Shown: positions 1 to 64,000 of the stretch, piece by piece
How the letters are laid out: each line of letters starts with the position of its first letter
Position numbering within the stretch: the first letter of the stretch is position 1
Virus record (IMG/VR): IMGVR_UViG_3300042308_001616
Span: 62,001 to 126,000 of that record
DNA: 64,000 nucleotides
Strand: one strand, 5' to 3'
The notes under the pieces: model-generated
The model's input: the letters and a program-made list of their open reading frames with translations, nothing else
The model's database searches: none
Told to the model about the DNA's origin: nothing
Program-made: the position numbers and the translations under genes

Positions 1-255
1 CCAAGCATCTATTACGACTATATCAGAACGAAAAAGAAGACCTTTGTCGTTGAGCATATTTGATAGTTCGGCGTTTGTACGGTATGCATGTGCTGGATGC
101 ATCTGATAATTAAGACCAATCTTATTATTATGTTCGAAGTAAAAAAGTATAGCCATATTACCGGCAAGCTCGTGCATCTGACATATTTGTAGTACAGCCT
201 TACTTACTACATTTTCTTCACCGGAGAAGTAGTTGAACCTTTTTAAATCTAACAT
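1..255 (-). CDS. Hypothetical protein, partial (runs off window start)
   Basis: Manual translation from ATG at 255 (MLDLKRFNYFSGEENVVSKAVLQ...SDIVVIDAW) stays open for 85 codons to the window edge; not in the ORF track. Confidence 0.6.
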   Translation of the reverse strand, partial: MLDLKRFNYFSGEENVVSKAVLQICQMHELAGNMAILFYFEHNNKIGLNYQMHPAHAYRTNAELSNMLNDKGLLFRSDIVVIDAW

Positions 256-324
256 ATTGATTGTAGTTCTTATACAAAACAAAGTTAATCTTTTTTGTTA
301 TAAAAACAAAAATAAAATATCCAT

Positions 325-1107
325 ATGGATCAAACAATGTATCAACCAAGTGAGGGGATTAAGTTCACCTACATCATAGCATACAGACATAGCTTAGACA
401 GATACCTTAATTTAAAAAGAGTTTTAGATTGGGTAAATGGTTTCAGTGGTTCTGAAGTTATTGTTGTTGAGCAAGACACACACTCCAAAATATCACATCT
501 TAATTTACCATGTAGAGTTATATTTACGAAATCTGATATACCTTTCAATAAATCAAACGCATTCAACGTAGGTGTAAAAGCATCACGTGCTAATATAGTT
601 GTGTTCGGTGATTCTGATTTGATAATGAAACCAGATGAATTCATCGATGCACTCAATGATGTCCAGAATTACGAGATGGTGAATCCTTACCATTCAGTTA
701 TAGACCTTACTGCACAAGAATCTATGCAAGATCTTTCTAATATGGTAAGAATTGATCGACCAGGACGTGGTGAAACTGATATACAGAAGGTTCCTTTGTG
801 TGGTGGTATTTGTATATTCCGAAAAGATGCCATACTAAAAATTGGAGCATGGTGTGAAGACTTTATCGGGTGGGGTGGAGAAGATGATTTCCAATCAGTT
901 AAGGTAAAGAATTTCTTAAGTTGGGTTGAAAGACCAAATAGATGTTACCACCTTTTTCATGAAAGGACTGCACCGGATATGAAATGGTATCAAAGAAACC
1001 TTCAGTTATTACAAAAATTGGGATCTCTTTCTAAAGAGGATTTACAAAGACATATAATGACAAGTGCACCTAAGATTGGTTTAAAAAACAAATATGACAA
1101 TTTCTGA
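325..1107 (+). CDS. GT-A glycosyltransferase (GT2 / GT7 C-terminal, galactosyltransferase-like)
   Basis: IIAYR...VIVVEQD, FNKS..FNVG, DSD (DxD) and GWGGEDDF motifs. Confidence 0.85.
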   Translation: MDQTMYQPSEGIKFTYIIAYRHSLDRYLNLKRVLDWVNGFSGSEVIVVEQDTHSKISHLNLPCRVIFTKSDIPFNKSNAFNVGVKASRANIVVFGDSDLIMKPDEFIDALNDVQNYEMVNPYHSVIDLTAQESMQDLSNMVRIDRPGRGETDIQKVPLCGGICIFRKDAILKIGAWCEDFIGWGGEDDFQSVKVKNFLSWVERPNRCYHLFHERTAPDMKWYQRNLQLLQKLGSLSKEDLQRHIMTSAPKIGLKNKYDNF

Positions 1108-1709
1108 TGGAAATTATAGAACCAAATCCAAGGCTATTAGAATATATAGCAGACGCATCATCATTATTTACTGACTTTGATGGTGCCCGTCGTGAGTTCA
1201 TTGAAAATGAAGAGTGGCATTATATACAATCCGAATTAGAACAAAACATATATCTTTTGAGTAGACTTGAAGAGAAAAAGTTACTACCTGAAAAGGTAGA
1301 CGTATTCGATTGTGGAATCGGTCTGGGTACTACTATGTTTGATCTTTATCTTCAGTCTAAAGATATGTTAGGGAAGAATTTTACATTTTCAGGAGTAGAG
1401 AAACATGATAGGTATTCAGACTTTCTTGAACAGAAATTATTACATTATTGGGATGGTAAACTAAATCTATATAGAGGCGATATAATGGATCGAGATTATA
1501 CTTCGTATAATATGGTTTATACTTATTCGCCTTTTAAAACTGTTGAAAAGTTAGAAGACTTTTATAAAAAAGTGGTTAGTGAGATATCATCCGGTTCTAT
1601 TATAATAGAGTCGAGGAATTGTGGAAAAGGTTTCGCTGAAACATTGTCACGTATACCTGGTCTCGAGGAGATAGAAGTAGATTGTATTTTTGTGTATAAA
1701 AAGAAATAA
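1107..1709 (+). CDS. Class I SAM-dependent methyltransferase
   Basis: VFDCGIGLG glycine-rich motif I, GVE motif II, GDIM, YTYSPF; start overlaps the GT stop. Confidence 0.75.
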   Translation: MEIIEPNPRLLEYIADASSLFTDFDGARREFIENEEWHYIQSELEQNIYLLSRLEEKKLLPEKVDVFDCGIGLGTTMFDLYLQSKDMLGKNFTFSGVEKHDRYSDFLEQKLLHYWDGKLNLYRGDIMDRDYTSYNMVYTYSPFKTVEKLEDFYKKVVSEISSGSIIIESRNCGKGFAETLSRIPGLEEIEVDCIFVYKKK

Positions 1710-1738
1710 AAAATGCCGACGTAATGTCGGCATTTTTT
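1708..1738. terminator. Bidirectional intrinsic terminator
   Basis: AAAAAATGCCGAC-gtaat-GTCGGCATTTTTT between convergent genes. Confidence 0.85.
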
Positions 1739-1739
1739 A

Positions 1740-2279
1740 TTAAACCATCTCCACTCGGAGTTTTTCATATTTTGTAAGTAGTGCATACATTCTTTCCCAC
1801 TCAGTATTAGGATCTTTCACAATTCGTTTACACCATTTATTGTTATTCAGATATTCTACAATCATTCCGGGTTTGATATCAGATTTACTTTTAGGTAACC
1901 AATACCTAGTTTTCTCAACAAATGAGAACGATACCCCATTATGTAGGTATGATTTGTTCTTAGAATCCGTATTGAACATAATAATACCCATTGGTCTTTC
2001 ATCACCACTATTGAATATTTTTCTCGGTTCAGTCTCACCTACGTATTTTATTATGGCACACTCTTGTGTATGTTCATCGAGTAATCTCAATACATCAAAT
2101 CGAAGTTCGTCGTTATCCACGGATTTATATGCTAAAACAGAGTCCTCGAAAATACCTTCATAATATCCCTGTATAGGTAATATTTGGTATTCTTTTGCCC
2201 AGAGAACCGATGTCAATGCGTCCATATTCTCAGAAGAGATTATGACATATGATGTATTAGGTTGTTCCAATGCGCTCAT
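1740..2279 (-). CDS. Hypothetical protein
   Basis: 179-aa ORF, TAATATATA motif just upstream, ends at the terminator. Confidence 0.75.
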   Translation of the reverse strand: MSALEQPNTSYVIISSENMDALTSVLWAKEYQILPIQGYYEGIFEDSVLAYKSVDNDELRFDVLRLLDEHTQECAIIKYVGETEPRKIFNSGDERPMGIIMFNTDSKNKSYLHNGVSFSFVEKTRYWLPKSKSDIKPGMIVEYLNNNKWCKRIVKDPNTEWERMYALLTKYEKLRVEMV

Positions 2280-2283
2280 GCGG

Positions 2284-3513
2284 TTATATATTAATATTCT
2301 CTGACGCCTTTTTAATTATACCAAATTCTTCATATAACCTAAGATTGAATATGGCTTCTATACTATCTCTGTGTCTAAAAGGTACTATGATACTATCATG
2401 TACGGTTGCCATTTTAACATCTGGCATTTGTTGCATCACATTCTTAACTATTCGGTTGAACAATAATGAAGATTCTGCCTTCTGTAATTCGTAAGCAAGA
2501 ACACGATAATCACCTTTTTCTTTTTTGTATAACTTTATGAAGTTGTGTATAGTTGGAAATAGTGAAGAGAAAACTTTATCTGCCTTACAACTATGAGCAT
2601 TCTTACCGAAAAGTACTCTATATGTCATCTCCTTTACTACCGATCTGTCATTATTACCGGTGGCATCCATTACATATTGGTAATAAATTCCATTTATAGT
2701 GAGATATTTGAAAAGTTCAAATTCATCCTGTTTTACCCATTTAGTACCGGAACTCTCAATCACTTTTGTGAGAAAGAGTGGCTGACTATTTTTTATGTCT
2801 ATCTCATGTGTAGGTTCTCCGTCTATGAGTAGGCACGTTTTGCGTATGAACGATTTAAGTATTGTGAAGTTTGTGTGCATCCTACCATAATTATCAAAAT
2901 GATAAAATATATGTTTGTCACCAATACACTCTACAGAATATACATTTCGGTTGTATATGTCTCCGTCAAAGTCTTTCAAATTATCTAAGTAGAATATTGC
3001 GGCAGATTGGTCTATCTCTACGTGAAATAAATCATCGACCAACTTCGCTTTAACATCTGCGTGTATAAGATCCGATCCTATATCGCCGTCTTCTACACGA
3101 GAGACACTATTCTTATATTTTCTGAGTAGTGTTTTGTCACGGTTTGAATACCTTAGTATCTTACCTTTTAGTACTTCGGAACAAATACTATATGATCGGG
3201 AGTTTCTTCCTGCTAAATAGTTTGACCTCATCTCTATCAATCGATTATCGACCAACCAGGATATGTAGTGGTTATAAAGATGGCCGTACTTCTCTTTCAA
3301 TATCGATGAATGAAGACTAAATTTGTTGTCTTTTTTGAAATAGTATTTTAGTATAAGACCGTGTATTATATCAACTAAGTAGGCCGTTTTTATTTTTTTA
3401 TTGTTGTGTAGTATAGTTTTACAATCAACTAAGTATTGCATTTTGACTGGAAGGAATTGTAGTGTACGTTCCTTCAATTCTAGTTTTTCTCTTATACTAG
3501 TTACCGATTCCAT
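2284..3513 (-). CDS. Family A polymerase-like protein (PolA / T7-RNAP superfamily palm) with N-terminal HTH-like region, no exonuclease
   Basis: YGRMH, EIDIKNSQP (motif A Asp), RSVVKEMTYRVLFG (motif B R..K...Y...G), TVHDSII (motif C). Confidence 0.65.
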   Translation of the reverse strand: MESVTSIREKLELKERTLQFLPVKMQYLVDCKTILHNNKKIKTAYLVDIIHGLILKYYFKKDNKFSLHSSILKEKYGHLYNHYISWLVDNRLIEMRSNYLAGRNSRSYSICSEVLKGKILRYSNRDKTLLRKYKNSVSRVEDGDIGSDLIHADVKAKLVDDLFHVEIDQSAAIFYLDNLKDFDGDIYNRNVYSVECIGDKHIFYHFDNYGRMHTNFTILKSFIRKTCLLIDGEPTHEIDIKNSQPLFLTKVIESSGTKWVKQDEFELFKYLTINGIYYQYVMDATGNNDRSVVKEMTYRVLFGKNAHSCKADKVFSSLFPTIHNFIKLYKKEKGDYRVLAYELQKAESSLLFNRIVKNVMQQMPDVKMATVHDSIIVPFRHRDSIEAIFNLRLYEEFGIIKKASENINI

Positions 3514-3685
3514 ACAACTCCTTTATTTTACTAACTCTATTCACTGCACGAAAAACACTAGTAATTGTGTAACTTTTAAAGTCTATTTTCAGACCTTCGA
3601 AGGTCTCACGTGTACATTCTGCACGTAGCGGTTTTATTTTCGAGGTTACTTCTACCTCTGACATATTTAGTTCTATGTTGTCCAT
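3497..3685 (-). CDS. Small hypothetical protein
   Basis: 62-aa ORF overlapping the start of the polymerase-like gene on the same strand. Confidence 0.5.
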   Translation of the reverse strand: MDNIELNMSEVEVTSKIKPLRAECTRETFEGLKIDFKSYTITSVFRAVNRVSKIKELYGIGN

Positions 3686-3719
3686 ATTTTTTATATGTTA
3701 TCGTTGTCGTTTGTTGCCA

Positions 3720-3744
3720 AAAAAACCCGAATGTGTCGGGTTTA
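3720..3744. terminator. Hairpin / probable terminator
   Basis: AAAACCCGA-atgtg-TCGGGTTT at the end of 3742..3939. Confidence 0.55.
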
Positions 3745-3939
3745 TATGTTGATGATGTTGTAATAAACATCTGGATACTTTATCTCATTTCTATCATTTG
3801 GATCGTATTTGAATCCTTTTTGATTCTTCTCGTCAAACAATCTGTTTGATTCGACAAGCTTCTCCATTGTAGGAGTTTTTGTTGGCTTTATAGACTGTAG
3901 CTCTCTGTGCCAGAAATCGTATCTCTCGTAGTCGTTCAT
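3742..3939 (-). CDS. Small hypothetical protein
   Basis: 65-aa ORF directly after 3943..5262 and followed by a hairpin. Confidence 0.5.
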   Translation of the reverse strand: MNDYERYDFWHRELQSIKPTKTPTMEKLVESNRLFDEKNQKGFKYDPNDRNEIKYPDVYYNIINI

Positions 3940-3942
3940 TTT

Positions 3943-5262
3943 CTATATTGTTTTTTCACCAATTTCTGGTTTTCCACCTGGTGTTGGTTTTTTCTTTTTC
4001 TTATCTGATGCACCTGCTTCAATTTCGGAATATACGTCTGGATAGACTTCACCTGCAGCGTCTGTGTCATATTTAATATCAAAGAAGTCTCCGAAGTCAA
4101 GTAGTCCTGCTCTGGCTAATTCAACCTCACTAGCTCTTCCGAGATGTTCGTCAACCATTCCGGATAGGTCATCAACGAATCTGTTGAATAAAGAAACTGT
4201 ACTATCTGTGAATACTCCTATTGGTCTTTTTTTCTTTTTGTTGAATGATCCAAGTATTACTTTGAATATGTACTCTAATTTACTATTTTCTTCCAAATAC
4301 TCTTTAGTTGTTCTATTATCAACCAACGATTTATTTATTCTGAATTTGTCTTTATCGAAAAATTCAGGTATGGTAAATTCAAAATCTAACAAATCTTCTT
4401 TGACTTCTGCCAGATAAAGGTTGTAAAGTCTACAAACTAAACTAAGGTATACCTCTTCACGGTTGTTACCTCTAATTTTAACATCACGTATTTGTATAGA
4501 TTGACAAAAGTTTAGAAAGTTTATCAATATAAGTGTGTATATCTCAACAAAGTCTGTTGAGTTTGTTTCACTAACTCTTTTATATAAAGGGTTTAGTAGT
4601 TCAAATGATGTATCACCTGAAGTGAGTCTGAATATTAGTTTTTCTACATTCCTCTGGAAATCTCCATTCATAAGAAAAGAAGATTCTGTTGCAGGGTTTA
4701 ACATTTTGTAGAAAAAGAATGTAAAGTTTTTCTCACCAAAAACATACTCGAGATCATCTTCACTGGTATTCAGAAAATACTTTATAGCCTCAATCATTCT
4801 TTCCGTCAGTCTTCCTTGAAATACTACCGGAATCATCTCAACATCAATCAGTCTGGCATATTCTGCTAACTCCTCTATGTTGAAATCATATTTTCCACTT
4901 TTATGTATTCCTGTTATAACAAGACCATTTTTGGGAATTCTATCATATTCGATATTGGCAGGTTGATTATCTGGAAAATACTCAAAACAAAACCACCATT
5001 TTTTGTTCAATAGAGATTTAACACGTGTGTCGAGTGATTTGAAGTATTCAACCCCTGGGTTGTAATAGTTCTGCATTGCTAAGTCTACAAGGTTGATTGG
5101 TTCACTACTTAGTGATTTTGGTTTTATCGTGAATTCTGTACCATTCCAGTTTACCCATATCTTACTACCCTGTATATCTTCGAGTACTATTAGTTCTTCA
5201 TTGAATAACGAGTTCAGTAATTGTTCACTTTCCGACTCGTTCATATTTATGAGTTTGGCCAT
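3943..5262 (-). CDS. ATP-dependent RNA-ligase-fold protein, probably catalytically inactive
   Basis: LEDIQGSKI aligns with ligase motif I (EKxxG[ST]N) with Lys replaced by Asp; FCFEYF, IPVVFQG and EKLIFR resemble the later motifs. Confidence 0.5.
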   Translation of the reverse strand: MAKLINMNESESEQLLNSLFNEELIVLEDIQGSKIWVNWNGTEFTIKPKSLSSEPINLVDLAMQNYYNPGVEYFKSLDTRVKSLLNKKWWFCFEYFPDNQPANIEYDRIPKNGLVITGIHKSGKYDFNIEELAEYARLIDVEMIPVVFQGRLTERMIEAIKYFLNTSEDDLEYVFGEKNFTFFFYKMLNPATESSFLMNGDFQRNVEKLIFRLTSGDTSFELLNPLYKRVSETNSTDFVEIYTLILINFLNFCQSIQIRDVKIRGNNREEVYLSLVCRLYNLYLAEVKEDLLDFEFTIPEFFDKDKFRINKSLVDNRTTKEYLEENSKLEYIFKVILGSFNKKKKRPIGVFTDSTVSLFNRFVDDLSGMVDEHLGRASEVELARAGLLDFGDFFDIKYDTDAAGEVYPDVYSEIEAGASDKKKKKPTPGGKPEIGEKTI

Positions 5263-5291
5263 CTTTGATTTATGTTTTTTATCAGATTAGG

Positions 5292-5301
5292 TTATATATA
5301 A
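5292..5301. promoter_or_regulatory. Putative late promoter (TTATATATAA) between divergent genes
   Basis: Self-complementary copy of the TATATA motif that recurs upstream of more than 20 genes. Confidence 0.55.
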
Positions 5302-5333
5302 AAAACCATCCATCAAATGTTTATATAATGTTT

Positions 5334-7448
5334 ATGAAAAAGTTGATGATAATTGTACCACATCTATCTACCGGTGGACTTCCACAATACGTGGCTAAAC
5401 AAATAGAAATGTCGTGTGGTGAGTATGAAATATGGTGCGTTGAATGGGACAGTATAACTGGTGGTGTTCTTGTTGTACAACGGAACAAAATACAAAATCT
5501 TATTGGTACCGGACTCGTAACATTGGGAGAAGATAAAGATGAATTTTTACGATTATTAGATGATGTTTGTCCGGACATTATACATTTCCAAGAGATTCCG
5601 GAAACTTTTATACAGAGGACAATACTTGATGATGTTTATAAAGATGATAGACATTGGCAAATATTGGTGACGACTCACTCTTCGTATACAGAACCTTCTA
5701 ATATATCTTATGGTGCAGACAGATTTGTATTAGTTTCGGACTGGAGTAGGAGACGTTTTGCATCTGTATATGGTGACGATAGGTGTTCAATTTGGGAATA
5801 TCCTGTGGAAAAGAAGGTATTTGATAAAATTTCAGCGAAGAAGAAATTGGGATTTGAACTAGATAAGGTACATTTTCTACATGTTGGTTTATTCACACCT
5901 GGTAAAAATCAGAAATTGATTGTGGATGCTGCCAGATTATTACAATCGATGGATAATATACGAGTACACTTTGTGGGTAATCAAGCTGAAAATTTTAGGG
6001 ACTACTGGGAACCAATTATGGCAGACTTTCCGTTGAATTGTACTTGGCATGGCGAAAGACACAACGTTGATGATTTCTATAAAGCCGCGGATGTTTTTCT
6101 TTTTCCATCTCTATTCGAACTAAATCCACTTTCGTTGAAAGAGGCATCAGGATTTGGACTACCAATAGCACTCAACAAATTAGAAACATATGATGGTGCG
6201 TGGGACAATTGCGTTGATTTACATATGGATCCGGAAGGTGCGTCACGTGTTATGTGTGAAATGGTGGAATCGGTTAGTGGTTTTTTTGACGGAACACTAT
6301 ATGGTGAGTCTACTAAAATGACAGATATTGTAAGGAGATTAGATCCTTTGATAAGTATAAACTTCATAAATGGACCTTATGTAGAAGTCAATAATGCACC
6401 TGGAGAAGAATTTGACTTAACAATAACTGATAGAAAAAGTGGATTTGTTGTTTATGGAACAACAATTGGGAATGGATGTTGGGCACGTGCTAATTTGATG
6501 TATGTTAGAGATTGGAGAATAAGATTGGTACGTAAATCGGATGGTAAGGAATTTATAAGAGATTTCGATCCTAATGGTAAAAGAGTTTTTATATCTCTGG
6601 AATCTAGGTCAATTGGTGATACTCTAGCTTGGTTTCCACAGGTTGAAGAGTTTAGAAAGAAACATGATTGTAAAATCGTATGTTCTACTTTTTGGAATGA
6701 ACAACTAAGTGGTCAATATCCTGAGATAGAGTTTGTTTCACCCGGTAGTGTTGTTGATAACATATATGCTATGTTTAGTATTGGGTGGTTTTTTGATGGT
6801 GATTCGTATTGTCCGAGAAGACATCCACGTGACTTCAAAAATCTTCCATTGGGACAGACTGCAGCAGACATACTCAACATTGAGTATAAACAGGAGAGAG
6901 CTAGGTTGGATGTATCGAATGTTATAAAATCACGTAAGGTTGGACTTGGAATTCACTCCACTGCACAAACCAAATATTGGAACAATCCAACCGGATGGCA
7001 GGATGTTACTAATTTTCTAACTAAGATAGGATATGAGGTTATTATACTATCCAATGAGGGTGATGGTTATATGGGTAATAACTATCCGTCGGGTGCGTCT
7101 GTATTACCATCTGGTAGTTTTGATCGACTCAAAGAAGAGATGGTTAGTTGTGAACTTTTTATTGGTATAGGATCAGGTCTAAGTTGGTTATCATGGACTC
7201 TTGGAGTACCTACCGTACTCATATCGGGTTTCAGTCGTCCTGAATCTGAGTTTGAGGGAGATGGTGTTCTTAGAATATTCAATGAAAGTAGTTGTAATGG
7301 ATGTTACAATAGATACAAATTCAACGCAGGTGATTGGAATTGGTGTCCGGACCACGCAGGAACGGAAAGACAATTTGAGTGTACAAAGTCGATAACCGGA
7401 AGACATGTCATAGCAAGAATGATTGAAGAGGGTTTTGTTCATATATAA
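5334..7448 (+). CDS. Fusion of a GT4 glycosyltransferase and a TibC/AAH-like protein O-heptosyltransferase
   Basis: N-half: HVGLFTPGKNQ, ADVFLFPSLFELNPLSLKEA (GT4). C-half: ISLESRSIGDTLAWFP, GIHSTAQTKYWNNP, FIGIGSGLSWLSW, and Cys cluster CNGC...WNWCP...FECTKSI. Start moved from 5265 to MKKLMII. Confidence 0.85.
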   Translation: MKKLMIIVPHLSTGGLPQYVAKQIEMSCGEYEIWCVEWDSITGGVLVVQRNKIQNLIGTGLVTLGEDKDEFLRLLDDVCPDIIHFQEIPETFIQRTILDDVYKDDRHWQILVTTHSSYTEPSNISYGADRFVLVSDWSRRRFASVYGDDRCSIWEYPVEKKVFDKISAKKKLGFELDKVHFLHVGLFTPGKNQKLIVDAARLLQSMDNIRVHFVGNQAENFRDYWEPIMADFPLNCTWHGERHNVDDFYKAADVFLFPSLFELNPLSLKEASGFGLPIALNKLETYDGAWDNCVDLHMDPEGASRVMCEMVESVSGFFDGTLYGESTKMTDIVRRLDPLISINFINGPYVEVNNAPGEEFDLTITDRKSGFVVYGTTIGNGCWARANLMYVRDWRIRLVRKSDGKEFIRDFDPNGKRVFISLESRSIGDTLAWFPQVEEFRKKHDCKIVCSTFWNEQLSGQYPEIEFVSPGSVVDNIYAMFSIGWFFDGDSYCPRRHPRDFKNLPLGQTAADILNIEYKQERARLDVSNVIKSRKVGLGIHSTAQTKYWNNPTGWQDVTNFLTKIGYEVIILSNEGDGYMGNNYPSGASVLPSGSFDRLKEEMVSCELFIGIGSGLSWLSWTLGVPTVLISGFSRPESEFEGDGVLRIFNESSCNGCYNRYKFNAGDWNWCPDHAGTERQFECTKSITGRHVIARMIEEGFVHI

Positions 7449-7480
7449 AAAAATCCGAGATAAATTATCTCGGATTTTTT
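7447..7480. terminator. Bidirectional intrinsic terminator
   Basis: AAAAAAATCCGAGATAA-a-TTATCTCGGATTTTTT between convergent genes. Confidence 0.85.
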
Positions 7481-7495
7481 ATTATAAAAATTTTA

Positions 7496-8269
7496 CTATT
7501 TTCTTACCTTTACACTTACGCCTGTTTTAGAAGTATTCTTTCTCACTTTCTGGTTTTTACCTTCGTTTATATTGACGGTTACCTTTTTAGACGCCTTCAC
7601 AACGAATTTGTCTTCCCATGGTGTGAATAGTGTTCCATCCGCATTTACTTCGAGACGTATATTACCCTTAGCACCCTCGTTTAGTATACTCAGTTTCTTC
7701 ATTGGTATTACACACTGTCCGTTTTTGATTTCACCGACAAACATAAGTGTCCACTCATCACTCTCAACTATAAGTCTAACCTCTGTGTCAGATTGGTTCA
7801 CACCCTCTACTGCGATATCACATCGGAAGTCTTCTGCTTTGTCTTTGTATAATTTATAATATTCATCAGTTTCGTTACTTTCGTTGTGACCGAAATCGAA
7901 GTGATTATCTTTTTCATAATCTTCTTCACTTTCACCAGTAGCAAGTCCGTTCATATACACAGAGAACTGATTTATATACTCAGTTGTGTCCTTAGTATTA
8001 TTGTATGTTTCTGATTTCTCAAAATCTTCAATGTTATTCATCACTGCATCGCCGTATGAATCTCTCATAGAATCCGCAACTGCATCGTAATCCACACCAT
8101 CAACGTTATTATTAACGATATAAGGATTCAATGAATGATCAATATGCTCGTCATCGTCTTCACTCTCTGACTCATTTATAATACCTTCTTTTATAAGGTT
8201 AGACTTCATTTTTGTCAATTTTTCAACATCTATAAAGTCTTCAAATCTGAATATGTCTTTTTCTTCCAT
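7496..8269 (-). CDS. Hypothetical acidic, probably virion-associated protein
   Basis: 257 aa; N-terminal IFRFEDF motif and IKE/INE sites; beta-rich C-terminal domain; TATATA upstream. Confidence 0.7.
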   Translation of the reverse strand: MEEKDIFRFEDFIDVEKLTKMKSNLIKEGIINESESEDDDEHIDHSLNPYIVNNNVDGVDYDAVADSMRDSYGDAVMNNIEDFEKSETYNNTKDTTEYINQFSVYMNGLATGESEEDYEKDNHFDFGHNESNETDEYYKLYKDKAEDFRCDIAVEGVNQSDTEVRLIVESDEWTLMFVGEIKNGQCVIPMKKLSILNEGAKGNIRLEVNADGTLFTPWEDKFVVKASKKVTVNINEGKNQKVRKNTSKTGVSVKVRK

Positions 8270-8285
8270 AATTTATATATTTTTT

Positions 8286-8675
8286 TTAAAAATCAATTTT
8301 TACACTCACTTCATTTATGAATCGAGTGAATTCGTTTACGGTAACCTTAATTTCTTTTGTAGGTTCCTTTATTACGTCGTAGTCAACTCCTCTAACACGA
8401 CAATATAACTTTATAATTTTCTTTGTATTTTCTTCACCAATGTCTTTTGACATCTGCATCCATGGATTTCCCTTTTCATATTCCCCTCTGTATGCACCAC
8501 CTCCGTGTCTAATACTTTTTATTTCGAGTAATATGAAGACTTCGTCCCATGTTAGATCAACGTTTTCCCATTTCAGGGTAACTTCTTCCCACTTTAGGTA
8601 TTTTTTACCAGCAGAAACCTCGTCGTTTGTCCAATTTAGGTCTGTGTTTAGTAGGTTGGAATGTATTAGAGGCAC
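8286..8675 (-). CDS. Hypothetical protein with Trp-heptad repeat
   Basis: GTG start; KWEEVTL-KWENVDL-TWDEV; TAATATATA upstream. Confidence 0.65.
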   Translation of the reverse strand: MPLIHSNLLNTDLNWTNDEVSAGKKYLKWEEVTLKWENVDLTWDEVFILLEIKSIRHGGGAYRGEYEKGNPWMQMSKDIGEENTKKIIKLYCRVRGVDYDVIKEPTKEIKVTVNEFTRFINEVSVKIDF

Positions 8676-8742
8676 GTTTATTCTTTTTTGTCTTATATAT
8701 TATTAAAACGTGGTTGGACTCATGATAGTTAATATATAAAAC

Positions 8743-11700
8743 ATGAGTTATAATCTGACAGGCGTCACGGTCTCGGGTTCCTACGGGAGATTGGTACAAG
8801 TTATACATGGTTCGCCAGACACTTACTATGATGGGTTTGGAAACCTTTTGAACCTTGGACCGGGAACTGCATCTGTTGGACCTCAGGGACCTACAGGACC
8901 ACAGGGACTTTCTGTCAATTGGATGGGACCATGGGATTCAATGATGAATTACTTTACATATGATATGGTTTCATATGATGGTAATTCGTATATCTACATA
9001 AGTAATACACCAGGTTCTTCTATTACAACGCCTGACTCGGATCCATCTAAGTGGGATATAATGACACAAAATATAAAAGGTGCCACTGGTTCTATTGGTG
9101 CCACTGGTTCAACCGGTTCTTCCGGTTCATCAGGAACTTCTGGTTCATCTGGTGAAAGTGGATCCTCTGGAACTTCTGGTTCATCTGGAATTAGTGGGTC
9201 ATCAGGAACTTCTGGTTCATCTGGAATTAGTGGGTCGTCTGGAACTTCTGGGTCGTCCGGAATTAGTGGATCATCCGGAACTTCTGGTATAAATGGTGCG
9301 ACCGGCCCAGGATTTGCAGGAATATCAGCATATATACACGTAACATCAACATATTCAATAACTACAAATGATTATTATATAGATGCAAATGGTAGTTTTG
9401 ATGTTATTTTACCTCTTGGTGTACAGGGTAGATCATATGCTATTAAAAATACAGGAACGGGTGTTATCACAGTAAAAGGCACAGCATCTCAGTTAATTGA
9501 CAAACTTCCTTCTTATAATTTGGCATTCTATGATACACTAATAGTAGAATCAGACGGATCCAACTGGTTAGTTCAAAACACACAAACAAAAACATTTATT
9601 AGAGTTTATAACAACACCGGATCTATTATACCAAAAGGAACTGCTCTTAAAATACAATCAACATATAATGGTATTCCGAGTGTTTCATTACCATTAGCAA
9701 GTTTACATTCAACAAATCAACAAGTAATAGGTTTGGCCTATATTGATATACCGAACGAGTCGGAGGGTATTGCTATATCAGGTGGTATTTTATCAGGTCT
9801 TAATTTATCATCATATTCAGTTGGAGATATTCTTTACTTATCTGATACGATAGCAGGTGGATTTGTAAACTCAACAGACTCATTACAATTTTCATCAAGA
9901 ACAAATCAAATTGGATATGTTACCAGTACAAGTTCTACAATAGGAACTATTCAGGTTGAGATTAACAACGAAGATATAAATCTTACTTTAACAGACATTG
10001 AAAGAAATATATTGGAGGGAAATGTTATCTCAACTGGTGTTTATCATTATTTAGGAATGACTAAAACTAGTTCGATTACTTTCACAGTTGCCAGTGCTTC
10101 TGGTTGGATTGTAAAGAATACCGGGGAATTAGCAACTAAACCTGATGTACAAAATGTTATTTATGGTGGAACTACGAGTATTACAACACCATACCTAAAT
10201 AGTGCAGATTCTACATATGTTTTATTAACAGCATCATCATCATTGATGCTACAATCAACATTTCCATCACCACAACAGAGGCGAGAGAATATATTTTTGG
10301 GTAAAGTGGTTCACCCTGACAGACAAACAATACTAAACGTAAACAACACGGTTGATTACGACGTATCACCGATGTCATCACTAAGAGATTTATGGACACC
10401 ATTAAAACTTGTCAATCAGGGTATAATACCATCGGCACATAGTACGACATTAGAATTCAATACATCAGCAGGAACTCTCTGGGGTAACGGAATTGGATGG
10501 ACAACAAACGAACTAAATCCAAATAGTGTGTTAATTGGTGGTCAATCACCTGTCACTTTCCAATATAGGACACAGATGGGTGGATCCTTTTCCAACACAA
10601 CGCTTATTGACCCCTCACACTACGATAACGCCGGCACTGTTACACTGGTTGGTGGGGGTAACGGTTCTTCAACAAATCAGAGAATATATTTGTTCCCAAC
10701 AGGACTTATAAGAGTTCAATATGGACAAACCGTATACGGAACATTATCCGAGGCAATTACCGGAACACAGGAAGAACTTTTCACCGAATTCGTCAACAAC
10801 AGAGATAATGGTATTTTGATAGGAATACTATCTATCAATAAGAATGCAACAAACTTATCCAATCCATTACAAGCAAGATTCAACTTTGTTTCTAAATTTG
10901 GAGAAATACTCGGTGGTTCTGGTGGTATTTCTACAACAACTCTACAACAAGCATATGATAACTCATCAACACCAGAAATAGTTACTAATACCAGTCTGGG
11001 TGCAGTTTCTTTCAAAAGAGGAAGTGCGTCGGATACAGATAATGTGATTGAAGTATTGAGTGGTAACGGTTCTAATGGTGTAACGTTTAGTGTAACGGGA
11101 CAAGGAAGAACGAATACAAATACTCTCACAATACACGGTATTGGTGCCACTGCCGGACTTACCAATTATGTAGTTGTTGATAATTCGGGAAATACATACT
11201 ACCAAACAGGGACGATTGGGAGTGGTAGTAATGGAAGTTCTGGTAGTAGTGGTGTGAGTGGAAGTAGTGGGACGAGTGGAAGTAGTGGAACAAGTGGTGT
11301 AAATGGTGCAGGTGGTACACTCGGATATTATGGTTCATTCTATGACACATCCAACCAGTTCAATTTGACTGCAAGTGTTCCTATGGCGATGACCATAAAC
11401 TCACAATATGAGGCAAATGGTGTATCGATAGTAGATGGTTCAAAGATGACTTTCACACATCCAGGAACTTACAACTTACAATTTTCAACAGTATTCAATA
11501 AATCAAATTCGAATTCGGGTTCAGTGGATATATGGTTTGCTAGAAATGGAGATTATATAACAAACTCAAATACACTTTTCTATGCAGCAGGCCAGGCAAC
11601 ATCTATTGCGGCATGGAATTATATGACAACACTCAATGCCAATGATTATATACAACTTTATTGGCAGTCAAATGACACAAGTATATCAATACAATCAACT

Positions 11701-12324
11701 GGCACACAATCTAATCCAGATAGACCAGCAGTTCCGTCAATAATACTAACTGCACAACAGGTTATGTACACACAATTGGGTGCAACTGGTAATTCTGGAT
11801 CTTCGGGTACATCTGGTTCATCAGGAACTTCTGGTTCGTCCGGTAGTTCAGGTTCATCCGGTTCATCAGGAAGTTCAGGTTCGAGTGGTTCGTCAGGAAC
11901 GTCTGGTCTTCTATTATTGAATGGGTCGACCGATAATGGAATAATAACACTAAACGGGTCAGTACCAAATGCAACTGTCGAAACAAATCTAACATTTGAC
12001 GGAAACACATTACGTGCAAATGCAAATGCAACAACTGTTCCACTTATAATTGCATCCGGATCGTCTACACAGGATCTCGTGAGGATAACACAAACAGGAA
12101 CAGGAAACGCATTCGTCGTAGAAGATAGTTCGAATCCGGATTCAACACCATTCGTTATAAGTAATACCGGAAATGTTGGTATCGGGACGGCATCACCAAC
12201 CGACAATTTATCAGTAGCAGGAAATGTTAAAATAACCGGAACTATGAGTGGTTCGAGTAACAATACAATACTTACGGACACACTCATACAAGCAGGCTTA
12301 TTATACCTTTCTAACAACTGTTAA
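8743..12324 (+). CDS. Fibre-like structural protein with Gly-X-Y (GSS/GTS) tracts and a C1q/BclA-like trimer domain
   Basis: 1193 aa; GPQGPTGPQG, three GSSGTS tracts, YYGSFYDT...GTYNLQFS domain, GNVGIGT beta repeat. Confidence 0.75.
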   Translation: MSYNLTGVTVSGSYGRLVQVIHGSPDTYYDGFGNLLNLGPGTASVGPQGPTGPQGLSVNWMGPWDSMMNYFTYDMVSYDGNSYIYISNTPGSSITTPDSDPSKWDIMTQNIKGATGSIGATGSTGSSGSSGTSGSSGESGSSGTSGSSGISGSSGTSGSSGISGSSGTSGSSGISGSSGTSGINGATGPGFAGISAYIHVTSTYSITTNDYYIDANGSFDVILPLGVQGRSYAIKNTGTGVITVKGTASQLIDKLPSYNLAFYDTLIVESDGSNWLVQNTQTKTFIRVYNNTGSIIPKGTALKIQSTYNGIPSVSLPLASLHSTNQQVIGLAYIDIPNESEGIAISGGILSGLNLSSYSVGDILYLSDTIAGGFVNSTDSLQFSSRTNQIGYVTSTSSTIGTIQVEINNEDINLTLTDIERNILEGNVISTGVYHYLGMTKTSSITFTVASASGWIVKNTGELATKPDVQNVIYGGTTSITTPYLNSADSTYVLLTASSSLMLQSTFPSPQQRRENIFLGKVVHPDRQTILNVNNTVDYDVSPMSSLRDLWTPLKLVNQGIIPSAHSTTLEFNTSAGTLWGNGIGWTTNELNPNSVLIGGQSPVTFQYRTQMGGSFSNTTLIDPSHYDNAGTVTLVGGGNGSSTNQRIYLFPTGLIRVQYGQTVYGTLSEAITGTQEELFTEFVNNRDNGILIGILSINKNATNLSNPLQARFNFVSKFGEILGGSGGISTTTLQQAYDNSSTPEIVTNTSLGAVSFKRGSASDTDNVIEVLSGNGSNGVTFSVTGQGRTNTNTLTIHGIGATAGLTNYVVVDNSGNTYYQTGTIGSGSNGSSGSSGVSGSSGTSGSSGTSGVNGAGGTLGYYGSFYDTSNQFNLTASVPMAMTINSQYEANGVSIVDGSKMTFTHPGTYNLQFSTVFNKSNSNSGSVDIWFARNGDYITNSNTLFYAAGQATSIAAWNYMTTLNANDYIQLYWQSNDTSISIQSTGTQSNPDRPAVPSIILTAQQVMYTQLGATGNSGSSGTSGSSGTSGSSGSSGSSGSSGSSGSSGSSGTSGLLLLNGSTDNGIITLNGSVPNATVETNLTFDGNTLRANANATTVPLIIASGSSTQDLVRITQTGTGNAFVVEDSSNPDSTPFVISNTGNVGIGTASPTDNLSVAGNVKITGTMSGSSNNTILTDTLIQAGLLYLSNNC

Positions 12325-12371
12325 GGTGTTAGTCCATTTTAATATATACCCAAAAGAAAAAGGTAAACCTT

Positions 12372-15300
12372 TTGGCTAGAAATCCTAAATACCAGATACG
12401 TAACCTCTCTACTGACGGTTATGGAAGATTAGTACAAGTTGTAAATGGAGTTTATTACGATGGATTTGGTAATATTTTAAGTATTGGTAGTGTTGGTAGT
12501 TCAGGAATCATTGGCGGTTCGTCGGGAACATCGGGTTTAAGTGGAAACTCTGGGTCATCGGGTTCATCCGGAACATCAGGGCTAAGTGGAAACTCTGGGT
12601 CATCCGGAACATCGGGTTCTTCTGGATACTCAGGAACATCAGGTTCAAGTGGAACGAGTGGTGTTTCGGATAAGTATAAGACTACAACGGTTCACACAAT
12701 GCCAGTTCCGAGTGTGGATGACATTATATTATTAGAATCTCTTGATACAGGTCTTGCATACACAGTAGGACAATCAATAATATTGGCGGAATCTGCGTAC
12801 GATTATCTGGAAGGTATTGTTCAAAGTTATAGTCCAATAACGGGTGATATGTACGTTATTGTCAAATATGTCGTTGGTTCGCCTGATGGGCCAGATTTTA
12901 CGATAAATATTGATGGAACAACTGGGTCATCCGGAACATCTGGGTCATCCGGAATTAGTGGTTCATCCGGATCTTCCGGAACACGTGGTAGTTCAGGTTC
13001 GTCCGGTTCTTCTGGTATTTCCGGTTCGTCCGGAACTTCGGGGTCTTCCGGAGAAAGTGGTTCTTCTGGTATTTCCGGTTCTTCTGGTATTTCCGGTTCG
13101 TCCGGAACTTCGGGGTCTTCCGGAGAAAGTGGTTCTTCTGGTATTTCCGGTTCTTCTGGAACTTCAGGTTCGTCAGGAGAAAGTGGTTCCTCTGGAACTT
13201 CTGGGTCTTCCGGTTCTTCTGGAGCTTCTGGAACTTCAGGTTCGTCAGGAGAAAGTGGTTCCTCTGGAACTTCTGGGTCTTCCGGTTCTTCTGGAGCTTC
13301 TGGAACTTCTGGGTCATCAGGAACGTCCGGTTCTTCTGGGTCATCAGGTTCATCAGGAACTTCTGGGTCATCTGGTGAAAGTGGATCATCCGGAACTTCT
13401 GGTTCATCCGGAACTTCTGGTTCTTCTGGATCCAGTGGAACAGGATTTGACACAATTTCAAATCCATCTGATAACAGATTATTGACATCGGATGGAACTA
13501 CCAACGCAGCGGTTGCTGAAAGTAATCTAACATTTGATGGTAGTTTGTTAACAATGATTGGTTCTTCCAATTTTGGAACATCTTCTGGAACACAAAATCT
13601 ATATGGTAGTGTAATTTCCAATGATAGTTTCTCCATTGGGACACAACAATTTTTCCCACAAGGTAATAACGGATTTTCAGTCAATGAAAACTTTGACGCC
13701 AGTAATAGCACATCTCAAACGGCTTATCATTTTACATCTGGCTCAAACACAAAAAATATAGTATTTACTTTAGCAAAAACCGGAGAATATACGACAGTTT
13801 TTGGTACAGATGGTAGTTCAACTTCCAATAAATTTGTAATAGGCTCAGAAACATCGAATACCGTTTTTCAATTCAAAAGTGGATTGGGAATACAACCAAT
13901 TAACTTAGACGGCGGTTCTGTGATGTTTGAGGTGGCTACAAATTCATTATTTGCACCAAATATACCATCCGGTACAACCGAGACGGATATATTAGTCAGA
14001 GATGGTAGTGGTTATATTACATACAGAAGTGATTTAAGTTTATCAGGAACGTCTGGGTCTTCCGGTAGTGCAGGTTCATCAGGAACATCCGGTTCTTCTG
14101 GGTCTTCCGGTTCATCTGGATCATCAGGAACATCAGGAACATCAGGAACGTCTGGGTCTTCCGGTTCATCTGGATCATCAGGTTCTTCCGGAACATCAGG
14201 AACGTCTGGGTCTTCCGGTAGTGCAGGTTCATCAGGAACATCCGGTTCATCTGGATCATCAGGTTCTTCCGGAACATCAGGAACGTCTGGGTCTTCTGGG
14301 TCTTCCGGTTCATCTGGAACATCAGGTTCATCTGGAACGTCTGGTTCTTCTGGGTCTTCCGGTTCATCAGGAACGTCCGGTTCTTCTGGGTCTTCCGGTT
14401 CTTCTGGAACATCAGGTTCATCAGGAACGTCTGGTTCTTCCGGTTCATCTGGAACGTCTGGTTCTTCTGGGTCTTCCGGTTCATCAGGAACGTCCGGTTC
14501 ATCAGGAACGTCTGGGTCTTCCGGTTCTTCTGGAACATCAGGTTCTTCTGGTTCATCTGGAACTTCTGGGTCTTCCGGTAGTGCAGGTTCATCAGGAACG
14601 TCTGGGTCTTCCGGTTCATCAGGAACATCTGGTTCGTCTGGATCAACAGGTTCGTCTGGGTCATCAGGATCAGCAGGAAGTTCAGGTTCTACCGGGTCTT
14701 CGGGAACGTCAGGAAGTTCAGGTTCATCAGGAACAAGAGGTTCGTCTGGGTCATCAGGTTCTACCGGATCTTCGGGGTCTTCTGGATCAGCAGGAACATC
14801 AGGATCTTCCGGTACATCTGGTTCGTCTGGGTCAGCAGGAACATCTGGTTCGTCTGGGTCAGCAGGAACATCTGGTTCGTCTGGGTCTTCCGGTACATCA
14901 GGTTCGACAGGATCATCCGGAACAAGTGGTGCACAAGGACCACAGGGTATATCCGCAGGTCAGATATACTATTTCAATATGTCTATGACAGCTTCTGTAA
15001 ATGGATATAGGTCGCTTTCAACAACACCACTTCCAAATGGTGGCACATATTCAATAGAAACACTTACGGGGAATGAGTCAGGACATTTAGTAGAGACTTT
15101 TATGACAGATCCATTAGGATTTTCTATCATTCCTGGTGGAACACAAAGGTTTCACTTACATTTTTTAAAGGGTGCGGTTGGTGATGATATAGAGGCTTAT
15201 GTGAGTATAAGACTTAGTGATAGTGTAGGTGTTCCTATTGGACCTACGTTATCAAGCAACAAACAATACATTGGATGGAATGACTCAACAACTAATGTAG

Positions 15301-18300
15301 AGGTACTAACCGATTTAACACTTCCAACGACCGGAATAGATCCAACCAACAGAATGCTTGTAAGCATATATTTGGATAACAAGGATTCGAATTCAAGAAC
15401 GGTTCAATTTCACACAGAAGGAACGGATGATTATTCTTATGTCATAACGTCTGTTGGTGTTGTGAATGGAACTTCTGGGTCTTCCGGTTCAAGTGGTTCT
15501 ACAGGAACTTCCGGATCTTCTGGCTCATCCGGAACTTCTGGAACTTCTGGAACGTCTGGTTCTTCCGGTAGTGCAGGATCATCAGGTACAAGAGGTTCAT
15601 CCGGGTCATCAGGAACTTCTGGTTCATCGGGAACTTCTGGTTCGTCTGGAACATCTGGAACTTCTGGTTCGTCTGGAACATCAGGTTCGTCTGGTAGTTC
15701 TGGTTCATCAGGAAGTTCTGGTTCGTCCGGAACATCTGGAACATCTGGATCTTCTGGTTCGTCTGGAACATCTGGATCTTCTGGTAGTTCTGGTTCATCA
15801 GGAACTTCTGGTTCGTCTGGAACTTCTGGTTCGTCTGGAACTTCCGGTACTTCGGGTTCTTCCGGTACTTCGGGTTCATCTGGAACTTCCGGTACTTCGG
15901 GTTCTTCTGGAACTTCTGGAACATCTGGTTCATCAGGTACTTCGGGCTCTTCCGGAACATCTGGTTCATCAGGTACTTCGGGCTCTTCCGGAACATCTGG
16001 TTCTTCTGGTAGTTCCGGTACGAGAGGATCATCGGGTTCTTCCGGAACATCTGGGTCATCCGGAACATCTGGGTCATCCGGAACGTCTGGTTCTTCCGGT
16101 TCATCTGGAACTTCTGGAACATCCGGTTCTTCCGGTTCGAGTGGGTCGTCCGGGTCTTCCGGGTCTTCTGGAACATCTGGTTCTTCCGGAACGTCTGGTT
16201 CTTCCGGTAGTTCCGGTACGAGAGGATCATCCGGTTCTTCTGGATCATCGGGAACTTCCGGGGTAAATGGAATCGACTCTGCGAGTTTTGAGTACACTTA
16301 TAGTACAACGACCACTGCGTCGGATCCTGGATCAGGTTTCTTCAGACTAAACAACCTAACTATGGGTAGTGCGACCTCACTTTACATAGACAGATTTGAC
16401 AGAAATGGTAATAACGACTTACAAAACTTCTTCAGTTCGCTTACAAACTACGGTTCGACAAATAGACGAGGTTTCATAAAGATAACTAAACAGAACGACC
16501 TTACATGGTTTCAGACATATGAATTTAGTGCGACAACCGATAACACAGGATGGTGGACGATTACCATAAATAACGTAATACTCGATGCCAACTTTACAAA
16601 CAACGATTTGTGTTTTATCAGTTTCAATGTTTCAGGACCAACGGGAACAAGTGGGAGTTCAGGAACATCTGGTTCTTCCGGTTCATCTGGAACTTCCGGT
16701 ACTTCGGGTTCTTCTGGAACTTCTGGAACATCTGGTTCATCAGGTACTTCGGGCTCTTCCGGAACATCTGGTTCATCTGGAACTTCCGGTTCTTCCGGAA
16801 CGTCTGGTTCTTCTGGTAGTTCCGGTACGAGAGGATCATCGGGTTCTTCCGGAACATCTGGGTCATCAGGAACATCTGGTTCGAGTGGGTCTTCAGGAAC
16901 ATCTGGTTCTTCCGGTTCATCTGGAACTTCTGGTTCGAGTGGGTCTTCAGGAACATCTGGTTCTTCCGGTTCATCTGGAACTTCTGGGCCATCCGGGTCT
17001 TCTGGGTCATCTGGAACATCTGGTTCTTCCGGGTCATCTGGAACATCTGGTTCTTCCGGGTCATCTGGAACATCTGGTTCTTCCGGGTCATCTGGAACAT
17101 CTGGTTCTTCCGGGTCTTCTGGGTCATCTGGAACATCTGGTTCTTCCGGGTCTTCTGGGTCATCTGGAACATCTGGTTCTTCCGGTAGTGCAGGATCATC
17201 AGGTACAAGAGGTTCATCCGGGTCATCAGGAACATCTGGTTCTTCCGGGTCTTCAGGAACATCTGGTTCGAGTGGTTCTTCCGGCACTTCTGGATTACTA
17301 AGTCTAACAGGTTCAACTGATAATGGTGTTATAACTCTCAATGGTTCCATTCCAAATGCTATAGTTGAAAGTAATCTTACATTTGATGGTAGTATACTAA
17401 ATGTGACTGGTCGTATTATTGCATCCGCATCAACTTCTACGGACCTTTTAAGACTAACACAAGTAGGAACAGGAAACGCTTTTGTTGTAGAGGATAGTAC
17501 GAATCCGGACATTACCCCGTTTGTTATACAGGGTGATGGAAAAGTCGCCATAGGAACTTCTTCCACCGTTGCAAACTTAGAGGTTAGAGCCAATGGTGCA
17601 AACGGTATATTACTGGGTCAAGATCTTGCAGCGAGTGGACAATCGAGTAGACTTTTCTTCAGCAACGGAACAGACGGACAACACATAGCAATACTCAATT
17701 CAAATAACGGAGGATTCGATTTCAGAACTCTATCAACTGCGAATGTTTCCACTGGAACTCAAAGGATGACAATTGCAGCAGGTGGTGATGTCTACATAGC
17801 ACAGTCCCTCGGAATAAACCAACCAACACCTACTGCAAAAATACATGTGGTACCTGGTTCAACACAATCTGGTCTTATAGTTGCAGGTAATAGTGATCAA
17901 GATATGGTCAGGATAACACAGATAGGAACAGGTAACGCAATTATTGTTGAAGATAACACGAATCCAGACTCAACACCTTTCGTCGTTGATGCATCAGGAA
18001 ACATAGGTGCAGGAACCGCATCACCATCAACAAAATTACACGTATTCTCTACGACGAGTGGTGCTATAAGAATAGTCGACGGAACACAGCAGAATGGATA
18101 CGTACTTACATCCGATGCAAACGGGTTGGCAACATGGCAAGTATCATCTGGTGGTGGTTCATCACTGAGTGGTACAATCAACTACGTTCCATTCTACAAA
18201 ACAACCACAACACTATCATCTACGAGTTCGATACAGGTCTCTGGTGATACAGTCGGAATAGGAGTTTCATTCTCAAACACCGGTGGACCGAGTACAGACT

Positions 18301-19673
18301 ACAGACTGCACGTAAACTATGGATCTGGTACCTACGGTGTTCTAATTGAAGGTGGTGGTGGAATTTCCGAAAACATACCACTTAGATTATGGGACAGTGG
18401 AACAGGTACAAACAATATAAATATTTTAGAGTTTGGACACGCAACTGCGAGTCCTAAACTATATGTTCCGGGTGCACGTATAAAATCTACAAATCCTGGT
18501 TCCGGTGCAACAACAGGAGCTCATTTAATATTAGAAACTTCGTCAATATCAAATCCAACATCAACAACTTGGAATACCAATCAACTCTATTTGAGAAATG
18601 ATGGAAATGTAGGTATCGGAACAAATACACCAACTTCATATTTAACAATAAACACACCAGGTGGTTCATTGTATAGTGGTGGTTCTACAGGGGAACATGC
18701 AATATTAATAGGTAGTCAGTCCACTGGTTCTGTTGCTGCATATATAGGAACCGACGAAACACTTTCCGCGATGTACATACAATCTGGTATAAGAGGTGGT
18801 GCCGCAACTCCTATACTACTAAACGCACAGGGTGGAAACATCGGAATCGGTGTGACATCACCTTCTGCAAAATTACACGCAGTAACTAATGTATCATCAA
18901 TTCCGTTGATAATAGCATCCGGATCTACAACGGTTGATTTGGTGAGAATAACGCAGGTCGGTACAGGAAACGCTTTTGTGGTTGAAGATGCTACAAATCC
19001 AGATACCACACCATTTGCTATAACCAACACCGGAAAGGTAAAGGTTGGAACGACCGTCGATTCAATCTATTCATCCAATATATATTCGATATCAACGACA
19101 TATGGATTAGAGGCATATGGTGATTTAGCAGGAGTATACGCACGAGGATTAACTTATGGAATTGTAGCAGAAGCGGCTACTGATGGAATGGTAGTTGCAG
19201 GTATTATGGCATCTGCAACAAACGACCAATTTATGTATGGAGTATACTACGGTGGAATGTTCTCGGCAAACTCATCAAATGGTGTCAATTACGCGGTAAG
19301 GTTACAGGATGGATCACAAGGATTGAACAAAGTTCTGGTGGACACCATAGGTGACGGATCTGCCAACTGGAAAAGTGATCTGAGTATAACATCAATCATA
19401 GCTTCTGCATCAAGTACTTCTGATATAGTAAGAATCACCCAAACCGGAACAGGAAATGCGTTAGTCGTTGAAGATTCAACAAATCCAGATGCAACACCTT
19501 TTGTTATAACATCTACGGGAAATGTTGCAATAGGAACACAATCTACAAATAACACACTACACGTACAGGGTTCTATGGAACTCACCGGAACATTCTCGGG
19601 TAGTAATTCTAATTTCGTAGATGCAAACCTTATAACACAAACCGTTCTACTCTATATGTCGAACAACACTTAG
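12372..19673 (+). CDS. Giant fibre-like structural protein with five Ser/Thr-rich Gly-X-Y tracts
   Basis: 2433 aa, TTG start; long (G-[ST]-S)n tracts between globular domains; four RITQxGTGNAxxVEDxTNPDxTPF-type modules and GxVGIGT repeats typical of phage fibres. Confidence 0.8.
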   Translation: MARNPKYQIRNLSTDGYGRLVQVVNGVYYDGFGNILSIGSVGSSGIIGGSSGTSGLSGNSGSSGSSGTSGLSGNSGSSGTSGSSGYSGTSGSSGTSGVSDKYKTTTVHTMPVPSVDDIILLESLDTGLAYTVGQSIILAESAYDYLEGIVQSYSPITGDMYVIVKYVVGSPDGPDFTINIDGTTGSSGTSGSSGISGSSGSSGTRGSSGSSGSSGISGSSGTSGSSGESGSSGISGSSGISGSSGTSGSSGESGSSGISGSSGTSGSSGESGSSGTSGSSGSSGASGTSGSSGESGSSGTSGSSGSSGASGTSGSSGTSGSSGSSGSSGTSGSSGESGSSGTSGSSGTSGSSGSSGTGFDTISNPSDNRLLTSDGTTNAAVAESNLTFDGSLLTMIGSSNFGTSSGTQNLYGSVISNDSFSIGTQQFFPQGNNGFSVNENFDASNSTSQTAYHFTSGSNTKNIVFTLAKTGEYTTVFGTDGSSTSNKFVIGSETSNTVFQFKSGLGIQPINLDGGSVMFEVATNSLFAPNIPSGTTETDILVRDGSGYITYRSDLSLSGTSGSSGSAGSSGTSGSSGSSGSSGSSGTSGTSGTSGSSGSSGSSGSSGTSGTSGSSGSAGSSGTSGSSGSSGSSGTSGTSGSSGSSGSSGTSGSSGTSGSSGSSGSSGTSGSSGSSGSSGTSGSSGTSGSSGSSGTSGSSGSSGSSGTSGSSGTSGSSGSSGTSGSSGSSGTSGSSGSAGSSGTSGSSGSSGTSGSSGSTGSSGSSGSAGSSGSTGSSGTSGSSGSSGTRGSSGSSGSTGSSGSSGSAGTSGSSGTSGSSGSAGTSGSSGSAGTSGSSGSSGTSGSTGSSGTSGAQGPQGISAGQIYYFNMSMTASVNGYRSLSTTPLPNGGTYSIETLTGNESGHLVETFMTDPLGFSIIPGGTQRFHLHFLKGAVGDDIEAYVSIRLSDSVGVPIGPTLSSNKQYIGWNDSTTNVEVLTDLTLPTTGIDPTNRMLVSIYLDNKDSNSRTVQFHTEGTDDYSYVITSVGVVNGTSGSSGSSGSTGTSGSSGSSGTSGTSGTSGSSGSAGSSGTRGSSGSSGTSGSSGTSGSSGTSGTSGSSGTSGSSGSSGSSGSSGSSGTSGTSGSSGSSGTSGSSGSSGSSGTSGSSGTSGSSGTSGTSGSSGTSGSSGTSGTSGSSGTSGTSGSSGTSGSSGTSGSSGTSGSSGTSGSSGSSGTRGSSGSSGTSGSSGTSGSSGTSGSSGSSGTSGTSGSSGSSGSSGSSGSSGTSGSSGTSGSSGSSGTRGSSGSSGSSGTSGVNGIDSASFEYTYSTTTTASDPGSGFFRLNNLTMGSATSLYIDRFDRNGNNDLQNFFSSLTNYGSTNRRGFIKITKQNDLTWFQTYEFSATTDNTGWWTITINNVILDANFTNNDLCFISFNVSGPTGTSGSSGTSGSSGSSGTSGTSGSSGTSGTSGSSGTSGSSGTSGSSGTSGSSGTSGSSGSSGTRGSSGSSGTSGSSGTSGSSGSSGTSGSSGSSGTSGSSGSSGTSGSSGSSGTSGPSGSSGSSGTSGSSGSSGTSGSSGSSGTSGSSGSSGTSGSSGSSGSSGTSGSSGSSGSSGTSGSSGSAGSSGTRGSSGSSGTSGSSGSSGTSGSSGSSGTSGLLSLTGSTDNGVITLNGSIPNAIVESNLTFDGSILNVTGRIIASASTSTDLLRLTQVGTGNAFVVEDSTNPDITPFVIQGDGKVAIGTSSTVANLEVRANGANGILLGQDLAASGQSSRLFFSNGTDGQHIAILNSNNGGFDFRTLSTANVSTGTQRMTIAAGGDVYIAQSLGINQPTPTAKIHVVPGSTQSGLIVAGNSDQDMVRITQIGTGNAIIVEDNTNPDSTPFVVDASGNIGAGTASPSTKLHVFSTTSGAIRIVDGTQQNGYVLTSDANGLATWQVSSGGGSSLSGTINYVPFYKTTTTLSSTSSIQVSGDTVGIGVSFSNTGGPSTDYRLHVNYGSGTYGVLIEGGGGISENIPLRLWDSGTGTNNINILEFGHATASPKLYVPGARIKSTNPGSGATTGAHLILETSSISNPTSTTWNTNQLYLRNDGNVGIGTNTPTSYLTINTPGGSLYSGGSTGEHAILIGSQSTGSVAAYIGTDETLSAMYIQSGIRGGAATPILLNAQGGNIGIGVTSPSAKLHAVTNVSSIPLIIASGSTTVDLVRITQVGTGNAFVVEDATNPDTTPFAITNTGKVKVGTTVDSIYSSNIYSISTTYGLEAYGDLAGVYARGLTYGIVAEAATDGMVVAGIMASATNDQFMYGVYYGGMFSANSSNGVNYAVRLQDGSQGLNKVLVDTIGDGSANWKSDLSITSIIASASSTSDIVRITQTGTGNALVVEDSTNPDATPFVITSTGNVAIGTQSTNNTLHVQGSMELTGTFSGSNSNFVDANLITQTVLLYMSNNT
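12920..17295 (+). repeat. Coding Gly-Ser/Thr-Ser triplet tracts (about 12920-13440, 14040-14950, 15465-16265, 16640-17295)
   Basis: 9-bp-period degenerate repeats (GGN-TCN/ACN-TCN/AGT) with Gly at every third residue. Confidence 0.95.
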
Positions 19674-19716
19674 TGAAGGAAGACCATCATCGTAATATAT
19701 AAAAGAAAAAACGAAG

Positions 19717-20151
19717 ATGGCAAACAACCTAACGTTCACAAGTGCTCCCTTCCTTCAAGGATTAACCGCATCATCTGCGAACTCTTCCACAAACACCAGG
19801 TACACTATACTGACGGCAGATGCTACCTACGACCGTAGAATATACGGAATATCAATTGTTAATACATCCGCGGCTTCTGCACAAACAGTAACAATATGGT
19901 TAAACGATGGAACCGTTTCGTATCAAGTATTCGTACTAAACGTGCCACTAAGCTCGGGTAACTCTACCACGGTTGCGGCAGTGGATATAATGGGCTCTGT
20001 CTACGGTGCATCAGTACTTCAAAAACAGAGAGATGCTAACGGAGTACCTTATTTCAACCTACCTAAGACCTGGTCTGTACAATACCAGTATAACACCGCA
20101 CTTTCTACGTCTGCATTGTATCTACTCGTCTTCGGAGAAACTTACGCATAA
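19717..20151 (+). CDS. Fibre-associated small structural protein, paralogue 1
   Basis: DRRIYGISI..LNDGT..SGN..DANGVPYFNLPKTWS domain shared with the next two genes. Confidence 0.75.
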   Translation: MANNLTFTSAPFLQGLTASSANSSTNTRYTILTADATYDRRIYGISIVNTSAASAQTVTIWLNDGTVSYQVFVLNVPLSSGNSTTVAAVDIMGSVYGASVLQKQRDANGVPYFNLPKTWSVQYQYNTALSTSALYLLVFGETYA

Positions 20152-20153
20152 AA

Positions 20154-20585
20154 ATGGCAGGAGCACTGACTTTTACATCCGGTGCATTTATGCAATGCAC
20201 GGTTGCCACCTCATCAACAACAGGTGGTACTATATACGACATACTAACCGCAACTTCTTCTGTGGACAGGAGAGTTTATGGTTTGTCAATAGTTAGTGTC
20301 GATAATGGTGCAAACCCCGTGAAAATATATCTAAACAACGGAACAGACAATATACAGGTTTGTAACGTAAATATCGTGGCAAACTCAGGGAACGCAATAG
20401 CAACTGCACTTACTGACGTATTCTCTAATACTATGGGAGAAGCAGTACTGGCTAAAACCAGGGATGCTAACGGGGTAACCTATTTCAACCTACCAAAAAA
20501 CTGGTCGATAAGAATGTCTTTTTTGACTACACACGGACTAAGTACCGAGAAGATATACACATTTGTGTTTGGAGAAAACTACTGA
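20154..20585 (+). CDS. Fibre-associated small structural protein, paralogue 2
   Basis: DRRVYGLSI..LNNGT..NSGN..DANGVTYFNLPKNWS. Confidence 0.75.
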   Translation: MAGALTFTSGAFMQCTVATSSTTGGTIYDILTATSSVDRRVYGLSIVSVDNGANPVKIYLNNGTDNIQVCNVNIVANSGNAIATALTDVFSNTMGEAVLAKTRDANGVTYFNLPKNWSIRMSFLTTHGLSTEKIYTFVFGENY

Positions 20586-20591
20586 TAAGAA

Positions 20592-21452
20592 ATGGCTGAC
20601 CAACTAACACTAACTAACACACCTCACTTATATTGTATATCACTGACATCATCAAGTTCGGCGAATACGGCATACACAATAGTACCCGCCGATTCTACCT
20701 ATGATAGGAGAATATATGGACTAAGTATAACAAATACATCTGCAGTTAACCACCTAGCATGTACACTTTGGTTGAGTAATGGTACAACAGACTTTCAGAT
20801 GGGACTCGTACAGATAAACGCCAACTCAGGAAATAACATCTCAACTGGCGCAACCGACGTTTTCACAAACTCTGTTTTCTCGGGTCTTTTGACGTATGCA
20901 ATGGCAGATAATATGGGTGTTTGGTATTTCAATCTACCAAAAACATGGTCATTGAAGTTCACATACACCAACACACTATCCGTAGGAAACGCAATGACCT
21001 TTACTACATTCGGTGAAAAATATGACGGAGTTACACACCGTTTCACTTCGAAACCATTTCAACAGACTGCAACATTTTCTAATGCTACTGGAACAACCAG
21101 GAAGGATATAGTTAGTAGTGTTGCATACGACAGGAGGATTTACGGAATAGAGGCAACGAGTACCGACACAACTGCAAGAACACTGAGTATAAACTTAAAT
21201 AATGGTACTACAAACTATCTAATTTACACAATATCAGTATTGGCAAACTCTGGTAACTCAACATCGGTTTCTGCACAGGATTTATTCTATGACGCTTTCA
21301 TACAAGGTTTATTTGTAAGAACCGCAGACGCAGAGGGTATATCTTACTACTTCAACCTACCCGCAGGATGGAGCATAAATGGTTCATTCACGGTGGCAGT
21401 AACTGCAGGTTTGCAAATAAACATAAAAACAATCGGCGATACTTATGAGTAG
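20592..21452 (+). CDS. Fibre-associated protein, paralogue 3 (two tandem copies of the domain)
   Basis: DRRIYG...YFNLP.xWS occurs twice in 286 aa. Confidence 0.75.
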   Translation: MADQLTLTNTPHLYCISLTSSSSANTAYTIVPADSTYDRRIYGLSITNTSAVNHLACTLWLSNGTTDFQMGLVQINANSGNNISTGATDVFTNSVFSGLLTYAMADNMGVWYFNLPKTWSLKFTYTNTLSVGNAMTFTTFGEKYDGVTHRFTSKPFQQTATFSNATGTTRKDIVSSVAYDRRIYGIEATSTDTTARTLSINLNNGTTNYLIYTISVLANSGNSTSVSAQDLFYDAFIQGLFVRTADAEGISYYFNLPAGWSINGSFTVAVTAGLQINIKTIGDTYE

Positions 21453-22344
21453 GAATGGTATAAACGATGGACTTAAACAGGGTTGGTTACAGGGTGTGAA
21501 GTCTGGTTTCGGACATTCGAGAATGGAGAATGGTCTAAAGAAAGGTTTAGTAAGTGAATCAGGAATACACACCAAAGTTCAGGATCCGACACTTCTACAA
21601 GGAAACAAACAACCGTCATCATTCTTTATTGCAGATTTTAACACTACAAAAACTGCAGGTACAACGGTTGCAGGACTTACTCAATTGTCACCGGGTAAAA
21701 CTACTTATGTTATTGGTTCTTCACCTGCTTATCAACCTCCTTATTCAGGAAATGGTGGTGTATATAATAATAGAGCATACATTGATTTCAACTCCGGTGC
21801 CGACTCAGTGTCTACAACTAATACACTAATGGGTTTGGGTAAGAATGAACTCACTGTAATGATGGTATTTCGTATATCTAGTGTTACTGACGGAAGAATA
21901 CTATTTTATAGTGTCGATTCAACAATTTCAAGTACAATTGGTGATATACAGATAACAACACAAGGTGGTAACAGAGTTAGAGTATCTTTTATAGGTAACC
22001 CAACGACAACCAGTGCAGTATATGACACATACAATCCACTCGTTGAAGGTTTACATCATTGGCACATACTAACGGTGAAGTTTAGACTTTACCAACCGAA
22101 TGGTCAGGGTTCAGAAGTTGAGATGTATCTTAATGGAAATCTAAATATGAGACCAGTAACTACTACGTTCGGTGCATCAACGGGAAACTTCGTAGGTAAC
22201 ACATTTTATTTCGGTAATAACTCATCAGCAACTTCTGGTGGATCTCAAATTGCCAGTGCGATAACTTTTGATTATTGGTTAAACTCATCCGAGCAAATAA
22301 GAATGGAAAATTTTTACAAATGGTATTATGGTAGGAGATTTTAG
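21445..22344 (+). CDS. Concanavalin A / LamG-like lectin-domain protein (candidate receptor binding)
   Basis: IDFNSG..., TVMMVFR, WHILTV, MYLNG, FYFG, C-terminal IRMENFYKWYYG pattern. Confidence 0.6.
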   Translation: MSRNGINDGLKQGWLQGVKSGFGHSRMENGLKKGLVSESGIHTKVQDPTLLQGNKQPSSFFIADFNTTKTAGTTVAGLTQLSPGKTTYVIGSSPAYQPPYSGNGGVYNNRAYIDFNSGADSVSTTNTLMGLGKNELTVMMVFRISSVTDGRILFYSVDSTISSTIGDIQITTQGGNRVRVSFIGNPTTTSAVYDTYNPLVEGLHHWHILTVKFRLYQPNGQGSEVEMYLNGNLNMRPVTTTFGASTGNFVGNTFYFGNNSSATSGGSQIASAITFDYWLNSSEQIRMENFYKWYYGRRF

Positions 22345-22534
22345 AAACAAACCAGATTTCAACCCTGAGACTCATATTTTGACACTAAAACCAGAATATG
22401 TTGGTGTTGGTGATATAATCAGAGTATCTGGTCAGATTCAGGTTATGTTCAACTCGGAAACTGTGACATCTGAGTATTATCCATATTATTTCTACAACGG
22501 ATTAGACGATATTTTTGATGTCATATCCATATAA
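22328..22534 (+). CDS. Small hypothetical protein
   Basis: 68-aa ORF overlapping the stop of the upstream gene. Confidence 0.5.
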   Translation: MVGDFRNKPDFNPETHILTLKPEYVGVGDIIRVSGQIQVMFNSETVTSEYYPYYFYNGLDDIFDVISI

Positions 22535-22561
22535 CGGTTTCCGGTTTTTATATATAGTCCT

Positions 22562-23350
22562 ATGAGACTTAAGAAATACCTAGAGTTTGTACAGGACGAT
22601 TTTGAGCCAATAAAATCTTTCCATCTGAAAGATGAGCTTTGCCCAGATATATGGGAAGGTGAAGAATTGGACGATCATGTAAGGAAGACACTAATGAGAA
22701 TAGGACAGGACTTCTATAAAGAAACCGAGATAAAAGCCGGTCTTGTTGATGTCGTACTTTGTGGTTCGTTATGTAACTACAACTGGTCGGAAAAATATTC
22801 AGACTACGACCTACACATAATAGTTCATCTAAATGAAGTAGATGAAAATCCAGAAATTGCAGAAAAAATTTGCGACCTGAGTAAGAAAATTTGGAACCTA
22901 AAACATGACATAAAGGTTGCAGGATACGAGGTCGAAGTTGCTATACAGGACGAGGAAGATTTGAAGTCTAGTATACTTGCAGGAAGAATGGGTGGAGTTT
23001 TTTCACTAACACAGGGACAATGGATTAAAAAACCGGAAAGAAAAGAGTTCGTTCCTGATGAAAAACTAATCAGATCCAAAGCTGAAACTGTGATGGCTAT
23101 GATAGATGAGTTAGAGGATAGTATTGATAGTGAACCATATGATATATTCATAACTAGGCTCGATAAGGCATGGAAAAAGATTAAAGAATTAAGACAATCT
23201 GGATTAGATAGTGAAGGTGGTGAGTTTTCTATAGGAAACCTAGTATTCAAACTTCTTAGAAGAAATGGATATAGCGGTAAAGTGATGAGACTCAGAAGAG
23301 AGGCGTATGACAGACAGTTTGAGAAAAAAACATACCGATATGAAAATTAG
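22562..23350 (+). CDS. Pol-beta-family nucleotidyltransferase with CTS-like N-terminus
   Basis: GSLCNYNWSEKYSDYDLHI (GS...DxD) and a third acidic residue region VEVAIQD; begins MRLKKYLEF. Confidence 0.75.
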   Translation: MRLKKYLEFVQDDFEPIKSFHLKDELCPDIWEGEELDDHVRKTLMRIGQDFYKETEIKAGLVDVVLCGSLCNYNWSEKYSDYDLHIIVHLNEVDENPEIAEKICDLSKKIWNLKHDIKVAGYEVEVAIQDEEDLKSSILAGRMGGVFSLTQGQWIKKPERKEFVPDEKLIRSKAETVMAMIDELEDSIDSEPYDIFITRLDKAWKKIKELRQSGLDSEGGEFSIGNLVFKLLRRNGYSGKVMRLRREAYDRQFEKKTYRYEN

Positions 23351-24041
23351 TATTTCTGAGATAGAGGAGGTATTCAAAGATGTCTTCCAGGAAGAGGAAG
23401 GATTGGTTAAATCGATAGAAACTATATACGAGAAACCACAAAAGGAAAATGCAGAATTCCTGAAACTCGTAATATCAATACATGGACTATCAACGACAGA
23501 CACCAATATCATACACACTAAATTTCTCTTCAAAACTGACTTAGAAAAAAGAGATATTGTAGAGAAAGAGTTTATCTACCTTTACGACATAAACTGTGTA
23601 TATCACAAAGTGCAGTTTGATAATACTATCGACCTAAAAGAGAAGATAGAAGGAATTATAGAATCCAATAACTTCGGTGAGGACATAATAATACTCTCCG
23701 ACTTCATTGAGGCACCTGCGATGTTTTTGAACTACTATATGAAAAGAGCGAAAATAGAAGACTATTCAATATTTGATGTAGAGTATGAGCCTAAGTTCAA
23801 AACAACTCCATGTGATAAGACTACATTCGACTTCAAAATAAACATAAACAATAACTACAACATAGATATGTCTATCTACAAAGTAGACAGAGAAAATGAT
23901 GAAGATGTAGACCACTACAAATTCCAGTTCAGATTTATGGATGATATCGAGACTTACGAAACTGAAGACCTCAAAAATATACACTATTTCATAGGATCCA
24001 AAATTGCCAAAACATTAGATAAAAAACTTAAGAACAAATGA
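23340..24041 (+). CDS. Hypothetical protein
   Basis: Start moved to ATG 23340 (MKISISEIEEVF), overlapping the upstream stop. Confidence 0.7.
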   Translation: MKISISEIEEVFKDVFQEEEGLVKSIETIYEKPQKENAEFLKLVISIHGLSTTDTNIIHTKFLFKTDLEKRDIVEKEFIYLYDINCVYHKVQFDNTIDLKEKIEGIIESNNFGEDIIILSDFIEAPAMFLNYYMKRAKIEDYSIFDVEYEPKFKTTPCDKTTFDFKININNNYNIDMSIYKVDRENDEDVDHYKFQFRFMDDIETYETEDLKNIHYFIGSKIAKTLDKKLKNK

Positions 24042-24520
24042 GAATAATTAAATTGTTCGAAGAGTTTACCTATAATGATGTTGGTGCTGCGATAGTTTAC
24101 CACGGTACACCAGACGAACACGATTTTAACAAAAGAGGATATTTAGCAAACGGAACTTTCTTCTCTACAAGTTCTAACGAAGCTAGTTCGTATGGAAAAC
24201 ATATCTATAAGATTGAACTCAAAAAAGATTTGAATATACTCGATACAAACAAAATTGAAGATTGTCAGAAGATAATTGACGAATTTGGACCATTAGAAGA
24301 TCCTTATTACAATACAGACGAACCCGAATACTTAGTTAACACGGCAGAGGAACTTTGGCACCATAGTGATAGTTGGTCACCAATTGAAGCAGATGAACAA
24401 CTTATGTCTTGGCTAAATGGAAATTATGATGGTGTTTGGGTCTACGAAGGTGGTACCAGAAATTTACTAATATTCAAACCAGTAGAAGAAAAGATTGATA
24501 AAACCTTTAAAGTGAAATAA
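24038..24520 (+). CDS. ADP-ribosyltransferase-fold-like protein with CTS-like N-terminus
   Basis: IVYHGT...GTFFSTSSNEASSYG...YDGV pattern; begins MRIIKLFEEF. Confidence 0.5.
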   Translation: MRIIKLFEEFTYNDVGAAIVYHGTPDEHDFNKRGYLANGTFFSTSSNEASSYGKHIYKIELKKDLNILDTNKIEDCQKIIDEFGPLEDPYYNTDEPEYLVNTAEELWHHSDSWSPIEADEQLMSWLNGNYDGVWVYEGGTRNLLIFKPVEEKIDKTFKVK

Positions 24521-24533
24521 TAATATATACGAG

Positions 24534-25232
24534 ATGAAACTTCATAAATTCTACGAATTCATAAAAGAGGCTGCAGAGTGGGACCAATCCGCAATAGACG
24601 AGATGCTTCTACCAATCAAGGACCTCGGCTTTGAAGTACAGATATCAGAACCAAATCCAGTAACGGATCAGTCGTCACATCTCTACAAAAAGATGGTTCG
24701 CGAAATAACAATATGGATCAAAAACCAGTACGAGGATAAACTAAATTCCGACGTAAATACTTTCATATTCAAAGACAATGGACAATGGGATAGAATCTAC
24801 ACAAACGACACCAAAGTGTTTGATTTGATGATTGAGTTTGGAAACCTCGGCCACAGATTGAGTGAGGACGGTACAGCGATGAATATAGTATGGCATGACT
24901 CCGCAATGAAACTAAAACTATTACACGTGGTAGACGACACAACGTCCACAGACAAAGAGATTGAACTGAAAAACGTATTCGTCGAACTAAGGAACAAATT
25001 CATAAGAACCAACACGGACTTTGTAAGAGGTATGCTATGGGAACCTCGTGCAGTAGAGGATGTTACAGATAGTTTCTCTATAAGATGTAGTGGTACTTTA
25101 GGTGCTTTCACAAATAGAAAATGGTCTGCTTTCGTAAAAGGTATCGACCTATCGAACTTCAAAGTAACGTTCGAGAAGGACGAGGAGGACGAAGATGTGG
25201 TGACCGTGCATATATCATTACAGAAAGACTAA
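24534..25232 (+). CDS. Hypothetical protein with CTS-like N-terminus
   Basis: Begins MKLHKFYEFIKE; TAATATATA upstream. Confidence 0.7.
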   Translation: MKLHKFYEFIKEAAEWDQSAIDEMLLPIKDLGFEVQISEPNPVTDQSSHLYKKMVREITIWIKNQYEDKLNSDVNTFIFKDNGQWDRIYTNDTKVFDLMIEFGNLGHRLSEDGTAMNIVWHDSAMKLKLLHVVDDTTSTDKEIELKNVFVELRNKFIRTNTDFVRGMLWEPRAVEDVTDSFSIRCSGTLGAFTNRKWSAFVKGIDLSNFKVTFEKDEEDEDVVTVHISLQKD

Positions 25233-25248
25233 TAAAATAAAAACAGAT

Positions 25249-25734
25249 ATGAACAGGGATAACCAACCAGTATTCAACGTTAACAGAAAAGTCGCTAACT
25301 ACAAAGATTTCAGTGCCGATGTTGAGAAAGAGAAACTCGGAAAGGTGAGAAGAAGTTTCCAGCCTAACTCTGACAGACAGAATTTTCCATCCAACGATAG
25401 AAATGAATTCGATCCAATCACAAGAAAGATTACACAAGTTACACTACCAGAAGTAGAAGATAAACTCGACACAATCGAACAAGATGAAAAGAACGAAAAT
25501 AAATTATTTGAAGATAATTTAATTATACCTGTACCATTGAGATTAGCGTATCAAAAATGGATTAAGTCGGAACAACCAGATTATTTTGGTGGAGATAGAG
25601 ATCAAATGAAATCTTTTATGAAAGAACTTAATGGATATCGTTCAGCCGAGACAAGAAGTAAATTTATTAAAGCATTAGATTCACAATATGGTAAAATACC
25701 TCTAAGATTTAGATCACATTTTAAACTGGACTAA
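25249..25734 (+). CDS. Hypothetical protein
   Basis: 161-aa ORF in the same run. Confidence 0.7.
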   Translation: MNRDNQPVFNVNRKVANYKDFSADVEKEKLGKVRRSFQPNSDRQNFPSNDRNEFDPITRKITQVTLPEVEDKLDTIEQDEKNENKLFEDNLIIPVPLRLAYQKWIKSEQPDYFGGDRDQMKSFMKELNGYRSAETRSKFIKALDSQYGKIPLRFRSHFKLD

Positions 25735-25759
25735 AATATCAAAAAAAGAGAGTATAAAC

Positions 25760-25788
25760 AAAAAAGACCGCGTTCATAGCGGTCTTTC
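25760..25788. terminator. Intrinsic terminator
   Basis: AAAGACCGC-gttcata-GCGGTCTTT between convergent genes. Confidence 0.75.
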
Positions 25789-26073
25789 TTACAAAATTTT
25801 GTCGATACCCATGTTCCGACGGACTCGTTTGGTTATGTCGCCTATGAACTCCCACGAAACGTGATCAGGAAGTCTACTAGAACTTTCGTACCAATCGTCG
25901 AATATATCCAGGCACTCTTCAACCATCTTTGTATAAGGAACTCCTATGTCCTCATAGTTACACGTGAGAACCTTCTCATCGCTTCTCGTATCGTGGATTC
26001 CAAACCAGTCCATCCACTGAATCTGTACCTCGAAACCTATTTTGTGTAACTCATTAAACCGTTCCTCGAACAT
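25789..26073 (-). CDS. Hypothetical protein
   Basis: 94-aa ORF directly after the methylase. Confidence 0.65.
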   Translation of the reverse strand: MFEERFNELHKIGFEVQIQWMDWFGIHDTRSDEKVLTCNYEDIGVPYTKMVEECLDIFDDWYESSSRLPDHVSWEFIGDITKRVRRNMGIDKIL

Positions 26074-26075
26074 AA

Positions 26076-27008
26076 CTAAACTCTTTTTCCAGTTTCTGGA
26101 TCGTAGTTCATAATAAGAAGTTCAATACCCTTCTCCTTCTCTACACCCTCTGTCTTAATAACTGCCGATGGTCTGTGAAACTCCTTCGATGTCCAGATGT
26201 ATTTATCTTTCGGTAGAATTTCTTCAAGTAACGGGAAGTAGTAATAAGATAAAGACCATCTCGATTTAGTTGTCTTCAATAGTTCTAATAACCTTCTATG
26301 TGAAGCAACTCCAAACGTGTTCTCGTCATCACATCCGTACCAAAACAAACGTCTACCATCATCATCATTCTTAACGTCATTGAATCGAGCGTAAGGCGGA
26401 TCCAGGTAAATATAAGTGTCTTCTGAATCGTATTTACGAATAACCTCCTCAAAGTCCATATTATGGAAGTCAGTTATATTCTTCAAACGCTCAGTGTATT
26501 TATTCTTCTCTAATTTGTTAATCAAAATACTAAGGTTCAGTTTATCCTTCTTCTTTTTATAACCAGTGAATCCACCACCACGAGGATACACACTAGAAAA
26601 TGATGATGTGATTAAGAACGCATACATAGCCGCTTTATCTAAATCACCAATCTCGAAGTCCATATCGTCTAAGAAGTCGTTTTGAACGTATTCCCTATAA
26701 ATTGCCTTATAGAAGTCCCATTTGTCGTCCACAGACGTCGCAGTGCAGTGTAACTTACCACCCGGTGCCATCAATGCTTTCAATACTGGAAGGAAGTTTT
26801 CTGGATCGGAACAACACTTCATCAGATTGGCCTGATGTCTGTTACGATCATTGAAAACAACAGTGTTGAACTCCATCTTAGAGTCTAAATAAATTGCAAA
26901 AGAACCAGAGAATGGCTCAATATACGTGGTACACTCCTCGAACGGTATGTTCGGAGTTATAAAGGATTGGAAGGCGGCCTTTCCGCCAAAATAAGAGACT
27001 ATCGACAT
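26076..27008 (-). CDS. dam: D12-class N6-adenine DNA methyltransferase (Dam-like)
   Basis: SYFGGK, YIEPFSGS, VFND, YLDPPY motifs; target sequence not determinable. Confidence 0.9.
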   Translation of the reverse strand: MSIVSYFGGKAAFQSFITPNIPFEECTTYIEPFSGSFAIYLDSKMEFNTVVFNDRNRHQANLMKCCSDPENFLPVLKALMAPGGKLHCTATSVDDKWDFYKAIYREYVQNDFLDDMDFEIGDLDKAAMYAFLITSSFSSVYPRGGGFTGYKKKKDKLNLSILINKLEKNKYTERLKNITDFHNMDFEEVIRKYDSEDTYIYLDPPYARFNDVKNDDDGRRLFWYGCDDENTFGVASHRRLLELLKTTKSRWSLSYYYFPLLEEILPKDKYIWTSKEFHRPSAVIKTEGVEKEKGIELLIMNYDPETGKRV

Positions 27009-27103
27009 TTTTGCTTGATTTTATTAGGTTTTTTTTACTTTTTTCTATATCTGATCTTTGTCTTACTTATACTTATTGTGATGTCAAAAGTTTCCGTTTT
27101 CGA

Positions 27104-27589
27104 TTAAATACCTAATATTGCATCAAGACCAACTCTGTGAACACCACGTAGTTCATCTCTTACTTTCATAAGTATTTTACCAAGATGGTTCTGTCCTCTA
27201 CCATTACAGACGCCCCAGAAGGTGTCGTTCCAGGTATTGCCTTCGACCAATTCTTCGTCACCGGTTTCGACCAACATCTCTGCTAAAATTTCAATTTTGA
27301 ATTTCTCTCGTATTGCCCAGTTCATAAAATCGAGTTTCTTCTCGTTCCAGTCTTTTCTTATAGACATCTTCTGACCGATTTTCTTTACCATTCCGGGATA
27401 TGCAATTCGTGCAATCATCTCGCGAAAATCTACGGGTGTATATTGATTTCCGTTAATTAATTGTGGACCATTACATTTCATCGCTACATAATAGTGTTCA
27501 ACGGATGGATAAACTATACCCTGGTGTTCTATCTCACAGGGGTAGAAGTTTGACAGGAAACCGTACCTACCTTCGAATTTTTGTATCAT
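27104..27589 (-). CDS. NADAR (YbiA-like) hydrolase
   Basis: FLSNFYP, SVEHYYVAMK, LVEGNTWNDTFWG, GQNHLGKILMKVRDEL; start moved to MIQKF. Confidence 0.9.
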   Translation of the reverse strand: MIQKFEGRYGFLSNFYPCEIEHQGIVYPSVEHYYVAMKCNGPQLINGNQYTPVDFREMIARIAYPGMVKKIGQKMSIRKDWNEKKLDFMNWAIREKFKIEILAEMLVETGDEELVEGNTWNDTFWGVCNGRGQNHLGKILMKVRDELRGVHRVGLDAILGI

Positions 27590-27594
27590 AATAT

Positions 27595-27882
27595 TTACCA
27601 ATATAACCAAGCAGCGTCTTTATAATTATCGTCAAACTCAGCATTATAACCTTTTAGTATTTTATGAAGTGTTTGTTTTTGTTTTGCACGTCTTACACGG
27701 TTTAACATCTTTCTGAAATATTTAGGTGCAGAGTTGTAGTAGGCGTTCCACTCATAAAAGTTATTATCAAGATATGAAGATACCCAAGCATCTCTGGATT
27801 CAGATACGTCACGACCAAGAAACTCCATACGGAGTGCCCTGAACAACTTCTCTCTTTCCCAGTGTTTGTTACCGTGCTTCAT
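27595..27882 (-). CDS. Hypothetical basic protein
   Basis: 95-aa ORF after a TATCTTCG box. Confidence 0.65.
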   Translation of the reverse strand: MKHGNKHWEREKLFRALRMEFLGRDVSESRDAWVSSYLDNNFYEWNAYYNSAPKYFRKMLNRVRRAKQKQTLHKILKGYNAEFDDNYKDAAWLYW

Positions 27883-27887
27883 AATGG

Positions 27888-27895
27888 CGAAGATA
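27888..27895 (-). promoter_or_regulatory. Bacteroidota-type -7 promoter box (TATCTTCG)
   Basis: Matches TAnnTTTG with one mismatch, a few bases upstream of ATG 27882. Confidence 0.5.
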
Positions 27896-27907
27896 CGAAT
27901 TAAATGT

Positions 27908-27938
27908 GAAAGCCCTCTTATGAGGGCTTTCTTTTTTT
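27908..27938 (-). terminator. Terminator downstream of tmRNA
   Basis: AAAGCCCTC-ttat-GAGGGCTTT immediately past the tmRNA 3' end. Confidence 0.75.
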
Positions 27939-27939
27939 G

Positions 27940-28307
27940 TGGAGATGATCGGGAACTGACCCCGATGTACTAATCAGACACCAATAGGTGCTCTTTCACA
28001 GGCTTAGTGAATTTTTCTAAACTCACAAAATAGTTAGTTGAATTAACCCGTCACTCTAACAATACTGGTTCCGCATTTGGACTGCACGGTACAGTTTGGA
28101 GAATTTTTTTTCGTCGGTATATTTCTACGCCAACTCGAGCTCGTTAGAGCCGATTTTTCTTAGGGCCGCTACTAAATCTTCACGGTTTCCTACTTCATTT
28201 GTTTTGCCATTTACGACAGTTTATCGCCTAATTTATAAATCGGACATTCGACAACCCGATACCTGCACAACTACCTGTAATCCGCTAGGCGAATCCATGA
28301 CATCCCC
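27940..28307 (-). ncRNA. ssrA: tmRNA (transfer-messenger RNA), 368 nt
   Basis: 5' GGGGATG pairs with 3' CATCTCC-A, giving the G3:U alanine determinant; GGATTCG D-loop-like segment; T-stem TCGGG/CCCGA; TAAAT-GGC resume site; tag frame 28208-28128 ending in TAG; CCA not encoded. Confidence 0.9.
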
Positions 28308-28386
28308 TTGTTGTGTTTGTTATATATTATATTCAAAGAACATAAAAAAGTTGATTCGGACAGTACAAACTGCCCGAATCAATTTG

Positions 28387-29331
28387 TTATTTTACATTTA
28401 CCAATGTGTTGCTGCCGTTACCAAGCACGGTCTCAGAGTTGTGACCATCCCATTTCTCAATCTTTTTGTATTCTACAAACAATGGAGTAAGTTTTTGTTG
28501 TGTAAGTTCCATCGCCTTAGCTTTTGCAGATGCGTTGATTACCGTTTCTGCGGAGTCGGCTCTTGCAACAGCAACTTTTCTCTCACCATCTGCGACTGCA
28601 GCGATTGCTTGTTGTTTAGAAGCCTCTGCTTGTTGCACAGATTTAGTTTTAGCGATGATTGCTTCTTGAAGTGCCTCTGGTGGAATGATGTTTGATCTCA
28701 TCTGTGATACTATGAACCACTTAGATAATCTTAAGTTACATTCTGCAACAATTGCAATTTCAAATGCTTGACGGTGTCCGAAGATTGAATCAACCTCCCA
28801 GGTATTAGCAACGTCATTTACTGCACCAACAATCGCGTTCTTTAGCCAACCTTGCTCTACTTCTTTGATAGGCAAACGTAGGTTCACAAACATATCTCCA
28901 ACTGCGGTAGGTTTCAAAGAGTAGTTGAACGAAGGTTTGATGTCGGCCGGGAAACCACCTTTGGTAATTACTTGTTGTTGGTCGAACTCTATGTGCTGCT
29001 GGAACGTAGGAAACTCATATAAGTTCTCTGTCCAGGTGTTGTAAACAACCCAACCTGTTTTGTACTGATACTTAGAAACACCTCTATTGTCCCCAGTAAG
29101 GTTCACTTTAATTCCGACGTGACCCGCATCTACTCTTTCGATAGCGAACGGCTGGATGAATGCGAAGATAAGTAACCCGACACCGGCAACGATACCGATT
29201 GTGACCGACTTCCGACCCTCGGCCTTCTGTGTAGTGTTGTTGTAACCTGCATCTTGTATCGTCCTGATACCTGTGATGATTTTGTAGGCAGCGAAACCTA
29301 AGGCCACTAGTGCCAAAATTGTAGTTATCAT
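28387..29331 (-). CDS. SPFH / band-7 / prohibitin-family membrane protein
   Basis: Two N-terminal TM segments, RVDAGHVGIKVNL, and an AIIAKTKSVQQAE coiled coil. Confidence 0.9.
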   Translation of the reverse strand: MITTILALVALGFAAYKIITGIRTIQDAGYNNTTQKAEGRKSVTIGIVAGVGLLIFAFIQPFAIERVDAGHVGIKVNLTGDNRGVSKYQYKTGWVVYNTWTENLYEFPTFQQHIEFDQQQVITKGGFPADIKPSFNYSLKPTAVGDMFVNLRLPIKEVEQGWLKNAIVGAVNDVANTWEVDSIFGHRQAFEIAIVAECNLRLSKWFIVSQMRSNIIPPEALQEAIIAKTKSVQQAEASKQQAIAAVADGERKVAVARADSAETVINASAKAKAMELTQQKLTPLFVEYKKIEKWDGHNSETVLGNGSNTLVNVK

Positions 29332-29526
29332 TTATTTGTTTTTATTGGTTATACGAGTGTAAATATAGTAAATAAAACCGAATGTATATAAAAATATGAA
29401 AATAATTATTACATTTTGTAAAATTGAGTTTACAGGACGACTTATGAAAGTGTCAAGTAGATAACCGGTTAGAGATAACCACAAAAAAATTCCTAATAAA
29501 GGAGTAAGTATTCTAAATAATTTCAT
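29332..29526 (-). CDS. Small two-TM membrane protein
   Basis: 64 aa with two hydrophobic segments, abutting the SPFH gene. Confidence 0.65.
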   Translation of the reverse strand: MKLFRILTPLLGIFLWLSLTGYLLDTFISRPVNSILQNVIIIFIFLYTFGFIYYIYTRITNKNK

Positions 29527-29547
29527 TTGGGTGTTTTTAGAAAAAAA

Positions 29548-29787
29548 CTAATTCGTTGTTTCAAACTCGAAGACAAAATCTCTTCCTTCGGACCACCAAA
29601 TACAGTCACCTACGTTGGCAATTGCCTCAAAGAAATTTATTAGGTCGTCTATTAAAATATTACCTGGTGTGAAGAAAAGTCTTTCTACTTTTCCTACTTT
29701 GTCTATTCTACACTCAAACTCTGCGGCAATTGACTCGAGTGTTTGATTTTCATTACTTTCATAGAACGTTTTGTATTTCTTTATCAT
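29548..29787 (-). CDS. Small protein with CTS-like N-terminus
   Basis: Begins MIKKYKTFYES. Confidence 0.7.
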   Translation of the reverse strand: MIKKYKTFYESNENQTLESIAAEFECRIDKVGKVERLFFTPGNILIDDLINFFEAIANVGDCIWWSEGRDFVFEFETTN

Positions 29788-30800
29788 AATCCAACAATAA
29801 TATATCCGTTTTCAACATTAACCGTGTCGATGTCGGTGAGTATATCTTTAAGTTTGTTGATTTCCCTTATTGTATCAGGAATAGGCCATCCCTCCACATC
29901 AAAATATACATCGAAAGTATTATTCAACTGGTAGCCTGCATAAGAACGTAATCTCTTCATTCGGTCGAGTACTTTTTTATGTTTTGCGGCCACTACTTCT
30001 TCTACATCTTCATCTTTAGATATAATTCGTGATGTAGGTAAAGACTCCCAATCAACATTTGTACTAGCACGGCAAAGTCTATCGAGATAAGATATGTTTT
30101 GTCTTTCCTTTCCTGTGTGTTCGTCGAAATAACCTACAGATACATTAGTACATTCTGGTATATCATTCATAAGCATTGCAGAGTCAGTAAATATACCTGT
30201 GGAATCTGGAGACATTTTAAGTCCGTTTTTACCGAACTCCGCACAAAGTGTCTTCGCAAATTCACTACTACAACAATTTCTACCTAATTGGTGTGTTATA
30301 ATTGAGTGGTAATTTCTACGGTCAAAAGAAACACATCTTTTTATTCCTATAAGTTGTTCTTCGTTTGCGAAATCCATCGCAAGTGCTTTGGAACCAATTC
30401 CACCTCTTTCTTCACCGATAAAGAAGTAATATAATCCAGGAACATTGTTGGCCATCATATAAAGCATAACGGTAACACCTGCTTTATCGTCTGCGCCTAA
30501 TATTGTCTTTCCATCGGTACATATAAACTCATCTTCACCCTCTGTATAAGTAAACCTAACGGTATCATTCTGTCTGTGATCAACGGTATCGAGGTGTGAT
30601 GTAAACATAGTTGATGATCCACCACCTACTACTTTATAATAGTTGCCGTGAGCATCTTGGTCTAATTCTGGTAGATATTTAAGTACCTCTTCTTCGTTTC
30701 CGTGTGGGTATGTTTTTGATGTGAGTGAAAGAAATGTGTTTTTTGGGTCTTTCGGGTCCATCTTACCCTCTTTGAAGTCTATTTTTTTCTTATCCATCAT
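29784..30800 (-). CDS. M28/M20-like zinc peptidase
   Basis: TSHLDTV, LGADDKAGV, GEERGGIGS, SFDRR, NVSVGYFDEH metal ligands. Confidence 0.85.
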   Translation of the reverse strand: MMDKKKIDFKEGKMDPKDPKNTFLSLTSKTYPHGNEEEVLKYLPELDQDAHGNYYKVVGGGSSTMFTSHLDTVDHRQNDTVRFTYTEGEDEFICTDGKTILGADDKAGVTVMLYMMANNVPGLYYFFIGEERGGIGSKALAMDFANEEQLIGIKRCVSFDRRNYHSIITHQLGRNCCSSEFAKTLCAEFGKNGLKMSPDSTGIFTDSAMLMNDIPECTNVSVGYFDEHTGKERQNISYLDRLCRASTNVDWESLPTSRIISKDEDVEEVVAAKHKKVLDRMKRLRSYAGYQLNNTFDVYFDVEGWPIPDTIREINKLKDILTDIDTVNVENGYIIVGL

Positions 30801-31294
30801 ACTATTCTTACGTTACCTACTGTGAAAATAACATATTTTCTGTTTATATCGTCAATTATTATTTTATTTTCTCTGACTTTACTAAATTCTTTATTACAAT
30901 AGACCATTTTAGTGGTCTCTTCGTTCTTACAAAATTTAAGCTTTAGTAGTTTGGCGGCTTGTATAACAACTTCATCCGGTATTATATTATCACCATTTGT
31001 CTTTATTATTAGACTTCTTTCCTCACCACCTTCCAATGTTTTCTCTGTACAAATTAGAATATCATTTACACTTGGTGCGTATCCTCCGAGGTCTAACGCG
31101 AACTTTCCGGAGTATAGTTTTGTCATCTTTATACAGGTTTCTGGATCTTCGGACCACCATATATTATAATTTTGTCCGGTGTTGTCGTATATAAGACGGT
31201 GTTTCAGGCTACCATCAAACCGCTTTATATCACTTTTCATTGTGCTTTTCGTTGTGGCTTCTGATAAGAAATCTAAAAAACTATTTATTCTCAT
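30797..31294 (-). CDS. Hypothetical protein with CTS-like N-terminus
   Basis: Start moved to MRINSFLDFLSE, downstream of a TATATA motif. Confidence 0.7.
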   Translation of the reverse strand: MRINSFLDFLSEATTKSTMKSDIKRFDGSLKHRLIYDNTGQNYNIWWSEDPETCIKMTKLYSGKFALDLGGYAPSVNDILICTEKTLEGGEERSLIIKTNGDNIIPDEVVIQAAKLLKLKFCKNEETTKMVYCNKEFSKVRENKIIIDDINRKYVIFTVGNVRIV

Positions 31295-31351
31295 AGTGTA
31301 TATATTGTATATGAAAAACAAATATTTGAAAACACACTCAAATATAATTTA

Positions 31352-33481
31352 TTATATTAACTTTTCAAATTTAATCTTTCCACAATCATAAACTCTAAAA
31401 AGTTTATTTATTTGTGCATATTCTGACTCTGTCAAATATGTTTTCGTTTTAGATTTTTTATATCTGGATTTATGAACCCTATTACCATCAACTATATACT
31501 TATAGTCTGGTAGACTTTCACTCACCTTTTCAAATCCTAATTGATAATAAAGATTACCAACAGACCAATCACGATCCGCATAACTGATAACCCTTTTAGG
31601 TTTAAAGTTTCTAATAAAATAACTAAATAGTTTTGATGCACCACCAATTACCGTAGTATTTATAGAATTACAAAATCTATTGATGTTCCAATCAGATTCT
31701 GACATTTTTTTACGACCTTCGAAATGATCAAATGTCATCAAGCTAACTAATTGATTATTAAAAATCAAACCTAATTTCAAACAACTATTAACCTTACCCT
31801 GAATATGATTTTTTTCTAAAAAAGTCATAGCTGTTTTTGCATCAACTTCTATTATAGAACATTTTCTAGCATAAATAGTATTACTAATTTTATTCAACAT
31901 ATTTGAAATTTGTGACTCAATTATACTCCTTCTCATAACCCAATCATCCTCCCAAATATGAATAATACGTATATCTTTATTCCTAAAAAAATTAGTTTTA
32001 TTTATGTGGTAATTTTTATTCTTATATTCACTACTGTGCCAATAAAGACCATTAAACTCAAATCCAATACCCAGATCAGGAAGATAAATATCTATCTCTA
32101 AATCATCTCTATAACCAGATATTACCTCACCATCATATATCCCAGTTATATAATTAAGTAATTCTTTTTCCATTATAGACTTATTATCCCCAATAGGATA
32201 ACAAATGGTACAAATAGGATTGCCTGAATTGGTTCTTTTTATATAATTGTCAACACCTATTATAAATTTATGGTCTTTACCACAGTCACATATAAATAAA
32301 CTATTCGAGTCAGAAATGTATTGAATATAATTTAAGTCATTTGCAACAATATATTTATTCTTTCTAAATTCTTCAGATTTTTGAATATTATCAATTCCAA
32401 ATTGATTAATATTTGTCAATTTTGTTTTTTCTTTAGACTCATTTGTTTTAGAATAATTATCAACACCATACTTTTCCAGACTCGTATTAACAACTTTATA
32501 TTTAAACAAAGATGACTTAGAATGGTGTTCTACACCATATCTTTCTAAATTGGTATCTTTAGACTTCTTCTTAAAACTATCACTCTGATAATACCAATCA
32601 ACACCATATTTTAGTTTATTAGTTATTTTAGTACGATTATTATACTCATCAGTCTGTGCATAATATTTTACACCATATCTCTCTAAATTAGTCTTTGATG
32701 ATTTATTTCTGAAGTCATCACTCTGATAATAGAATTCTGAACCATATTTTTCTTTATTTGTTTTAGTAACACGATTAAGAAATTCATCCGTCTTTGAATA
32801 ATGATTTACACCATATTTCTCTAAATTAGTATTTAATGTCTTTTCTTTATACTCATCTGTTTGTGTATAATACTCTACACCATATTTCTCTAAATTTGTA
32901 TTTATAGTCTTTTCTTTATACTCATCCGTTTGTGTATAATGTTCTACACCATATTTTTCGAGATTTGTATTTACTCTTTTGTCCTTTACCGAATCTAATT
33001 GTGATATGTGAGAAACTCCATATTTACTATTTATATTGTCGGACCATTTTTTCCTTACCTCCTCATTTTGAAAACTAGACTTATGGCCATATCTTTCTAA
33101 ATTAGTATCCTCAATTTTTTTCTTTACTAAATCACTTTTTGCAACATTAGTAACTCCGTATTTCTCTAAATTTGTTTTAATCCTCTTCTCTTTGGTTGAT
33201 TTGTCAGATTGTGCACATTTAGGAGAACAATAATTTCTATAACCATCTAACCAGTTTTTATTGAATGTAGTAGGATTACCACAACAACATAAAAATTTAT
33301 TATCTATATCATTTACCCAATACCATAACTTTTCTTTAAAAGAAATATCTTCTATATTGGAACAAAAATCGTTTATTGTAGTAACAAGTTCTTCATAATT
33401 TTTCTCAAAAAAAGATTCACGTAATCTTGATGATGAACCATCAAGTATATCTAATATTATTTTTTTCCTTTCTTCTATCAT
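31352..33481 (-). CDS. Hef-like homing endonuclease: Zn module, twelve 23-aa repeats, PD-(D/E)XK domain, GNAT/Mom-like C-domain
   Basis: CCCG..YCSPKC; (TNLEKYGVExYxQTDEYKEK)-type repeats; EIDIYLP..GFEFNGLYWHS; RFC...SYADRDWSVGNLYYQLGF; visibly more AT-rich than flanks. Confidence 0.75.
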   Translation of the reverse strand: MIEERKKIILDILDGSSSRLRESFFEKNYEELVTTINDFCSNIEDISFKEKLWYWVNDIDNKFLCCCGNPTTFNKNWLDGYRNYCSPKCAQSDKSTKEKRIKTNLEKYGVTNVAKSDLVKKKIEDTNLERYGHKSSFQNEEVRKKWSDNINSKYGVSHISQLDSVKDKRVNTNLEKYGVEHYTQTDEYKEKTINTNLEKYGVEYYTQTDEYKEKTLNTNLEKYGVNHYSKTDEFLNRVTKTNKEKYGSEFYYQSDDFRNKSSKTNLERYGVKYYAQTDEYNNRTKITNKLKYGVDWYYQSDSFKKKSKDTNLERYGVEHHSKSSLFKYKVVNTSLEKYGVDNYSKTNESKEKTKLTNINQFGIDNIQKSEEFRKNKYIVANDLNYIQYISDSNSLFICDCGKDHKFIIGVDNYIKRTNSGNPICTICYPIGDNKSIMEKELLNYITGIYDGEVISGYRDDLEIDIYLPDLGIGFEFNGLYWHSSEYKNKNYHINKTNFFRNKDIRIIHIWEDDWVMRRSIIESQISNMLNKISNTIYARKCSIIEVDAKTAMTFLEKNHIQGKVNSCLKLGLIFNNQLVSLMTFDHFEGRKKMSESDWNINRFCNSINTTVIGGASKLFSYFIRNFKPKRVISYADRDWSVGNLYYQLGFEKVSESLPDYKYIVDGNRVHKSRYKKSKTKTYLTESEYAQINKLFRVYDCGKIKFEKLI

Positions 33482-33595
33482 AAAGTATATATAAAGTAAC
33501 ATTTACTCCTTTACTCTTATAAATATATATAATTTTTGTTTTTAGTATATCAATTTTTTGTTCAGAAAACCTGACAGTGTGAAAATTTTATTAAC

Positions 33596-33626
33596 AAAAA
33601 AAGCTATCACAATGGATAGCTTTTTT
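33596..33626 (-). terminator. Terminator after the major capsid gene
   Basis: AAAAAAGCTATC-acaatg-GATAGCTTTTTT. Confidence 0.85.
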
Positions 33627-33644
33627 GTTATTTTATAATTACTA

Positions 33645-35357
33645 TTAGTTAAGGAATTGATTCTCATCAGTAACGTTAATAGTCATAAATTGTTTGTGTG
33701 GGAACCATCCAACCTCGGCAACTGCATACCTAGATCTTAGTAACATTCTTGGTGCAAAAGTTGCTTCAGAAATAACTGAGATAGATTGAGCCATTAAGTA
33801 AGGAACGAAGATGATACCTGGTTGATCAGGGTTATTCTTTCTACCTAAAACGATTCTGTTGTCATTATATCTCATGTATGGATCAACATAGATAGCGATA
33901 TCTCCGATTGAACCTACAGGGTATAATTGACCTTGTCCGTTTAATTTAGACTTCAATGGGTTAATTGTATAACCAGCGATGTCTTGAAGAGCTGCAGCAA
34001 GACCCCCGTTTGTGATAAGGTATTGAGCAGGACCTACACGACCCTCAGTTGCGATGAAGTTAGATGCGTGAGCAATCTTAGTAATCAATTTTCTTTGAAC
34101 TGCGTGAGTAGTTTCACCACCAATATTAGCAGAAGCAGCATAAGTAGTATCTAAATCGAAGATTGTCATACCAGCTGTGTATCCAGCAACGTTAGTGTTA
34201 GCAGCAGGAGCAGAAGCTCTGTTTAATTGTCCCATTTCGAAAATCTTAGCAACGATTTGCTTAGAAATTGTTTGTGACAATTCGTTAACAAGGATAGATT
34301 CCATTTTTTGAACGATATCCATACCTGTGTTAGCTTTGATATCTTCAATCTCAGTTCTTCTAAGTGCAGAAGATACTTCGATAGTACCAACTTGGATAGT
34401 CTTAGATGAAATCTTAGGTCCGATAACACCAGCATAAGAATCATCATCGATATCCCTGTTCATTGGATAATCACCAGACTGAACGTTAGCTGTCCAGTTT
34501 GCAGAGAAACCTGGGATGTGATCTTCTAATGTAGATACTAACTCGATAGTAGGTGTAGCAGTAACAGCTTGAGTACCAATGTTCTTGATTTGCGAAGCCA
34601 TAGACTGAGTAGGGTTGAAAGAGTTTCTAGTTGCGTCGAAAGACCATGCAGTCAAAGCAGAACCAACTGCAGTGTGAGCAGTGTTTGCTTGTCTCCAAGC
34701 TCTGAACATTGGGTAACCATCTACTCTTGAGAATCCTAAGAATTCAAGAACTCCTACTTTACTAGCAGATTCTGCTGGAGCTGTAGTTACGAGTGGGTTA
34801 GAAGAACCGAAACCATTTACGAATAATCTACCACCTTGAAGACCACCTGTAGTATTTGTTGTTCCTGCGGCAAAACCAGCTTCTAATGCAGTTTTGATAT
34901 CAGCTTGGTTAGCTGGAGTTGTAGCCTTAAGTTTGAAAACTTGTGGTCTCTCATCACCAGAACCTAATCTTGTGTCATCATATTGGAAATCGATGTAAAG
35001 TAAATCGATTTTCGGACCTGGAGTTGGTTTAACAGCAACAAGGTCAAGACCAATAGTTTGAGCAGCAATTTTCATAGCTACTGGTAAAAGGTTTTGTCCT
35101 ACGTCTCCAGAACCTGCTACGTTACCAAGTGCATTTGAGTAGTTACCTGGGTTACCCGCAAATGAACCAACTGTAGCATTTGAAACTGGACCCATACCTG
35201 CTACGTTAGAAGCATTTACGTATGCGTTTTCGTTGATTGAGTGAAACTCAGCGTATTCCGCCATCCATTCTACTCTATCACCAATGACACCCATATTCTC
35301 GAGAACTGGTGCCCATTTTTTAGTGGCTTTCGCCTTGTCTATCCTAATGTGTGACAT
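33645..35357 (-). CDS. gp23: Major capsid protein, T4 gp23-like
   Basis: KKWAPVLE, GLDLVAVKP, IYVDPY, IIFVPYLMA, PRMLLRSRYA; downstream of the protease gene. Confidence 0.9.
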   Translation of the reverse strand: MSHIRIDKAKATKKWAPVLENMGVIGDRVEWMAEYAEFHSINENAYVNASNVAGMGPVSNATVGSFAGNPGNYSNALGNVAGSGDVGQNLLPVAMKIAAQTIGLDLVAVKPTPGPKIDLLYIDFQYDDTRLGSGDERPQVFKLKATTPANQADIKTALEAGFAAGTTNTTGGLQGGRLFVNGFGSSNPLVTTAPAESASKVGVLEFLGFSRVDGYPMFRAWRQANTAHTAVGSALTAWSFDATRNSFNPTQSMASQIKNIGTQAVTATPTIELVSTLEDHIPGFSANWTANVQSGDYPMNRDIDDDSYAGVIGPKISSKTIQVGTIEVSSALRRTEIEDIKANTGMDIVQKMESILVNELSQTISKQIVAKIFEMGQLNRASAPAANTNVAGYTAGMTIFDLDTTYAASANIGGETTHAVQRKLITKIAHASNFIATEGRVGPAQYLITNGGLAAALQDIAGYTINPLKSKLNGQGQLYPVGSIGDIAIYVDPYMRYNDNRIVLGRKNNPDQPGIIFVPYLMAQSISVISEATFAPRMLLRSRYAVAEVGWFPHKQFMTINVTDENQFLN

Positions 35358-35443
35358 TTTTTAATTTTTATTTTTTTTTGTGAATAATAATCTATATATT
35401 TATACAATATGCTATTTTTTGAAGCGCCTGGATTTTTTATAGA

Positions 35444-37543
35444 TTAGATGTTTTTGAACCTTTCCATTATTGCAGACATTTCATCGTCAGACAACTTATC
35501 CTCTTGGATGAGTGCTTCGTGAGATACAAGCTTTTTAGTAGTGGATTCGTTCGTTTTGAGGTTTCTGGTTGACCAGAAATGCTCGATTTGAGACTCAGTC
35601 TTCAACATATCAGCTGGATAAAGTCTTGCTTGTGATAGCAAAGATTTTTTACCTGATTCGTTTAATTGACTCCAGATTGACTTAGTGTTTTCTGGCATAA
35701 GTCTTACTATTCTCTCTTCGAGTGTCTCAGTTGTAGTAGAAAGTGCCTCTGAAATGAGTGCAAGAACTTCTTTCTGTGTGAAATAACTTCTTTCGTTTAT
35801 GTGAAGTTTCACAGCTTCTTGCTCCTCGTTAGTGAGTGCGTAGAAACTATCTACTTGTGATTTGGACATAAACTTAAGAAAGTTCAAGTCACTTGTCTCG
35901 GAAACTTTACGTTTTTTAGCTTCTTCGATTAATTTATCAATAGATTCTGATAATTCAGAATCTGAATTTCCTGTAATATTTTCATATAAGTCATCGTGAG
36001 ATTCTTCCTCGTGAGATTCTTCCTCGTGTGCGTTTACTTCTTCAGGTGAAGTTTCAGCAACACCGTTAGGTCCACACTCTTCTTCTTCCACTTCTTCTTC
36101 TTCTTCTTCTTCTTTTTCGTTATCTAATGAAGCAAAGTGATCAGTAAGAACTGGGAAACCATCCTCTGCAGATTCGAAAACTTTTCCACCATTCAATTTC
36201 TCTGTAATTAAACCAGCGTAAGAAATAGTTTTGTCTAAGTTCTCAGCGATGTATTCAGAATAAGCGATGTTATCATCAAGGTGCTCAGCGATGTACTCAG
36301 AGTAAGCGATGTTACCTTCTACGTGCTCAGCTAAGTATTCAGAATAAGCGATTGAATTATCAACGTGCTCAGCGATGTACTCAGAATAAGCGATATTTTT
36401 ATCTAAGTTCTCAGCAATGTACTCAGAATAAGCGATATTTTTATCTAAATTCTCAGCAATGTACTCAGAGTAAGCGATATTTTTATCTAAGTTCTCAGCA
36501 AGGTACTCAGAATAAGAAATGTTTTTATCTAAATTCTCAGCGATATACTCAGAATAAGAAATGTTTTTATCTAAATTCTCAGCAACATACTCAGAATAAG
36601 CGATATTTTTGTCTAAGTTCTCAGCAAGGTACTCAGAATAGTTAACTGCCTTCTCAAGGTTCTCAGCTAAATAATCATTATGCTTGATAAGTTTTTCGGT
36701 AGTCTCTTTTAAAGACTTGTTCTCGTTTACCATAATCTGAACTTTTTCAGCTAAGTAGTCAAGATATTGGACAACTTTAGAGTTATCATTGTTGAGTTGC
36801 TCGTAATACTCAATAAGTTGCTCCAACTTCTTAGGGTCCATATTGCCTTTAGAGATGGCGTTTTTGACTTGCTTCTTAGTGGTAGCGAGCTCTTTGACCA
36901 AGTACTGCGAGTAGTCAGTCAACTGTTGTTTGGTAACGTACTCGTTCCTGTTCATGTTGAATAAATCATTTATTTTTGACTCATCGGACATCTCATATAT
37001 CCTAAAGTTAGATTTCGGGTTATCGAGGCCAAGAGATTCATTTAGAACTTTCACATTCATTTTGGCAGAGGCGAACCCCGGATCAGCCACAATGTCGTAT
37101 GTGAAAAGCTTCTTCAATGAGACCGTGCCATCAGATTCAGTGATACCTGCTGCGCGTGAAGAAACGAAAAGAGGACATCCGTCATCGACGAGTGCCTTAG
37201 CTTCTTTACCCCAATAGGTGCTCAATAGTCTGATTTCGCCCGATACCAGGTTAGATTCCTTAACATACTCAGCTTTAGTGATTATGTGGGAAGCCCTGGA
37301 AAGTGAGGTGTCGAAAACATCCGGGTGGTCGAACTCTCCATAGACTACACCGAGGTTATTCATTCTCTCGTTCATCTCTTGAAGTGCCGGAAGGAATCTG
37401 TTAGCAGTATAAACCCTCTCATTTCTGTTCTTAATATCGAACTCGGTGAAGGTTCCACCTAAAACATAATCCTTGTTACCAGACCCGTTGCTCTCTCTCA
37501 CAAGAGAGTTTGTAGAGTTTTCTACAATCAATACTGGTTTCAT
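35444..37543 (-). CDS. gp21: Prohead protease (gp21-like) fused to scaffold region
   Basis: KNRNERVY, YGEFDHP, ASHII, VSSRAAG, YDIVADPGF catalytic motifs followed by coiled-coil repeats and an acidic tract. Confidence 0.9.
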   Translation of the reverse strand: MKPVLIVENSTNSLVRESNGSGNKDYVLGGTFTEFDIKNRNERVYTANRFLPALQEMNERMNNLGVVYGEFDHPDVFDTSLSRASHIITKAEYVKESNLVSGEIRLLSTYWGKEAKALVDDGCPLFVSSRAAGITESDGTVSLKKLFTYDIVADPGFASAKMNVKVLNESLGLDNPKSNFRIYEMSDESKINDLFNMNRNEYVTKQQLTDYSQYLVKELATTKKQVKNAISKGNMDPKKLEQLIEYYEQLNNDNSKVVQYLDYLAEKVQIMVNENKSLKETTEKLIKHNDYLAENLEKAVNYSEYLAENLDKNIAYSEYVAENLDKNISYSEYIAENLDKNISYSEYLAENLDKNIAYSEYIAENLDKNIAYSEYIAENLDKNIAYSEYIAEHVDNSIAYSEYLAEHVEGNIAYSEYIAEHLDDNIAYSEYIAENLDKTISYAGLITEKLNGGKVFESAEDGFPVLTDHFASLDNEKEEEEEEEVEEEECGPNGVAETSPEEVNAHEEESHEEESHDDLYENITGNSDSELSESIDKLIEEAKKRKVSETSDLNFLKFMSKSQVDSFYALTNEEQEAVKLHINERSYFTQKEVLALISEALSTTTETLEERIVRLMPENTKSIWSQLNESGKKSLLSQARLYPADMLKTESQIEHFWSTRNLKTNESTTKKLVSHEALIQEDKLSDDEMSAIMERFKNI
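36225..36685 (-). repeat. About eleven 42-bp (14-aa) coding repeats, SEY[LIV]AE[NH][LV]DKNI[AS]Y
   Basis: Directly visible tandem repeats in DNA and protein. Confidence 0.95.
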
Positions 37544-37676
37544 GCAATTGCTTATTTTTTGTGCGTTAGAGTATATATAACCGGTTTATCGTCCCCTTTT
37601 GATATACACGGATTTTTTATGGTGAATATTTTTGAACATGTGTAAACCAATTTGATTTAATGAATAAAATAGGCGA

Positions 37677-38081
37677 GTGGATTTTTTACATATGATAATC
37701 ACAAGAGAAATTTCGATAAGAATAACAGAGTCGAACTACCAGTATTACGACGACTTAGGGTATGACACCTCAATTGGTGAGGTAATCGTTATACCGGTGG
37801 AATTATTACCACGTGGATCACATCAAAAGATAAAGTGTGGTTGTGATGGCTGTGGAATAGAAAAAGAGGTTATATTTAAGAACTATTTGAAATATGATAA
37901 CGACTGGGGACAATACTATTGTAGGAAGTGTTCAGAAATCAAAAGAAAAGAAACCCTCAGGAAGAACCATGGAGTTGACTACCCTATACAGAATAAAAAA
38001 ATACTCCAAAAGATGAAACAAACGCTGGTTAAGAGATATGGCGTGGATAACATCGCAAAACGAAAAGAAAAAGATGATTAA
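37677..38081 (+). CDS. CxxC / KYGV-repeat protein, homing-endonuclease N-terminal-like, no nuclease domain
   Basis: CDGC, CRKC, KNHGVDY and KRYGVDN resemble the repeats in 31352..33481. Confidence 0.6.
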   Translation: MDFLHMIITREISIRITESNYQYYDDLGYDTSIGEVIVIPVELLPRGSHQKIKCGCDGCGIEKEVIFKNYLKYDNDWGQYYCRKCSEIKRKETLRKNHGVDYPIQNKKILQKMKQTLVKRYGVDNIAKRKEKDD

Positions 38082-39972
38082 TTACAAAGAGGGTGACGAG
38101 ATAGTCGCACAAATTGAGTTCGGACATTCAGGGAATGCACAAATAAAAATAGAAGATAGAGAGTTCTTTATCCATAAGAGTAAAACTTTAAACTCACTAC
38201 ATTTGGACACAGTGAGAGTAATACTATTCAAAGGTCAGAAAAAAATAGAGGCTAAGGTAATAGAAGTAGTTTCGAGATTCAAACAAAACTTTGTAGGAAC
38301 TGCACAGGTAAAAAAAGACACAACATTTGTTGTTCCTGATAATCCGAAAGTACATGTAGATTTCTATGTTAGAGGAAAACATGAAGCAGAAGATGGACAA
38401 AAGGTTCTTGTGGAAATGACCGATTGGAAAGAAGATTCAAGATCACCCGCCGGAAGGATAGTCAAAATACTTGGTAGAAAAGGAGAGAATGAAACTGAGA
38501 TGAACTCTATAATGTATGAGTACAACCTACCAATCGACTTTCCTCAAGAAGTTATCAATGAGGCAGTATTAATCTCAGAAGTTATACCAGAATCCGAAAT
38601 AAAGAAAAGAAGAGACATCAGGTCTTGGACGACAATCGGAATAGATCCACACGACTCAAAAGACGCAGATGATACAATCGGTCTACACTTCGAAAATGGT
38701 AAAAGACTAATCTCTATAAACATAGCGGATGTCTCACACTACGTAAAACCAGGTAGTGAGCTCGACAAAGAAGCATATAGAAGATCCAGTTCGGTATATT
38801 TAGTAGACAGATGTGTTCCAATGATACCACACAACCTATCAAATGGTATATGTTCGTTGAAATCTGGAAGTGATAAACTTTGTTATTCTGTTATTGTTGA
38901 ACTAAATAATGATGGAAGGATAGAGGATAGTTGGTTCGGAAGAACTATAGTAAGAGTTGATAAAGATTTCTCTTATGAAATGGCACAAGAGGTAATCGAT
39001 AGAGGAACTACCGAAGTAGAAACTGAAAAAGTAATACTCGAATTAGATAGACTCGCCAGGAAGATGAGGAAAAGAAGATTGGCGGGTGGTTCACTCGAAA
39101 TTGGTGGAGTTGAAGTAAAATTCAAATTGGACGGAGATGGTAAGAAACCGATAGGTGTATATCTTAAGGAACAAAAAGAGGCAAACCATCTTATTGAGGA
39201 ATATATGTTACTTGCCAACCGAGAGGTAGCAAGGTTCATAAAGTCAAGAAAGTTACCTTGTGTTAATAGAATACACGAAGAACCGTCAGAAGAGAAATTA
39301 GAACACGTGAAGACTTTCATATCTGGTCTCGGATATATGATAAACTACGGATCAACACCAGAGAAGACAAAATTGGCGATAAATCAACTTATGAAAGATG
39401 CAAAAGGAACTCCCGAGGAGAACATCATAACCACTTTAGTAATAAGAGCACAACAGAAAGCAAAATATTCGACAAGGGATTTAGGTCACTATGGATTAGG
39501 TTTCCAACACTATTCACATTTCACAAGTCCAATTAGAAGATATAGTGACATACTAGCACACAGACTTCTTTCGAGAGCACTAAACTCAGAAGGCTATAAT
39601 AAGGATGTAAACTTCGGTGAACTAGACAAACAATGTGAATGGATTTCTAAACAAGAGATGGCAGCGTCGAAGGCACAGAGAGATTCGGTGAAGTACAAAC
39701 AAGCAGAATACCTACAAGATAGGATAGGACAAGTTTTCGAGGGTATTGTCTCTGGAGTTCTCGAAAGAGGAATATACGTAGAACTCAACGAAAGTAAGTG
39801 TGAGGGAATGATTAGAATCTCAGAGATGGGTGGAAAGTGGACAGCATACCCGGACAAATATGCAGTTATGAACGAGTTTGGTGAGACGATTCGATTGGGA
39901 GATACAATCAAAATCGTTATAAAGGCAGTAGATCTTGAAAAGAAACAAATTGATTTTATAAAATTCAACTAA
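38074..39972 (+). CDS. rnr: Ribonuclease R (RNB family)
   Basis: CSD domains, IDPHDSKDADD catalytic motif, IEEYMLLAN, HFTSPIRRYSD, C-terminal S1 domain; start moved to MINYKEG. Confidence 0.92.
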   Translation: MINYKEGDEIVAQIEFGHSGNAQIKIEDREFFIHKSKTLNSLHLDTVRVILFKGQKKIEAKVIEVVSRFKQNFVGTAQVKKDTTFVVPDNPKVHVDFYVRGKHEAEDGQKVLVEMTDWKEDSRSPAGRIVKILGRKGENETEMNSIMYEYNLPIDFPQEVINEAVLISEVIPESEIKKRRDIRSWTTIGIDPHDSKDADDTIGLHFENGKRLISINIADVSHYVKPGSELDKEAYRRSSSVYLVDRCVPMIPHNLSNGICSLKSGSDKLCYSVIVELNNDGRIEDSWFGRTIVRVDKDFSYEMAQEVIDRGTTEVETEKVILELDRLARKMRKRRLAGGSLEIGGVEVKFKLDGDGKKPIGVYLKEQKEANHLIEEYMLLANREVARFIKSRKLPCVNRIHEEPSEEKLEHVKTFISGLGYMINYGSTPEKTKLAINQLMKDAKGTPEENIITTLVIRAQQKAKYSTRDLGHYGLGFQHYSHFTSPIRRYSDILAHRLLSRALNSEGYNKDVNFGELDKQCEWISKQEMAASKAQRDSVKYKQAEYLQDRIGQVFEGIVSGVLERGIYVELNESKCEGMIRISEMGGKWTAYPDKYAVMNEFGETIRLGDTIKIVIKAVDLEKKQIDFIKFN

Positions 39973-39973
39973 A

Positions 39974-40420
39974 ATGGGAAGGTTAAAGTCGAAAGAAATG
40001 GTCGTACACACCTTAGAAGTAGAATTGAATGATGATGAATCACTCGACTACTACGAGAGTCTACTCACCAGGTACAACCAATGGAAGGTATTCAAAAGAG
40101 AGGTCAGACTCACTGGTCTACTGAATTCTGGTAAGAAGATACAATTCGACATAGAAGACGCGAACCTACTAATATACACAGATATGGATGCCATACAATA
40201 CATACACAAAGCAGTCTTCCGTGCAGACAACATAAAATTTATATTGAAAGACGAAGAAATAGTCAGTATGTCATTGTCCGGTGAGATAATTCCAACATCG
40301 ATGGGAACTTGTATAAAAGGAATATTGGACGAAGGAATACCACTAAAGATAAAGAAGTACAACGACAAACAAGGTAGAATAATTTTCTACATAGACATAG
40401 AAGACGACAAAGCAGCATAA
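39974..40420 (+). CDS. Hypothetical protein
   Basis: 148-aa ORF coupled to rnr. Confidence 0.7.
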   Translation: MGRLKSKEMVVHTLEVELNDDESLDYYESLLTRYNQWKVFKREVRLTGLLNSGKKIQFDIEDANLLIYTDMDAIQYIHKAVFRADNIKFILKDEEIVSMSLSGEIIPTSMGTCIKGILDEGIPLKIKKYNDKQGRIIFYIDIEDDKAA

Positions 40421-40430
40421 AGCAGCATAA

Positions 40431-40460
40431 AAAAAAACCTCTCAATGAGAGGTTTTGTTT
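40431..40460. terminator. Bidirectional terminator
   Basis: AAAACCTCTC-aat-GAGAGGTTTT between convergent genes. Confidence 0.75.
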
Positions 40461-40472
40461 TTATAATAAGTT

Positions 40473-42206
40473 TTAGAATTCGAATTCGGCACCACCTTGA
40501 GCACCACCCTGTGCTGGAGGAGCTTGAGCACCACCCTGTGCCGGAGGAGCCTGAGCACCACCTTGTGCCGGAGGAGTTTGAGCACCACCTTGAGCACCAC
40601 CCATATCACCACCTTGAGCACCACCCATATCACCACCGCCACCACCTTGAGCACCACCTTCACCCGGGACTCCGGAACCGATAGTTGTTGCATCTTTGGT
40701 CCAATATCTTGCATTCTCTGCTTTCTCTTCTGGTGTAAGTTTGAATATGTGGTCCATTATATACTCTATGTGGAAATATGGTTTCTCACCATTCATAACA
40801 CCAAGCATTGTTCCTACAATACCTGCTTTCTTCTCTAGGTTACCCAACTTTTTCCACTCTTCAAAGACCTGATTAGAGTAAAAGACTATGTCCATTTGGT
40901 TCATAAACCTATCATCTTCAATCAATTCTGGAAATTCGATGAGCATCTGCATCTTTAGTGGTTTAACAATTATCTCTTTGAAGTTAGATCTAAGTCTACC
41001 TATGAAGTTGTGAAACTTAATCTCATCTCTCGTCATCTCAGAAGCCTCGGTTACTAAGTTACCACCACCACTTTCACCTTCGAAACGGTTTAGTGGAATC
41101 TTACTTGCACGTTTCAATGCCTGGTGAAACCATTTTAGCATTCCGTCTTCGTTTAGGTCGTGTCCCTGTGGTGACTTCAACTCCATTGAAGGAGAACCCG
41201 CATCACCTTCTGGAAACCAAATCTGTTTGTTGAAAGGAAGATGTTTAGAGCCATTGATTGTGAGTGTACCTAAAGTGTCATCCCACTCAACTTCCTCAGA
41301 GTAATCGTGTATCAGTTGACCTATCTGTTCTTCGGCTCTCTGTCTGGAAAGACCTTTAATAGGAATTTTAAACTCCTGATAAAGTGTTGCATTGATAATG
41401 TTGAACATTATCTTAGTCTGTTCAAGAATTTTGAGCTGGTTGTATGGTCTTATGAGTCCTTCTACGTATGATGTCTCAGAATAGTCATTCTGTGTAGAGA
41501 ATGATATAAAAACAATCTGTGAGTCTAGGAATATTCTTCTAAGTTGTGGATCTTCCGGATATTGTATCCAGAGGTGTCCTACGTTTGGTTCGTATGCAGG
41601 AAGTATCGTCTCTGGACGTAATCTATTGAATGCTACTATGTTTTTCTTTTTGTCGTCATATACAAGCTCTATGGCTACATATCCATCTACGAGGAAATCC
41701 TTCATCATATTAAAGGCGGTTATACTATCTGAAAATCCATATTTGTTGTATATTGATTCGAAGTATTCTTGATACTTATCATGTATTTCTTTGTTATAAT
41801 CCGAACTTAGTGGTCTTGGTGAACAGAAATCACGATCATCGTTATAAACAATACATTCATCTGCAACTTGACTCACAAAGTCTCTTATCTCATCTTTTAT
41901 AGAGTATTCTCTTAGAATTCTTCGTTTATCTGGATAAGACCTATCGAGATATGGTACAGACTTCCTGTTCAAAACCGATGCCACTGCCCTGGATGAGAAA
42001 AAATCATACATCGAATTTCCTTTAGAAGCATATGGATCCTCATTGATTCCTATACCAACCTGGTTACGTATGATCATATCATCATAGTTCATTCCATGGT
42101 TAGAAAGGTTTCTAAGTATCCTATTAAAGAAGCCCTTATTTTCTCCTGAGTTTTGTATAGAACCCAGATTCTGTTCATTGTTGTTAAAATAATTATAAGA
42201 GGCCAT
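40473..42206 (-). CDS. gp20: Portal protein, T4 gp20-like
   Basis: FLVDGY, LRPE, YVEGLIRPYNQL, WFPEG..G, ALKRASKIPLNR, TRDEIKFHNFIGRLR; C-terminal GGAQAPPAQ repeats. Confidence 0.88.
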   Translation of the reverse strand: MASYNYFNNNEQNLGSIQNSGENKGFFNRILRNLSNHGMNYDDMIIRNQVGIGINEDPYASKGNSMYDFFSSRAVASVLNRKSVPYLDRSYPDKRRILREYSIKDEIRDFVSQVADECIVYNDDRDFCSPRPLSSDYNKEIHDKYQEYFESIYNKYGFSDSITAFNMMKDFLVDGYVAIELVYDDKKKNIVAFNRLRPETILPAYEPNVGHLWIQYPEDPQLRRIFLDSQIVFISFSTQNDYSETSYVEGLIRPYNQLKILEQTKIMFNIINATLYQEFKIPIKGLSRQRAEEQIGQLIHDYSEEVEWDDTLGTLTINGSKHLPFNKQIWFPEGDAGSPSMELKSPQGHDLNEDGMLKWFHQALKRASKIPLNRFEGESGGGNLVTEASEMTRDEIKFHNFIGRLRSNFKEIIVKPLKMQMLIEFPELIEDDRFMNQMDIVFYSNQVFEEWKKLGNLEKKAGIVGTMLGVMNGEKPYFHIEYIMDHIFKLTPEEKAENARYWTKDATTIGSGVPGEGGAQGGGGGDMGGAQGGDMGGAQGGAQTPPAQGGAQAPPAQGGAQAPPAQGGAQGGAEFEF

Positions 42207-42331
42207 GTACCAATTTTATTTTCTTTATATCACTGTTTATATCCGGCGTCTCGGATTTGAAATATCCACTATAGTAGAACATATTATATATTAATTTCGA
42301 TATGTCGGTAATCACACTGAACATCTTATCT

Positions 42332-42490
42332 TTAGTGGTCTTCATCCGTCTTCAAACATTTTTTGTCTATATCTTGATATATGTATCTTCCGGTTGGTGT
42401 CTTTTCAGTACGAATAAAACCACGTTTTACCCAGTTATGTAAAGTTCTACGAGTGATACCGTATTTTTCCATTACTTCTTTAGCCTTCAT
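42332..42490 (-). CDS. 52-aa MerR / IS607-TnpA-like HTH protein (below ORF-track cutoff)
   Basis: Manual translation MKAKEVMEKYGITRRTLHNWVKRGFIRTEKTPTGRYIYQDIDKKCLKTDEDH; AATATATA upstream. Confidence 0.75.
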   Translation of the reverse strand: MKAKEVMEKYGITRRTLHNWVKRGFIRTEKTPTGRYIYQDIDKKCLKTDEDH

Positions 42491-42601
42491 ATTTTATATA
42501 TTGGAACCAATAGAGTACCTTTCTACATTTTTCTATAAAAATTTGATACAATTAAACTTATTTATGTAAATTCCATATTATTATTACTATAATAAAATTA
42601 T

Positions 42602-42895
42602 ATGAACAAAGTTTTTCTACAGGTTTGGGTTGAGTCCGTACCTGGTAAAATAGAGAGAGATGGATGCTCTATACACCTAGATCAAAGTGATAGATTAGAA
42701 TATCTTAGAAAAGAATATTCTGGTAGGAATTCATCAAATATACCTGAATGTTATGAGATGGCATTGGGTGAAGCGATTGAAGCTTTCATTGGGGATGATC
42801 TTTTCAAAATTGTTTCCATTGATAAAAGTATAAGAATAGAGGAGACTTCACTTAGGAACCTTTTAACATTAGACGAGATAACTATAAAATTATGA
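42602..42895 (+). CDS. Hypothetical protein
   Basis: 97-aa ORF. Confidence 0.65.
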   Translation: MNKVFLQVWVESVPGKIERDGCSIHLDQSDRLEYLRKEYSGRNSSNIPECYEMALGEAIEAFIGDDLFKIVSIDKSIRIEETSLRNLLTLDEITIKL

Positions 42896-43236
42896 TAAAC
42901 ATTTTACACTTTGTGTTGTTATTATTTATGTTGAATGAAATATTCTTCATATTCAATCGAAAACGATTAGACATCAATTTCGAAAACAAAGATATTCTTT
43001 CGGTTAAGACAATAGATCTTTTACATTATATAACACGTGTAATGTCTTTTATCTGGACAATACTTCTATTCATCACCGGTTACAAATTAGTGGCATCTAT
43101 TTTTGTCATATTGGTGTTGCTCAAATTTTTGTTATATCACCTGAATGAAAAGATATACAGAGTATATGTAATTATTTTACCAATAATATACGTTATATTC
43201 TATTTTTCAGTTTTCTATATGCATCTCATACGTTAA
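42892..43236 (+). CDS. Multi-TM membrane protein
   Basis: Three to four hydrophobic segments in 114 aa. Confidence 0.65.
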   Translation: MINILHFVLLLFMLNEIFFIFNRKRLDINFENKDILSVKTIDLLHYITRVMSFIWTILLFITGYKLVASIFVILVLLKFLLYHLNEKIYRVYVIILPIIYVIFYFSVFYMHLIR

Positions 43237-43753
43237 ACCTTTTTAGGTTCTCTTCGGTTATTATTATAAATTCGTAGCCTTTTTTATTACACCACTCTAT
43301 CATGGTTTCCCATTTACTTTTGTTTTTGTAGGCCATTTTCAAATCATATTCAAATCCTTTTAGTTTTTTAGTTCCTTTCTCAGGAACCTGAAGTTTACCT
43401 TCACTAAGTGCAACAACCATGTTGTATTCTTTCTGTGGTTTTACTTCAACAACAACCTCACGAAGTACACCATCTTTACCTCTCATACGGTAAAAGAAGT
43501 CGGGATAATACCTATGTGATTTAACTTTAGCATCACCATTATCAAAGTGTGTCATTTGATAAGGTATTTCTAAACATTCTGCGCCCCATTGGAAAATTTC
43601 ATCTTTCATATCGAGCCAGACCATTATTTTCTTCTCCCATGAGCTACGAAAGTAGACTCCACCTTGTGTGTTAAGTTTGAGTACTTTGTCTTTGTTTTTT
43701 GGTATGTAATTTCCGGAGTTGTAGCTGGAGTTGGATGGCTTTGAGTTTATCAT
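43226..43753 (-). CDS. gp4: Head completion nuclease, T4 gp4-like (TnsA-fold)
   Basis: YFRSSWE, WGAECLEIPY, HRYYPDFF, VEVKP, NKSKWE motifs. Confidence 0.85.
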   Translation of the reverse strand: MINSKPSNSSYNSGNYIPKNKDKVLKLNTQGGVYFRSSWEKKIMVWLDMKDEIFQWGAECLEIPYQMTHFDNGDAKVKSHRYYPDFFYRMRGKDGVLREVVVEVKPQKEYNMVVALSEGKLQVPEKGTKKLKGFEYDLKMAYKNKSKWETMIEWCNKKGYEFIIITEENLKRFNV

Positions 43754-43768
43754 AGTCCCGCTTTTTTG

Positions 43769-43784
43769 ATTTTATATATAAAAT
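43769..43784. promoter_or_regulatory. 16-bp palindromic late-promoter element between divergent gp4 and gp2-like genes
   Basis: ATTTTATATATAAAAT perfect palindrome. Confidence 0.6.
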
Positions 43785-43795
43785 AAAATTCTTCT

Positions 43796-44494
43796 ATGGG
43801 ACATCTGACAGAACTTACTAAGTTAAACCTACTCGTTTATGGTGAAGATGAGGCAGATTTCTACAAAAAGAATACTGTTTACTTTCTCGAAAAATATATG
43901 AAGTCTGACAATGATGTGAAGGCGGTTCGTCTCGGAGACATAAAACCGGGAAGATTTTATTTCCTTCATTATATGGATGACTCTAATTGGATGAAATATT
44001 CACCGGTATTTGTAATAGAGCACAAAAAGTTTGATAATATGATAATTCTTAGTTGTGTGAATATGAACTTCCTACCTTTAATATACCGGGTTGCACTATT
44101 CGATCCATTTATGAAGGAAGAAGACTTAGCCAACAAAAACTTCGTACTAAAAGCAAAATTTGAAAATGTTTTCAAAGAGTTGAAAAGATACGGTTTTCAA
44201 TGGGCAATAATGGAGTTCAACCTGGCACAAGTACAATTGGCACACCTAATCGACTTAGAGCTACTTCCACGTTTTTTATATTCAGGTCACCCAAAAGCAA
44301 AATATGATCCAGGTAAGTTAGCACAGATATGGAAAAAGAAAATTGTCGAACAGGACAAACGTGATCAAGAAATAGCTTCTGCAAATATAAAAGACTTCTT
44401 TGACATAACAAAAGAGATTGGTGGTAAGTATGACGCATTGAAAGGACACATCAGTCGTCTTCAAAAATCTGTAAAAAAGTATGGTGGTCGTTGA
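43796..44494 (+). CDS. gp2: DNA end protector, T4 gp2-like
   Basis: PGRFYFLHY, YSPVF, VNMNFLPL..R..LF pattern; adjacent to gp4 as in T4-like phages. Confidence 0.55.
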   Translation: MGHLTELTKLNLLVYGEDEADFYKKNTVYFLEKYMKSDNDVKAVRLGDIKPGRFYFLHYMDDSNWMKYSPVFVIEHKKFDNMIILSCVNMNFLPLIYRVALFDPFMKEEDLANKNFVLKAKFENVFKELKRYGFQWAIMEFNLAQVQLAHLIDLELLPRFLYSGHPKAKYDPGKLAQIWKKKIVEQDKRDQEIASANIKDFFDITKEIGGKYDALKGHISRLQKSVKKYGGR

Positions 44495-44502
44495 TTTTTC
44501 AT

Positions 44503-44510
44503 TATATTTG
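44503..44510 (+). promoter_or_regulatory. Bacteroidota-type -7 promoter box (TATATTTG)
   Basis: Exact TAnnTTTG 14 nt before ATG 44525. Confidence 0.6.
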
Positions 44511-44524
44511 TAAAAACAACAGAG

Positions 44525-44971
44525 ATGAAATACACAACTTATATTTCCGCCGCAGAAAAACTTTCGGCACTTGGTCAAAAAGAAATTTCGAAAAAGTTTT
44601 TGACACACGCAAACGAAATTGTCAACAAAAGATTGACAGAGTTCGACTTTGACATATTAGTTGGTCAAGTGAAACACTTCGATGGTGCCAAATTCGCAGA
44701 GACACGGGTATTGAGGGAAAAGGAGGCAAGTACAATTATGTTCATCTTCAAATCCGGTACTAACACACATCGTATCAATACTACATTGAGACATAATGGT
44801 GAGATTGTTTGGCATGATGGGAATCACTTTTGTAATAGAAAGTCGGTAAAATCATTTGAAAAACTGATAAATATCATTGTAGAATACAATAAGGATATAC
44901 ACAAACTACTCAACGAGATGCAGTTGAAATCGGATGCACTTAAGCTCATACAAAGAACATTCTATCTATAG
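44525..44971 (+). CDS. Hypothetical protein
   Basis: 148-aa ORF with a host-type promoter and a terminator. Confidence 0.7.
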   Translation: MKYTTYISAAEKLSALGQKEISKKFLTHANEIVNKRLTEFDFDILVGQVKHFDGAKFAETRVLREKEASTIMFIFKSGTNTHRINTTLRHNGEIVWHDGNHFCNRKSVKSFEKLINIIVEYNKDIHKLLNEMQLKSDALKLIQRTFYL

Positions 44972-44975
44972 ATAT

Positions 44976-44998
44976 AAAGACCCGAAAGGGTCTTTCTT
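44976..44998. terminator. Bidirectional terminator
   Basis: AAAGACCC-gaaa-GGGTCTTT. Confidence 0.8.
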
Positions 44999-45004
44999 TA
45001 TAAA

Positions 45005-45193
45005 TTAGTTCTCGAATCCCCATAGCTCACGCAACTTATCGACTCTTCTCTCACGCCACCAGAACCTGGAAATAGCAGCACGAACATCGATACCTGGATT
45101 CGATACAATGTCGTAAGTAGTGAAATCAAAGAGAGTGGAGTCCCATTCCGTCGTTGCTTCCCTCGATTGAGATGAGTCTGATTTGGTGTTCAT
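45005..45193 (-). CDS. Small ORF overlapping the sigma gene in the +1 frame (independent gene or frameshift extension)
   Basis: Open frame to TAA at 45005, just before a terminator; candidate starts lie inside the sigma gene. Confidence 0.35.
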   Translation of the reverse strand: MNTKSDSSQSREATTEWDSTLFDFTTYDIVSNPGIDVRAAISRFWWRERRVDKLRELWGFEN

Positions 45194-45491
45194 TGTCTCC
45201 TTTCTTTTTATAGAGATCATTATATCCTTTGGCTATTCCGCGTTTGAATATCTCTGTGAAGTAAGCGAATGCATTAACTGACTTCTCTTCATTGAAGTTG
45301 TACCAGTTTTGGAAGATATAGAGTAATCCACTTTGGTAGCAATCTAATCGGTCGTCGTTTGACCAATATCTCATCTTTTTTATTGTCTTCTTTGCGAGAA
45401 GTTCTAACATCTTTTGTGCAGGTCTGGTTAGTCTACCCTGTGCCTTACTCACTACGAGTTCGACATACAATTCCCTATTATTTAAATACAT
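45126..45491 (-). CDS. gp55: Late-transcription sigma factor, T4 gp55-like (short)
   Basis: YLNNREL, DDRLDCYQSG, NFNEEKSVNAFAYFTEI match the gp55 NFDPEKSxNPFAYFTQI pattern. Confidence 0.75.
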   Translation of the reverse strand: MYLNNRELYVELVVSKAQGRLTRPAQKMLELLAKKTIKKMRYWSNDDRLDCYQSGLLYIFQNWYNFNEEKSVNAFAYFTEIFKRGIAKGYNDLYKKKGDNEHQIRLISIEGSNDGMGLHSL

Positions 45492-45578
45492 TAATAATCG
45501 CTATTTTTTTTCGGGCCTTTGCCCTACGAGCGATTCATGAAAGTTTATATATTGTTGATTTGCAAAAGTTTACAAACA

Positions 45579-45610
45579 AAAAAATCCACCTTAAGGTGGA
45601 TTTTATTTTT
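45579..45610. terminator. Terminator
   Basis: AAAATCCACC-ttaa-GGTGGATTTT. Confidence 0.7.
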
Positions 45611-45621
45611 ATTGTAAATTA

Positions 45622-46905
45622 TTATAATTTGACTCTTTCGTTATACATAAGTTCTTTAACTCCGTGTAACTCTGCATCAAGAACATTTTTTCTTTTTTCT
45701 AAATTACTGAGTGCCGTTGTTAGAACTTCAGATTCACCAATCATATTGATAGATCCTTTAAGTTTATCGATGTTGAAACTTACATCCTCTAATTTTAGAG
45801 TTATTTCTCTTTCTTTATCTTCTAACTTTCTCTTAACAACCAATTCTTTTCCTAATTTGTTTTCAAAAAAGTAAGTCAAATCATAGTTAAGTTCATTTCT
45901 TACCTCATTTACTAATTCTAATGCAGATTCGTACTTGAAGAATGAATTTCCATATCTCTCATCACATCTATAAAGGAATGTAGTGTTTTTGTAGTTGAAT
46001 GCGAAACACTCAAGGTATGGATTGATAAGGTTGTTTATTTTCTTAACAACATCAAGTTCCACAAATTTATCAAGGTTTTTAGAAACCTCAACTAAAATAG
46101 GATAAAAGTTCTTATTCACAATTGGAATGATTGGTGAATTGAAAAGACTCTCAAGAGTTGTTTCGTTATTCATCTCATCATCATTGATGTATAGACCATC
46201 CTTTTTATCTACAGAAAGACCGATTGTCAAATATTCTGAAACTCTGAAATTGATTCTATCATCTACGATGTTAGCATATTTCATAGCAGTCTCAAGAGTT
46301 CTTAATGACCTTAAATCTTCTTCATCTTTTACGTGATTCTCAAGTAAAGTTTTTTCAATTACATTCTCACTTAGAAGGAACCAAGAATCCTTAACTAATG
46401 CGATGTGACCATCTTCTACTTGTTCAACAATAGTGAATACAGATTCACCTTTACCACCACTAAGTAAGTTAGATCTTTTCTCTGGTGACTTAGTTAAGTT
46501 ATGTACGAAAAGTTTAATTTCAGGAACCCAGTCATAAATGGCGAGTTCGTTAAGTACTTTGGACATTCTGTCCTGATCACCCTCGAGATTGATTGTTTGA
46601 AGTAAAACATTGATTGGTTGTCTATAGATTTCACCACCGTTCTTTGTATTCAATACGTTATAGAGGTTCTTAAGCTCGTATAGAAGCTCATTACTCTTCA
46701 TATCGTCATTGAGTGACTCTAAAAGTGATTTTACTTCTTTATCATATGTGTACGGCTTGAGCCTTTCATTCAGTGAAAGTATCACTGATTTCTCGGAGTT
46801 TTCACCGCATGCGTTAAGATGACTCTCAACGATGCTGGATATTTCTTCTTGTTCAAGAGAAAGATTTTTCTTAAAGTTGAAGAGTTCGAGTTTAAGATTC
46901 TTCAT
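45622..46905 (-). CDS. Hypothetical, probably virion protein with C-terminal coiled coil
   Basis: Start moved from 47118 to MKNLKLELF, which follows TAATATATA and removes the overlap with gp15. Confidence 0.7.
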   Translation of the reverse strand: MKNLKLELFNFKKNLSLEQEEISSIVESHLNACGENSEKSVILSLNERLKPYTYDKEVKSLLESLNDDMKSNELLYELKNLYNVLNTKNGGEIYRQPINVLLQTINLEGDQDRMSKVLNELAIYDWVPEIKLFVHNLTKSPEKRSNLLSGGKGESVFTIVEQVEDGHIALVKDSWFLLSENVIEKTLLENHVKDEEDLRSLRTLETAMKYANIVDDRINFRVSEYLTIGLSVDKKDGLYINDDEMNNETTLESLFNSPIIPIVNKNFYPILVEVSKNLDKFVELDVVKKINNLINPYLECFAFNYKNTTFLYRCDERYGNSFFKYESALELVNEVRNELNYDLTYFFENKLGKELVVKRKLEDKEREITLKLEDVSFNIDKLKGSINMIGESEVLTTALSNLEKRKNVLDAELHGVKELMYNERVKL

Positions 46906-46969
46906 GTGTTTCGAAATTTTTTTTGTTTTCTTTGGGTATATATTATTCGCAAAAAGCCATTTTTTTCCA

Positions 46970-47938
46970 TTATCTACGGTTGAGCTCTCTCGAACGTAGT
47001 ATTTGGTCAAACCATCTGGACTTCTTTGGTATAACCATATCTCTTCCAGACCTAACATCAGATGTTTTAGTTCCTGGTGTAACTGTTCCAGTATCAACGA
47101 AACTACCAGTCGCACCATAAACTGCCCTATCGTCCCACGGACCTTCCAACCAAGTTTTATTCGTATCCATCATCTTTCCACCATCAGCACCATTAGTAGT
47201 TTTTCCAGGTTCTACACCATTATCACTACCCTTCCTGGAGAACTCACCAGTCAAAGTATCACGCATACCCGAACCATCCTCGTTCATATAACCGGGACCT
47301 GACATTCTATCAGTTCGGAAAGCTGGATAATATGTCTCGACGTTGAATGTTACCTTTAACTTTATGTTATTGTCTGATGTCAAATTTTTTTCTCTCGACA
47401 TCTCTACCTGGTTTGTATCAGGCATAACAATTACCGCGTCTATGTTCATAAAATTGAACTCAAAGTACATAAATCTATATAACCAAAGTGTATTCATTAT
47501 AGACTGACTACATTTGAAACTGTCAATCTCACTAGAAAGAAGTATTGTGAGATCGTAAGTCACGGAAATAGGAACTGCTCTCACCTTAGTTAAAACTTTA
47601 CGTATTTCCTTCTCATTCTCAACAACCATCCTAAGCCAAACATTTGGATTGGCAAATTCGTCAGATTTTATATTGAAACCGGTCATAGTAAGGTGTCCTC
47701 TAGGTATTATGTCGGTATTGAGTTCAACATACCGAGAATCGGAAACTATATCATCAGAGAAACTATCTAATAGAAAACGTTCATCACCAGTCATCGAATA
47801 ATAAATTGGCACTTCGACAAATTTATCACCTGAGGTGAAACGATTGGTCCACTTTATCTGACTCTCAAACGTATCCAGTACACAAACCGTAAGGTCGCGA
47901 AAGAATACGTCTTCATAATTAAACTTTTCACCTATCAT
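46970..47938 (-). CDS. gp15: Tail sheath stabiliser / terminator, T4 gp15-like
   Basis: FFRDLTV..LDTF, VEVPIYY, ERFL, IPRG, AVPISVTYDLTI pattern. Confidence 0.65.
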   Translation of the reverse strand: MIGEKFNYEDVFFRDLTVCVLDTFESQIKWTNRFTSGDKFVEVPIYYSMTGDERFLLDSFSDDIVSDSRYVELNTDIIPRGHLTMTGFNIKSDEFANPNVWLRMVVENEKEIRKVLTKVRAVPISVTYDLTILLSSEIDSFKCSQSIMNTLWLYRFMYFEFNFMNIDAVIVMPDTNQVEMSREKNLTSDNNIKLKVTFNVETYYPAFRTDRMSGPGYMNEDGSGMRDTLTGEFSRKGSDNGVEPGKTTNGADGGKMMDTNKTWLEGPWDDRAVYGATGSFVDTGTVTPGTKTSDVRSGRDMVIPKKSRWFDQILRSRELNRR

Positions 47939-47979
47939 AATTTATATATCAAAAGCATTCACCTTTCTAAAAAAAACCG

Positions 47980-48942
47980 ATGAGCACAAAAAACCTAATT
48001 CTGTGGGAGAAATGGCGACCTAAAAAAATAGAGGACGTGATATTATTACCTAGGATAAAAAATAGATTCAATGATGGGGTAACCCAACACTACATATTCC
48101 ATGGTCACTTTGGTACCGGAAAAACAAGCTTGGCTAGAATACTCATAGGTGAATATTCAAAAGACACCGCTTTTATGGATGTGAATTGTTCAGAAGAAAC
48201 GAGTATTGATTATCTAAGAGATGAGATATCTAAATTCTGTAAGACAATTCCTATGTTCGAAACCAAATCTGATCAAAAGTACGTTTTGTTGGATGAATTT
48301 GAGAGGATATCACCACAATATCAGGACGCACTAAAGGCATTCATCGAAAAGTATAACAACAAAGGTGTTAAGTTCATAATGTCAACAAATCACATTGACA
48401 AAGTGAGAGGAGGAATGAAGTCACGAATAAAGATGATAGACTTCGATTGTCAGAATATCGAAGAGGAGAGATATATGAAACAGGAGATATACAAACGAAT
48501 AAAGAATGTTATATTGCCTGCAGAAGGAAAGGATATGTCTAAAGAACAACTCGTTCCAATTATAAACAGATGGTTTCCAGACTTCCGAAAAATACTTGTA
48601 GAAGTCGATGACTTCCTAATATCCGGTGGTGATAGTTCAGAAGGTGGAAACGTATCAGTAAAGGACAAAAATGAACTCTACTCAATATTGCACGGGAATT
48701 CTGATTATGACACAATATACCACTTCATAATGAACACTTTCGGTCCTGACAAAGTATCAGAAATGTTGAAACTTATGGGTAGACCTTTTGTGGATTGGTG
48801 TGTAGAGAACGACAGATTCGTAGATAAACTATTCGAATGTAATCACATAATCACAGAATATGTTCCATTGTTAGACTCCAACACAGATCCTGTTATATTA
48901 GGTATGTCAGCGATAGGTAAGTTTAGAGAAATACTTTCATAA
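47980..48942 (+). CDS. gp44: Sliding-clamp loader large subunit (RFC / gp44-like AAA+)
   Basis: WEKWRPKKIEDVIL, Walker A GHFGTGKTS, Walker B LLDEFE, FPDFRK. Confidence 0.9.
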   Translation: MSTKNLILWEKWRPKKIEDVILLPRIKNRFNDGVTQHYIFHGHFGTGKTSLARILIGEYSKDTAFMDVNCSEETSIDYLRDEISKFCKTIPMFETKSDQKYVLLDEFERISPQYQDALKAFIEKYNNKGVKFIMSTNHIDKVRGGMKSRIKMIDFDCQNIEEERYMKQEIYKRIKNVILPAEGKDMSKEQLVPIINRWFPDFRKILVEVDDFLISGGDSSEGGNVSVKDKNELYSILHGNSDYDTIYHFIMNTFGPDKVSEMLKLMGRPFVDWCVENDRFVDKLFECNHIITEYVPLLDSNTDPVILGMSAIGKFREILS

Positions 48943-48973
48943 CCGAGAGGTAGCGTACACTAATATATAGTGT

Positions 48974-49348
48974 ATGGCTTTCAACTTCAAAGACTTCAGT
49001 ATATCCTATAAAGGTCATCCTCGATACAATGATTTCGATTTGATTGAGGACGACCCTGTAAGAGTAATACTACAGAAATATGAGATGGTACTTTTCACCA
49101 ACAAAGGTGATGTATTTGGTGATTTAGATTTTGGATGTGATTTAGAGTACTTACTACACGAAACAAAAGTCGATTCTACTTATGTAGAAACAATAATATT
49201 GACACAAATTGATAAATACATAGAAGAGATGAAGAACACAAACTATTCTCTAAATGTAAAATTCTACGATGATCCAGAAAGGTTTCAAGATTGGATGGAA
49301 ATAAACTTCCAAATCAATGATTATGAGGTTTATGTGGCAGTAGGCTAA
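48974..49348 (+). CDS. gp25: Baseplate wedge gp25-like protein
   Basis: LFTNKGD...DFGCDLEYLLHE resembles the gp25 T..GER...PxFGxxL..LLFE pattern. Confidence 0.65.
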   Translation: MAFNFKDFSISYKGHPRYNDFDLIEDDPVRVILQKYEMVLFTNKGDVFGDLDFGCDLEYLLHETKVDSTYVETIILTQIDKYIEEMKNTNYSLNVKFYDDPERFQDWMEINFQINDYEVYVAVG

Positions 49349-49545
49349 CCTAAACGTTTTACAAATTCGAAAAACCTATCAATTTTAGATTCTCTAACAG
49401 ATGTAGGTAAATCATTATACTTTAGTCCTGAAGTCCAATCACTATCAAATACCCATTTCATATTCTTCGGTGCCTTCTTCTTAGATTTATACTTTCTGCG
49501 CATTGCCCAGATATATTTGAATTGACTCTTAGATTTTGCCGGCAT
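49345..49545 (-). CDS. Small basic hypothetical protein
   Basis: 66 aa, MPAKSKSQFKYIWAMR; C-terminal KIDRFFEFVK. Confidence 0.6.
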   Translation of the reverse strand: MPAKSKSQFKYIWAMRRKYKSKKKAPKNMKWVFDSDWTSGLKYNDLPTSVRESKIDRFFEFVKRLG

Positions 49546-49552
49546 AATAAAC

Positions 49553-50200
49553 TTATTTTATTGGACAATGTGTCGCAGAGTATATGAACTTATCATTTCT
49601 ATTTAGACGAACACCCATAACCTTTGCAGCCACCTCAACATCATCGAGACACTCACGATCTGCACCACCAACGAGTATAACCTCATTTATCGACATACTC
49701 TCATTCGTCGATTGTGCCTGATTTATCTCATCAAATAAATCATATAACTTTTTAGGCAAATGGTACCAAATATGATTATTACCAATATAAATTATCAATG
49801 TTCCTTCTTTAGTTGGAAAACTATCTCCCTTTACAAGAGAACCTTCTTCTTCTTTAGACTTTATTTCATCATATACTGAGTTGTCAAGTATCTTACGATA
49901 AAAATCTACATCTACATCATAATTATATCTCTTCTCTATTAGGTCATTTTGATTTGGAAAATGGTAGAGATCATCATTCGTAGGCATATCGGGATCCTCA
50001 TCATATAGATAGTCTTTATCCACATTCTTACCATCGACATGATTGTCCCATATTTGGTATACACTACCAAAATTTCTACAATAATCCTTCAATTGACTTA
50101 CATAATTTTCTGTAAAGAATTTCGAAAATGACTTTTGTACGTCTACTATTATAAGAACGTCTTTTGAAAAGTGTGATTCGAATGTCTTAAGATACCTCAT
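49553..50200 (-). CDS. Isochorismatase / nicotinamidase-like cysteine hydrolase with CTS-like N-terminus
   Basis: IIVDVQ (Asp), IEKRY (Lys), VGGADRECL (Cys) triad; begins MRYLKTFES. Confidence 0.65.
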   Translation of the reverse strand: MRYLKTFESHFSKDVLIIVDVQKSFSKFFTENYVSQLKDYCRNFGSVYQIWDNHVDGKNVDKDYLYDEDPDMPTNDDLYHFPNQNDLIEKRYNYDVDVDFYRKILDNSVYDEIKSKEEEGSLVKGDSFPTKEGTLIIYIGNNHIWYHLPKKLYDLFDEINQAQSTNESMSINEVILVGGADRECLDDVEVAAKVMGVRLNRNDKFIYSATHCPIK

Positions 50201-50203
50201 AGT

Positions 50204-51214
50204 TTATTTCTTTTTTCTAAGTAATGGGTTTATATTCTTTACATATCCCTTTCTCGCAGAAGGCAAGAAACCTATCATAGTAAGAAAGGTGCCTTCCCTC
50301 AGAATGTCGATTATCTCCTTTGGACGCCATTCACTACCCCATAACCCAAGTCTCTCATCAAACTCCTTACAGATGGATTTTATATAGTCTGAATTATCTT
50401 TATTCCTATCAATCGGAAGTGAAAGTGATATACAAAACTCAACATCATCCGGTACGTCTTTGATAAGATTCACATAAACGTCCGGCGCATAGAAGGTATC
50501 AACATTCCAGACAAGTTTACCCAAACCTACTTGTGTATAACTACGTGATTTTAACATTTGTGCGTTAAACTTAATTACGTGGTGTCTATTATTTTTGTAG
50601 ATTATAGAGAACTCAATCTCAAAGTCATGTTCATCGAAACCCTCGAGTGTCGCAGTCACGATGTCTCTGAACTCATAAGGATCGATGTTCCATTTATCCA
50701 TCACAAACGTGGCAGGGTCAGGAAGTGAAGACTCATTCATTCCGTATTTTTTTCGGTAATAATTTTGATAAATCTCAGTATCACCACTATATCTCAACGA
50801 GAAGAAAATATTTTCTGATAGTTCTATCACACCGGAGGAATGATAAGGAATACCAGAGTCAGATATGAAATTATTTAAATCTTTTACGAAACCATCGTAG
50901 TCATTTGGCATTTCGACCCAGAACTCGATGTTCGGCTCTATACTACTATGTCCACTTTCACCATTCTCAATCAATGCCGACAAATTGTGCCAATACGGAC
51001 CTTCTTTGAATTTTACACCGTTATATTCAAATACCCTACAAGTTTCACCATTCTGCCTAATATAGAATACTATCTCGAACTCATGCGAGTCGTATGTCAG
51101 TGCTAGTGAGTCAATCATATCCTTCAATAAGTTGAAGTCTACCTCCCAGTATTGTTCTATAATATCCGTCGGATTGAAACCAGTGACCGACTCAAAAGTC
51201 TTTAAATACCTCAT
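50204..51214 (-). CDS. Hypothetical protein with CTS-like N-terminus and internal duplication
   Basis: Start moved to MRYLKTFESV after TAATATATA; two similar segments (P...I...W.VD...HEFEIVFYI / P...V...WNID...HDFEIEFSI). Confidence 0.7.
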   Translation of the reverse strand: MRYLKTFESVTGFNPTDIIEQYWEVDFNLLKDMIDSLALTYDSHEFEIVFYIRQNGETCRVFEYNGVKFKEGPYWHNLSALIENGESGHSSIEPNIEFWVEMPNDYDGFVKDLNNFISDSGIPYHSSGVIELSENIFFSLRYSGDTEIYQNYYRKKYGMNESSLPDPATFVMDKWNIDPYEFRDIVTATLEGFDEHDFEIEFSIIYKNNRHHVIKFNAQMLKSRSYTQVGLGKLVWNVDTFYAPDVYVNLIKDVPDDVEFCISLSLPIDRNKDNSDYIKSICKEFDERLGLWGSEWRPKEIIDILREGTFLTMIGFLPSARKGYVKNINPLLRKKK

Positions 51215-51232
51215 ATCGTTATATATTAAAAC

Positions 51233-51260
51233 AAAAAACCCGTCTTTGAGACGGGTTTTT
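51233..51260. terminator. Terminator
   Basis: AAAAACCCGTC-tttga-GACGGGTTTTT. Confidence 0.8.
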
Positions 51261-51274
51261 AAATTTTTCAAATA

Positions 51275-51910
51275 TTATAAAGGTAATTCTTCTTCACCTT
51301 CTTCGTTTTCTTCTTCGTTTTCTTCTTCGTTTTCTTCTTCACCCTCTTGTGCTTGACCTTGTGGTTGAACTTGAGTTTGAACTTGAGTTTGGGCTGGTTG
51401 TGCTTGTGCAGGTTGTCCTTGTGCATTAGGCTCTTCAAACTCTCCACCTTCAGGTACTTGTGCTTGACCTTCTGGTTGAACTTGAGTTTGAACCGGTTCT
51501 TGTGCTTGTGTAGGTTGTGCCTTAACCTGTGCTTGGCCTTCAGATCCTTCTTCAGTAGATGCAGGAGTTTGTGCTTGTGCAGGTTGTCCCTGTGCCTGTG
51601 CTTGACCCATTAATGCACCACCTGGTATTTTATCTAAATCCAGACCTGTTGTAGTGATGTATTGTAAAAGTTGCTCAGCAATCTCTACATCTCCAAAAAA
51701 CTGGCGAAGATTCTTACCGGTTGTGTCCTTTACTTTCTTAACGTAAGAGTTTATCAATGATTGTGGAATGTCCACCATAGACCTTACCTTATAAACGTCA
51801 CCTACCTGCAAAACGGATTCTTTAATCGCCTCATCGAAAGCAGAAGGATCAACTGAAGAAAACTTACTCTTAATGTTTCTGTAAGAGTCATACGTTCTGA
51901 TGTGTTTCAT
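51275..51910 (-). CDS. Hypothetical protein with CTS-like N-terminus and Q/A/P and Glu-rich tail
   Basis: Begins MKHIRTYDSY; low-complexity C-half. Confidence 0.7.
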   Translation of the reverse strand: MKHIRTYDSYRNIKSKFSSVDPSAFDEAIKESVLQVGDVYKVRSMVDIPQSLINSYVKKVKDTTGKNLRQFFGDVEIAEQLLQYITTTGLDLDKIPGGALMGQAQAQGQPAQAQTPASTEEGSEGQAQVKAQPTQAQEPVQTQVQPEGQAQVPEGGEFEEPNAQGQPAQAQPAQTQVQTQVQPQGQAQEGEEENEEENEEENEEGEEELPL

Positions 51911-51972
51911 TTGTTTAATATTTTTTTATAGGTTATATATTATTCCGGAAAACCGCCTTTTATCCTTTTCTT

Positions 51973-52455
51973 TTAAATGGCGAATAATACGAGACATACA
52001 CCTGCGGCAAATCCAGATAATCCGAACCACCACTTTTTATGTTTCTCTTTTTCCAAATTATTAGACAATTTTGAGTTATCAACAACAACTCGTCTTATCT
52101 TATCTTCCTGGTAAACATCAACCTTTTTATATGTATCAATCTGTGCCTCCCTTATAGAAACCATTTCGTCCTTAGTGTTTATTATCTCTTCCTGTTTCTT
52201 TATTATACTATCACATATAGACAATTTTCTTTCGAAATCCAGATTTTTCTTCTCGAGAGATAATACTAACGTATCACACTCGGATTTCCTCATCTCATAA
52301 AGTTCATTTATTTGAAGTGTTTTGTAAAAATATTCCATATGTTTCCTATTCAAAAAGAATCCTTTCTGACCATTGTCTGTAATTGGTCTTGGAGATTCCT
52401 GTGATTGACAAAAAAACGTAATTAGAATAGAAAGCAATAGTATAAACTTCTTCAT
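51973..52455 (-). CDS. Secreted coiled-coil protein with C-terminal TM (spanin-like candidate)
   Basis: Signal peptide MKKFILLLSILITFFC, coiled coil, C-terminal KKWWFGLSGFAAGVCLVLFAI. Confidence 0.5.
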   Translation of the reverse strand: MKKFILLLSILITFFCQSQESPRPITDNGQKGFFLNRKHMEYFYKTLQINELYEMRKSECDTLVLSLEKKNLDFERKLSICDSIIKKQEEIINTKDEMVSIREAQIDTYKKVDVYQEDKIRRVVVDNSKLSNNLEKEKHKKWWFGLSGFAAGVCLVLFAI

Positions 52456-52456
52456 A

Positions 52457-52849
52457 TCATTTTGGTAATTTTAATCTGACTGCATCAGACAAATCTTCGT
52501 CAGACATATCTACTTTAGATTTCTTCAATTTGGCAATCATACGATCATTTTCAGCAAGCCTAAGCTTTGATTTCCTTATAATCTCATCCTTTTTCCTCAT
52601 CTCTTCGGTCATACGTGATAACTCAGAATTCAACGATAAAACTTCTTCCGATAATTTGTCAGAATGTACAGAAATAGAGTCAAACCGTGCATTCATATTA
52701 CCACATACAATCATCAAAGAGTCTATCTTCTTATGTGTATCATCATAAATAACCTTTGGTGGAGTGTTACAACTCTTTATATTTAGTAAAACCGATATAA
52801 CGAAAGCGACCAAAATCAAAAAATAGATATAAGATTTGTCTATTTTCAT
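52457..52849 (-). CDS. N-terminal TM plus coiled-coil protein (i-spanin-like candidate)
   Basis: YIYFLILVAFVISVLL then a long heptad region; start moved to MKIDKS. Confidence 0.5.
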   Translation of the reverse strand: MKIDKSYIYFLILVAFVISVLLNIKSCNTPPKVIYDDTHKKIDSLMIVCGNMNARFDSISVHSDKLSEEVLSLNSELSRMTEEMRKKDEIIRKSKLRLAENDRMIAKLKKSKVDMSDEDLSDAVRLKLPK

Positions 52850-52882
52850 AAAACTGTTCAATTTTTAGTTATATATAATTCG

Positions 52883-52890
52883 TATATTTG
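52883..52890 (+). promoter_or_regulatory. Bacteroidota-type -7 promoter box (TATATTTG)
   Basis: Exact TAnnTTTG upstream of ATG 52913. Confidence 0.6.
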
Positions 52891-52912
52891 TACATATAAA
52901 ATAAAAGCAATA

Positions 52913-53449
52913 ATGACAAAAAAATTAGTCTGCTTCGACTTCGACGACACGTTGTTCCATACACCTAGTCCAGAAGAAGGAAAAAATATTTGGCAAGAAG
53001 CCACAGGTAAGGAATGGCCATACATAGGATGGTGGGGTAAACACGAAACACTCGACACCGACATATTCGAAATACCAATGAACGAATGGGTAAAGGAAAA
53101 GTATTTCGAACACGTAGAGGATCCAGAAACAAAAGTAATTGTGGCAACCGGAAGGTTGAATAAAGTAAAGGGTATGAGAGAGAATATTGACAAAATATTC
53201 GAAAAGAATGATTTAACATTCCACGAAGTTCACCTAAACTGGGGAGGAGATACACTTGACTTCAAAAAGAAACTTTTTGGACAGAAATTAGACGAACAAA
53301 AATACGATGAATTCATAATGTTTGATGATCGACAGGAACACCTACCTCATTTTGAAGAGTGGGCAGAGATAGAAGCAATCAACAGAAATATGAATATAAC
53401 CGTCGTGGACGTAGTTAACAAAACATTAAAAACATTCAATCCATATTAG
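52913..53449 (+). CDS. HAD-family phosphatase (Swiss-army-knife RNA-repair-like)
   Basis: FDFDDTLFHTP, WWGKHETL, ATGR, MFDDRQEH motifs. Confidence 0.8.
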   Translation: MTKKLVCFDFDDTLFHTPSPEEGKNIWQEATGKEWPYIGWWGKHETLDTDIFEIPMNEWVKEKYFEHVEDPETKVIVATGRLNKVKGMRENIDKIFEKNDLTFHEVHLNWGGDTLDFKKKLFGQKLDEQKYDEFIMFDDRQEHLPHFEEWAEIEAINRNMNITVVDVVNKTLKTFNPY

Positions 53450-53511
53450 AGTTGATGACATAAGGGAGTTTGACTTAGTTTATATATAAAATAAATCAAT
53501 TAAACAAACTT

Positions 53512-54408
53512 ATGTCAAAAAGAAAAACTTTAAAAGAGTGGCAAGAAGAAAGTAATATAATACACAAAAACGAGTTCGTTATATTAGAAGAACCAAAAAG
53601 TGGCTCACATAATGTACCCATACTACACAAAAAATGTGGCAACATAATAAGTATGAAGTTGAACAATCACACAAAAAGATATTGTACCTTTTGTTCAGGT
53701 AAAAACAAAAAAAGTTTGGAGCAATACCAAGAAAAAAGTAACTTTATACACAATGGTGAATATCGTATTTTAGAAAATCCGATAAACGTTAAGAATAAAG
53801 TCAAAATATTACACAACAAATGTGGTGGTATATTTGAAATAACTATGAATAACCATATCAACCATAAACAAAAATGTAGACTATGCGGAACTAACTCCCG
53901 TAAGTCTAATGATTATTGGTTAGAGAGAAGTAGAGAAATATGGGGAACCGATTACACAATATTGGATTATATAGAAACTGTTCACCATAAAGTAGAAATA
54001 CTTCACAATATATGTGGAAGGAAACATAAAAAAAATATGAATTCATTCATACACGGTGAAAGAGGATGTCCATTTTGCACAAAGGATTTAAAATATTCGG
54101 AAAAGTATATAACAGATTACTTAACTAACAAATCAATAAGATTTGAAACCGAAAAAACCTTTGACGACTTAATTAATCCAAAGACTGGTAGAAAACTTAG
54201 ATATGATTTTTATCTACCAGATTTAAATATAATTATAGAAACACACGGTGTACAACATTACAAACCAATAGAACATTGGCACGGTGAGAAAGGATACGAA
54301 GAACAGGTATATCGAGATAGAATAAAAGAAGAATATCTCAAAGAAAAAGAAATAAAATACATAGTACTAAACAACAAAGAGTTAACTAAAATAAAGGAAA
54401 TAGTATGA
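53512..54408 (+). CDS. Homing endonuclease with three HxxCG..CxxC repeats and a PD-(D/E)XK-like C-domain
   Basis: HKKCG, HNKCG, HNICG with CxxC; LRYDFYLP..IIETHGVQHY. Confidence 0.75.
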   Translation: MSKRKTLKEWQEESNIIHKNEFVILEEPKSGSHNVPILHKKCGNIISMKLNNHTKRYCTFCSGKNKKSLEQYQEKSNFIHNGEYRILENPINVKNKVKILHNKCGGIFEITMNNHINHKQKCRLCGTNSRKSNDYWLERSREIWGTDYTILDYIETVHHKVEILHNICGRKHKKNMNSFIHGERGCPFCTKDLKYSEKYITDYLTNKSIRFETEKTFDDLINPKTGRKLRYDFYLPDLNIIIETHGVQHYKPIEHWHGEKGYEEQVYRDRIKEEYLKEKEIKYIVLNNKELTKIKEIV

Positions 54409-54686
54409 GTACAAAAATTAAAGAACAAGTAGAGTCTAAGGTAGAAGAGATTTTATCAAAACCTTATGTGTTGATTTTAGAAAATGATGATTATAATAGT
54501 TTCGATTGGGTAATCACATGTCTAATGAAGGTTTGTAAACATGAGTACGAACAAGCCAACCAATGTGCACACATAGTACATTTCAAAGGTAGATGTGATG
54601 TAAAATACGGAGACTATGATTTAATTTCAGAAATGAAAGATAAACTAAAAGGTGCTGGTCTTTCCGTAACTATGGAGGCAAACTAA
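54405..54686 (+). CDS. clpS: ATP-dependent Clp protease adaptor ClpS
   Basis: LILENDDYNSFDWVITCL, AHIVHFKGRCDV. Confidence 0.88.
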   Translation: MSTKIKEQVESKVEEILSKPYVLILENDDYNSFDWVITCLMKVCKHEYEQANQCAHIVHFKGRCDVKYGDYDLISEMKDKLKGAGLSVTMEAN

Positions 54687-54924
54687 TGTGTATATAGAAA
54701 AGGGATAACGACTATGTCGACTACGAAGTAATCGGTGCCGGAAACCTACGTATAAGTAATTCATGCACCTGGCAGTGTGGTGGAAAAAAAGGGTTCAGTA
54801 TCGGAGCAGAATGGGCAAACACGGTTACGCAGGAGGTGTAATTTCGAACGAGGACGCAATCAAACTAGCGAGACATATACTTAGGACTGTAAATTTAGGT
54901 GAACTGATACCGGACGAAGATTAG
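54686..54924 (+). pseudogene. Disrupted small gene (premature TAG plus 1-nt deletion)
   Basis: ATG TGT ATA TAG AAA... continues KRDNDYVDYEVIGAGNLRISNSCTWQCGGKKGFSIGAEW, then a shifted frame gives KHGYAGGVISNEDAIKLARHIL...DED-TAG; span 239 nt (3n-1). Confidence 0.5.
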
Positions 54925-57065
54925 TTCTTCGTCCCAAACCAGTTTATATTACTATCGTTATTCCAAATATTTCCTTTGGATTTTTTCATCTTTCGTGCAC
55001 GTAAAACCTGACCATAATCAAGTCCTTCAACAAAGTCAACCTTTTTTAATTCGCGTTCAACATAGTCCATAAAGTCTTTTGGTGAATTGTTTCGTCCCCA
55101 ATCCTCAACCATTTCTCGGAACTCGTGTTTTTTGAAAATAGTACTAGAGTTAACCAAAGTCATAACCGTATCATCATGACCAACATCTGCGGCATATCTT
55201 ACGTTACCGGCCACCGTTGTGTGTTTAACGAAAGTCGTTATCTCTCTTATATTGTCTTCGTTTGTAATAAGGAATGACTTTGAGTACATCAAATCTTGAT
55301 AGTCTTTAACCATCATATTTTTATTTTCTCCAACTTTCAAACCTATCCTTTCTTCGGTTGCATCTGCACGATGTTTATAACGGATAAAAACGGATGATCC
55401 ATAGTTGTTATTACCATCGAATACGTGTGGCATCTCTGCAAGTAAAGCATTACCATAGTTATTCAACTCAAGAACTATCTTGACGTTTTCGGGATTGAAG
55501 TATTCAAAAGTCAATAAGTAAAGAAGTTCCGAAAGTTGTTTAACGGAAACTAAGTTACTACGGAATATTGCTATCTGTTCGAGTCTGAAGAAATCCACAA
55601 CTGAAGTATATTTGTGTTTTTGGTCCTCTATTAGAGACACCGGTTTCTCAGAAATACGGAATATATTAATTACAGAATAATCCTGTCCGAGTCCCTCCGA
55701 AATATCGACAGACATAACTATCCTGTAATCTTTTCGTTTTATTGGAATGAATCTTTCATCATCATCAGTCCATTTTAGTCCCTCGTAAGAAAACTTTAGT
55801 CGTGTAAGTTCATCAAGTTCTTGATATTCAAAATTCTTCTTACCCTTTAACAAATCTTCAATTATCGATTCATTTAACAAAGACTTACTAGAGTTGATAA
55901 ACCTTAGACCATATTCCTGGTTGAATGCATCTTCACCACCAATATCCTTCACCGCCTCATCTTTCCAAGTTGTCACCTCCGCAACCGAAAGTATAGAAAC
56001 CTCGTTACCCTTAACATCGATAAATGTAAGTGACTTAACCATCTCATCAGAACACTTATCGTTGTTGAAAACGTGTATAACGTCTTTCTGTTGGTCCATA
56101 TTGAACTCCATTTTGAGTTTTGTTAATTCTCCAAATGCAGAAACACAACTATTATAAATATCGTCTTTTGTAACTCCGTGATGGAAAAGACGACCATTGT
56201 TCAACCTTATATAAGTAACGAACCTACCCGGAACCTGATACCAATAGACCCTCATAGGTTTGTAGTTGTTTTTGAGTGGATCACCGTCAGGTCTTTCTGC
56301 ATCAATTAACAACTTATGAAAAAGGTTCATACCATTCGGTGTAGATGTTATAATTATCTTTGAATTCTGAACCGCAGAAACGGTCGGGAATGCGGCAGTA
56401 TAGTATGGCTCTATAATATTCGACGGAATGTGTGCAAACTCATCAAGATAAAGAACGTCAATGGTAAAACCAATTGCAGGTGTTTTTGACCTAGCAGACG
56501 TTTTTATTCTACAACCATTATCGAAGGTGAGTGACTTCTGATTCCAAGTCTTTATACCTGGTTTTAGAAAGAATGGTAGAAGTGAATAAATTGACTTCAC
56601 TTTATCAACTATCTCAATCGCAGTGTCTCCCTTATTCGCCACTATCATACAGTTCTTATCGTTGTTGAAAAGTATTGTATGTAATATGAATATTGCAGAA
56701 GATACCGTTTTTCCAACCTGCCGCGACGCCATTAATATATTGAACCGGTTGTTCATAAAGTTATCGAGAATCTCACTCTGGTAGTCCCTAAGAAGTATAG
56801 AACCTACGGATCCATCCTCTCTTTTAGTCTTACAATACTTTTCGGTGAAATAATGTATATCAACCGCACAACGTATGTATTCCTGTTGTTCTTCCGGAGA
56901 AAGTCGGAAAACTACACCAGACCTCTTCAAACCAACCTCACTCTTTAACCAAGGATTCTGGAACTTCTTAACTTGTATACCGTCGTTTATTTGATTTGTA
57001 GCTTCTTCCACCAATCGGGTGGTAAAAACCATCTGTCTAACATCTTCTTTCTTTTTCTCCGCCAT
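54921..57065 (-). CDS. gp17: Terminase large subunit, T4 gp17-like
   Basis: LRDYQ, ASRQVGKT (Walker A), YLDEFAHI (Walker B), ITSTPNG, FNQEYG, VDISEG, HDDTVM. Confidence 0.93.
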   Translation of the reverse strand: MAEKKKEDVRQMVFTTRLVEEATNQINDGIQVKKFQNPWLKSEVGLKRSGVVFRLSPEEQQEYIRCAVDIHYFTEKYCKTKREDGSVGSILLRDYQSEILDNFMNNRFNILMASRQVGKTVSSAIFILHTILFNNDKNCMIVANKGDTAIEIVDKVKSIYSLLPFFLKPGIKTWNQKSLTFDNGCRIKTSARSKTPAIGFTIDVLYLDEFAHIPSNIIEPYYTAAFPTVSAVQNSKIIITSTPNGMNLFHKLLIDAERPDGDPLKNNYKPMRVYWYQVPGRFVTYIRLNNGRLFHHGVTKDDIYNSCVSAFGELTKLKMEFNMDQQKDVIHVFNNDKCSDEMVKSLTFIDVKGNEVSILSVAEVTTWKDEAVKDIGGEDAFNQEYGLRFINSSKSLLNESIIEDLLKGKKNFEYQELDELTRLKFSYEGLKWTDDDERFIPIKRKDYRIVMSVDISEGLGQDYSVINIFRISEKPVSLIEDQKHKYTSVVDFFRLEQIAIFRSNLVSVKQLSELLYLLTFEYFNPENVKIVLELNNYGNALLAEMPHVFDGNNNYGSSVFIRYKHRADATEERIGLKVGENKNMMVKDYQDLMYSKSFLITNEDNIREITTFVKHTTVAGNVRYAADVGHDDTVMTLVNSSTIFKKHEFREMVEDWGRNNSPKDFMDYVERELKKVDFVEGLDYGQVLRARKMKKSKGNIWNNDSNINWFGTKN

Positions 57066-57078
57066 ATTGGGAAGCCAA

Positions 57079-57098
57079 TTTCCTTATATATAAGGAAA
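57079..57098. promoter_or_regulatory. 20-bp perfect palindrome containing the late-promoter motif
   Basis: TTTCCTTATATATAAGGAAA between divergent TerL and candidate TerS. Confidence 0.65.
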
Positions 57099-57112
57099 AA
57101 CAACTCCTACTA

Positions 57113-57742
57113 ATGTCGAAGCAAGATAAAGAAAGGAATAGAATACAGGACGAATTCGACCAGATACAATCGGAGGGCGGTGAATATGACTTCTCAATGC
57201 ACCTAGCAAGACCCGAGGATCTTCCCGATTTGGGAGAGATTGAAATTTATGACTATGATTCTGATCTCACGGTATCATCACAACAATCAATGCAGGTACT
57301 AGAATCACTGGTAGATTTATACTTAGGTGATGTGCCTAAACTCAAAGAACATCCGTACATACAGAACAAAATGAAAGAAGATGCTATGGTTTATGCCGAA
57401 GCAATATTTCTCACCAAAATGACAAGAAAAAACTTTCTTACACAAATGAGACAGGTTGATAATGGTGATAGTTCTGCCAGGATGCATGAAGTTGTAAACC
57501 AGACAATTGGTCAGATAAGGGAAAATGCAAAATTTCTTTCAGGACAAAAGACTAAATTGGAAGAATTTTGGAAGAACCTGAGAAGGGATATGGGTTATGA
57601 CGAGATGGCAACAAATACACCAATGATACAGGAAGATAAAGAAGATTCTAATGATGGTCAAATTATGAATAGTCGTGATATGAACGAATGGATAAAGGCA
57701 GCCATGATGAAAAAAGAAGAAGACAGAGGTAAAAAAGAGTAA
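57113..57742 (+). CDS. Candidate terminase small subunit (gp16-like)
   Basis: SARMHEVVNQTI resembles the T4-like gp16 PRAYEVxxQLI helix; divergent from TerL. Confidence 0.45.
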   Translation: MSKQDKERNRIQDEFDQIQSEGGEYDFSMHLARPEDLPDLGEIEIYDYDSDLTVSSQQSMQVLESLVDLYLGDVPKLKEHPYIQNKMKEDAMVYAEAIFLTKMTRKNFLTQMRQVDNGDSSARMHEVVNQTIGQIRENAKFLSGQKTKLEEFWKNLRRDMGYDEMATNTPMIQEDKEDSNDGQIMNSRDMNEWIKAAMMKKEEDRGKKE

Positions 57743-57743
57743 T

Positions 57744-58598
57744 CTATTTACGAATCCTTCCATAAGACTCAAACGACTTAACTAAATTAGCATATTCGAG
57801 TTTCACCTTCTTTGTTGAAAAAAGTTTCATTTTATTAGGAGTAACTATATTTATAATCAACTCCGGCATCGAAGACTTTATTGTTTCTCGTATTGTGTCC
57901 TTTTGTGAGCTCTGACTATTTGCCAACATTGTTTGAAGAGCTTTACCTATAGAATCTACCATAGCAACTGATCTTTGGTCTTCATCATAGAAGTGAATCT
58001 GTTCATATCTAGTTATCTCTTGTGTGTCAAAAACATCACCATCTGCCTTTACACCAACTAGATGTTGTAGTAAAAGTCTGCATTTGTCCCATGCCACGTC
58101 GTCATCATTACTCTCATAGAAACTTTCTGAAACGTAGTAGTAATTTTTTATACGAATACCAATCTCTTCTAACTTATCCTCAACCTTTTCTATCATTCTT
58201 TCGTAGTTAGATTTGGTATTTTTCGAACATATAAAGTATACATCATCTGGCGAATTTTTAAGATGTCTAAGAACATCTTCATTTATTCTGTGATTTGATG
58301 CTCTGATAAGGTCCTCGTCCATAAACTCTCTAAGTGAGAATGCTAAGTTTGATGAGTTGGCACGATTCCTTTTACAACCAACGTTAACTTCTGACATTAG
58401 TTTATCCGAAAGCCAATAATCACTACCGGCAAACGGTACTCTGTTACCATGTGATTTAAAAACACCGGATCTAACAAGGTTGAAATCGGATTGACTTATT
58501 CTATGAACTGGAAGTGATGGACGTGATTTATCGATTATCCAAACTTTGGCATCACTAATTATCACAGTGTCCAAATCAAAAAAGTGTGCTGCACCCAT
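57744..58598 (-). CDS. HAD-fold-like hypothetical protein
   Basis: FFDLD at the N-terminus, FICSK, HFYDED. Confidence 0.5.
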   Translation of the reverse strand: MGAAHFFDLDTVIISDAKVWIIDKSRPSLPVHRISQSDFNLVRSGVFKSHGNRVPFAGSDYWLSDKLMSEVNVGCKRNRANSSNLAFSLREFMDEDLIRASNHRINEDVLRHLKNSPDDVYFICSKNTKSNYERMIEKVEDKLEEIGIRIKNYYYVSESFYESNDDDVAWDKCRLLLQHLVGVKADGDVFDTQEITRYEQIHFYDEDQRSVAMVDSIGKALQTMLANSQSSQKDTIRETIKSSMPELIINIVTPNKMKLFSTKKVKLEYANLVKSFESYGRIRK

Positions 58599-58825
58599 TA
58601 ATAGTATTTGTTTATTTTATATCTGAACTCATGTGGCGTTCCGTCCCACCTTTCACCTTCATATGTTTTTTCCTCCCAGTTAACACTACCTTCTTGCATT
58701 CTACAACCAGGACAAAAGTTTGGCCAAACCTCAACATCATCAACAATTTTTATATCAGCTTTATTCACGACAAAGGTTGCCTTACAATATGGCTTACCAC
58801 AAACTGAATTTCCTAAGTTCTCCAT
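58598..58825 (-). CDS. Small Zn-ribbon-like protein
   Basis: CGKPYC and CPGC pairs; TAATATATA upstream. Confidence 0.6.
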   Translation of the reverse strand: MENLGNSVCGKPYCKATFVVNKADIKIVDDVEVWPNFCPGCRMQEGSVNWEEKTYEGERWDGTPHEFRYKINKYY

Positions 58826-58859
58826 ATTCTAAATTCCATTTGTGTTATATATTAAACAC

Positions 58860-58890
58860 AAAACCCGTCTTTCGACGGGTTTGTTTTTTT
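58860..58890. terminator. Terminator
   Basis: AAACCCGTC-tttc-GACGGGTTT. Confidence 0.75.
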
Positions 58891-58900
58891 TTATCATTTA

Positions 58901-59347
58901 TCACTTTATGAAGTCTTTACTAAGTGCAAACTCGTAGAGTGTCGGTAGTGAGAGGTGTTGAACAAATCCATCTCTTATATCACGAAGAGTTTTATTACGT
59001 GATACAATGTTGAAAATTAGTTCACCAAACTCCTGTTGGAATTCTAAATAACAATCACACCATGGTCTGTTGTAGTTCTCTAAAGTTCTCCACTCGGTAT
59101 ATCCACCAGTGAGCCAGAATAATGCTCTATCAGGTTCTATCTCATTGGCATAATATCTTATGTCCCATACCGGATCATTCCAATCCACTTTTCTCATCAT
59201 TAATGCAACTGCCTCTGCAACATCTTTGGTCATGTCATTACCAATCTCGAAAAAATAAATGTTCTCTTCTTTGCTAACTCTCATAATCCCACCGACGTAG
59301 AGGTCGCAATTACCTCTGGCCTGCAGGGCCACCTTCTTTCTCTTCAT
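58901..59347 (-). CDS. Hypothetical protein
   Basis: 148-aa ORF. Confidence 0.7.
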   Translation of the reverse strand: MKRKKVALQARGNCDLYVGGIMRVSKEENIYFFEIGNDMTKDVAEAVALMMRKVDWNDPVWDIRYYANEIEPDRALFWLTGGYTEWRTLENYNRPWCDCYLEFQQEFGELIFNIVSRNKTLRDIRDGFVQHLSLPTLYEFALSKDFIK

Positions 59348-59365
59348 AATATAAAGATTATTTTT

Positions 59366-59662
59366 TTAGGGTACGAGGTTTATCCCGCCATTCCATGCGG
59401 TTCCTTCGACAATATTGCCACTCTCGAAAATCCCTCCTTGCCATTTTCCATGGAAGCTACCGGATTTGAAAATTCCCCACTTCCAAACTCCAAAAAGAAA
59501 ATCACCAGAATGCCATATAAGTGTATTCTTTCTTATCTCCAATTTGGCATTTTCGATTTCACAATCGATGAGCCAGGTGAATCCTTCAGATTTTAACTTT
59601 TTAGAAATTTCTTTTTGGTCGGTGTATGTTTTACCATCCACACTTAGTTCTGAGTATTTCAT
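59366..59662 (-). CDS. Hypothetical protein with Gly-x-aromatic 5-residue repeats
   Basis: GDFLF-GVWKW-GIFKS-GSFH-GKWQG-GIFES. Confidence 0.7.
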   Translation of the reverse strand: MKYSELSVDGKTYTDQKEISKKLKSEGFTWLIDCEIENAKLEIRKNTLIWHSGDFLFGVWKWGIFKSGSFHGKWQGGIFESGNIVEGTAWNGGINLVP

Positions 59663-59749
59663 ATCACTGTGTGTAATTTATGTCTTATATATTAACACAC
59701 TTTACAGACATTTACACACATCGCGGAAAACAAGTGGTTTTATAAAGTG

Positions 59750-59778
59750 GAAGGCATCACTTTTTTTGTGATGCCTTC
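59750..59778. terminator. Hairpin after 59783..60358
   Basis: GAAGGCATCAC-ttttttt-GTGATGCCTTC, 11-bp stem. Confidence 0.6.
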
Positions 59779-59782
59779 CTTC

Positions 59783-60358
59783 TTATGCCATTGATTTTAT
59801 TTTATCTCTTATTATTGCTGCAGTTTCGTAGTCTTCAATCGAAACAGCATGCATCATTTTTTCGGTAAGTGATTCTATACTCTCTTTTCTCTCTTTTCTC
59901 TTAGGTGCATCACCAGAGAGGAATCGATCATAGAAGTCGTTAGATAAATCGTAACCTTTGGATTTGAAGTGTGCATATGCGTAAACCGATTCTATACCTT
60001 TTGGTTGTTTCGGTGTCTTTATTTGTGACATACGGTGGAATTCATCCAATTTGTCGGTAGTTATTGCAAGACTATCGTCTGTCTCCAATCTTTTAGAATA
60101 TACATATTTAGTGGTATCACCTCTTTTTACAAAATCACCAAATAGATTTATATACTCTATAGCTATTATTTTTGAGAATCTAAGGTCAATCCATATTTTA
60201 CCAGTGAAATCCTGTGGTCCGTTACCAACATATTTTTTATAACTAACCAACTTCTCAAAATCGAGACAATATTTCTCACTTATGAAGAAAAGTTGTATAG
60301 GTGTATGTGACGCCACGTTTATACATATTGTGTTTATCGGATCAAATTCTATCATCAC
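59783..60358 (-). CDS. Hypothetical protein with C-terminal UVR (UvrB/UvrC) motif
   Basis: LTEKMMHAVSIEDYETAAIIRDKI; TATTTTCG box upstream at 60371-60378. Confidence 0.75.
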   Translation of the reverse strand: MMIEFDPINTICINVASHTPIQLFFISEKYCLDFEKLVSYKKYVGNGPQDFTGKIWIDLRFSKIIAIEYINLFGDFVKRGDTTKYVYSKRLETDDSLAITTDKLDEFHRMSQIKTPKQPKGIESVYAYAHFKSKGYDLSNDFYDRFLSGDAPKRKERKESIESLTEKMMHAVSIEDYETAAIIRDKIKSMA

Positions 60359-60432
60359 TTTCTTTTTTTACGAAAATAAGGAAAAATCCGAGAACGAACA
60401 ATTTATATATATGCAAAACGCAATAAAATTTC

Positions 60433-63285
60433 ATGAAATATCTGGCGAAAAGAGAAGACTTCCTAAGAAGTGCGAAAAAGCTAAGTCAAAAATCTGACTT
60501 TATAAAGGAAAGCAAAGGTGATTGGAGACTCATAACAGAAGAAGCTCCATTCGAAAATGATATACCGTGGGCAGAATCACTTATCGGAAGGTTTATCTAC
60601 CATCAGATAATACAGAGGATTGAAGATGGAACCAGACTACTTAGAATCTTACCTTTGACAAGAAGACTAAGATCCGAGTTTGACAACCTGGTATCGGAAG
60701 GTTACTTACTAAACGTAGATGATGATAAGAAAGCATTGATGGGTAAGCTAACACTACATGCGGTTTTTGAAGCTCTCATAATACATGTTGATAAAGGTGC
60801 AAAAGTAGAAGTACTTAAAAACCTAACAGATGAGGCACAAGAAACGGTGAAGAAAATGCCAGATGAAGAAAAGGAAAAATCCACTCTAAAATCAGAATTA
60901 GACGAATTCGCTAAGTTTCTCGAAGGATTTAAAAACAACGAGGGTGATGGTATGGACGAAGAGGAAGAAGATGGAGAGGAAGAAGATGGAGAGGAAGAAG
61001 ATGGAGAGGAAGAAGAGGAAATTAAAGATAATAAAGAAATTAGTGAACTAATATTACAAAATATGAAGGCACTAAGAGGAATATTGGAAGCATTTCCTAG
61101 TTTCAAAAGTGAAGTATCCAGACTAGCAACAACAACAACCGGAAAACATCAAATATCCGCAGGAGACACAATACAGAAATTAAGTGCAGAATATCAAATA
61201 AAACCAGAAGTACTTATAGGAATGAATACTTGGTTACAGGGTAGAAAACCAACAGATTCTCTACCTACCAAAGACAAAAATGGTAAACCTTTAACCATTT
61301 TATTAGAAAGTGTAGTAAACGAGAGTAGTGTTAGTGCATTTGTGGGTAAGGTTGTTGCCAAAATACAAAACCTATTGAAAAACAAAGGTGGGAACAAAGA
61401 TGAAATACAAACAAAAGTACACGACTCACTTAAATCTTTAGTAAGACATATAGATGACTTACAAAATCCTAAAATAAAAGAGGTTTCTGTAAATCTCGCA
61501 CTTATGAATACACTAATCTCCGGAAAATATCCAGAGAAAGTAAATACAATATATGACGAGATAAAGGAATATGTGACAGGAAAGAAAAAAGGTGAAGTAT
61601 CACTAACACAGAACGACCTTCTAAAGGAAGATAATGACCTTAACTTCGGAGTAGATAAAGATGGTAAAAAAATGACTCCACAAAATCTGGAGGCAAATAA
61701 AGGTAAAATACTAGACAAAGACTCTTCACAGTTGATTGAAATAGATGGTAAGAATGTTTACGTAACTAATATAGCTTTCAAAATAGCAAGGTTCTTCAAA
61801 TTCATCATTCAGTTTGAGAAGGCAGGTCTTATAGATGTATTGGATACGTTACAGGCCAATACGGAGTTGTTTATCAAAACCGGTCGTCAAATTACCGGAA
61901 TGGTAAACGAAAAGAGACTGCTCGGATTTGATGGATTTATGAGAATTTACGAAGCGGATGAACAAAAACCGGAAGAAGACAAAGGAGCACCGACTGAGGA
62001 GCAAGGAACAACATCTGAAAGAATAAAGGACTTTTTTGAACAGAAATGTAAAACGGTAAAATCTTATGTTCTTGAGAAGACAGAGGTTGAAAAAATTGTA
62101 GCAAACTTCGAGAGTATCGAAAAGGAAGGAAAAGGTTTGGTAATAAACGGAATTGATCCTATAATGCAGATATGTAGACTTTTCAACCGTGCATACAAGC
62201 TCTATATGAGAGAGAAGATATCACAAAGACAGGGTGGTGAAATTGGTGCAACAATCGCAGGAAGATATACATCATATGGTGGTGATAAGAGTGGACCTTT
62301 CAGAATAAACAAAGTTTTTAACCAATGGGAGGACGCAGTACTCAAAATTATGGGTGATAGAAAATATGAGTATATTTTTAGTAAAAATACCAAAATGAGG
62401 TTTCCACTAGTACCAGATCCGAAAAATGAAGAAGATTGGGAGATTAGGAAAGGTGCTGGTCTAGCACTTAATAATTTTATGAATGAATTAATCGACGGTG
62501 ATAGTCTTTATAAAACCAGTTCTACGGATAGAGGTGCTCAAGCAAAATTTATTGAAAAATATTTTGGTAAAGTTGGTGAAGCTGACTTAGAAAAGTCGGG
62601 AGGTCTTACAATAGGTGATGATGGTGAAAGTAACACCAAAATTGCAACAGCGGTAGAAAATGGCTCGGTAAAGTTATCATTTACTAAGTTGAATGAGAAA
62701 CCGAATTTCAAAGCCAATACATTTTTTGCCATAAAGTACAAAAACATAAAAGAAGGAAAAATAGAAGGTGACTCTAAATACTACTACGTATGGACTTTAA
62801 CAGATGCAAAATCTATTGCATTTAGTGGAACATTCAAATATTTTGATGAATTGATACAATCTAGTCCATTAAGTGATCCAGAAAGTGAAATTGTTGATTC
62901 CAGAAAGAAGGTAATAGACAAAGGAGCTCTACCGAAAATTACGAAGGACACAATTTATAGCAAAGTTGATGGTACTACAGACCATTGGCAGACAAATTAT
63001 GCTAGAACAACAAAGGATTTAGGAGATTTATTTCTAAGAGGTTCAAAATTGAATATAAAATATATCGACGGAAGAGACAAAAGGAAAACGTATGATAAGT
63101 CTATATTCGTGGAAGACATATATTCAATAAACACCGTTTCGGATAAACCAGAACAATTTGTACCTAAGATAACAACAGAATGGTTAAAGAAACAAAAAAT
63201 TGCATCATCCAGTGATAAAAGTCCATTCTCTAAAGATCCATCACAACATCTAACCGAAAGAAACACAGACATAACCAAAGTATGA
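60433..63285 (+). CDS. Large probable virion protein with CTS-like N-terminus and one LysM domain
   Basis: HQISAGDTIQKLSAEYQIKPEVLIGMN (LysM, about 61141-61290); acidic linker; begins MKYLAKREDF. Confidence 0.7.
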   Translation: MKYLAKREDFLRSAKKLSQKSDFIKESKGDWRLITEEAPFENDIPWAESLIGRFIYHQIIQRIEDGTRLLRILPLTRRLRSEFDNLVSEGYLLNVDDDKKALMGKLTLHAVFEALIIHVDKGAKVEVLKNLTDEAQETVKKMPDEEKEKSTLKSELDEFAKFLEGFKNNEGDGMDEEEEDGEEEDGEEEDGEEEEEIKDNKEISELILQNMKALRGILEAFPSFKSEVSRLATTTTGKHQISAGDTIQKLSAEYQIKPEVLIGMNTWLQGRKPTDSLPTKDKNGKPLTILLESVVNESSVSAFVGKVVAKIQNLLKNKGGNKDEIQTKVHDSLKSLVRHIDDLQNPKIKEVSVNLALMNTLISGKYPEKVNTIYDEIKEYVTGKKKGEVSLTQNDLLKEDNDLNFGVDKDGKKMTPQNLEANKGKILDKDSSQLIEIDGKNVYVTNIAFKIARFFKFIIQFEKAGLIDVLDTLQANTELFIKTGRQITGMVNEKRLLGFDGFMRIYEADEQKPEEDKGAPTEEQGTTSERIKDFFEQKCKTVKSYVLEKTEVEKIVANFESIEKEGKGLVINGIDPIMQICRLFNRAYKLYMREKISQRQGGEIGATIAGRYTSYGGDKSGPFRINKVFNQWEDAVLKIMGDRKYEYIFSKNTKMRFPLVPDPKNEEDWEIRKGAGLALNNFMNELIDGDSLYKTSSTDRGAQAKFIEKYFGKVGEADLEKSGGLTIGDDGESNTKIATAVENGSVKLSFTKLNEKPNFKANTFFAIKYKNIKEGKIEGDSKYYYVWTLTDAKSIAFSGTFKYFDELIQSSPLSDPESEIVDSRKKVIDKGALPKITKDTIYSKVDGTTDHWQTNYARTTKDLGDLFLRGSKLNIKYIDGRDKRKTYDKSIFVEDIYSINTVSDKPEQFVPKITTEWLKKQKIASSSDKSPFSKDPSQHLTERNTDITKV

Positions 63286-63845
63286 GAATAATAAGATATA
63301 GTGAGTTTAGTGAGAAGTTGAGTTTAAATTCTGCAGACTCCCCAGCACTCAAAATGGACAAACAATCCATAAATAAAACCGAAGAACATATCAAGGATTA
63401 CGATTCTAAAAAAAACACTATCACTTCGTTATATACACAGATTGGGAAAGATAATAAGTTTCTTTATAGTGATGAGATGATTAAAGATAAAGTTGAAGAG
63501 ATAATGGGTGCAGAAGATGATGAAAATAGAAATCCATATCTACAGAAGCTAATAACGGTATTGGATCTGGAGAGAAAACTTGTCGGTGATACAAAGTCTC
63601 AAAGTGACGACAAACTTGCTTCGGAAAATTTAAGACAAGAACTATCCAATGAAAAGGATGATGCTAGAAAAGGAGAGATTCAGAAAAAAATGGATGACTT
63701 AAATAAACGACTCAGTGAGTATGACATCACAAATCTAACAAAACAGGTAGAAGAGTCGAGGAAAAAATTCTTCGACGATATGAATAAGTTAACACAAGAT
63801 TACAAAACGGCCGTAAATAAGATAAAGACGACCAAACAAAAATAG
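63282..63845 (+). CDS. Coiled-coil protein with CTS-like N-terminus
   Basis: Begins MRIIRYSEFSE; heptad-rich. Confidence 0.7.
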   Translation: MRIIRYSEFSEKLSLNSADSPALKMDKQSINKTEEHIKDYDSKKNTITSLYTQIGKDNKFLYSDEMIKDKVEEIMGAEDDENRNPYLQKLITVLDLERKLVGDTKSQSDDKLASENLRQELSNEKDDARKGEIQKKMDDLNKRLSEYDITNLTKQVEESRKKFFDDMNKLTQDYKTAVNKIKTTKQK

Positions 63846-63903
63846 AAAAAAATTGGTTTTTTTATTTTATATATACCAATAGAAAAAAAACAAAGACAAA
63901 AAC

Positions 63904-64000
63904 ATGGCAATTCAAATTGGAAAATACAAGAGGCCGGGAATATTCCTCGAGGAATACGACAACTCGGTCATCGCCACTCCGATTGTCGAGGGTATAACTA
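63904..64000 (+). CDS. gp18: Tail sheath protein, N-terminal fragment (runs off window end)
   Basis: MAIQIGKYKRPGIFLEEYDNS matches the PG[VI]..xE.D start of sheath proteins; TATATA upstream. Confidence 0.75.
   Translation, partial: MAIQIGKYKRPGIFLEEYDNSVIATPIVEGIT

Follow-up and report, generated by a model that had tools for sequence, protein, structure and literature searches.

Bacterial collagens are usually stabilised by proline and charged residues. The TibC/AAH-type O-heptosyltransferases (BAHT) are protein Ser O-glycosyltransferases and not lipopolysaccharide enzymes; they modify Ser, not Thr, and the roles of the active-site and iron-finger residues are taken here from TibC (PMC4358343). 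BclA is a collagen-like protein that forms a glycosylated triple helix (PMC10050317). The 64-kb stretch of DNA analysed here (the window) comes from a 249-kb contig of a T4-like myovirus, a relative of the published "huge phages" of 630-735 kb. The module found in it probably combines protein O-glycosylation enzymes with their own substrate, two giant fibres.

The central enzyme (5328-7448, + strand) is a fusion of a GT4 domain and a BAHT domain. The reading frame is open from a TTG at 5265 (727 aa); the ATG at 5328 (706 aa) is favoured by the gene caller and by homologues. The GT4 domain contains an EX7E motif (nt 6117-6143) and ends at approximately nt 6340, and the BAHT domain occupies nt 6345-7448. 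The fusion scores 269.4 bits against TIGR04414 (cut-off 200), gives Pfam matches to Glycos_transf_1 (7e-13) and Glyco_transf_9 (3e-5), and matches the TibC structure 4RAP with an E value of 3e-57. In the 727-aa numbering, the BAHT residues are the catalytic Asp452, together with Thr566, Lys570, Trp641 and the iron-finger cysteines Cys677, Cys680, Cys694 and Cys706. Of the residues known from TibC, the phage protein retains the catalytic Asp, three of the four that bind the sugar donor and all four cysteines of the iron finger. A GT4 and TibC/AAH fusion with an intact Cys cluster, about 1.3 kb upstream of fibre 1, had been recognised in the first-pass annotation, and this assignment stands.

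Across 97/97 relatives, the four iron-finger Cys and the equivalents of TibC Asp110, Thr226, Lys230 and Trp305 show no variation or almost none. As these sequences span deep branches, such conservation shows that the active site is under purifying selection. Arg286 of TibC, which reads the adenine, is not conserved in the phage enzymes, and the stereoselectivity position Pro300 is changed to Gly or Ser. Therefore, the donor may differ.

Fibre 1 (8743-12324, + strand, 1193 aa) contains 54 uninterrupted Gly-X-Y triplets, in tracts at aa 113-190, 828-866 and 1013-1057 (nt 9079-9312, 11224-11340 and 11779-11913). The true collagen triplets that had been noticed earlier are present as GPQGPTGPQG at aa 46-55 (nt 8878-8907). 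An N-terminal motif is common to both fibres, and a weak CBM5/12-like stretch lies at nt 8932-9054. The middle of fibre 1 is a globular region of 637 aa, with 83% identity to the fibre of the related locus L023, and the C-terminal domain carries an "NPD.TPF" motif.

The segment of aa 867-1012 (nt 11341-11778, + strand), with Gly-X-Y tracts on either side, had been described as C1q/BclA-like. Sequence-level searches with this segment gave no match, and the assignment comes from the predicted fold. The AlphaFold2 model from an 8-sequence alignment (pLDDT 85.7, pTM 0.79) is a TNF/C1q/BclA-like jelly roll. Its best Foldseek matches in the PDB are BxpB, BclA, ExsFA, C1QL and 4-1BBL (E values of 6e-6 to 3e-4), and the TM values against the BxpB, BclA, ExsFA, C1q-like and TNF-family folds are 0.45-0.66. 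We count this modelled fold among the findings; it is probably the trimerisation and nucleation domain of fibre 1.

Fibre 2 (12372-19673, + strand) starts with a TTG and has 2433 aa. It contains 341 triplets in five uninterrupted Gly-X-Y tracts, aa 49-99, 182-358, 559-861, 1033-1302 and 1422-1643 (nt 12516-12668, 12915-13445, 14046-14954, 15468-16277 and 16635-17300), with small globular domains between them. The longest tracts reach 101 triplets without a break in register, and the total length would be about 293 nm if all were triple-helical. The X position is Ser in 201 and Thr in 114 of the triplets, and the Y position is Ser in 312; among the 682 X and Y positions there are just 3 Pro and 13 charged residues. 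The two giant fibres with Gly-[Ser/Thr]-Ser tracts and almost no Pro are thus as first reported. In the C-terminal region of 790 aa, the "NPD.TPF" module is present three times or more, and homologues of fibre 2 domains with 79-97% identity are found in loci L220 and L234. A simple-repeat artefact was ruled out: at the DNA level, identity between the repeats of the tracts is only about 65-75% and codons vary synonymously, and close homologues of the non-repeat domains are present in other metagenomes.

Further candidate enzymes are encoded nearby. A GT2/Glyco_transf_7C-like glycosyltransferase of 260 aa (325-1107, + strand), also noted earlier, is barely over the Pfam cut-offs (PF02709, 27.2 bits against 23; PF00535, 24.7 bits against 23.3) and matches phrog_1721, "galactosyl transferase" (7e-17). 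It has a DxD-type motif (DSD) from nt 610, aa 96-98, and homologues at the same relative position in L023, L031 and L075. This protein is a candidate glycan-extending enzyme. The adjacent ORF of 200 aa (1107-1709, + strand) gave no match in Pfam, NCBIfam and PHROG searches. It has a motif I-like VFDCGIGLG at nt 1302-1328 and 113 homologues, a few of them with a precomputed PF05185. The AlphaFold2 model (pLDDT 93.5) predicts a class I SAM-methyltransferase fold, and the best 50 Foldseek matches in the PDB are all SAM methyltransferases. No homologue of this ORF was found in the fetched loci of other contigs, and a different ORF follows the GT2 gene in L023 and L075. A methyltransferase near the fibres is therefore indicated by a modelled fold, and a better-supported candidate is a 414-aa protein with FkbM and Methyltransf_24 domains, encoded 8.6 kb upstream, about 2 kb before the start of the window.

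Several other genes around the fibres gave no family match. Between the transferase and fibre 1, a 257-aa ORF (7496-8269, - strand) and a 129-aa ORF (8286-8675, - strand) matched nothing in Pfam, NCBIfam and PHROG; both have homologues at the same position in L023, L074 and L075, those of the latter being 57-66% identical. Directly 3' of fibre 2, three ORFs of 144, 143 and 286 aa (19717-21452, + strand) comprise four tandem copies of a domain of about 143 aa, with no Pfam or PHROG match and no homologue in any fetched locus; these may be fibre accessory or assembly proteins. A 299-aa ORF (21445-22344, + strand), also without a family match, closes the variable cassette. The conserved flank at 22562-23350 comes next, and its homologue lies directly after the fibre in L023, L075 and L012. 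The motif WATATATAM lies 27 nt 5' of the transferase start (5293-5301, + strand), and further copies are at 8731-8739 (fibre 1), 12341-12349 (fibre 2) and 19694-19702 (the first small paralogue). It has 36 matches against 5.9 expected, a number reached in 0/100 shuffles. Upstream copies are also present at the protease, portal and terminase genes, and the motif may serve as a common promoter element.

Genomic coupling of the enzyme with repeat proteins had been set beforehand as a test, and the outcome is clearly positive: in very different phages, BAHT genes of the viral clade show a strong and specific link to Pro-free Gly-[Ser/Thr]-Ser ORFs. A Gly-X-Y ORF, with a tract of at least 30 aa and no more than 10 kb away, was found near the BAHT gene in 43 of 80 viral loci, and near none of 93 controls (0/80 portal and 0/13 PhoH loci, from few lineages). 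With the enzymes clustered at 80% identity, such an ORF was near 23/26 clusters of fused enzymes. The distance was at most 200 bp in 8 and at most 1.5 kb in 17 of the 28 clusters with an ORF (p = 4e-8 against a uniform spread), and the two genes were on the same strand in 21. The coupling is seen in all basal branches of the viral BAHT clade, and also in MAG contigs, the 735-kb phage LR756501 and a cultured phage of Microcystis, Mel-JY01. A survey of jumbo phages had been suggested; the module is not confined to them. In one derived clade (12 clusters), no Gly-X-Y ORF lies close to the BAHT gene, which adjoins a different giant tail-fibre-like gene.

The linked repeats are of a distinct composition. 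Ser/Thr-rich repeats make up 40 of the 43 BAHT-linked ORFs (93%), with a median Pro of 0, and only 10 of 115 collagen-like ORFs (9%) sampled from general viral contigs (p = 2e-24). These 10 include the only locus of the general sample that has a BAHT gene. In the BAHT-linked ORFs, the median fraction at the Y position is 0.62 for Ser and 0.01 for Thr, a pattern that fits the Ser-only specificity of TibC/AAH. Since these enzymes modify only Ser, the acceptors are likely to be Y-position Ser rather than Ser and Thr in general, as first proposed.

From these observations, a mechanism can be proposed, to which we assign a probability of roughly 0.6: the phage glycosylation module acts on two trimeric fibres of the Gly-[Ser/Thr]-Ser collagen type. 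Globular domains, for example the BclA/C1q-like jelly roll, would nucleate the helices, which would be almost wholly Gly-[Ser/Thr]-Ser. In the host cytoplasm, the C-terminal BAHT domain of the 5328-7448 protein would transfer a sugar, most likely heptose from ADP-heptose, onto Ser hydroxyls, chiefly at Y. The fused GT4 domain would then add a second sugar, and methyltransferases encoded nearby, possibly with the GT2, would complete the glycan. The product would be a fibre hundreds of nm long, with as many as several hundred short glycans on each chain. The glycans would replace proline/hydroxyproline and charge pairs in stabilising and hydrating the helix, and would form the outermost surface of the virion.

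Relatives provide some support for the donor and the later steps. In a related phage clade, the BAHT gene has HldE-like genes for ADP-heptose synthesis and sugar methyltransferase genes as neighbours. Split HldE-like genes follow the BAHT gene in 18-21 of the 80 loci, their best NCBIfam matches (TIGR02198, 1e-33; TIGR02199, 6e-29) both being under the cut-off. The window and the approximately 16 kb fetched upstream of it yielded no HldE-like or other ADP-heptose synthesis gene. Elaboration by GT4, GT2 and methyltransferase, as suggested at first, fits the Methyltransf_24, FkbM, CmcI and GT2 domains fused to or beside the enzyme in many loci, but three unrelated opposite-strand genes lie between the fusion enzyme and the pair formed by the GT2 and ORF 1107-1709.

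The GT4-BAHT, GT2 and methyltransferases might instead act on the host envelope (lipopolysaccharide core or surface proteins) or on other virion proteins. The former would block superinfection or mask receptors, and the proximity of the fibres would reflect a shared variable host-interaction region. Glycosyltransferase and rfaE genes in the tail-fibre hypervariable region of marine myophages were interpreted as acting on the host (PMC7029224). Two unrelated ORFs on the opposite strand lie between enzyme and fibres in the window; in the close relative L031, the enzyme genes occupy the same neighbourhood, with no fibre gene in the 21 kb fetched; and only 6/80 Ser/Thr-type collagen loci have a BAHT gene in their short flanks, so the fibres do not strictly require BAHT. 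We nevertheless regard a target other than the fibres as unlikely. BAHT enzymes glycosylate protein Ser, the Gly-X-Y ORF frequently follows the enzyme gene on the same strand at a distance of under 200 bp, and the composition-specific linkage holds at 31-55% enzyme identity and across unrelated phage types. Co-location in a variable island alone would not pick the Pro-free subclass with Ser at Y.

It is also conceivable, but quite improbable, that the module glycosylates the fibres and the tracts are flexible mucin-like or polyglycine-II-type spacers, the glycans of which form an extended brush. The scarcity of Pro and charged residues in the tracts would suit such spacers, and the Pfam Collagen matches are composition-driven. 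However, Gly is kept at every third residue despite about 30% divergence of the DNA, and a random coil needs no such register. The classic collagen stretch and the modelled trimeric jelly roll between tracts also argue against spacers, and BclA, of the same architecture, is triple-helical. A triple helix seems to be favoured by the 341 in-register triplets, preserved through synonymous variation, and by the predicted trimer-forming fold. That the fibres are unmodified, with an inactive or otherwise employed BAHT-like domain and a co-occurrence due to shared mobile-cassette ancestry, is very hard to believe: the fibre cassette does act as an insertion/deletion unit between conserved flanks, but the catalytic and iron-finger residues are maintained, the enzyme has several times joined up anew with different sugar-handling domains, it is accompanied by HldE-like genes for making the donor, and the linked fibres differ in their non-repeat domains, so that the pair is not one block-inherited cassette.

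Overall, the interpretation in the first-pass annotation is partly supported: the enzyme assignment, the BclA-like collagen character of the fibres and, most of all, the coupling hold up, and the enzyme-substrate relation with its glycosylation, a heptose donor, the triple helix and its stiffening, and the place of the fibres in the virion are what we infer beyond them. The comparison with glycosylated Thr of Riftia is loose, since TibC/AAH modify Ser. No published description of a BAHT gene paired with a Gly-X-Y fibre was found in the literature. Because the pairing recurs in dozens of unrelated phages, it probably represents an undescribed route to sugar-coated viral fibres. The gene order resembles that of bacterial aah-aidA and tibC-tibA. 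One point against the proposed mechanism is that the known substrates of the TibC/AAH family are beta-helical autotransporter passengers, whereas the candidate substrates here are collagen-like chains.

The open reading frame (ORF) at 5265-7448 (gene-caller start 5328) encodes a GT4 domain and a C-terminal domain of the TibC/AAH O-heptosyltransferase type (BAHT). The latter domain gave 269.4 bits against TIGR04414 (cut-off 200), covering profile positions 15-370 of 374, and was aligned with TibC (4RAP) at E 3e-57 over chain residues 41-379. In TibC, Asp110 is the catalytic base, Thr, Lys, and Trp residues bind the donor, and Cys residues form an iron finger (PMC4358343). Asp110, Thr226, Lys230, and Trp305 of TibC correspond to Asp452, Thr566, Lys570, and Trp641 of the window enzyme (numbered in its 727-aa form). 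The catalytic Asp and the donor-binding Thr, Lys, and Trp are invariant in 97 related sequences, the Thr being T or S. The iron-finger residues Cys339, Cys342, Cys358, and Cys370 correspond to Cys677, Cys680, Cys694, and Cys706, and are invariant in 97/97. The first-pass annotation had described this gene as a fusion of GT4 with a TibC/AAH-type enzyme whose Cys cluster is intact; the profile score, the match to 4RAP, and the four aligned Cys residues confirmed this identity. Of the ring-shaped dodecamer, only the required elements are visible in the TibC alignment: the iron finger is present and the region is aligned without large gaps. Arg286 of TibC, which reads the adenine of the ADP-activated donor through a contact that is called weak by the source itself (PMC4358343), is not conserved: the column is V, R, T, or L in the relatives, and the Arg of the window enzyme is one residue out of register. 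The position of Pro300 in TibC, which concerns stereoselectivity, is occupied by Gly or Ser in the phage enzymes.

The GT4 domain was recognized by PF00534 (Glycos_transf_1; 48.9 bits, E 7e-13, cut-off 26.4) and PF13692 (42.7 bits). Its EX7E motif is E285-x7-E293 (nt 6117-6143), and it is 49.7% identical to the GT4 partner of BAHT in another viral locus, L040. The predicted product joins a BAHT-type Ser O-glycosyltransferase, which is intact, to a GT4 enzyme that appears to be intact as well. The window ORFs scanned revealed no autotransporter domain, and the neighbouring repetitive genes are those of the collagen-like fibres. The enzyme is, by its sequence, a member of the BAHT family, and these neighbours in place of an autotransporter partner point to a new class of presumed substrate. 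In the enzyme tree, the viral and environmental BAHT enzymes form one clade (SH-aLRT 100), apart from the enzymes of Burkholderiales, Lentisphaerae, and Acetobacter. In public metagenomes, the fusion partners of the BAHT domain, taken over more than 5000 protein clusters, are GT4, FkbM, Methyltransf_24, other class I methyltransferases, and PF05637, which we take to be Glyco_transf_34. The automatic JGI label for such genes is "autotransporter strand-loop-strand O-heptosyltransferase".

Genomic coupling of BAHT with ORFs containing Gly-X-Y (collagen-type) triplets was examined in IMG/VR. A scan with an alignment of four phage BAHT domains gave at least 553 viral loci; the analysis used the best 80. 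A linked ORF was defined by a Gly-X-Y tract of at least 30 aa lying no more than 10 kb from BAHT. Such an ORF is present in 43 of these 80 loci (the best 80 of at least 553) and in 0/93 control loci (portal 0/80, PhoH 0/13; about 1.4 Mb together), the controls representing few lineages. The PhoH control, intended as diverse, consists of 13 close relatives only. Since the control sets are poor in lineages, we rely on the positional test within the BAHT loci and on the contrast in composition. The IMG/VR loci are partly redundant and were dereplicated at 80% enzyme identity. A Gly-X-Y neighbour is found in 23/26 clusters with an N-terminally fused BAHT and in 5/20 with a stand-alone BAHT. The nearest Gly-X-Y ORF lies within 200 bp of BAHT in 8/28 clusters and within 1.5 kb in 17/28; a uniform spread over 10 kb would place about 4 of the 28 clusters within 1.5 kb (p = 4e-8). 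The two genes are on the same strand in 21/28 clusters, and in several loci the enzyme is followed by the fibre with a gap of 46-161 bp. Coupling of the transferase with repeat-protein genes in relatives, which the first-pass annotation had itself named as a check on its proposal, was thus observed, with close and same-strand placing. All basal branches of the viral BAHT clade in the tree have a Gly-X-Y neighbour. The pairing was found independently in the cultured Microcystis phage Mel-JY01, in the 735-kb phage LR756501, and in MAG contigs assigned to Bacteroidetes, Ignavibacteriaceae, Arenicellales, and others.

The composition of the linked ORFs was compared with that of a general sample of viral collagen-like ORFs (n = 115), collected with a composition-blind pattern of Gly at every third codon. 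The X/Y medians of the general sample are 0.19 for Ser+Thr and 0.12 for Pro, and 10/115 ORFs are Ser/Thr-rich. Among the BAHT-linked ORFs, 40/43 are Ser/Thr-rich, with a median Pro of 0 (p = 2e-24 against the general sample). The sole BAHT-positive locus of the general sample is among its ten Ser/Thr-rich ones. In the BAHT-linked ORFs, the median of Ser at Y is 0.62, and Thr amounts to 0.44 at X and 0.01 at Y. Since TibC and AAH modify Ser and not Thr (PMC4358343) and Ser dominates the Y position, the Y-position Ser residues are the natural candidate acceptors. The relation between BAHT and fibres is asymmetric: in the reverse direction, BAHT was found in the short flanks (about 8.5 kb per locus) of only 6/80 loci matching a Gly-[Ser/Thr]-Ser pattern. 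The genomic pairing of BAHT with Ser/Thr-rich fibres is specific and repeated, and the window fibres present hundreds of periodic Ser residues.

Several of the fetched loci deserve mention in their own right. In Mel-JY01 (PP395634.1; L001 2-3052 (+)), a collagen-like ORF with Gly-Thr/Ser-Ser triplets, over 1000 aa long, is cut off by the start of the linear record. GenBank gives minus-strand hypothetical CDSs (1-651 and 739-2298) and a short plus-strand CDS in this region instead, and the downstream 1226-aa "methyltransferase FkbM" is a fusion of GT4, a middle region, and BAHT. Two further groups of contigs are bacterial by binning. In MAG contigs of Arenicellales and Gammaproteobacteria (L290/L322, L292, L294), BAHT is flanked by small Gly-[Ser/Thr]-Ser ORFs of 140-217 aa. 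In Lentisphaeria (L305/L306), a collagen-like ORF of 634 aa, not rich in Ser/Thr, is found 35 bp 3' of BAHT. Contigs of giant-virus MAGs (GVMAG) match the DNA patterns for Gly-[Ser/Thr]-Ser (L226, L232) and for general Gly-X-Y (L358, L366, L385). This means that collagen-type repeats of both kinds are not confined to phages.

The gene order around the window enzyme is shared with relatives. The loci L023, L074/L075, and L012 have GT4, BAHT, (two small opposite-strand ORFs), a fibre, and then a homologue of the window ORF 22562-23350. Compared with these, the window is peculiar in its fused transferases, a second and much longer fibre, four tandem copies of a 143-aa domain, and one extra ORF. 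Locus L031 (IMGVR_UViG_3300042564_005700, 8977-11743) has the same flanks, with separate, inverted genes for GT4 (322 aa) and BAHT (611 aa); no fibre was found between the flanks in the 21 kb fetched. The region 7496-22344 thus behaves as a variable cassette. The BAHT of L031 has a C-terminal extension of about 230 aa, which is unexplained. Alternatively, the target of the transferase module may be the host envelope or other proteins, its only tie to the fibre genes being a place in the same variable island. Both the compositional specificity for Ser/Thr and the operon-like adjacency across distant phages oppose this explanation.

The elements around which the first-pass annotation had proposed a phage O-glycosylation system for Ser/Thr-type collagen-like fibres are all present in the window, as judged from ORF, repeat, HMM, and fold checks. 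The two fibre genes, 8743-12324 (+) and 12372-19673 (+, TTG start), are intact ORFs of 1193 and 2433 aa. With a detector applied to stop-to-stop frames (minimum of six triplets), 54 Gly-X-Y triplets were found in fibre 1 and 341 in fibre 2, 395 altogether, in eight uninterrupted tracts of 13-101 triplets whose register is never broken. In fibre 2, the X position is Ser in 201 and Thr in 114 triplets, and the Y position is Ser in 312. Its 682 X/Y positions include 3 Pro and 13 charged residues; in other words, fibre 2 does not have the usual stabilising X/Y residues of collagen-like proteins (Pro or charged pairs). Pfam Collagen matched the two fibres at 1e-18 and 3e-133, a match driven by composition. 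The DNA repeats underlying the tracts are only about 65-75% identical, which indicates that the Gly periodicity is kept at the protein level, and the non-repeat domains have homologues of 79-97% identity in other metagenomes. The repeats are real coding sequence, and not an artefact of assembly or of simple repeats.

Fibre 1 contains the collagen stretch GPQGPTGPQG at aa 46-55. Its region of aa 867-1012, between two tracts, had no match at the sequence level, and a PDB sequence search of it gave matches to collagen repeats only; fold prediction was therefore used. The AlphaFold2 model of this region (8 aligned sequences; pLDDT 85.7) had BxpB, BclA, ExsFA, C1q-like, and TNF-family jelly rolls as its first matches. 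A domain of the trimerisation type, predicted by fold alone to be a BclA/C1q/TNF-like jelly roll, thus seems to adjoin the tracts of fibre 1. For the other non-repeat pieces of the fibres, Pfam, NCBIfam, and PHROG gave nothing usable except a weak CBM5/12-like stretch. In a triple helix, at 0.286 nm per residue, the tracts alone would account for a length of about 46 nm in fibre 1 and of about 293 nm in fibre 2. The Gly-X-Y tracts may be flexible glycosylated spacers instead of helices. Against this stand the register, unbroken over 101 triplets, and the presence of the GPQGPTGPQG stretch and the BclA-like domain.

It should be mentioned that fibre 2 is followed by a domain of about 143 aa in four tandem copies, distributed over three ORFs (19717-21452). 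The copies share the motifs DRRIYG, NSGN, and YFNLPK.WS. This domain matched no family, and no homologue of it was found among the fetched loci. Nothing usable came from Pfam, NCBIfam, and PHROG scans of the ORFs within 1740-5262, 7496-8675, and 19717-22344.

Other enzymes that might act on the glycan lie nearby. A GT2/GT7C-like enzyme is encoded at 325-1107. The adjoining ORF 1107-1709 had no HMM match in Pfam or NCBIfam, and its profile matched the PDB weakly. In its model (24 aligned sequences; pLDDT 93.5), the top 50 PDB matches are all class I SAM methyltransferases (TM 0.43-0.62), and a motif I-like GIGLG is present. The fold alone suggests that it is a class I SAM methyltransferase. As the methyltransferase of the first-pass annotation, the Dam-like D12 DNA adenine methyltransferase at 26076-27008 was rejected, being a DNA enzyme. 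About 2 kb before the window start, on the (-) strand, the fetched upstream part of the same contig (L323 6383-7627, contig ~58707-59951) encodes a 414-aa protein with FkbM (PF05050) and Methyltransf_24 (PF13578) domains. The C-terminal domain of this protein shares homology with the methyltransferase domain that accompanies BAHT in 29/80 viral loci and is fused to the GT4 partner in L040. This protein, though outside the window, is preferable to ORF 1107-1709 as candidate for the glycan methyltransferase. In some loci, enzymes neighbouring BAHT carry GT2 and CmcI rhamnosyl-O-methyltransferase domains. The fusion of BAHT to glycosyltransferase and methyltransferase domains, or its proximity to them, implies an extended, methylated glycan and not a single heptose.

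Supply of the donor was also considered. HldE-like (rfaE) kinase and adenylyltransferase genes lie directly 3' of BAHT in 18-21 of the 80 viral loci (the best 80 of at least 553). Both halves score below the equivalog cut-offs, so that they are relatives and not proven orthologues; their position next to BAHT argues that the phage enzymes of those loci use a donor of the ADP-heptose type. The window and the approximately 16 kb fetched upstream of it yielded no HldE-like gene. A derived clade of 12 clusters, from T4-like myophages, has a fibre-like gene, two small ORFs, GT4 and methyltransferase, BAHT, adenylyltransferase, and kinase in this order. Its BAHT gave 286 bits on TIGR04414, and its giant tail-fibre-like protein has a Gp53-like C-terminus. 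In L040 (11083-12214; also in L025, L054, L061, L067, and others), a 129-aa adenylyltransferase resembling rfaE domain II and a 250-aa PfkB kinase resembling rfaE domain I are directly 3' of BAHT. On the 5' side, loci of this type encode a giant protein, fibre-like and longer than 2000 aa, that carries Hint/intein and Gp53-like C-terminal domains.

The window contains a gp23-type major capsid protein (33645-35357, (-)), a T4-type portal (40473-42206, (-)), and, as other recognizable genes, those of a prohead protease, a gp15-like protein, and a large terminase. Its capsid protein shows 72-73% identity to the capsid proteins encoded by LR756502 and LR745206, "uncultured phage" genomes of 635-642 kb; for phage genomes of 636-735 kb the identity is 53%. 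The portal gene has a 100% match in IMGVR_UViG_3300042308_001616, a record of 248,751 bp. The window thus comes from the genome of a very large T4-like myovirus, sampled in a metagenome. A near-identity search of DNA 1-8700 against GenBank phages gave no match. A full-length RNase II/R-type exoribonuclease (38038-39972 (+); RNB domain at 1.5e-98, cold-shock and S1 domains) sits between the prohead protease and portal genes, and both its position and its function are unusual for a phage structural region. Directly adjoining the capsid gene, where the window is most AT-rich (GC 0.28), is a gene for a 716-aa homing-endonuclease-like protein (31352-33502 (-); DUF7487; phrog_3339 at 5e-134), which is probably a mobile insertion. 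On the 3' side of the fibre cassette, within 26076-29331 and all on the (-) strand, are the genes of the D12 methyltransferase and of proteins with a NADAR domain (27104-27610) and of the SPFH/Band 7 type (28387-29331).

The window has 36 copies of the motif WATATATAM (5.9 expected; 0/100 shuffles reach 36), among them those at 5293, 8273, 8693, 8731, 12341, 19694, 24522, 37571, 42284, and 57084. It usually lies 10-80 nt 5' of start codons on the coding strand, for structural and non-structural genes alike, and is probably a phage promoter or initiation element. It is found 10-40 nt 5' of the genes for the transferase, the two fibres, and the first of the small paralogues, and also 5' of the protease, portal, and terminase genes. 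The shared motif is compatible with co-expression of the transferase, fibres, and small paralogue, without proving it. The T4 late-promoter consensus TATAAATA is not enriched in the window (9 copies, 7.1 expected) and none lies 5' of the fibre genes. One TATAAATA copy is 40 nt 5' of the capsid gene (35397-35404, minus strand).

The interpretation in the first-pass annotation is supported for the coupling and for the predicted identity of the enzyme. The enzyme may be inactive, a supposition opposed by an active site that is invariant among the relatives. If the fibres are its substrate, the BAHT domain would add heptose to Y-position Ser residues in the cytoplasm, before or during trimerisation, and the GT4 domain would add a second sugar. 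The methyltransferases, possibly together with the GT2 enzyme, would finish the glycan. The chains would trimerise from globular domains into collagen-type helices which, without Pro or charge pairs, would owe their stability and hydration to the sugars. A long, glycan-covered fibre on the particle, as a tail, whisker, or head fibre, would be formed in this way. We give roughly two chances in five to the joint reading, in which a large and previously unrecognised viral branch of the TibC/AAH family natively hyper-glycosylates the Ser residues of Pro-free (Gly-Ser/Thr-Ser)n helices. Sugar on Ser, in place of hydroxyproline or charge pairs, would then be a third route to a stable triple helix. 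The glycan-clad fibres would extend over hundreds of nanometres, and genes for ADP-heptose synthesis in some of the phages would feed the process. The autotransporter-modifying enzymes of pathogenic E. coli would be a side branch of a family used mainly on collagen-like fibres.

In the literature searched, no link of BAHT enzymes to phages or to collagen-like proteins or fibres was found. If the joint reading is true, a protein-glycosylation family known only from bacterial adhesins extends to viruses and to a wholly different substrate architecture. There would be a widespread class of phage fibres bearing heptose-based, methylated glycans on Pro-free collagen, with a chemistry unlike any described. 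The habit of reading glycosyltransferase and rfaE genes in phage tail-fibre regions as modifiers of host lipopolysaccharide (PMC7029224) would have to be revised. Such fibres bear on host recognition, virion stability, resistance to proteases and grazing, and the behaviour of particles in water. Collagen biophysics would gain a natural system for asking whether sugars linked to Ser suffice to hold a triple helix together. As Mel-JY01 is a cultured carrier, the question is directly testable.

Among known systems, the cuticle collagen of Riftia pachyptila has galactosylated Thr in Y, next to Pro. It is poor in hydroxyproline, and its stability is associated with abundant glycosylated hydroxy-amino acids (PMC11766948). 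The window fibres, in contrast to this animal collagen, have Ser in Y, no Pro, and a probable heptose-based glycan; the analogy is only conceptual. Giant viruses have glycosylated surface fibrils; chloroviruses have multi-domain transferase-methyltransferase enzymes, and Mimivirus has fibrils and collagen-like proteins. In their enzymes, glycosyltransferase modules are joined to sugar methyltransferase modules, as they are in L040, L047 (another fetched locus), and Mel-JY01, whereas the hosts of these viruses are eukaryotic, the enzymes belong to other families, and the acceptors are Asn and hydroxylysine. Mycobacteriophage glycosyltransferases O-glycosylate structural proteins of their own virions (Freeman et al. 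2023, as cited in PMC12619734). In this case, the targets are the C-terminal tails of capsid and tail-tube subunits, and the enzymes are of other families, with no collagen-like substrate, BAHT, or heptose pathway.

In architecture, the window fibres resemble BclA, a collagen-like glycoprotein of the exosporium nap of Bacillus anthracis/cereus, as well as BclA-type proteins and ExsFA/BxpB. BclA is trimeric, with a collagen-like region and a C1q/TNF-like jelly roll, the latter being the best fold match, and its repeat number sets the filament length. BclA repeats are rich in Pro and Thr, mostly GPT. They are glycosylated on Thr by unrelated enzymes, whereas the window fibres have no Pro, Ser at Y, and a BAHT enzyme, are viral, and are about ten times longer. 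BclA's collagen-like region is densely O-glycosylated, and its glycan ends in a methylated sugar (PMC10050317, PMC6222408).

With regard to the enzyme, the E. coli pairs TibC/TibA and AAH/AIDA-I correspond to the window system in three respects. The enzymes belong to the same family by a curated HMM, with the catalytic Asp, the Thr, Lys, and Trp that bind phosphate and heptose, and the four-Cys iron finger kept. The enzyme gene adjoins, and is often directly 5' of, a gene for a long, repetitive, Ser-rich surface protein, the order being that of aah-aidA and tibC-tibA. In addition, the chemistry favours Ser. However, Arg286 is not kept, position 300 is Gly/Ser, and the phage enzymes form their own clade; they are fused to GT4 and, elsewhere, to methyltransferases. 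The substrate of the E. coli enzymes is a β-helical autotransporter passenger, whereas that presumed for the phage enzyme is a viral fibre of collagen-type Gly-X-Y triplets.

What the first reader, a model, noticed from the sequence alone, without database searches (positions are those of the whole stretch)
2284..3513. Compact family-A-polymerase-like protein without proofreading domain
Seen: all three palm motifs (DIKNSQP, R..K...Y...FG, VHDS) in 409 aa, an N-terminal HTH-like segment, and no exonuclease. A gp44-type clamp loader suggests a separate T4-like replisome, so this is unlikely to be the replicase. Established: divergent PolA/T7-RNAP relatives such as the TV-Pol group have been proposed as primase-polymerases. 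Inference: it may act as an origin-binding initiator/primase or a small single-subunit RNA polymerase.
Basis: partly seen in the sequence, partly recalled or inferred. Interest (0 to 1): 0.6.

Follow-up and report, generated by a model that had tools for sequence, protein, structure and literature searches.

The report
Compact winged-helix family-A-like polymerase in phage
A freshwater giant phage carries a real, very small DNA-polymerase-I-like enzyme with no proofreading part and a DNA-binding-type domain in front; it belongs to a large, unnamed family that small mobile elements and phages of Bacteroidota appear to use to start copying their own DNA.

Summary
ORF 2284-3513 (-) encodes 409 aa carrying every hallmark of the PolA/T7-RNAP superfamily: T/DxxGR (R211), motif A (D239), motif B (R290, K294, Y298, F302-G303) and motif C (H372-D373). 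These residues are invariant or nearly so across 104 diverse relatives. The AlphaFold model (pLDDT 95) shows an N-terminal winged helix on a ~270-aa polymerase core. That core matches solved family-A polymerases at Z 12-13.5. There is no exonuclease domain.

No Pfam or NCBIfam model detects the protein, yet it has about 3,200 relative clusters at 50% identity. Relatives occur in phages of 20-735 kb and in 29 of 301 sampled Flavobacteriaceae genomes. There the usual core is integrase, HTH_17 (excisionase-like), polymerase. That is the context described for TV-Pols.

The phage has its own PolB and clamp loader, and complete relatives have a DnaB-type helicase and usually a Toprim protein. So this protein is not the replicase. 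Residues at the sugar-selecting positions look like a DNA polymerase, not an RNA polymerase.

The 3720-3744 hairpin is a terminator. The downstream gene has a SAM-lyase fold, not an SSB fold.

Most likely this is an auxiliary DNA primase-polymerase or initiator of the TV-Pol/divPolA2 kind. Its activity is untested.

The parts
2284..3513 (-). Gene for the 409-aa winged-helix + minimal family-A-like polymerase (P0001)
   Evidence: ORF and translation; 3,203 relative clusters; AF2 model pLDDT 95.4; fold matches to PolA enzymes
3139..3465 (-). N-terminal winged-helix domain (residues ~17-125), with a conserved aromatic pattern Y76-G77..Y80..Y83..[YFW]86-L87 and Y108
   Evidence: VIA-align matches to Rpa2 WH Z 7.2, ORC WH 7.0, MCM8 WH 6.6, MarR-type; column conservation
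2314..3135 (-). Minimal polymerase core (residues ~127-400): short helical thumb region, palm and compact fingers
   Evidence: Z 13.5 apPol, 13.4 Aquifex Pol I, 12.8 Pol nu, 12.7 T7 DNAP and Klenow, 12.0 T7 RNAP and mtRNAP; Foldseek E ~3e-4 to apPOL and KlenTaq
2881..2895 (-). T/DxxGR motif (D207-N-Y-G210-R211), followed by H213-T-N-F-T; R211 aligns with Klenow R668
   Evidence: R211 and H213 invariant, D207 in 103 of 104, G210 in 99 of 104; in register with Pol I 'TGRVHTS'
2779..2805 (-). Motif A (E237-I-D239-I-K-N-S-Q244-P): catalytic Asp D239 = Klenow D705; Q244 at the steric-gate position (E710)
   Evidence: D239 in 104 of 104, Q244 in 102 of 104; profile-profile alignment to a 17-sequence Pol I profile
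2605..2646 (-). Motif B / O-helix (R290-xxx-K294-xxx-Y298-xxx-F302-G303) = Klenow R754, K758, F762, Y766, G767
   Evidence: K294 invariant; Y/F298 in 99 of 104; F302 in 96 of 104; hhalign to E. coli Pol I
2392..2406 (-). Motif C (T370-V-H372-D373-S374) = Klenow H881, D882, E883
   Evidence: H372 and D373 invariant; alignments
3497..3685 (-). 62-aa ORF that opens the transcription unit and overlaps the polymerase start; poorly conserved
   Evidence: ORF list; detected in only 3 of 86 related loci, and many loci leave under 170 nt upstream of the polymerase
1740..2279 (-). 179-aa gene 4 nt downstream (same transcription unit): SAM hydrolase/lyase-like fold, not an OB-fold SSB
   Evidence: AF2 model pLDDT 89; Z 12.2 to T3 SAM hydrolase 7ock_L, 7.8 to phage SAM lyase 6zm9; adjacent in 81 of 86 loci of the same phage clade
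3719..3743 (-).
   Evidence: Stem-loop plus U7 directly after the stop of ORF 3742-3939; -11.4 kcal/mol, z -3.5
1705..1741 (-). Strong terminator (perfect 16-bp stem, T-run) closing the polymerase unit
   Evidence: Terminator scan and inverted repeat I11
3943..5262 (-). Upstream 439-aa gene, RNA-ligase-like (a lead only). Syntenic with the polymerase across the phage clade but separated from it by the terminator
   Evidence: Atlas feature hits to PF09414 RNA_ligase clusters, 0.93-0.94; syntenic in 73 of 86 loci; invariant 'EDxQGSKI'

Best explanation
The gene encodes an active, proofreading-less, template-directed polymerase of the PolA/T7-RNAP superfamily, reduced to a ~270-aa core. An N-terminal winged-helix domain is packed against that core. 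This much is shown by sequence, conservation and predicted fold.

The protein belongs to a very large, unannotated family confined, as far as sampled, to Bacteroidota phages and integrative elements. In the chromosomal elements the gene occupies the slot after integrase and an HTH_17 (excisionase-like) gene, and no other replication gene was recognised in the representative flanking genes scanned. From this I infer that the family's basic job is to start, and shortly extend, DNA synthesis on the element's own DNA. That is a TV-Pol-type primase-polymerase or initiator. The winged helix would hold DNA, either as a surrogate thumb or as a targeting module.

The residues that select the sugar look like those of a DNA polymerase: Gln at the steric gate, Tyr at Klenow F762, Phe at Klenow Y766, Gln at Q849. 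So the product is most likely DNA (inferred).

This T4-like giant freshwater phage has its own PolB and clamp loader. Its complete relatives have a DnaB-type helicase and usually a Toprim primase. The enzyme is therefore an auxiliary, not the replicase. It is transcribed in a short unit flanked by terminators, together with a SAM-lyase-like (anti-restriction type) gene. It most likely provides initiation or re-start synthesis at particular sites.

My odds: active non-replicative PolA-type polymerase of the TV-Pol/divPolA2 kind, about 0.85. DNA rather than RNA product, about 0.7. Priming or initiation as its specific role in this phage, about 0.4.
For: Catalytic core:
- R211, H213, D239, K294, H372 and D373 are invariant in 104 members at 27-59% identity.
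- All motifs align in register with Pol I: R668, R682, D705, E710, R754, K758, F762, Y766, Q849, H881, D882.
- The AF2 model has pLDDT 95.4 and pTM 0.91.
- PolA enzymes are the top structural matches at Z 12.7-13.5; Foldseek E ~3e-4.
- The winged helix matches at Z 6.5-7.2.

Family size and range:
- 3,203 clusters.
- No Pfam, NCBIfam or PADLOC model matches; PHROGs gives only noise (E>=0.058).
- 29 of 301 Flavobacteriaceae genomes have a homologue.
- 271 relatives were confirmed in genome contigs, and the best 79 loci are all Bacteroidota.
- P0302 and P0305 are full-length homologues, hhalign 99.9%.

Context in mobile elements and small phages:
- 16 of 20 Flavobacteriaceae loci have a tyrosine integrase nearby, typically int (416 aa), HTH_17 (87-93 aa), Pol. 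Four have a large serine recombinase. Left flanks are housekeeping genes and right flanks are cargo.
- P0302 sits in an int...HTH_17...Pol element.
- Small phages of 19.6 and 27 kb carry it with no other polymerase annotated or detected in the part seen.
- This matches the published TV-Pol context (PMC2579912) and the demonstrated dNTP primase activity of CCPol-MP (PMC7581432).

Not the replicase:
- PolB is in the same genome.
- DnaB_C in 8 of 8 and Toprim_2 in 6 of 8 larger relatives.
- Clamp-loader-like AAA+ in the window.

Long-term retention:
- The gene is syntenic in about 80 related phage loci. Its divergence tracks that of its neighbours, r 0.48-0.57.
Against: - No biochemical data exist for any member of this family.
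- A profile of the family does not hit the TV-Pol-bearing phage Ma-LMM01. It reaches the published divPolA2 group only weakly: no HMM hit, hhalign prob 65%, E 6e-5.
- In this phage there is no integrase, helicase, iteron set or AT-rich origin-like feature next to the gene.
- The clade already has a DnaG-type primase, so a second primase is not obviously needed.
- The winged-helix surface residues are strongly conserved across distant members. That fits a structural or DNA-clamping role better than variable, sequence-specific origin recognition.
- The steric-gate assignment rests on a low-probability profile alignment (prob 5%, E 0.0075). An alternative alignment shifts the register by two residues. 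I could not superpose coordinates.
Confidence: 0.5

Rival explanations
1. It is a miniature single-subunit RNA polymerase (T7 or N4 RNAPII-like) that transcribes a subset of phage genes or makes RNA primers.
For: - Motif C is H-D-S as in T7 RNAP, not H-D-E.
- The only sequence-level PDB hit of the family profile is N4 RNAPII gp16, at motifs B and C, E 0.3.
- T7 RNAP and yeast mtRNAP match the model at Z 12.0, close to the DNA polymerases.
- The authors of divPolA2 raised the same possibility for that look-alike family (PMC11348598).
- No T7-like RNAP (PF00940) was found in the genome, though the control genomes did not ring either.
Against: - Gln is at the steric-gate position in 102 of 104 members, where T7-like RNAPs have Gly.
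- Phe is at the T7 Y639 position in 96 of 104, so there is no hydroxyl to read the 2'-OH.
- Tyr/Phe occupies the Klenow F762 position, where RNAPs have Met.
- GRxHT and Q344 (= Q849) are Pol-I signatures.
- DNA polymerases score slightly higher, Z 12.7-13.5, and N4 RNAPII gp16 scores only 7.9.
- A 270-aa core has no room for a promoter-specificity loop or an RNAP N-terminal domain.
- The integrase/HTH_17/Pol elements need replication, not their own transcription.
- The divPolA2 group does show RNAP-like motifs (GGRMY, K-MIMT-RIYY) that this family lacks.
Confidence: 0.17
2. It is a repair, gap-filling or lesion-bypass DNA polymerase. It may work with the upstream ligase-like protein to mend phage DNA (or nucleic acid ends) damaged by host defences.
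For: - Pol-I-like active-site residues without proofreading.
- The phage has a separate replisome.
- Synteny with an RNA-ligase-like gene in 73 of 86 loci and with a SAM-lyase-like anti-restriction gene in 81 of 86, so the neighbourhood looks like counter-defence.
- divPolA2 was also suggested to be a repair polymerase (PMC11348598).
Against: - The synteny is confined to one phage clade. Distant members are lone genes, often on the strand opposite to both flanks.
- A terminator separates the ligase-like gene from the polymerase unit.
- The ligase-like protein lacks a canonical KxDG/KxHG motif I.
- The chromosomal relatives sit in the replication slot of integrative elements, next to integrase and excisionase rather than repair genes.
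Confidence: 0.2
3. It is the catalytic half of a two-protein PolA-SSB primase like CCPol-MP, with the adjacent small gene product as the ssDNA-binding partner.
For: - The closest biochemically tested analogue, CCPol, needs the adjacent small protein MP to prime (PMC7581432, PMC10061031).
- The 179-aa gene follows after 4 nt and is adjacent in 81 of 86 loci.
- A 62-aa ORF overlaps the polymerase start.
Against: - The 179-aa protein folds like T3 SAM hydrolase/lyase (Z 12.2), not an OB fold.
- The 62-aa ORF is found in only 3 of 86 loci, and many loci have no room for it.
- Distant members have no conserved small neighbour.
- There is no helicase in the unit.
- The N-terminus is a winged helix rather than a remnant of the exonuclease domain.
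Confidence: 0.04

Closest known systems
TV-Pol family (Iyer, Abhiman & Aravind 2008, PMC2579912)
   Same: - Minimal PolA-superfamily core of 400-600 aa with the beta-hairpin Arg, two catalytic Asp and fingers RxxxK.
- Never linked to a nuclease domain.
- A subset has an extra N-terminal globular domain.
- Found in phages and in mobile elements next to lambda-type integrases or resolvases, with Bacteroidetes examples listed in the paper.
- Coexists with the host's or virus's normal replication enzymes.
- Predicted primase-polymerase.
   Different: - I could not show a direct sequence link to a named TV-Pol. The family profile does not hit phage Ma-LMM01, and the paper's alignment file is not held.
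- The paper predicts an all-helical N-terminal domain; here the domain is a winged helix (helices plus a beta wing).
- No D5-type helicase is linked here.
divPolA2 of barbaviruses and Vibrio phages (PMC11348598; AUR84708)
   Same: - About 430 aa: an N-terminal globular domain plus palm and fingers, with no exonuclease domain and no canonical thumb.
- Encoded in addition to a regular PolB, in variable neighbourhoods.
- Nearly the same spacing from the GR Arg to the motif C Asp (162 vs 166 residues).
- These proteins are the next-best structural matches in BFVD after true family members, E 1e-8 to 1e-6, ahead of canonical PolAs.
- hhalign prob 65%, E 6e-5 over 187 columns, in the right register.
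   Different: - Different motif signatures. divPolA2 has GGRMY, YDFKAFETS, K-MIMT-RIYY and FDE, which are RNAP-like in places. This family has GRxHT, IDIxNSQP, K-xxx-Y-xxx-FG and VHDS, which are Pol-I-like.
- The family HMM does not find divPolA2.
- The hosts seen for divPolA2 are Proteobacteria (Vibrio; Rheinheimera and Aeromonas phages); this family was found only in Bacteroidota.
CCPol-MP primase of SCCmec (PMC7581432; PolA-SSB pairs, PMC10061031)
   Same: - A mobile-element PolA that has lost proofreading and sits beside site-specific recombinase genes.
- Shown to prime with dNTPs, which makes priming by a PolA-type active site credible.
   Different: - CCPol is recognisably Pol-I-like in sequence and keeps three exonuclease-domain helices.
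- It needs an OB-fold partner (MP) and is followed by a helicase.
- Here there is no OB-fold neighbour, no helicase, a winged helix at the N-terminus, and no match to PF00476.
Phage N4 RNAPII (gp15 + gp16; PDB 6DT7)
   Same: - Described by its authors as the smallest T7-like RNAP (from my own knowledge of that paper).
- gp16 is 404 aa and gives the only sequence-level PDB hit of the family profile, at motifs B and C.
   Different: - The hit is very weak (E 0.3) and structural similarity is lower (Z 7.9) than to the DNA polymerases.
- N4 RNAPII is a heterodimer (from my own knowledge).
- It has Tyr at the Y639-equivalent position (seen in the alignment), where this family has Phe.
Bacterial DNA polymerase I polymerase domain (Klenow, KlenTaq)
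   Same: - Same fold (Z 12.7-13.4).
- Residue-for-residue equivalents of R668, R682, D705, R754, K758, F762, Y766, Q849, H881 and D882.
   Different: - About 140 residues shorter: 162 vs 214 residues from the GR Arg to the motif C Asp.
- No 3'-5' or 5'-3' exonuclease.
- Glu710 is replaced by Gln, Tyr766 by Phe and Glu883 by Ser.
- A winged helix precedes the core.
- It is invisible to Pfam PF00476.

Membership tests
PolA / T7-RNAP polymerase superfamily | T/DxxGR motif with the conserved Arg on a beta-hairpin before the palm | tested here: met
   D207 (103 of 104), G210 (99 of 104), R211 (104 of 104). Aligns with Pol I TGRVHT. Strands 204-206 and 212-214 in the model.
PolA / T7-RNAP polymerase superfamily | Motif A and motif C catalytic aspartates | tested here: met
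   D239 and D373 are invariant in 104 members and align with Klenow D705 and D882.
PolA / T7-RNAP polymerase superfamily | Motif B O-helix RxxxK...[FY]...[YF]G | tested here: met
   R/K290, K294 (invariant), Y/F298, F302, G303; aligned to R754, K758, F762, Y766.
PolA / T7-RNAP polymerase superfamily | Right-hand fold similar to solved members | tested here: met
   Z 13.5 to 12.0 for apPol, Pol I, Pol nu, T7 DNAP, T7 RNAP and mtRNAP over residues ~133-401. Foldseek prob 1.00.
Family A DNA polymerases as delimited by Pfam PF00476 | Match to the curated DNA_pol_A model | tested here: not met
   No hit at E<=10 for the protein. No PF00476 hit among the matches at E<=0.1 for any of 104 members. None in the genome.
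TV-Pol (Iyer 2008) | Minimal core with thumb, Arg hairpin, two Asp and fingers RxxxK; no fused or linked nuclease | tested here: met
   Motifs as above. 409 aa with no nuclease domain. No nuclease domain found in the neighbouring ORFs within about 5 kb. The bi-helical thumb itself is only inferred from helices 127-142 and 152-162.
TV-Pol (Iyer 2008) | Linkage to integrase, resolvase or transposase, or to a D5-like helicase, in mobile elements or viruses | tested here: met
   Met for relatives: tyrosine integrase in 16 of 20 and serine recombinase in 4 of 20 Flavobacteriaceae loci, and in P0302 and P0305. Not met in the window itself, which has no recombinase or helicase nearby.
TV-Pol (Iyer 2008) | Detectable sequence relationship to a named TV-Pol | tested here: inconclusive
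   The family HMM gave no match at E<=1 in phage Ma-LMM01, which the paper says carries a TV-Pol. The paper's alignment is not held. TV-Pols are very diverse, so this does not exclude membership.
TV-Pol (Iyer 2008) | Combined primase and DNA polymerase activity | not testable with these tools
   Needs enzyme assays. Among proposed TV-Pols only CCPol-MP has been tested (PMC7581432).
divPolA2 (PMC11348598) | About 430-aa protein: N-terminal globular domain plus PolA palm and fingers, no exonuclease, extra to a regular PolB, variable neighbourhood | tested here: met
   Architecture. PolB in the genome. Lone gene in variable contexts in distant members.
divPolA2 (PMC11348598) | Sequence homology to the AUR84708 group, with its motif signature | tested here: inconclusive
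   hhalign A1 vs A2 prob 65%, E 6e-5. No HMM hit. Motif signatures differ. Best read as a related but separate family.
PolA-SSB primases (CCPol-MP) | Adjacent small OB-fold ssDNA-binding partner (and usually a helicase) in the operon | tested here: not met
   The downstream 179-aa protein has a SAM hydrolase/lyase fold. The upstream 62-aa ORF is not conserved. No helicase domain nearby.
T7-like single-subunit RNA polymerases | Gly at the steric-gate position and Tyr at the Y639 position (ribose selection); match to PF00940 | tested here: not met
   Q244 in 102 of 104 and F302 in 96 of 104. No PF00940 hit. The register at the steric gate rests on a weak alignment.

The most novel reading that the evidence does not exclude
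The winged helix plus 270-aa core may be a self-sufficient, single-chain initiator. It would bind a site on double- or single-stranded DNA through the winged helix and start DNA chains de novo with dNTPs, with no partner protein and no zinc finger. That would make it the smallest known primase-polymerase of the PolA lineage. Bacteroidota integrative elements would use it as their only replication protein, and megaphages would have co-opted it as an origin- or restart-specific starter alongside a T4-type replisome.
Probability: 0.25. Interest if true: 0.75.

Novelty: new member of a known kind. Interest (0 to 1): 0.5.

Why it matters
The protein belongs to a very large family: about 3,200 clusters at 50% identity, about 10% of the Flavobacteriaceae genomes sampled, and phages from 20 to 735 kb. 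No Pfam or NCBIfam model names the family. The records seen label its members 'hypothetical', 'putative DNA polymerase I' or, wrongly, 'DNA methyltransferase'.

The family marks a class of Bacteroidota integrative elements (integrase, HTH_17, polymerase) that move between genera. Copies 92-94% identical occur in five genera.

If it primes, it would be a second, simpler example after CCPol-MP of a PolA-type active site starting DNA chains. It would also define the minimal working core of this polymerase lineage, which matters for polymerase evolution and for enzyme engineering.

For annotating giant phages, it shows that a second, non-replicative polymerase is a stable part of this freshwater T4-like megaphage clade.

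Tried and rejected
- Pfam, PHROGs, PADLOC and NCBIfam scans of the protein, and Pfam on 104 relatives, gave nothing usable.
- The sequence search of the PDB gave only noise for the single protein. The family profile gave a weak N4 RNAPII gp16 hit, E 0.3.
- I considered the 3720-3744 hairpin as an origin or binding site. I rejected this: it is a terminator, and no iterons or repeats lie around the gene.
- I considered the 179-aa neighbour as an MP-like SSB partner. I rejected this after folding it: it has a SAM-lyase fold.
- I considered the 62-aa upstream ORF as a partner. It is not conserved.
- I considered the enzyme as the phage's only primase. The 248-kb record lacks DnaB_C, Toprim_2 and Toprim_4. 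But all 8 larger relatives have DnaB_C, and 6 of 8 have Toprim_2. The record is probably incomplete, so I dropped the idea.
- A direct link to named TV-Pol and divPolA2 proteins by HMM gave no hits. hhalign to single Pol I, T7 DNAP and T7 RNAP sequences was weak: E 0.1, 0.007 and 0.5.
- The search for related loci on genome contigs with the broad alignment failed for lack of a conserved word. I repeated it with a narrower alignment.
- The TV-Pol paper's supplementary alignment is not held.
So I could not superpose on a ternary complex to fix the steric-gate residue.
- No RNA run holds the locus, so expression timing could not be examined.
- No alternative genetic code was needed.
Full report
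**What is there.**
The finding's coordinates match an ORF on the minus strand, 2284-3513, 409 aa, ATG start. It lies in a short unit:
- An intrinsic terminator closes the upstream genes. It is an 8-bp stem plus a U7 tract directly after the stop of ORF 3742-3939, -11.4 kcal/mol, z -3.5.
- A 62-aa ORF (3497-3685) overlaps the polymerase start.
- The polymerase gene follows.
- After a 4-nt gap comes a 179-aa ORF (1740-2279).
- A perfect 16-bp terminator lies at 1705-1741.

No iterons or other repeats surround the gene.

**The genome.**
The window is bases 62,001-126,000 of a 248,751-bp IMG/VR virus record. It carries T4-like genes:
- gp23 capsid, gp20 portal, gp15 and large terminase;
- an AAA+ clamp-loader-like gene;
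- a Dam methylase and an RNase II/R.

A family-B DNA polymerase lies at about 175.6-177 kb of the record. No PF00476 or PF00940 match exists in the record.

The record lacks DnaB_C and Toprim matches. But all 8 larger relatives (385-735 kb, including LR756501-4 and LR756511) encode a ~445-aa DnaB-type helicase. Six of the 8 have a Toprim_2 match, a primase-sized ORF (325-339 aa) in four of them. So the record is probably a fragment, and the clade has a full T4-type replisome.

The DNA occurs in lake and river metagenomes from 13 studies. No RNA run holds it.

**The protein.**
No Pfam, NCBIfam or PADLOC model matches it, PHROGs gives only noise (E>=0.058), and the PDB sequence search gives only noise. 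Yet the word search found 1,418 relatives. The exhaustive search found 3,203 clusters at E<=1e-3, mostly 370-450 aa.

I aligned 104 diverse members at 27-59% identity (A1). The invariant residues are R211, H213, D239, Y278, K294, E347, H372 and D373. Residues at least 90% conserved include D207, G210, T217, E237, N242-S243-Q244-P245, F302-G303, L343-Q344, S348, T370 and S374.

These are the hallmarks of the PolA/T7-RNAP superfamily:
- T/DxxGR: D207..G210-R211, continuing as 'GRxHT' as in Pol I;
- motif A: E-x-D239;
- motif B: R290-xxx-K294-xxx-Y298-xxx-F302-G303;
- motif C: H372-D373-S374.

None of the 104 members matches PF00476.

**Fold.**
AlphaFold2 with A1 gave pLDDT 95.4 and pTM 0.91. Foldseek against the PDB returned family-A DNA polymerases (apPOL, KlenTaq, Klenow, T7 DNAP) at E about 3e-4.

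The all-against-representatives aligner gave these scores over residues ~133-401:

| Solved structure | Z |
|---|---|
| apPol | 13.5 |
| Aquifex Pol I | 13.4 |
| Pol nu | 12.8 |
| T7 DNAP and Klenow | 12.7 |
| T7 RNAP and yeast mtRNAP | 12.0 |
| N4 RNAPII gp16 | 7.9 |

Residues ~20-125 match winged helices: Rpa2 WH 7.2, ORC WH 7.0, MCM8 WH 6.6, and MarR/IclR types. There is no exonuclease domain. The high pTM suggests that the two domains form one rigid unit.

The winged helix carries strongly conserved aromatic residues: Y76-G77, Y80, Y83, position 86 and Y108. That suits a conserved DNA-gripping or structural role better than variable, sequence-specific recognition.

**Residue equivalences.**
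I compared A1 by profile-profile alignment with E. coli Pol I and with a 17-sequence Pol I profile. The statistics are weak (E 0.1 and 0.0075; prob 5%), but every motif falls in register:

| This protein | Klenow |
|---|---|
| R211 | R668 |
| R224 | R682 |
| D239 | D705 |
| Q244 | E710 (steric gate) |
| R290 | R754 |
| K294 | K758 |
| Y298 | F762 |
| F302 | Y766 |
| Q344 | Q849 |
| H372, D373, S374 | H881, D882, E883 |

An alignment to T7 DNAP shifts motif A by two residues. That would put L246 (L/F/M in the family) at the gate. Either way the residue is bulky, not the Gly of T7-like RNAPs. The T7 Y639 position holds Phe, and the position where RNAPs have Met holds Tyr/Phe.

From established knowledge of E710, F762 and Y766 in Klenow and of G542 and Y639 in T7 RNAP, I infer a dNTP-using enzyme. 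I could not superpose coordinates, because the model is not exposed to scripts.

**Relatives and their contexts.**
Within the same megaphage clade, 80 IMG/VR loci and LR756502 have 50-65% identity. The order there is conserved: 439-aa gene, variable small ORFs, polymerase, 179-aa gene, then an opposite-strand glycosyltransferase. The counts are 73, 81 and 75 of 86 loci. The polymerase's divergence tracks that of its neighbours, r 0.48-0.57. So it is a stably inherited gene. The 62-aa ORF is not conserved: it appears in 3 loci, and many loci have under 170 nt upstream.

More distant members are lone genes, often on the strand opposite to both flanks:
- LR756501 and LR756504;
- a large phage contig;
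- a 27-kb small-phage contig, between the lysis/structural and early modules;
- the 19.6-kb Pinkberry virus.

The Pinkberry homologue is mis-annotated 'DNA methyltransferase' (hhalign to A1 99.3%, E 1.8e-20). No other polymerase is annotated in that genome.

Two bacterial-context members are full-length homologues, hhalign 99.9%. One lies in a Flavobacterium sedimenticola prophage near a serine recombinase. The other lies in an integrase...HTH_17...polymerase element.

I searched 301 Flavobacteriaceae genomes with the family profile. Twenty-nine carry a homologue of 410-520 aa. In 20 fetched loci:
- 16 have a tyrosine integrase (Arm-DNA-bind_5 + Phage_int_SAM_5 + Phage_integrase);
- the typical order is int (416 aa), HTH_17 (87-93 aa), Pol;
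- 4 have a large serine recombinase;
- left flanks are housekeeping genes;
- right flanks are cargo: DUF6119, TonB receptor/FUR/P-type ATPase, DNA methylase, WYL.

No helicase or primase was recognised in the representative flanking genes scanned.

A scan of species-representative genomes confirmed 271 relatives. The best 79 loci are all Bacteroidota: Flavobacteriaceae, Chitinophagaceae, Cytophagales, Bacteroidales including Prevotella and Alistipes, Pedobacter and Chryseobacterium. Copies 92-94% identical occur in five genera, which indicates recent transfer.

A quick tree separates three groups:
- a large-phage clade holding the window's protein (support 99);
- a small-phage clade (98);
- a Flavobacteriaceae element clade (95).

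The tree was not run to completion and has several long branches.

**Neighbours.**
I folded the 179-aa protein with 35 homologues (pLDDT 89). Residues 5-124 match T3 SAM hydrolase/lyase at Z 12.2 and a phage SAM lyase at Z 7.8. It is not an OB fold, so the CCPol-MP type of pairing is not supported.

The 439-aa upstream protein resembles RNA ligases by Atlas features, 0.93-0.94, which is a lead only. Its invariant 'EDxQGSKI' departs from the canonical ligase motif I.

**Comparison with the literature.**
- *TV-Pols* (PMC2579912) are minimal PolA-superfamily polymerases of transposons and viruses. Some have an N-terminal domain and sit next to integrases or resolvases, with Bacteroidetes examples. 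They were predicted to be primase-polymerases. The features and contexts found here fit that description. But the family profile does not hit Ma-LMM01, and the paper's alignment is not held.
- *CCPol-MP* (PMC7581432, PMC10061031) shows that a PolA active site can prime with dNTPs, but it needs an OB-fold partner.
- *divPolA2* (PMC11348598) is the closest published look-alike in phages. It is about 430 aa, with an N-terminal globular domain, no exonuclease, an extra copy beside PolB, a variable neighbourhood and unknown function. BFVD ranks such proteins right after true family members. hhalign of the two family profiles gives prob 65%, E 6e-5. The motif signatures differ, and the HMM finds nothing.
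- The 2023 reclassification of PolAs into 19 subfamilies (PMC10201439) does not mention Bacteroidetes, winged helices, integrases or TV-Pols in its main text. So I saw no sign that it covers this group.
- BFVD holds one 44%-identical member labelled 'Putative DNA polymerase I'. Atlas clusters of 474-541 aa from Bacteroidota match the whole model at TM 0.76-0.79.

**Conclusion.**
Shown:
- a real, conserved gene;
- a PolA-superfamily active site under strong constraint;
- a winged helix plus a minimal core, with no proofreading domain;
- not the replicase;
- membership of a large Bacteroidota phage and mobile-element family;
- chromosomal members that sit in integrase/excisionase-like/polymerase cores.

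Inferred:
- DNA rather than RNA synthesis;
- a primase-polymerase or initiator role for the family;
- an auxiliary initiation or restart role in this megaphage.

Rivals that remain open are a miniature RNA polymerase (about 0.17) and a repair or gap-filling polymerase (about 0.2). The two-protein PolA-SSB model is essentially excluded for this locus.

I file it as a new member of a known kind (TV-Pol/divPolA2-like compact PolA). It is of moderate interest because the family is huge, unnamed and biochemically untouched.

No non-standard genetic code was used.

Noticed in passing
window:1740-2279 (-): The 179-aa protein has a T3-type SAM hydrolase/lyase fold (residues 5-124, Z 12.2) plus an extra ~55-aa C-terminal part. 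It looks like an anti-restriction gene and is translationally coupled to the polymerase gene.
   Followed up: partly
window:3943-5262 (-): The 439-aa protein looks like an RNA ligase by Atlas features, yet no Pfam hit was found. Its invariant 'EDxQGSKI' sits where Rnl2-type ligases have the catalytic 'EKxHGxN'. It may be an atypical or inactive nucleotidyltransferase.
   Followed up: partly
window:5287-5305, 7434-7452, 8728-8741, and ~3688-3700 (-): An A-rich box 'ATATATAAAA(A)' lies within a few bases of several start codons, with no Shine-Dalgarno sequence. It could be a phage promoter box or a Bacteroidota-style translation start region.
   Followed up: no
window:7442-7486 and 1705-1741: Near-perfect palindromes with flanking A/T runs sit between convergent or adjacent genes. 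They are likely bidirectional terminators.
   Followed up: no
window:8743-12324 and 12372-19673 (+): Two very long ORFs (1,193 and 2,433 aa) carry collagen-like GSSGTSG repeats. Local GC rises to 0.46-0.48, against ~0.34 elsewhere. They are probably fibre or decoration proteins.
   Followed up: no
window:38038-39972 (+); 28387-29331 (-); 31352-33502 (-): The phage encodes an RNase II/R (RNB + CSD + S1), an SPFH/Band 7 protein and a DUF7487 protein within the structural region.
   Followed up: no
whole record G000 (248,751 bp): CheckV rates the record 90% complete. Yet it lacks the DnaB-type helicase and Toprim primase that its 385-735-kb relatives carry, so it is probably a fragment of a much larger genome.
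   Followed up: partly
L095:1695-2762 (OP947160.1, Pinkberry virus): The CDS annotated 'DNA methyltransferase' is a homologue of this polymerase (hhalign 99.3%, E 1.8e-20). That 19.6-kb genome also lists a separate 'DNA polymerase exonuclease subunit' and no other polymerase.
   Followed up: partly
L134-L138, L146 (Algibacter, Arcticimaribacter, Lacinutrix, Polaribacter, Winogradskyella): Polymerase copies 92-94% identical to the query occur in different Flavobacteriaceae genera. This indicates a recently spreading integrase/HTH_17/polymerase element with varied cargo (metal transport, methylase, DUF6119).
   Followed up: partly
L008:3893-4669 (metagenomic large-phage contig): A Thg1-like 3'-5' polymerase gene lies about 3 kb from the polymerase homologue in one distant phage. 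Together with the ligase-like neighbour here, this hints at nucleic-acid-end repair genes in these regions, but the link is not shown.
   Followed up: no

What the first reader, a model, noticed from the sequence alone, without database searches (positions are those of the whole stretch)
7496..63845. Shared N-terminal motif resembling the T4 capsid-targeting sequence on about 11 unrelated proteins
Seen: MRLKKYLEF (22562), MRIIKLFEEF (24038), MKLHKFYEFIKE (24534), MIKKYKTFYES (29787), MRINSFLDFLSE (31294), MRYLKTFES (both 50200 and 51214), MKHIRTYDSY (51910), MKYLAKREDF (60433), MRIIRYSEFSE (63282) and IFRFEDF (8269): basic residues, then aromatic-x-[ED]-aromatic, often followed by an xxE site. 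Established: T4 internal proteins carry MKTYQEFIAE, which targets them into the prohead and is cut after Glu by gp21. Inference: this phage packages and injects a large cargo set, including enzymes (NTase, ART-like, cysteine hydrolase), through a portable address tag.
Basis: partly seen in the sequence, partly recalled or inferred. Interest (0 to 1): 0.78.

Follow-up and report, generated by a model that had tools for sequence, protein, structure and literature searches.

The report
Shared N-terminal tag on phage proteins
About a tenth of the genes of this giant bacterial virus and its relatives begin with the same ten-amino-acid tag. The tag most likely loads those proteins into the virus head, as a known tag does in phage T4, so that they are injected together with the DNA.

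Summary
Eight of the eleven listed N-termini match a tag model trained only on a sister genome. Two more are lineage variants, and one (7496-8269) is not supported.

The window comes from a Mahaphage-clade huge phage with a T4-type head. In the 642-kb relative LR756502, 128 of 972 ORFs (13%) start with M-K-[HY]-[LI]-[KR]-x-[YF]-(N-E-S / E-S-F / K-I-F-E-S), against about 0.2 expected. These ORFs fall into 96 BLAST families. Synonymous codons vary, so selection acts on the peptide.

The tag is common in viral metagenome contigs of this clade and at chance level in 596 Gb of cellular genomes.

Three new results favour the capsid-targeting reading:
- 92% of tagged genes lie in units headed by a WATATATA element. 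That element precedes 11 of 11 structural genes and 1 of 12 replication or metabolic genes.
- The tag ends in hydrophobic-N-E-[SN]. This motif is invariant in the capsid protein's N-terminal region and 7-17 times enriched in the gp21-type protease-scaffold protein.
- Tagged proteins are mostly orphans or effector-like. Housekeeping enzymes are untagged.

Packaging itself is not shown. The number of tagged proteins and their acidity are unlike T4.

The parts
22562..23350 (+). Tagged protein (MRLKKYLEF...), 262 aa, NTP_transf_2-like nucleotidyltransferase. The tag is codons 1-9.
   Evidence: HMM 7.0 bits. Orthologues keep the tag (MKLERFYEF, MKLSKYFEF). phrog_36119. Atlas score 0.97 to PF01909 clusters. 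TATATATA at 22549-22556, 5 nt before the ATG.
24038..24520 (+). Tagged protein (MRIIKLFEEF...), 160 aa, ART-PolyVal/AcrIF11-like ADP-ribosyltransferase candidate.
   Evidence: HMM 10.8 bits and PSSM 19.1. PF18760 E=1.5e-5 over residues 19-148, below the gathering score. Atlas score 0.94. Operon-internal in the unit that starts at 22562.
24534..25232 (+). Tagged protein (MKLHKFYEFIKE...), 232 aa, member of the expanded 'D-L-x-D-D-G-F' family. Its EFIKE resembles T4's EFIAE.
   Evidence: HMM 8.4 bits. In 13 orthologues F6, Y7, I10 and E12 are invariant. In the AF2 model the tag is helix 2-9 with pLDDT<50, detached from the fold. AATATATA at 24522-24529, 4 nt before the ATG.
29548..29787 (-). Tagged small protein (MIKKYKTFYES...), 79 aa, variant register of the tag.
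   Evidence: Low HMM score of 2.4 bits, but it matches the MIKKF[KR][IL]FE consensus of LR756501. It lies 3' of the tagged gene 30797-31294 in the same orientation.
30797..31294 (-). Weak tag variant (MRINSFLDFLSE...), 165 aa, just downstream of the capsid gene block.
   Evidence: HMM only 2.5 bits. AATATATA at 31299-31306, 4 nt before the ATG at 31294, supports that start.
49553..50200 (-). Tagged protein (MRYLKTFES...), 215 aa, isochorismatase-like (cysteine-hydrolase fold) lead. The tag and a short linker precede the conserved LIIVDVQKSF strand.
   Evidence: HMM 20.0 bits. Orthologues vary within the tag consensus (MKYIKTFESY, MRHLKIYEDF, MKHIKLYESF) while the domain stays conserved. Atlas lead.
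50204..51214 (-). Tagged protein (MRYLKTFES...), 336 aa, unknown function.
   Evidence: HMM 15.4 bits. Same 9-mer as 49553-50200 but with 6 synonymous differences. A hairpin terminator and AATATATA at 51220-51227 lie 5 nt before the ATG.
51275..51910 (-). Tagged protein (MKHIRTYDSY...), 211 aa, unknown function.
   Evidence: HMM 17.9 bits. Orthologues have MKHIRTFENY and MKHIRKFESY. AATATATA at 51934-51941.
60433..63285 (+). Large tagged protein (MKYLAKREDF...), 950 aa. Variant tag with Arg at the aromatic position.
   Evidence: HMM 10.0 bits. Orthologues have MKYLIKRNDF and MRYLKQREEF. No Pfam or PHROG match. TATATATA at 60404-60411.
63282..63845 (+). Tagged protein (MRIIRYSEFSE...), 187 aa.
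   Evidence: HMM 8.7 bits. The orthologue in LR756502 starts MKYLKGYSSFNE. Its start overlaps the stop of 60433-63285.
35444..37543 (-). Prohead protease (gp21/S77 type, about residues 1-170) fused to a coiled-coil scaffold-like region. Presumed receptor and processing enzyme for the tag.
   Evidence: phrog_207 E=1.3e-30. The clade profile hits T4 gp21 structure 5JBL at E=1.9e-7, and invariant H73 and S128 sit at the catalytic positions. LNES167, VNEN272 and LNES627 are three copies where 0.2-0.4 are expected.
33645..35357 (-). Major capsid protein, T4 gp23 type, with a candidate maturation site I-N-E|N at residues 41-44.
   Evidence: PF07068 E=9e-27. INEN is conserved in 62 of 62 IMG/VR orthologues, and the Glu is invariant out to PTm1 and Lak.
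40473..42206 (-). Portal protein, T4 gp20 type.
   Evidence: PF07230 E=1.9e-57.
7496..8269 (-).
   Evidence: HMM 4.3 bits, at residues 8-15 and not at the terminus. Orthologues have MEEKDDIFRFEDF and MKDDVFTFDDF and lack the basic M-K/R start.

Best explanation
The peptide is a portable N-terminal address tag of 9-12 residues. It is predicted to form an amphipathic helix (M, basic, [HY], [LI], basic, x, aromatic, then an acidic end) and is followed by a polar, acidic linker.

Proposed mechanism, with the status of each step:
1. Tagged genes are transcribed late, from the same WATATATA promoter class as the structural genes. This is inferred from promoter statistics.
2. The tag docks the new protein onto the scaffolding core, which is built by the gp21-type protease-scaffold fusion, before the gp23-type shell closes. 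This is inferred by analogy with the T4 capsid targeting sequence.
3. The prohead protease removes the tag at its C-terminal hydrophobic-x-Glu|Ser/Asn site. This is inferred from the same motif being invariant in the capsid protein's N-terminal region and strongly enriched in the scaffold.
4. The mature proteins stay in the head and enter the next host with the DNA. They include a nucleotidyltransferase, an ADP-ribosyltransferase-like enzyme, an isochorismatase-like hydrolase and many small acidic orphans. This step is inferred.

Shown directly: the tag exists, it is selected at the peptide level, it sits on many unrelated proteins, it is specific to this virus clade, and it is tied to late-type transcription units.
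For: Scale and significance:
- LR756502 has 128 of 972 ORFs tagged, against 0.24 expected.
- 632 similar N-terminal pairs are found, against 0 in internal controls.
- 181 of 1806 ORFs are tagged in 80 head-module loci of IMG/VR.

Peptide-level selection: synonymous codon use in the tag is near genome-wide frequencies.

Portability: the tagged proteins form 96 BLAST families, 87 of them singletons. They include distinct folds (NTase, ART, isochorismatase-like, lysozyme, Rnl1). In the AF2 model the tag is a separate low-confidence helix.

A phage-encoded partner is implied: only 9 hits in 596 Gb of cellular genomes, about the chance number, against at least 120 in IMG/VR.

T4-type head machinery is present with catalytic His and Ser.

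Late expression:
- The motif precedes 11 of 11 structural genes and 1 of 12 early or metabolic genes.
- 116 of 126 tagged genes lie in units headed by the motif, against 285 of 795 untagged genes (odds ratio 21, P=8e-35).

Cleavage-like end of the tag:
- Hydrophobic-N-E-[SN] occurs 3-5 times per protease-scaffold protein where 0.2-0.4 are expected, in five lineages.
- INEN is invariant in the capsid protein.
- The residue after the tag's first Glu is Ser in 50 of 122 tags.

Cargo type:
- The NTase and ART domains are typical of polyvalent proteins, which are predicted to be packaged and injected. T4 Alt is a packaged ART (PMC5512222).
- 50 tagged proteins hit 7 Pfam families. 50 length-matched untagged proteins hit 43, including ClpP, tRNA synthetase, RecA and GrpE.
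Against: - There are no proteomic, structural or genetic data. Packaging, cleavage and injection are all inferred.
- More than 120 tagged species in one genome is far beyond any known head cargo set.
- 79% of tagged proteins are net acidic, whereas T4 internal proteins are highly basic (PMC8442874).
- A few tagged proteins are unlikely cargo: 7 of 128 have TM-like segments and one matches PQ-loop. An Rnl1-like ligase and an HNH endonuclease are also tagged.
- In many tags the Glu sits at hydrophobic-Glu (F-E-S) and not at hydrophobic-x-Glu.
- PTm1 and Lak-A1 have homologous head genes, and PTm1 also shows the same site enrichment in its protease-scaffold protein, yet neither has a shared tag.
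- Similarity to the T4 decapeptide is too short to prove homology.
- The promoter motif is palindromic, so divergent gene pairs can be mis-assigned.
Confidence: 0.55

Rival explanations
1. The tag is a handle or degron for a phage-encoded proteolysis or chaperone system, for example the phage's own ClpP. It would set the lifetime of a class of late accessory proteins that are never packaged.
For: LR756502 encodes an untagged Clp protease and GrpE. The Met-basic-hydrophobic start loosely recalls N-terminal ClpX recognition motifs (own knowledge). The tag is absent from cellular genomes, so the reader of the tag is phage-encoded.
Against: This does not explain the match between the tag's end and the motif enriched in the scaffold and capsid protein. 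It also does not explain why effector-like enzymes would be made late only to be degraded.
Confidence: 0.12
2. The tag targets proteins to the virion, but to an external or tail-associated structure (fibres, decoration, baseplate) and not to the capsid interior.
For: Late co-expression fits this equally well. The window encodes giant collagen-like fibre proteins. The 950-aa tagged protein's orthologue lies beside the sheath gene in LR756502.
Against: More than 100 different small acidic proteins are hard to place on an external lattice. The protease-site-like end points to the prohead interior, where the protease acts.
Confidence: 0.1
3. The peptide optimises translation start or early elongation of near-leaderless late mRNAs in a host without Shine-Dalgarno pairing. 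It is not a sorting signal.
For: In tagged genes the promoter motif usually ends 0-10 nt before the ATG. AAA is favoured at codon 2.
Against: - Tags occur equally on operon-internal genes whose starts overlap the previous stop (24038, 49553, 63282).
- 47 untagged genes have the same short leader.
- The most highly expressed structural genes lack the tag.
- Conservation is at amino-acid level and includes aromatic and acidic positions.
- PTm1, from the same host phylum and with the same AT-richness, has none.
Confidence: 0.06
4. The shared N-terminus only reflects common descent of one large paralogous family, or base composition and chance.
For: One family of about 46 members accounts for roughly a third of the tagged proteins in LR756502.
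Against: About 90 tagged proteins lie outside that family and have different folds. The chance expectation is below 1 per genome.
Confidence: 0.03

Closest known systems
T4 capsid targeting sequence (CTS, MKTYQEFIAE) of internal proteins IPI-III, and the short propeptides of Alt and gp24
   Same: An N-terminal tag of about 10 residues on otherwise unrelated proteins. It starts M-K, has an aromatic-x-[ED]-aromatic core (T4 Y-Q-E-F; window Y-L-E-F, F-E-E-F, F-Y-E-F), and ends at hydrophobic-x-Glu. The phage has gp21-type protease, gp23 and gp20 homologues. One cargo candidate is an ADP-ribosyltransferase, like Alt.
   Different: There are 10 or so tagged genes in 64 kb and more than 120 in a sister genome, against a handful in T4. 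The cargo is mostly acidic, not basic. The consensus differs and drifts between lineages (MKHLKxYNES, MIKKFKIFE). Packaging is untested.
Long N-terminal propeptides of ejection and inner-body proteins of phiKZ-like giant phages (SPN3US, 201phi2-1), cut at [SAG]-x-E
   Same: Giant phages that load many proteins into the head, with removal of a propeptide after Glu by a gp21-related protease (PMC5694885).
   Different: Those propeptides are 80-160 residues long, have no shared sequence motif, and occur on about 8-20 proteins.
Polyvalent proteins of phages and conjugative elements (Iyer et al. 2017)
   Same: The same effector domain families (ART-PolyVal, NTP_transf_2, NADAR), predicted to be delivered with the DNA (PMC5512222).
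   Different: There the domains are fused into one giant polypeptide. Here they are separate small proteins, each with its own tag.
Cargo-loading peptides of encapsulins and encapsulation peptides of bacterial microcompartments (own knowledge)
   Same: Short amphipathic helices joined by a linker, which direct unrelated enzymes into a protein shell.
   Different: Those peptides are not cleaved, the shells are not virions, and there is no sequence relationship.

Membership tests
T4-type capsid targeting sequence | Short (10-20 aa) peptide at the extreme N-terminus of otherwise unrelated proteins | tested here: met
   The tag is 9-12 residues, and the tagged proteins form 96 BLAST families in LR756502.
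T4-type capsid targeting sequence | The peptide ends in the prohead protease's site (hydrophobic-x-Glu|small residue) | tested here: met
   At sequence level only. Tags end in [YF]-N-E-[SN], I-F-E-S or F-E-S. The same motif is invariant in the capsid protein and 7-17 times enriched in the protease-scaffold protein.
T4-type capsid targeting sequence | The phage has a gp21-type protease, a scaffolding core, a gp23 shell and a gp20 portal | tested here: met
T4-type capsid targeting sequence | Tagged proteins are present in mature heads with the tag removed | not testable with these tools
   Needs virion mass spectrometry. No cultured relative carries the tag.
T4-type capsid targeting sequence | The tag is sufficient to encapsidate a foreign protein | not testable with these tools
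   Needs an experiment.
T4-type capsid targeting sequence | Sequence homology to MKTYQEFIAE | tested here: inconclusive
   Shared features are the M-K start, the aromatic-x-E-F core, and EFIxE in 24534-25232 (PMC8442874). The peptide is too short for statistics.
T4-type capsid targeting sequence | Cargo consists of small, highly basic DNA-associated internal proteins | tested here: not met
   79% of tagged proteins are net acidic.
Peptidase S77 (T4 gp21 prohead protease), for 35444-37543 | Profile match, with catalytic His and Ser conserved | tested here: met
   phrog_207 E=1.3e-30. 5JBL hit at E=1.9e-7, with invariant H73 and S128 aligned to the catalytic positions. PF03420 itself scores only 18.6 bits, below its cut-off of 27.
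Sec/lipoprotein signal peptide | Hydrophobic core of 7-15 residues after a basic N-region | tested here: not met
   Positions 8-22 are acidic and polar. TM-like segments occur in 7 of 128 tagged proteins.
ART-PolyVal (PF18760), for 24038-24520 | Pfam score above the gathering threshold | tested here: inconclusive
   26.3 bits against a cut-off of 31.2, E=1.5e-5. The Atlas neighbours are ART-PolyVal/AcrIF11 clusters at 0.94. Catalytic residues were not checked.
Single paralogous protein family | Similarity extends beyond the tag | tested here: not met
   True for one family of about 46 members, but not for the other 90 or so proteins, nor among the window's ten.

The most novel reading that the evidence does not exclude
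A single address tag marks more than 100 unrelated, late-expressed proteins (10-14% of the proteome) of a widespread clade of huge Bacteroidota phages for loading into the head and co-injection. That would be by far the largest pre-loaded effector set known. Individual virions could possibly carry different samples of it. The tag would also be a ready-made label for finding new anti-defence and host-takeover proteins in metagenomes.
Probability: 0.4. Interest if true: 0.9.

Novelty: new variant of a known kind. Interest (0 to 1): 0.8.

Why it matters
If the tag is a capsid-loading signal, reading ten residues would list the injected proteins of an uncultured clade of the largest known phages. 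That list would hold hundreds of candidate counter-defence and takeover effectors. It would also show that the T4 targeting principle can scale to over 100 cargo species, and it would offer a second, natural tag for packaging foreign proteins into phage heads.

If the tag is not a capsid signal, a virus-specific decapeptide on 13% of a proteome would still be an unexplained sorting or regulatory system. I found no mention of it in the searched literature.

Tried and rejected
- Chance or composition: rejected.
- An RNA- or DNA-level motif or recombination cassette: rejected, because synonymous sites vary.
- A general habit of AT-rich Bacteroidota phages: rejected. PTm1 has 0 tags in 150 kb and Lak-A1 has 0 of 38 ORFs.
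- A host-cell signal: rejected, because hits in cellular genomes are at chance level.
- A possible PTm1-specific tag (KLY..ISEN on two proteins): gave no excess of similar N-termini.
- Literature searches for the tag strings and for Mahaphage packaging found nothing relevant. The PTm1 virion paper is not in the library.
- Homologues of the isochorismatase-like protein in deposited phages are only in Mahaphage genomes.
- The weakly tagged ORFs near the capsid gene of LR756504, LR756501 and LR756500 have no homologues in the window.
- The AF2 model of 24534-25232 is only moderate (pLDDT 67), so I did not run a fold search on it.
- Not done: catalytic-residue check of the ART, and a whole-genome census of LR756501 and LR756504.

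Full report
**What the window is.** The GC content is about 35% and genes lack Shine-Dalgarno sequences. Annotated genes include:
- a T4 gp23-type major capsid protein (33645-35357, PF07068 E=9e-27)
- a gp20-type portal (40473-42206)
- a T4-type large terminase (54921-57065)
- a gp15-like protein
- a clamp loader
- two collagen-like giants (8743-19673)
- glycosyltransferases, a D12 methylase, NADAR, RNase II/R and homing endonucleases.

The capsid protein is 73% identical to that of LR756502, a 642-kb uncultured phage. It is 53% identical to those of the 636- and 735-kb genomes, 29% to Lak phages and 28.5% to Tenacibaculum phage PTm1. These are the Mahaphage clade, predicted to infect Bacteroidetes (PMC7162821). 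An IMG/VR contig of 248.8 kb carries an identical capsid gene.

**The observation.**
- A regex version of the pattern hits 8 of 72 N-termini, against 0.19% of internal positions.
- I fetched 638 kb of LR756502. There, 73 ORFs match the regex, and a PSSM built from them finds 128 of 972 ORFs at a threshold where 0.24 are expected.
- The consensus is M-K-[HY]-[LI]-[KR]-x-[YF], followed by N-E-S, E-S-F or K-I-F-E-S, and then a polar, acidic linker.
- An HMM trained only on those tags scores eight window N-termini at 7-20 bits. The best internal hit in a credible gene is 3.3 bits.
- 29548-29787 fits the variant MIKKF[KR][IL]FE used by LR756501. 30797-31294 is weak. 7496-8269 is not a member.

**Level of selection and portability.**
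- Identical peptides differ at synonymous sites, and codon use within the tag is close to genome-wide use. The peptide is therefore what is conserved.
- Without the first 15 residues, the 128 proteins form 96 BLAST families, 87 of them singletons.
- One family with a D-L-x-D-D-G-F motif has about 46 members. It includes window gene 24534-25232.
- Orthologues keep the tag while changing residues within its consensus.
- The window's tagged proteins are unrelated to each other.
- AlphaFold models the tag of 24534-25232 as a short helix (residues 2-9) with pLDDT below 50, separate from the fold.

**Distribution.**
In these, 276 of 1590 ORFs are tagged. 112 of the 120 stretches share homologues with LR756502 or the window.
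- At least nine of those contigs also carry the clade's capsid gene.
- The same pattern finds 9 sites in 596 Gb of cellular genomes, where about 4 are expected by chance.
- PTm1 (150 kb examined) has no excess of similar N-termini: 1 pair against 1 in the control. The first 230 ORFs of LR756502 give 632 against 0.
- I found no mention of the tag strings in the literature.

**The head machinery.**
- Residues 1-268 of 35444-37543 match head maturation protease phrog_207 at E=1.3e-30.
- A profile of six clade orthologues hits the T4 gp21 structure 5JBL at E=1.9e-7. Invariant His73 and Ser128 fall at the catalytic positions.
- The remaining 430 or so residues resemble coiled coils. PTm1's orthologue is annotated as scaffold plus protease.

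**A candidate cleavage motif.**
- The capsid protein's N-terminal region carries W-M-[AS]-E-Y-A-E-x-H-x-[ILM]-[NHY]-E-[ND]. The Glu is invariant from the window to PTm1 and Lak, and the site reads I-N-E-N in 62 of 62 IMG/VR orthologues.
- Hydrophobic-N-E-[SN] occurs at 2.6e-4 per position in the LR756502 proteome outside N-termini.
- In protease-scaffold proteins of the window, LR756504, LR756501 and PTm1 it occurs 3-5 times, where 0.2-0.4 are expected from each protein's own composition. In 79 IMG/VR orthologues it occurs 2-6 times.
- One copy (L-N-E-S167) sits at the junction between the protease domain and the coiled coil.
- T4 gp21 cuts scaffold, capsid protein and CTS after hydrophobic-x-Glu (PMC5694885). 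The tags end in [YF]-N-E-[SN], I-F-E-S or F-E-S, and Ser follows the first Glu in 50 of 122.
- That the protease cuts here is an inference.

**Timing.**
- The element WATATATA lies upstream of 11 of 11 LR756502 homologues of structural genes: head completion, two neck proteins, terminase, sheath, baseplate, portal, protease, capsid, gp15-like and collagen-like.
- It lies upstream of 1 of 12 replication or metabolic genes.
- 56% of tagged genes carry it within 60 nt, against 22% of untagged genes.
- 92% of tagged genes lie in a unit headed by it, against 36% of untagged genes (odds ratio 21, P=8e-35). Random 60-nt windows carry it 3% of the time.
- In the window, most tagged genes lie in such a unit, often with the motif 4-5 nt before the ATG. 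No exact motif was found within 80 nt upstream of 29548-29787.
- Effector-like enzymes made together with structural proteins is the pattern of T4 Alt, which is packaged and injected (PMC5512222).

**What is tagged.**
- In the window: an NTP_transf_2-like nucleotidyltransferase, an ART-PolyVal/AcrIF11-like protein and an isochorismatase-like protein. The rest have no family.
- None of about 12 recognisable non-virion enzymes, and none of six structural proteins, is tagged.
- In LR756502, 50 tagged proteins hit only 7 Pfam families (lysozyme, Rnl1-like ligase, HNH, PQ-loop, DUF6576).
- 50 length-matched untagged proteins hit 43 families, including ClpP, NAD synthase, a tRNA synthetase, GrpE and RecA.

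**Weighing.** The tag behaves like a T4 capsid targeting sequence in position, length, general chemistry, a protease-site-like end, the presence of the T4-type head machinery, late expression and cargo type. Against this:
- nothing shows packaging
- the tagged set is unprecedented in size
- the proteins are mostly acidic (79%), unlike T4's basic internal proteins
- a few members have membrane segments
- relatives with homologous head genes (PTm1, Lak-A1) have no shared tag, even though PTm1's protease-scaffold protein shows the same site enrichment.

I put the capsid-loading model at 0.55. The rivals are a phage-specific degron (0.12), docking to an external virion structure (0.10), translational optimisation (0.06) and paralogy or chance (0.03).

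Noticed in passing
window 8731-8738, 22549-22556, 24522-24529, 31299-31306, 51220-51227; also 35393-35400, 37572-37579, 57085-57092: A palindromic WATATATA element behaves as the late promoter, analogous to T4's TATAAATA. For many genes it ends only 4-5 nt before the ATG, which implies leaderless or nearly leaderless late mRNAs.
   Followed up: partly
window 8743-12324 and 12372-19673: Two giant collagen-repeat proteins (1193 aa and about 2430 aa) lie in a stretch of raised GC (44-45% against 35%). They are probably head or tail fibres. The start of the second is uncertain (TTG at 12372 or ATG at 12699).
   Followed up: no
window 19717-21452: Three tandem paralogues start MA[NGD]xLTFT.. (144, 143 and 286 aa) directly after the collagen-like genes. 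They have no family match.
   Followed up: no
window 31352-33502, 37692-38081, 38038-39972, 43226-43753: The head module is interrupted by mobile or foreign genes: a DUF7487 homing endonuclease beside the capsid gene, a short ORF with only the DUF7487 N-terminus, a complete RNase II/R between protease and portal, and a TnsA-like endonuclease.
   Followed up: no
window 24534-25232; LR756502, e.g. L003:10332-15566 and L011:26540-29860: A large lineage-specific family of small acidic proteins has a D-[IL]-L-x-[DE]-L-x-D-D-G-[FY] motif at about residues 25-45. It has about 46 members in LR756502, often in tandem arrays, and nearly all are tagged. There is no Pfam or PHROG match.
   Followed up: partly
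window 24038-24520, 27104-27589, 49553-50200: NAD- and ADP-ribose-related genes occur together: an ART-like protein (tagged), NADAR (untagged) and an isochorismatase/nicotinamidase-like protein (tagged). LR756502 also has NAD synthase and a NAMPT homologue.
   Followed up: no
window 45622-47118 and 46970-47938 (minus strand): Two long ORFs on the same strand overlap by about 150 nt. The start of the 498-aa ORF is probably mis-called. It has no family match, although it sits beside the gp15-like gene.
   Followed up: no
L002:33829-34518 (-) and L002:49212-49433 (+) (PTm1): Two PTm1 proteins begin [MK/MR]KLY..ISEN[FL], ending in I-S-E-N. This resembles the inferred protease site, so PTm1 may have a small tag set of its own. 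Only this pair was seen.
   Followed up: partly
L151:38685-40373 (LR756501): A tandem array of four small proteins starts MI[KR]K[FY][KR][IL]FE and is followed by a shared DPYGEE.W motif. This is a lineage-specific variant of the tag on another expanded family.
   Followed up: no
window 51228-51260 (minus strand): A GC-rich hairpin with a T-run (AAACCCGTCT...AGACGGGTTTTTT) lies immediately upstream of the promoter of 50204-51214. This is a compact terminator-promoter-ATG unit.
   Followed up: no
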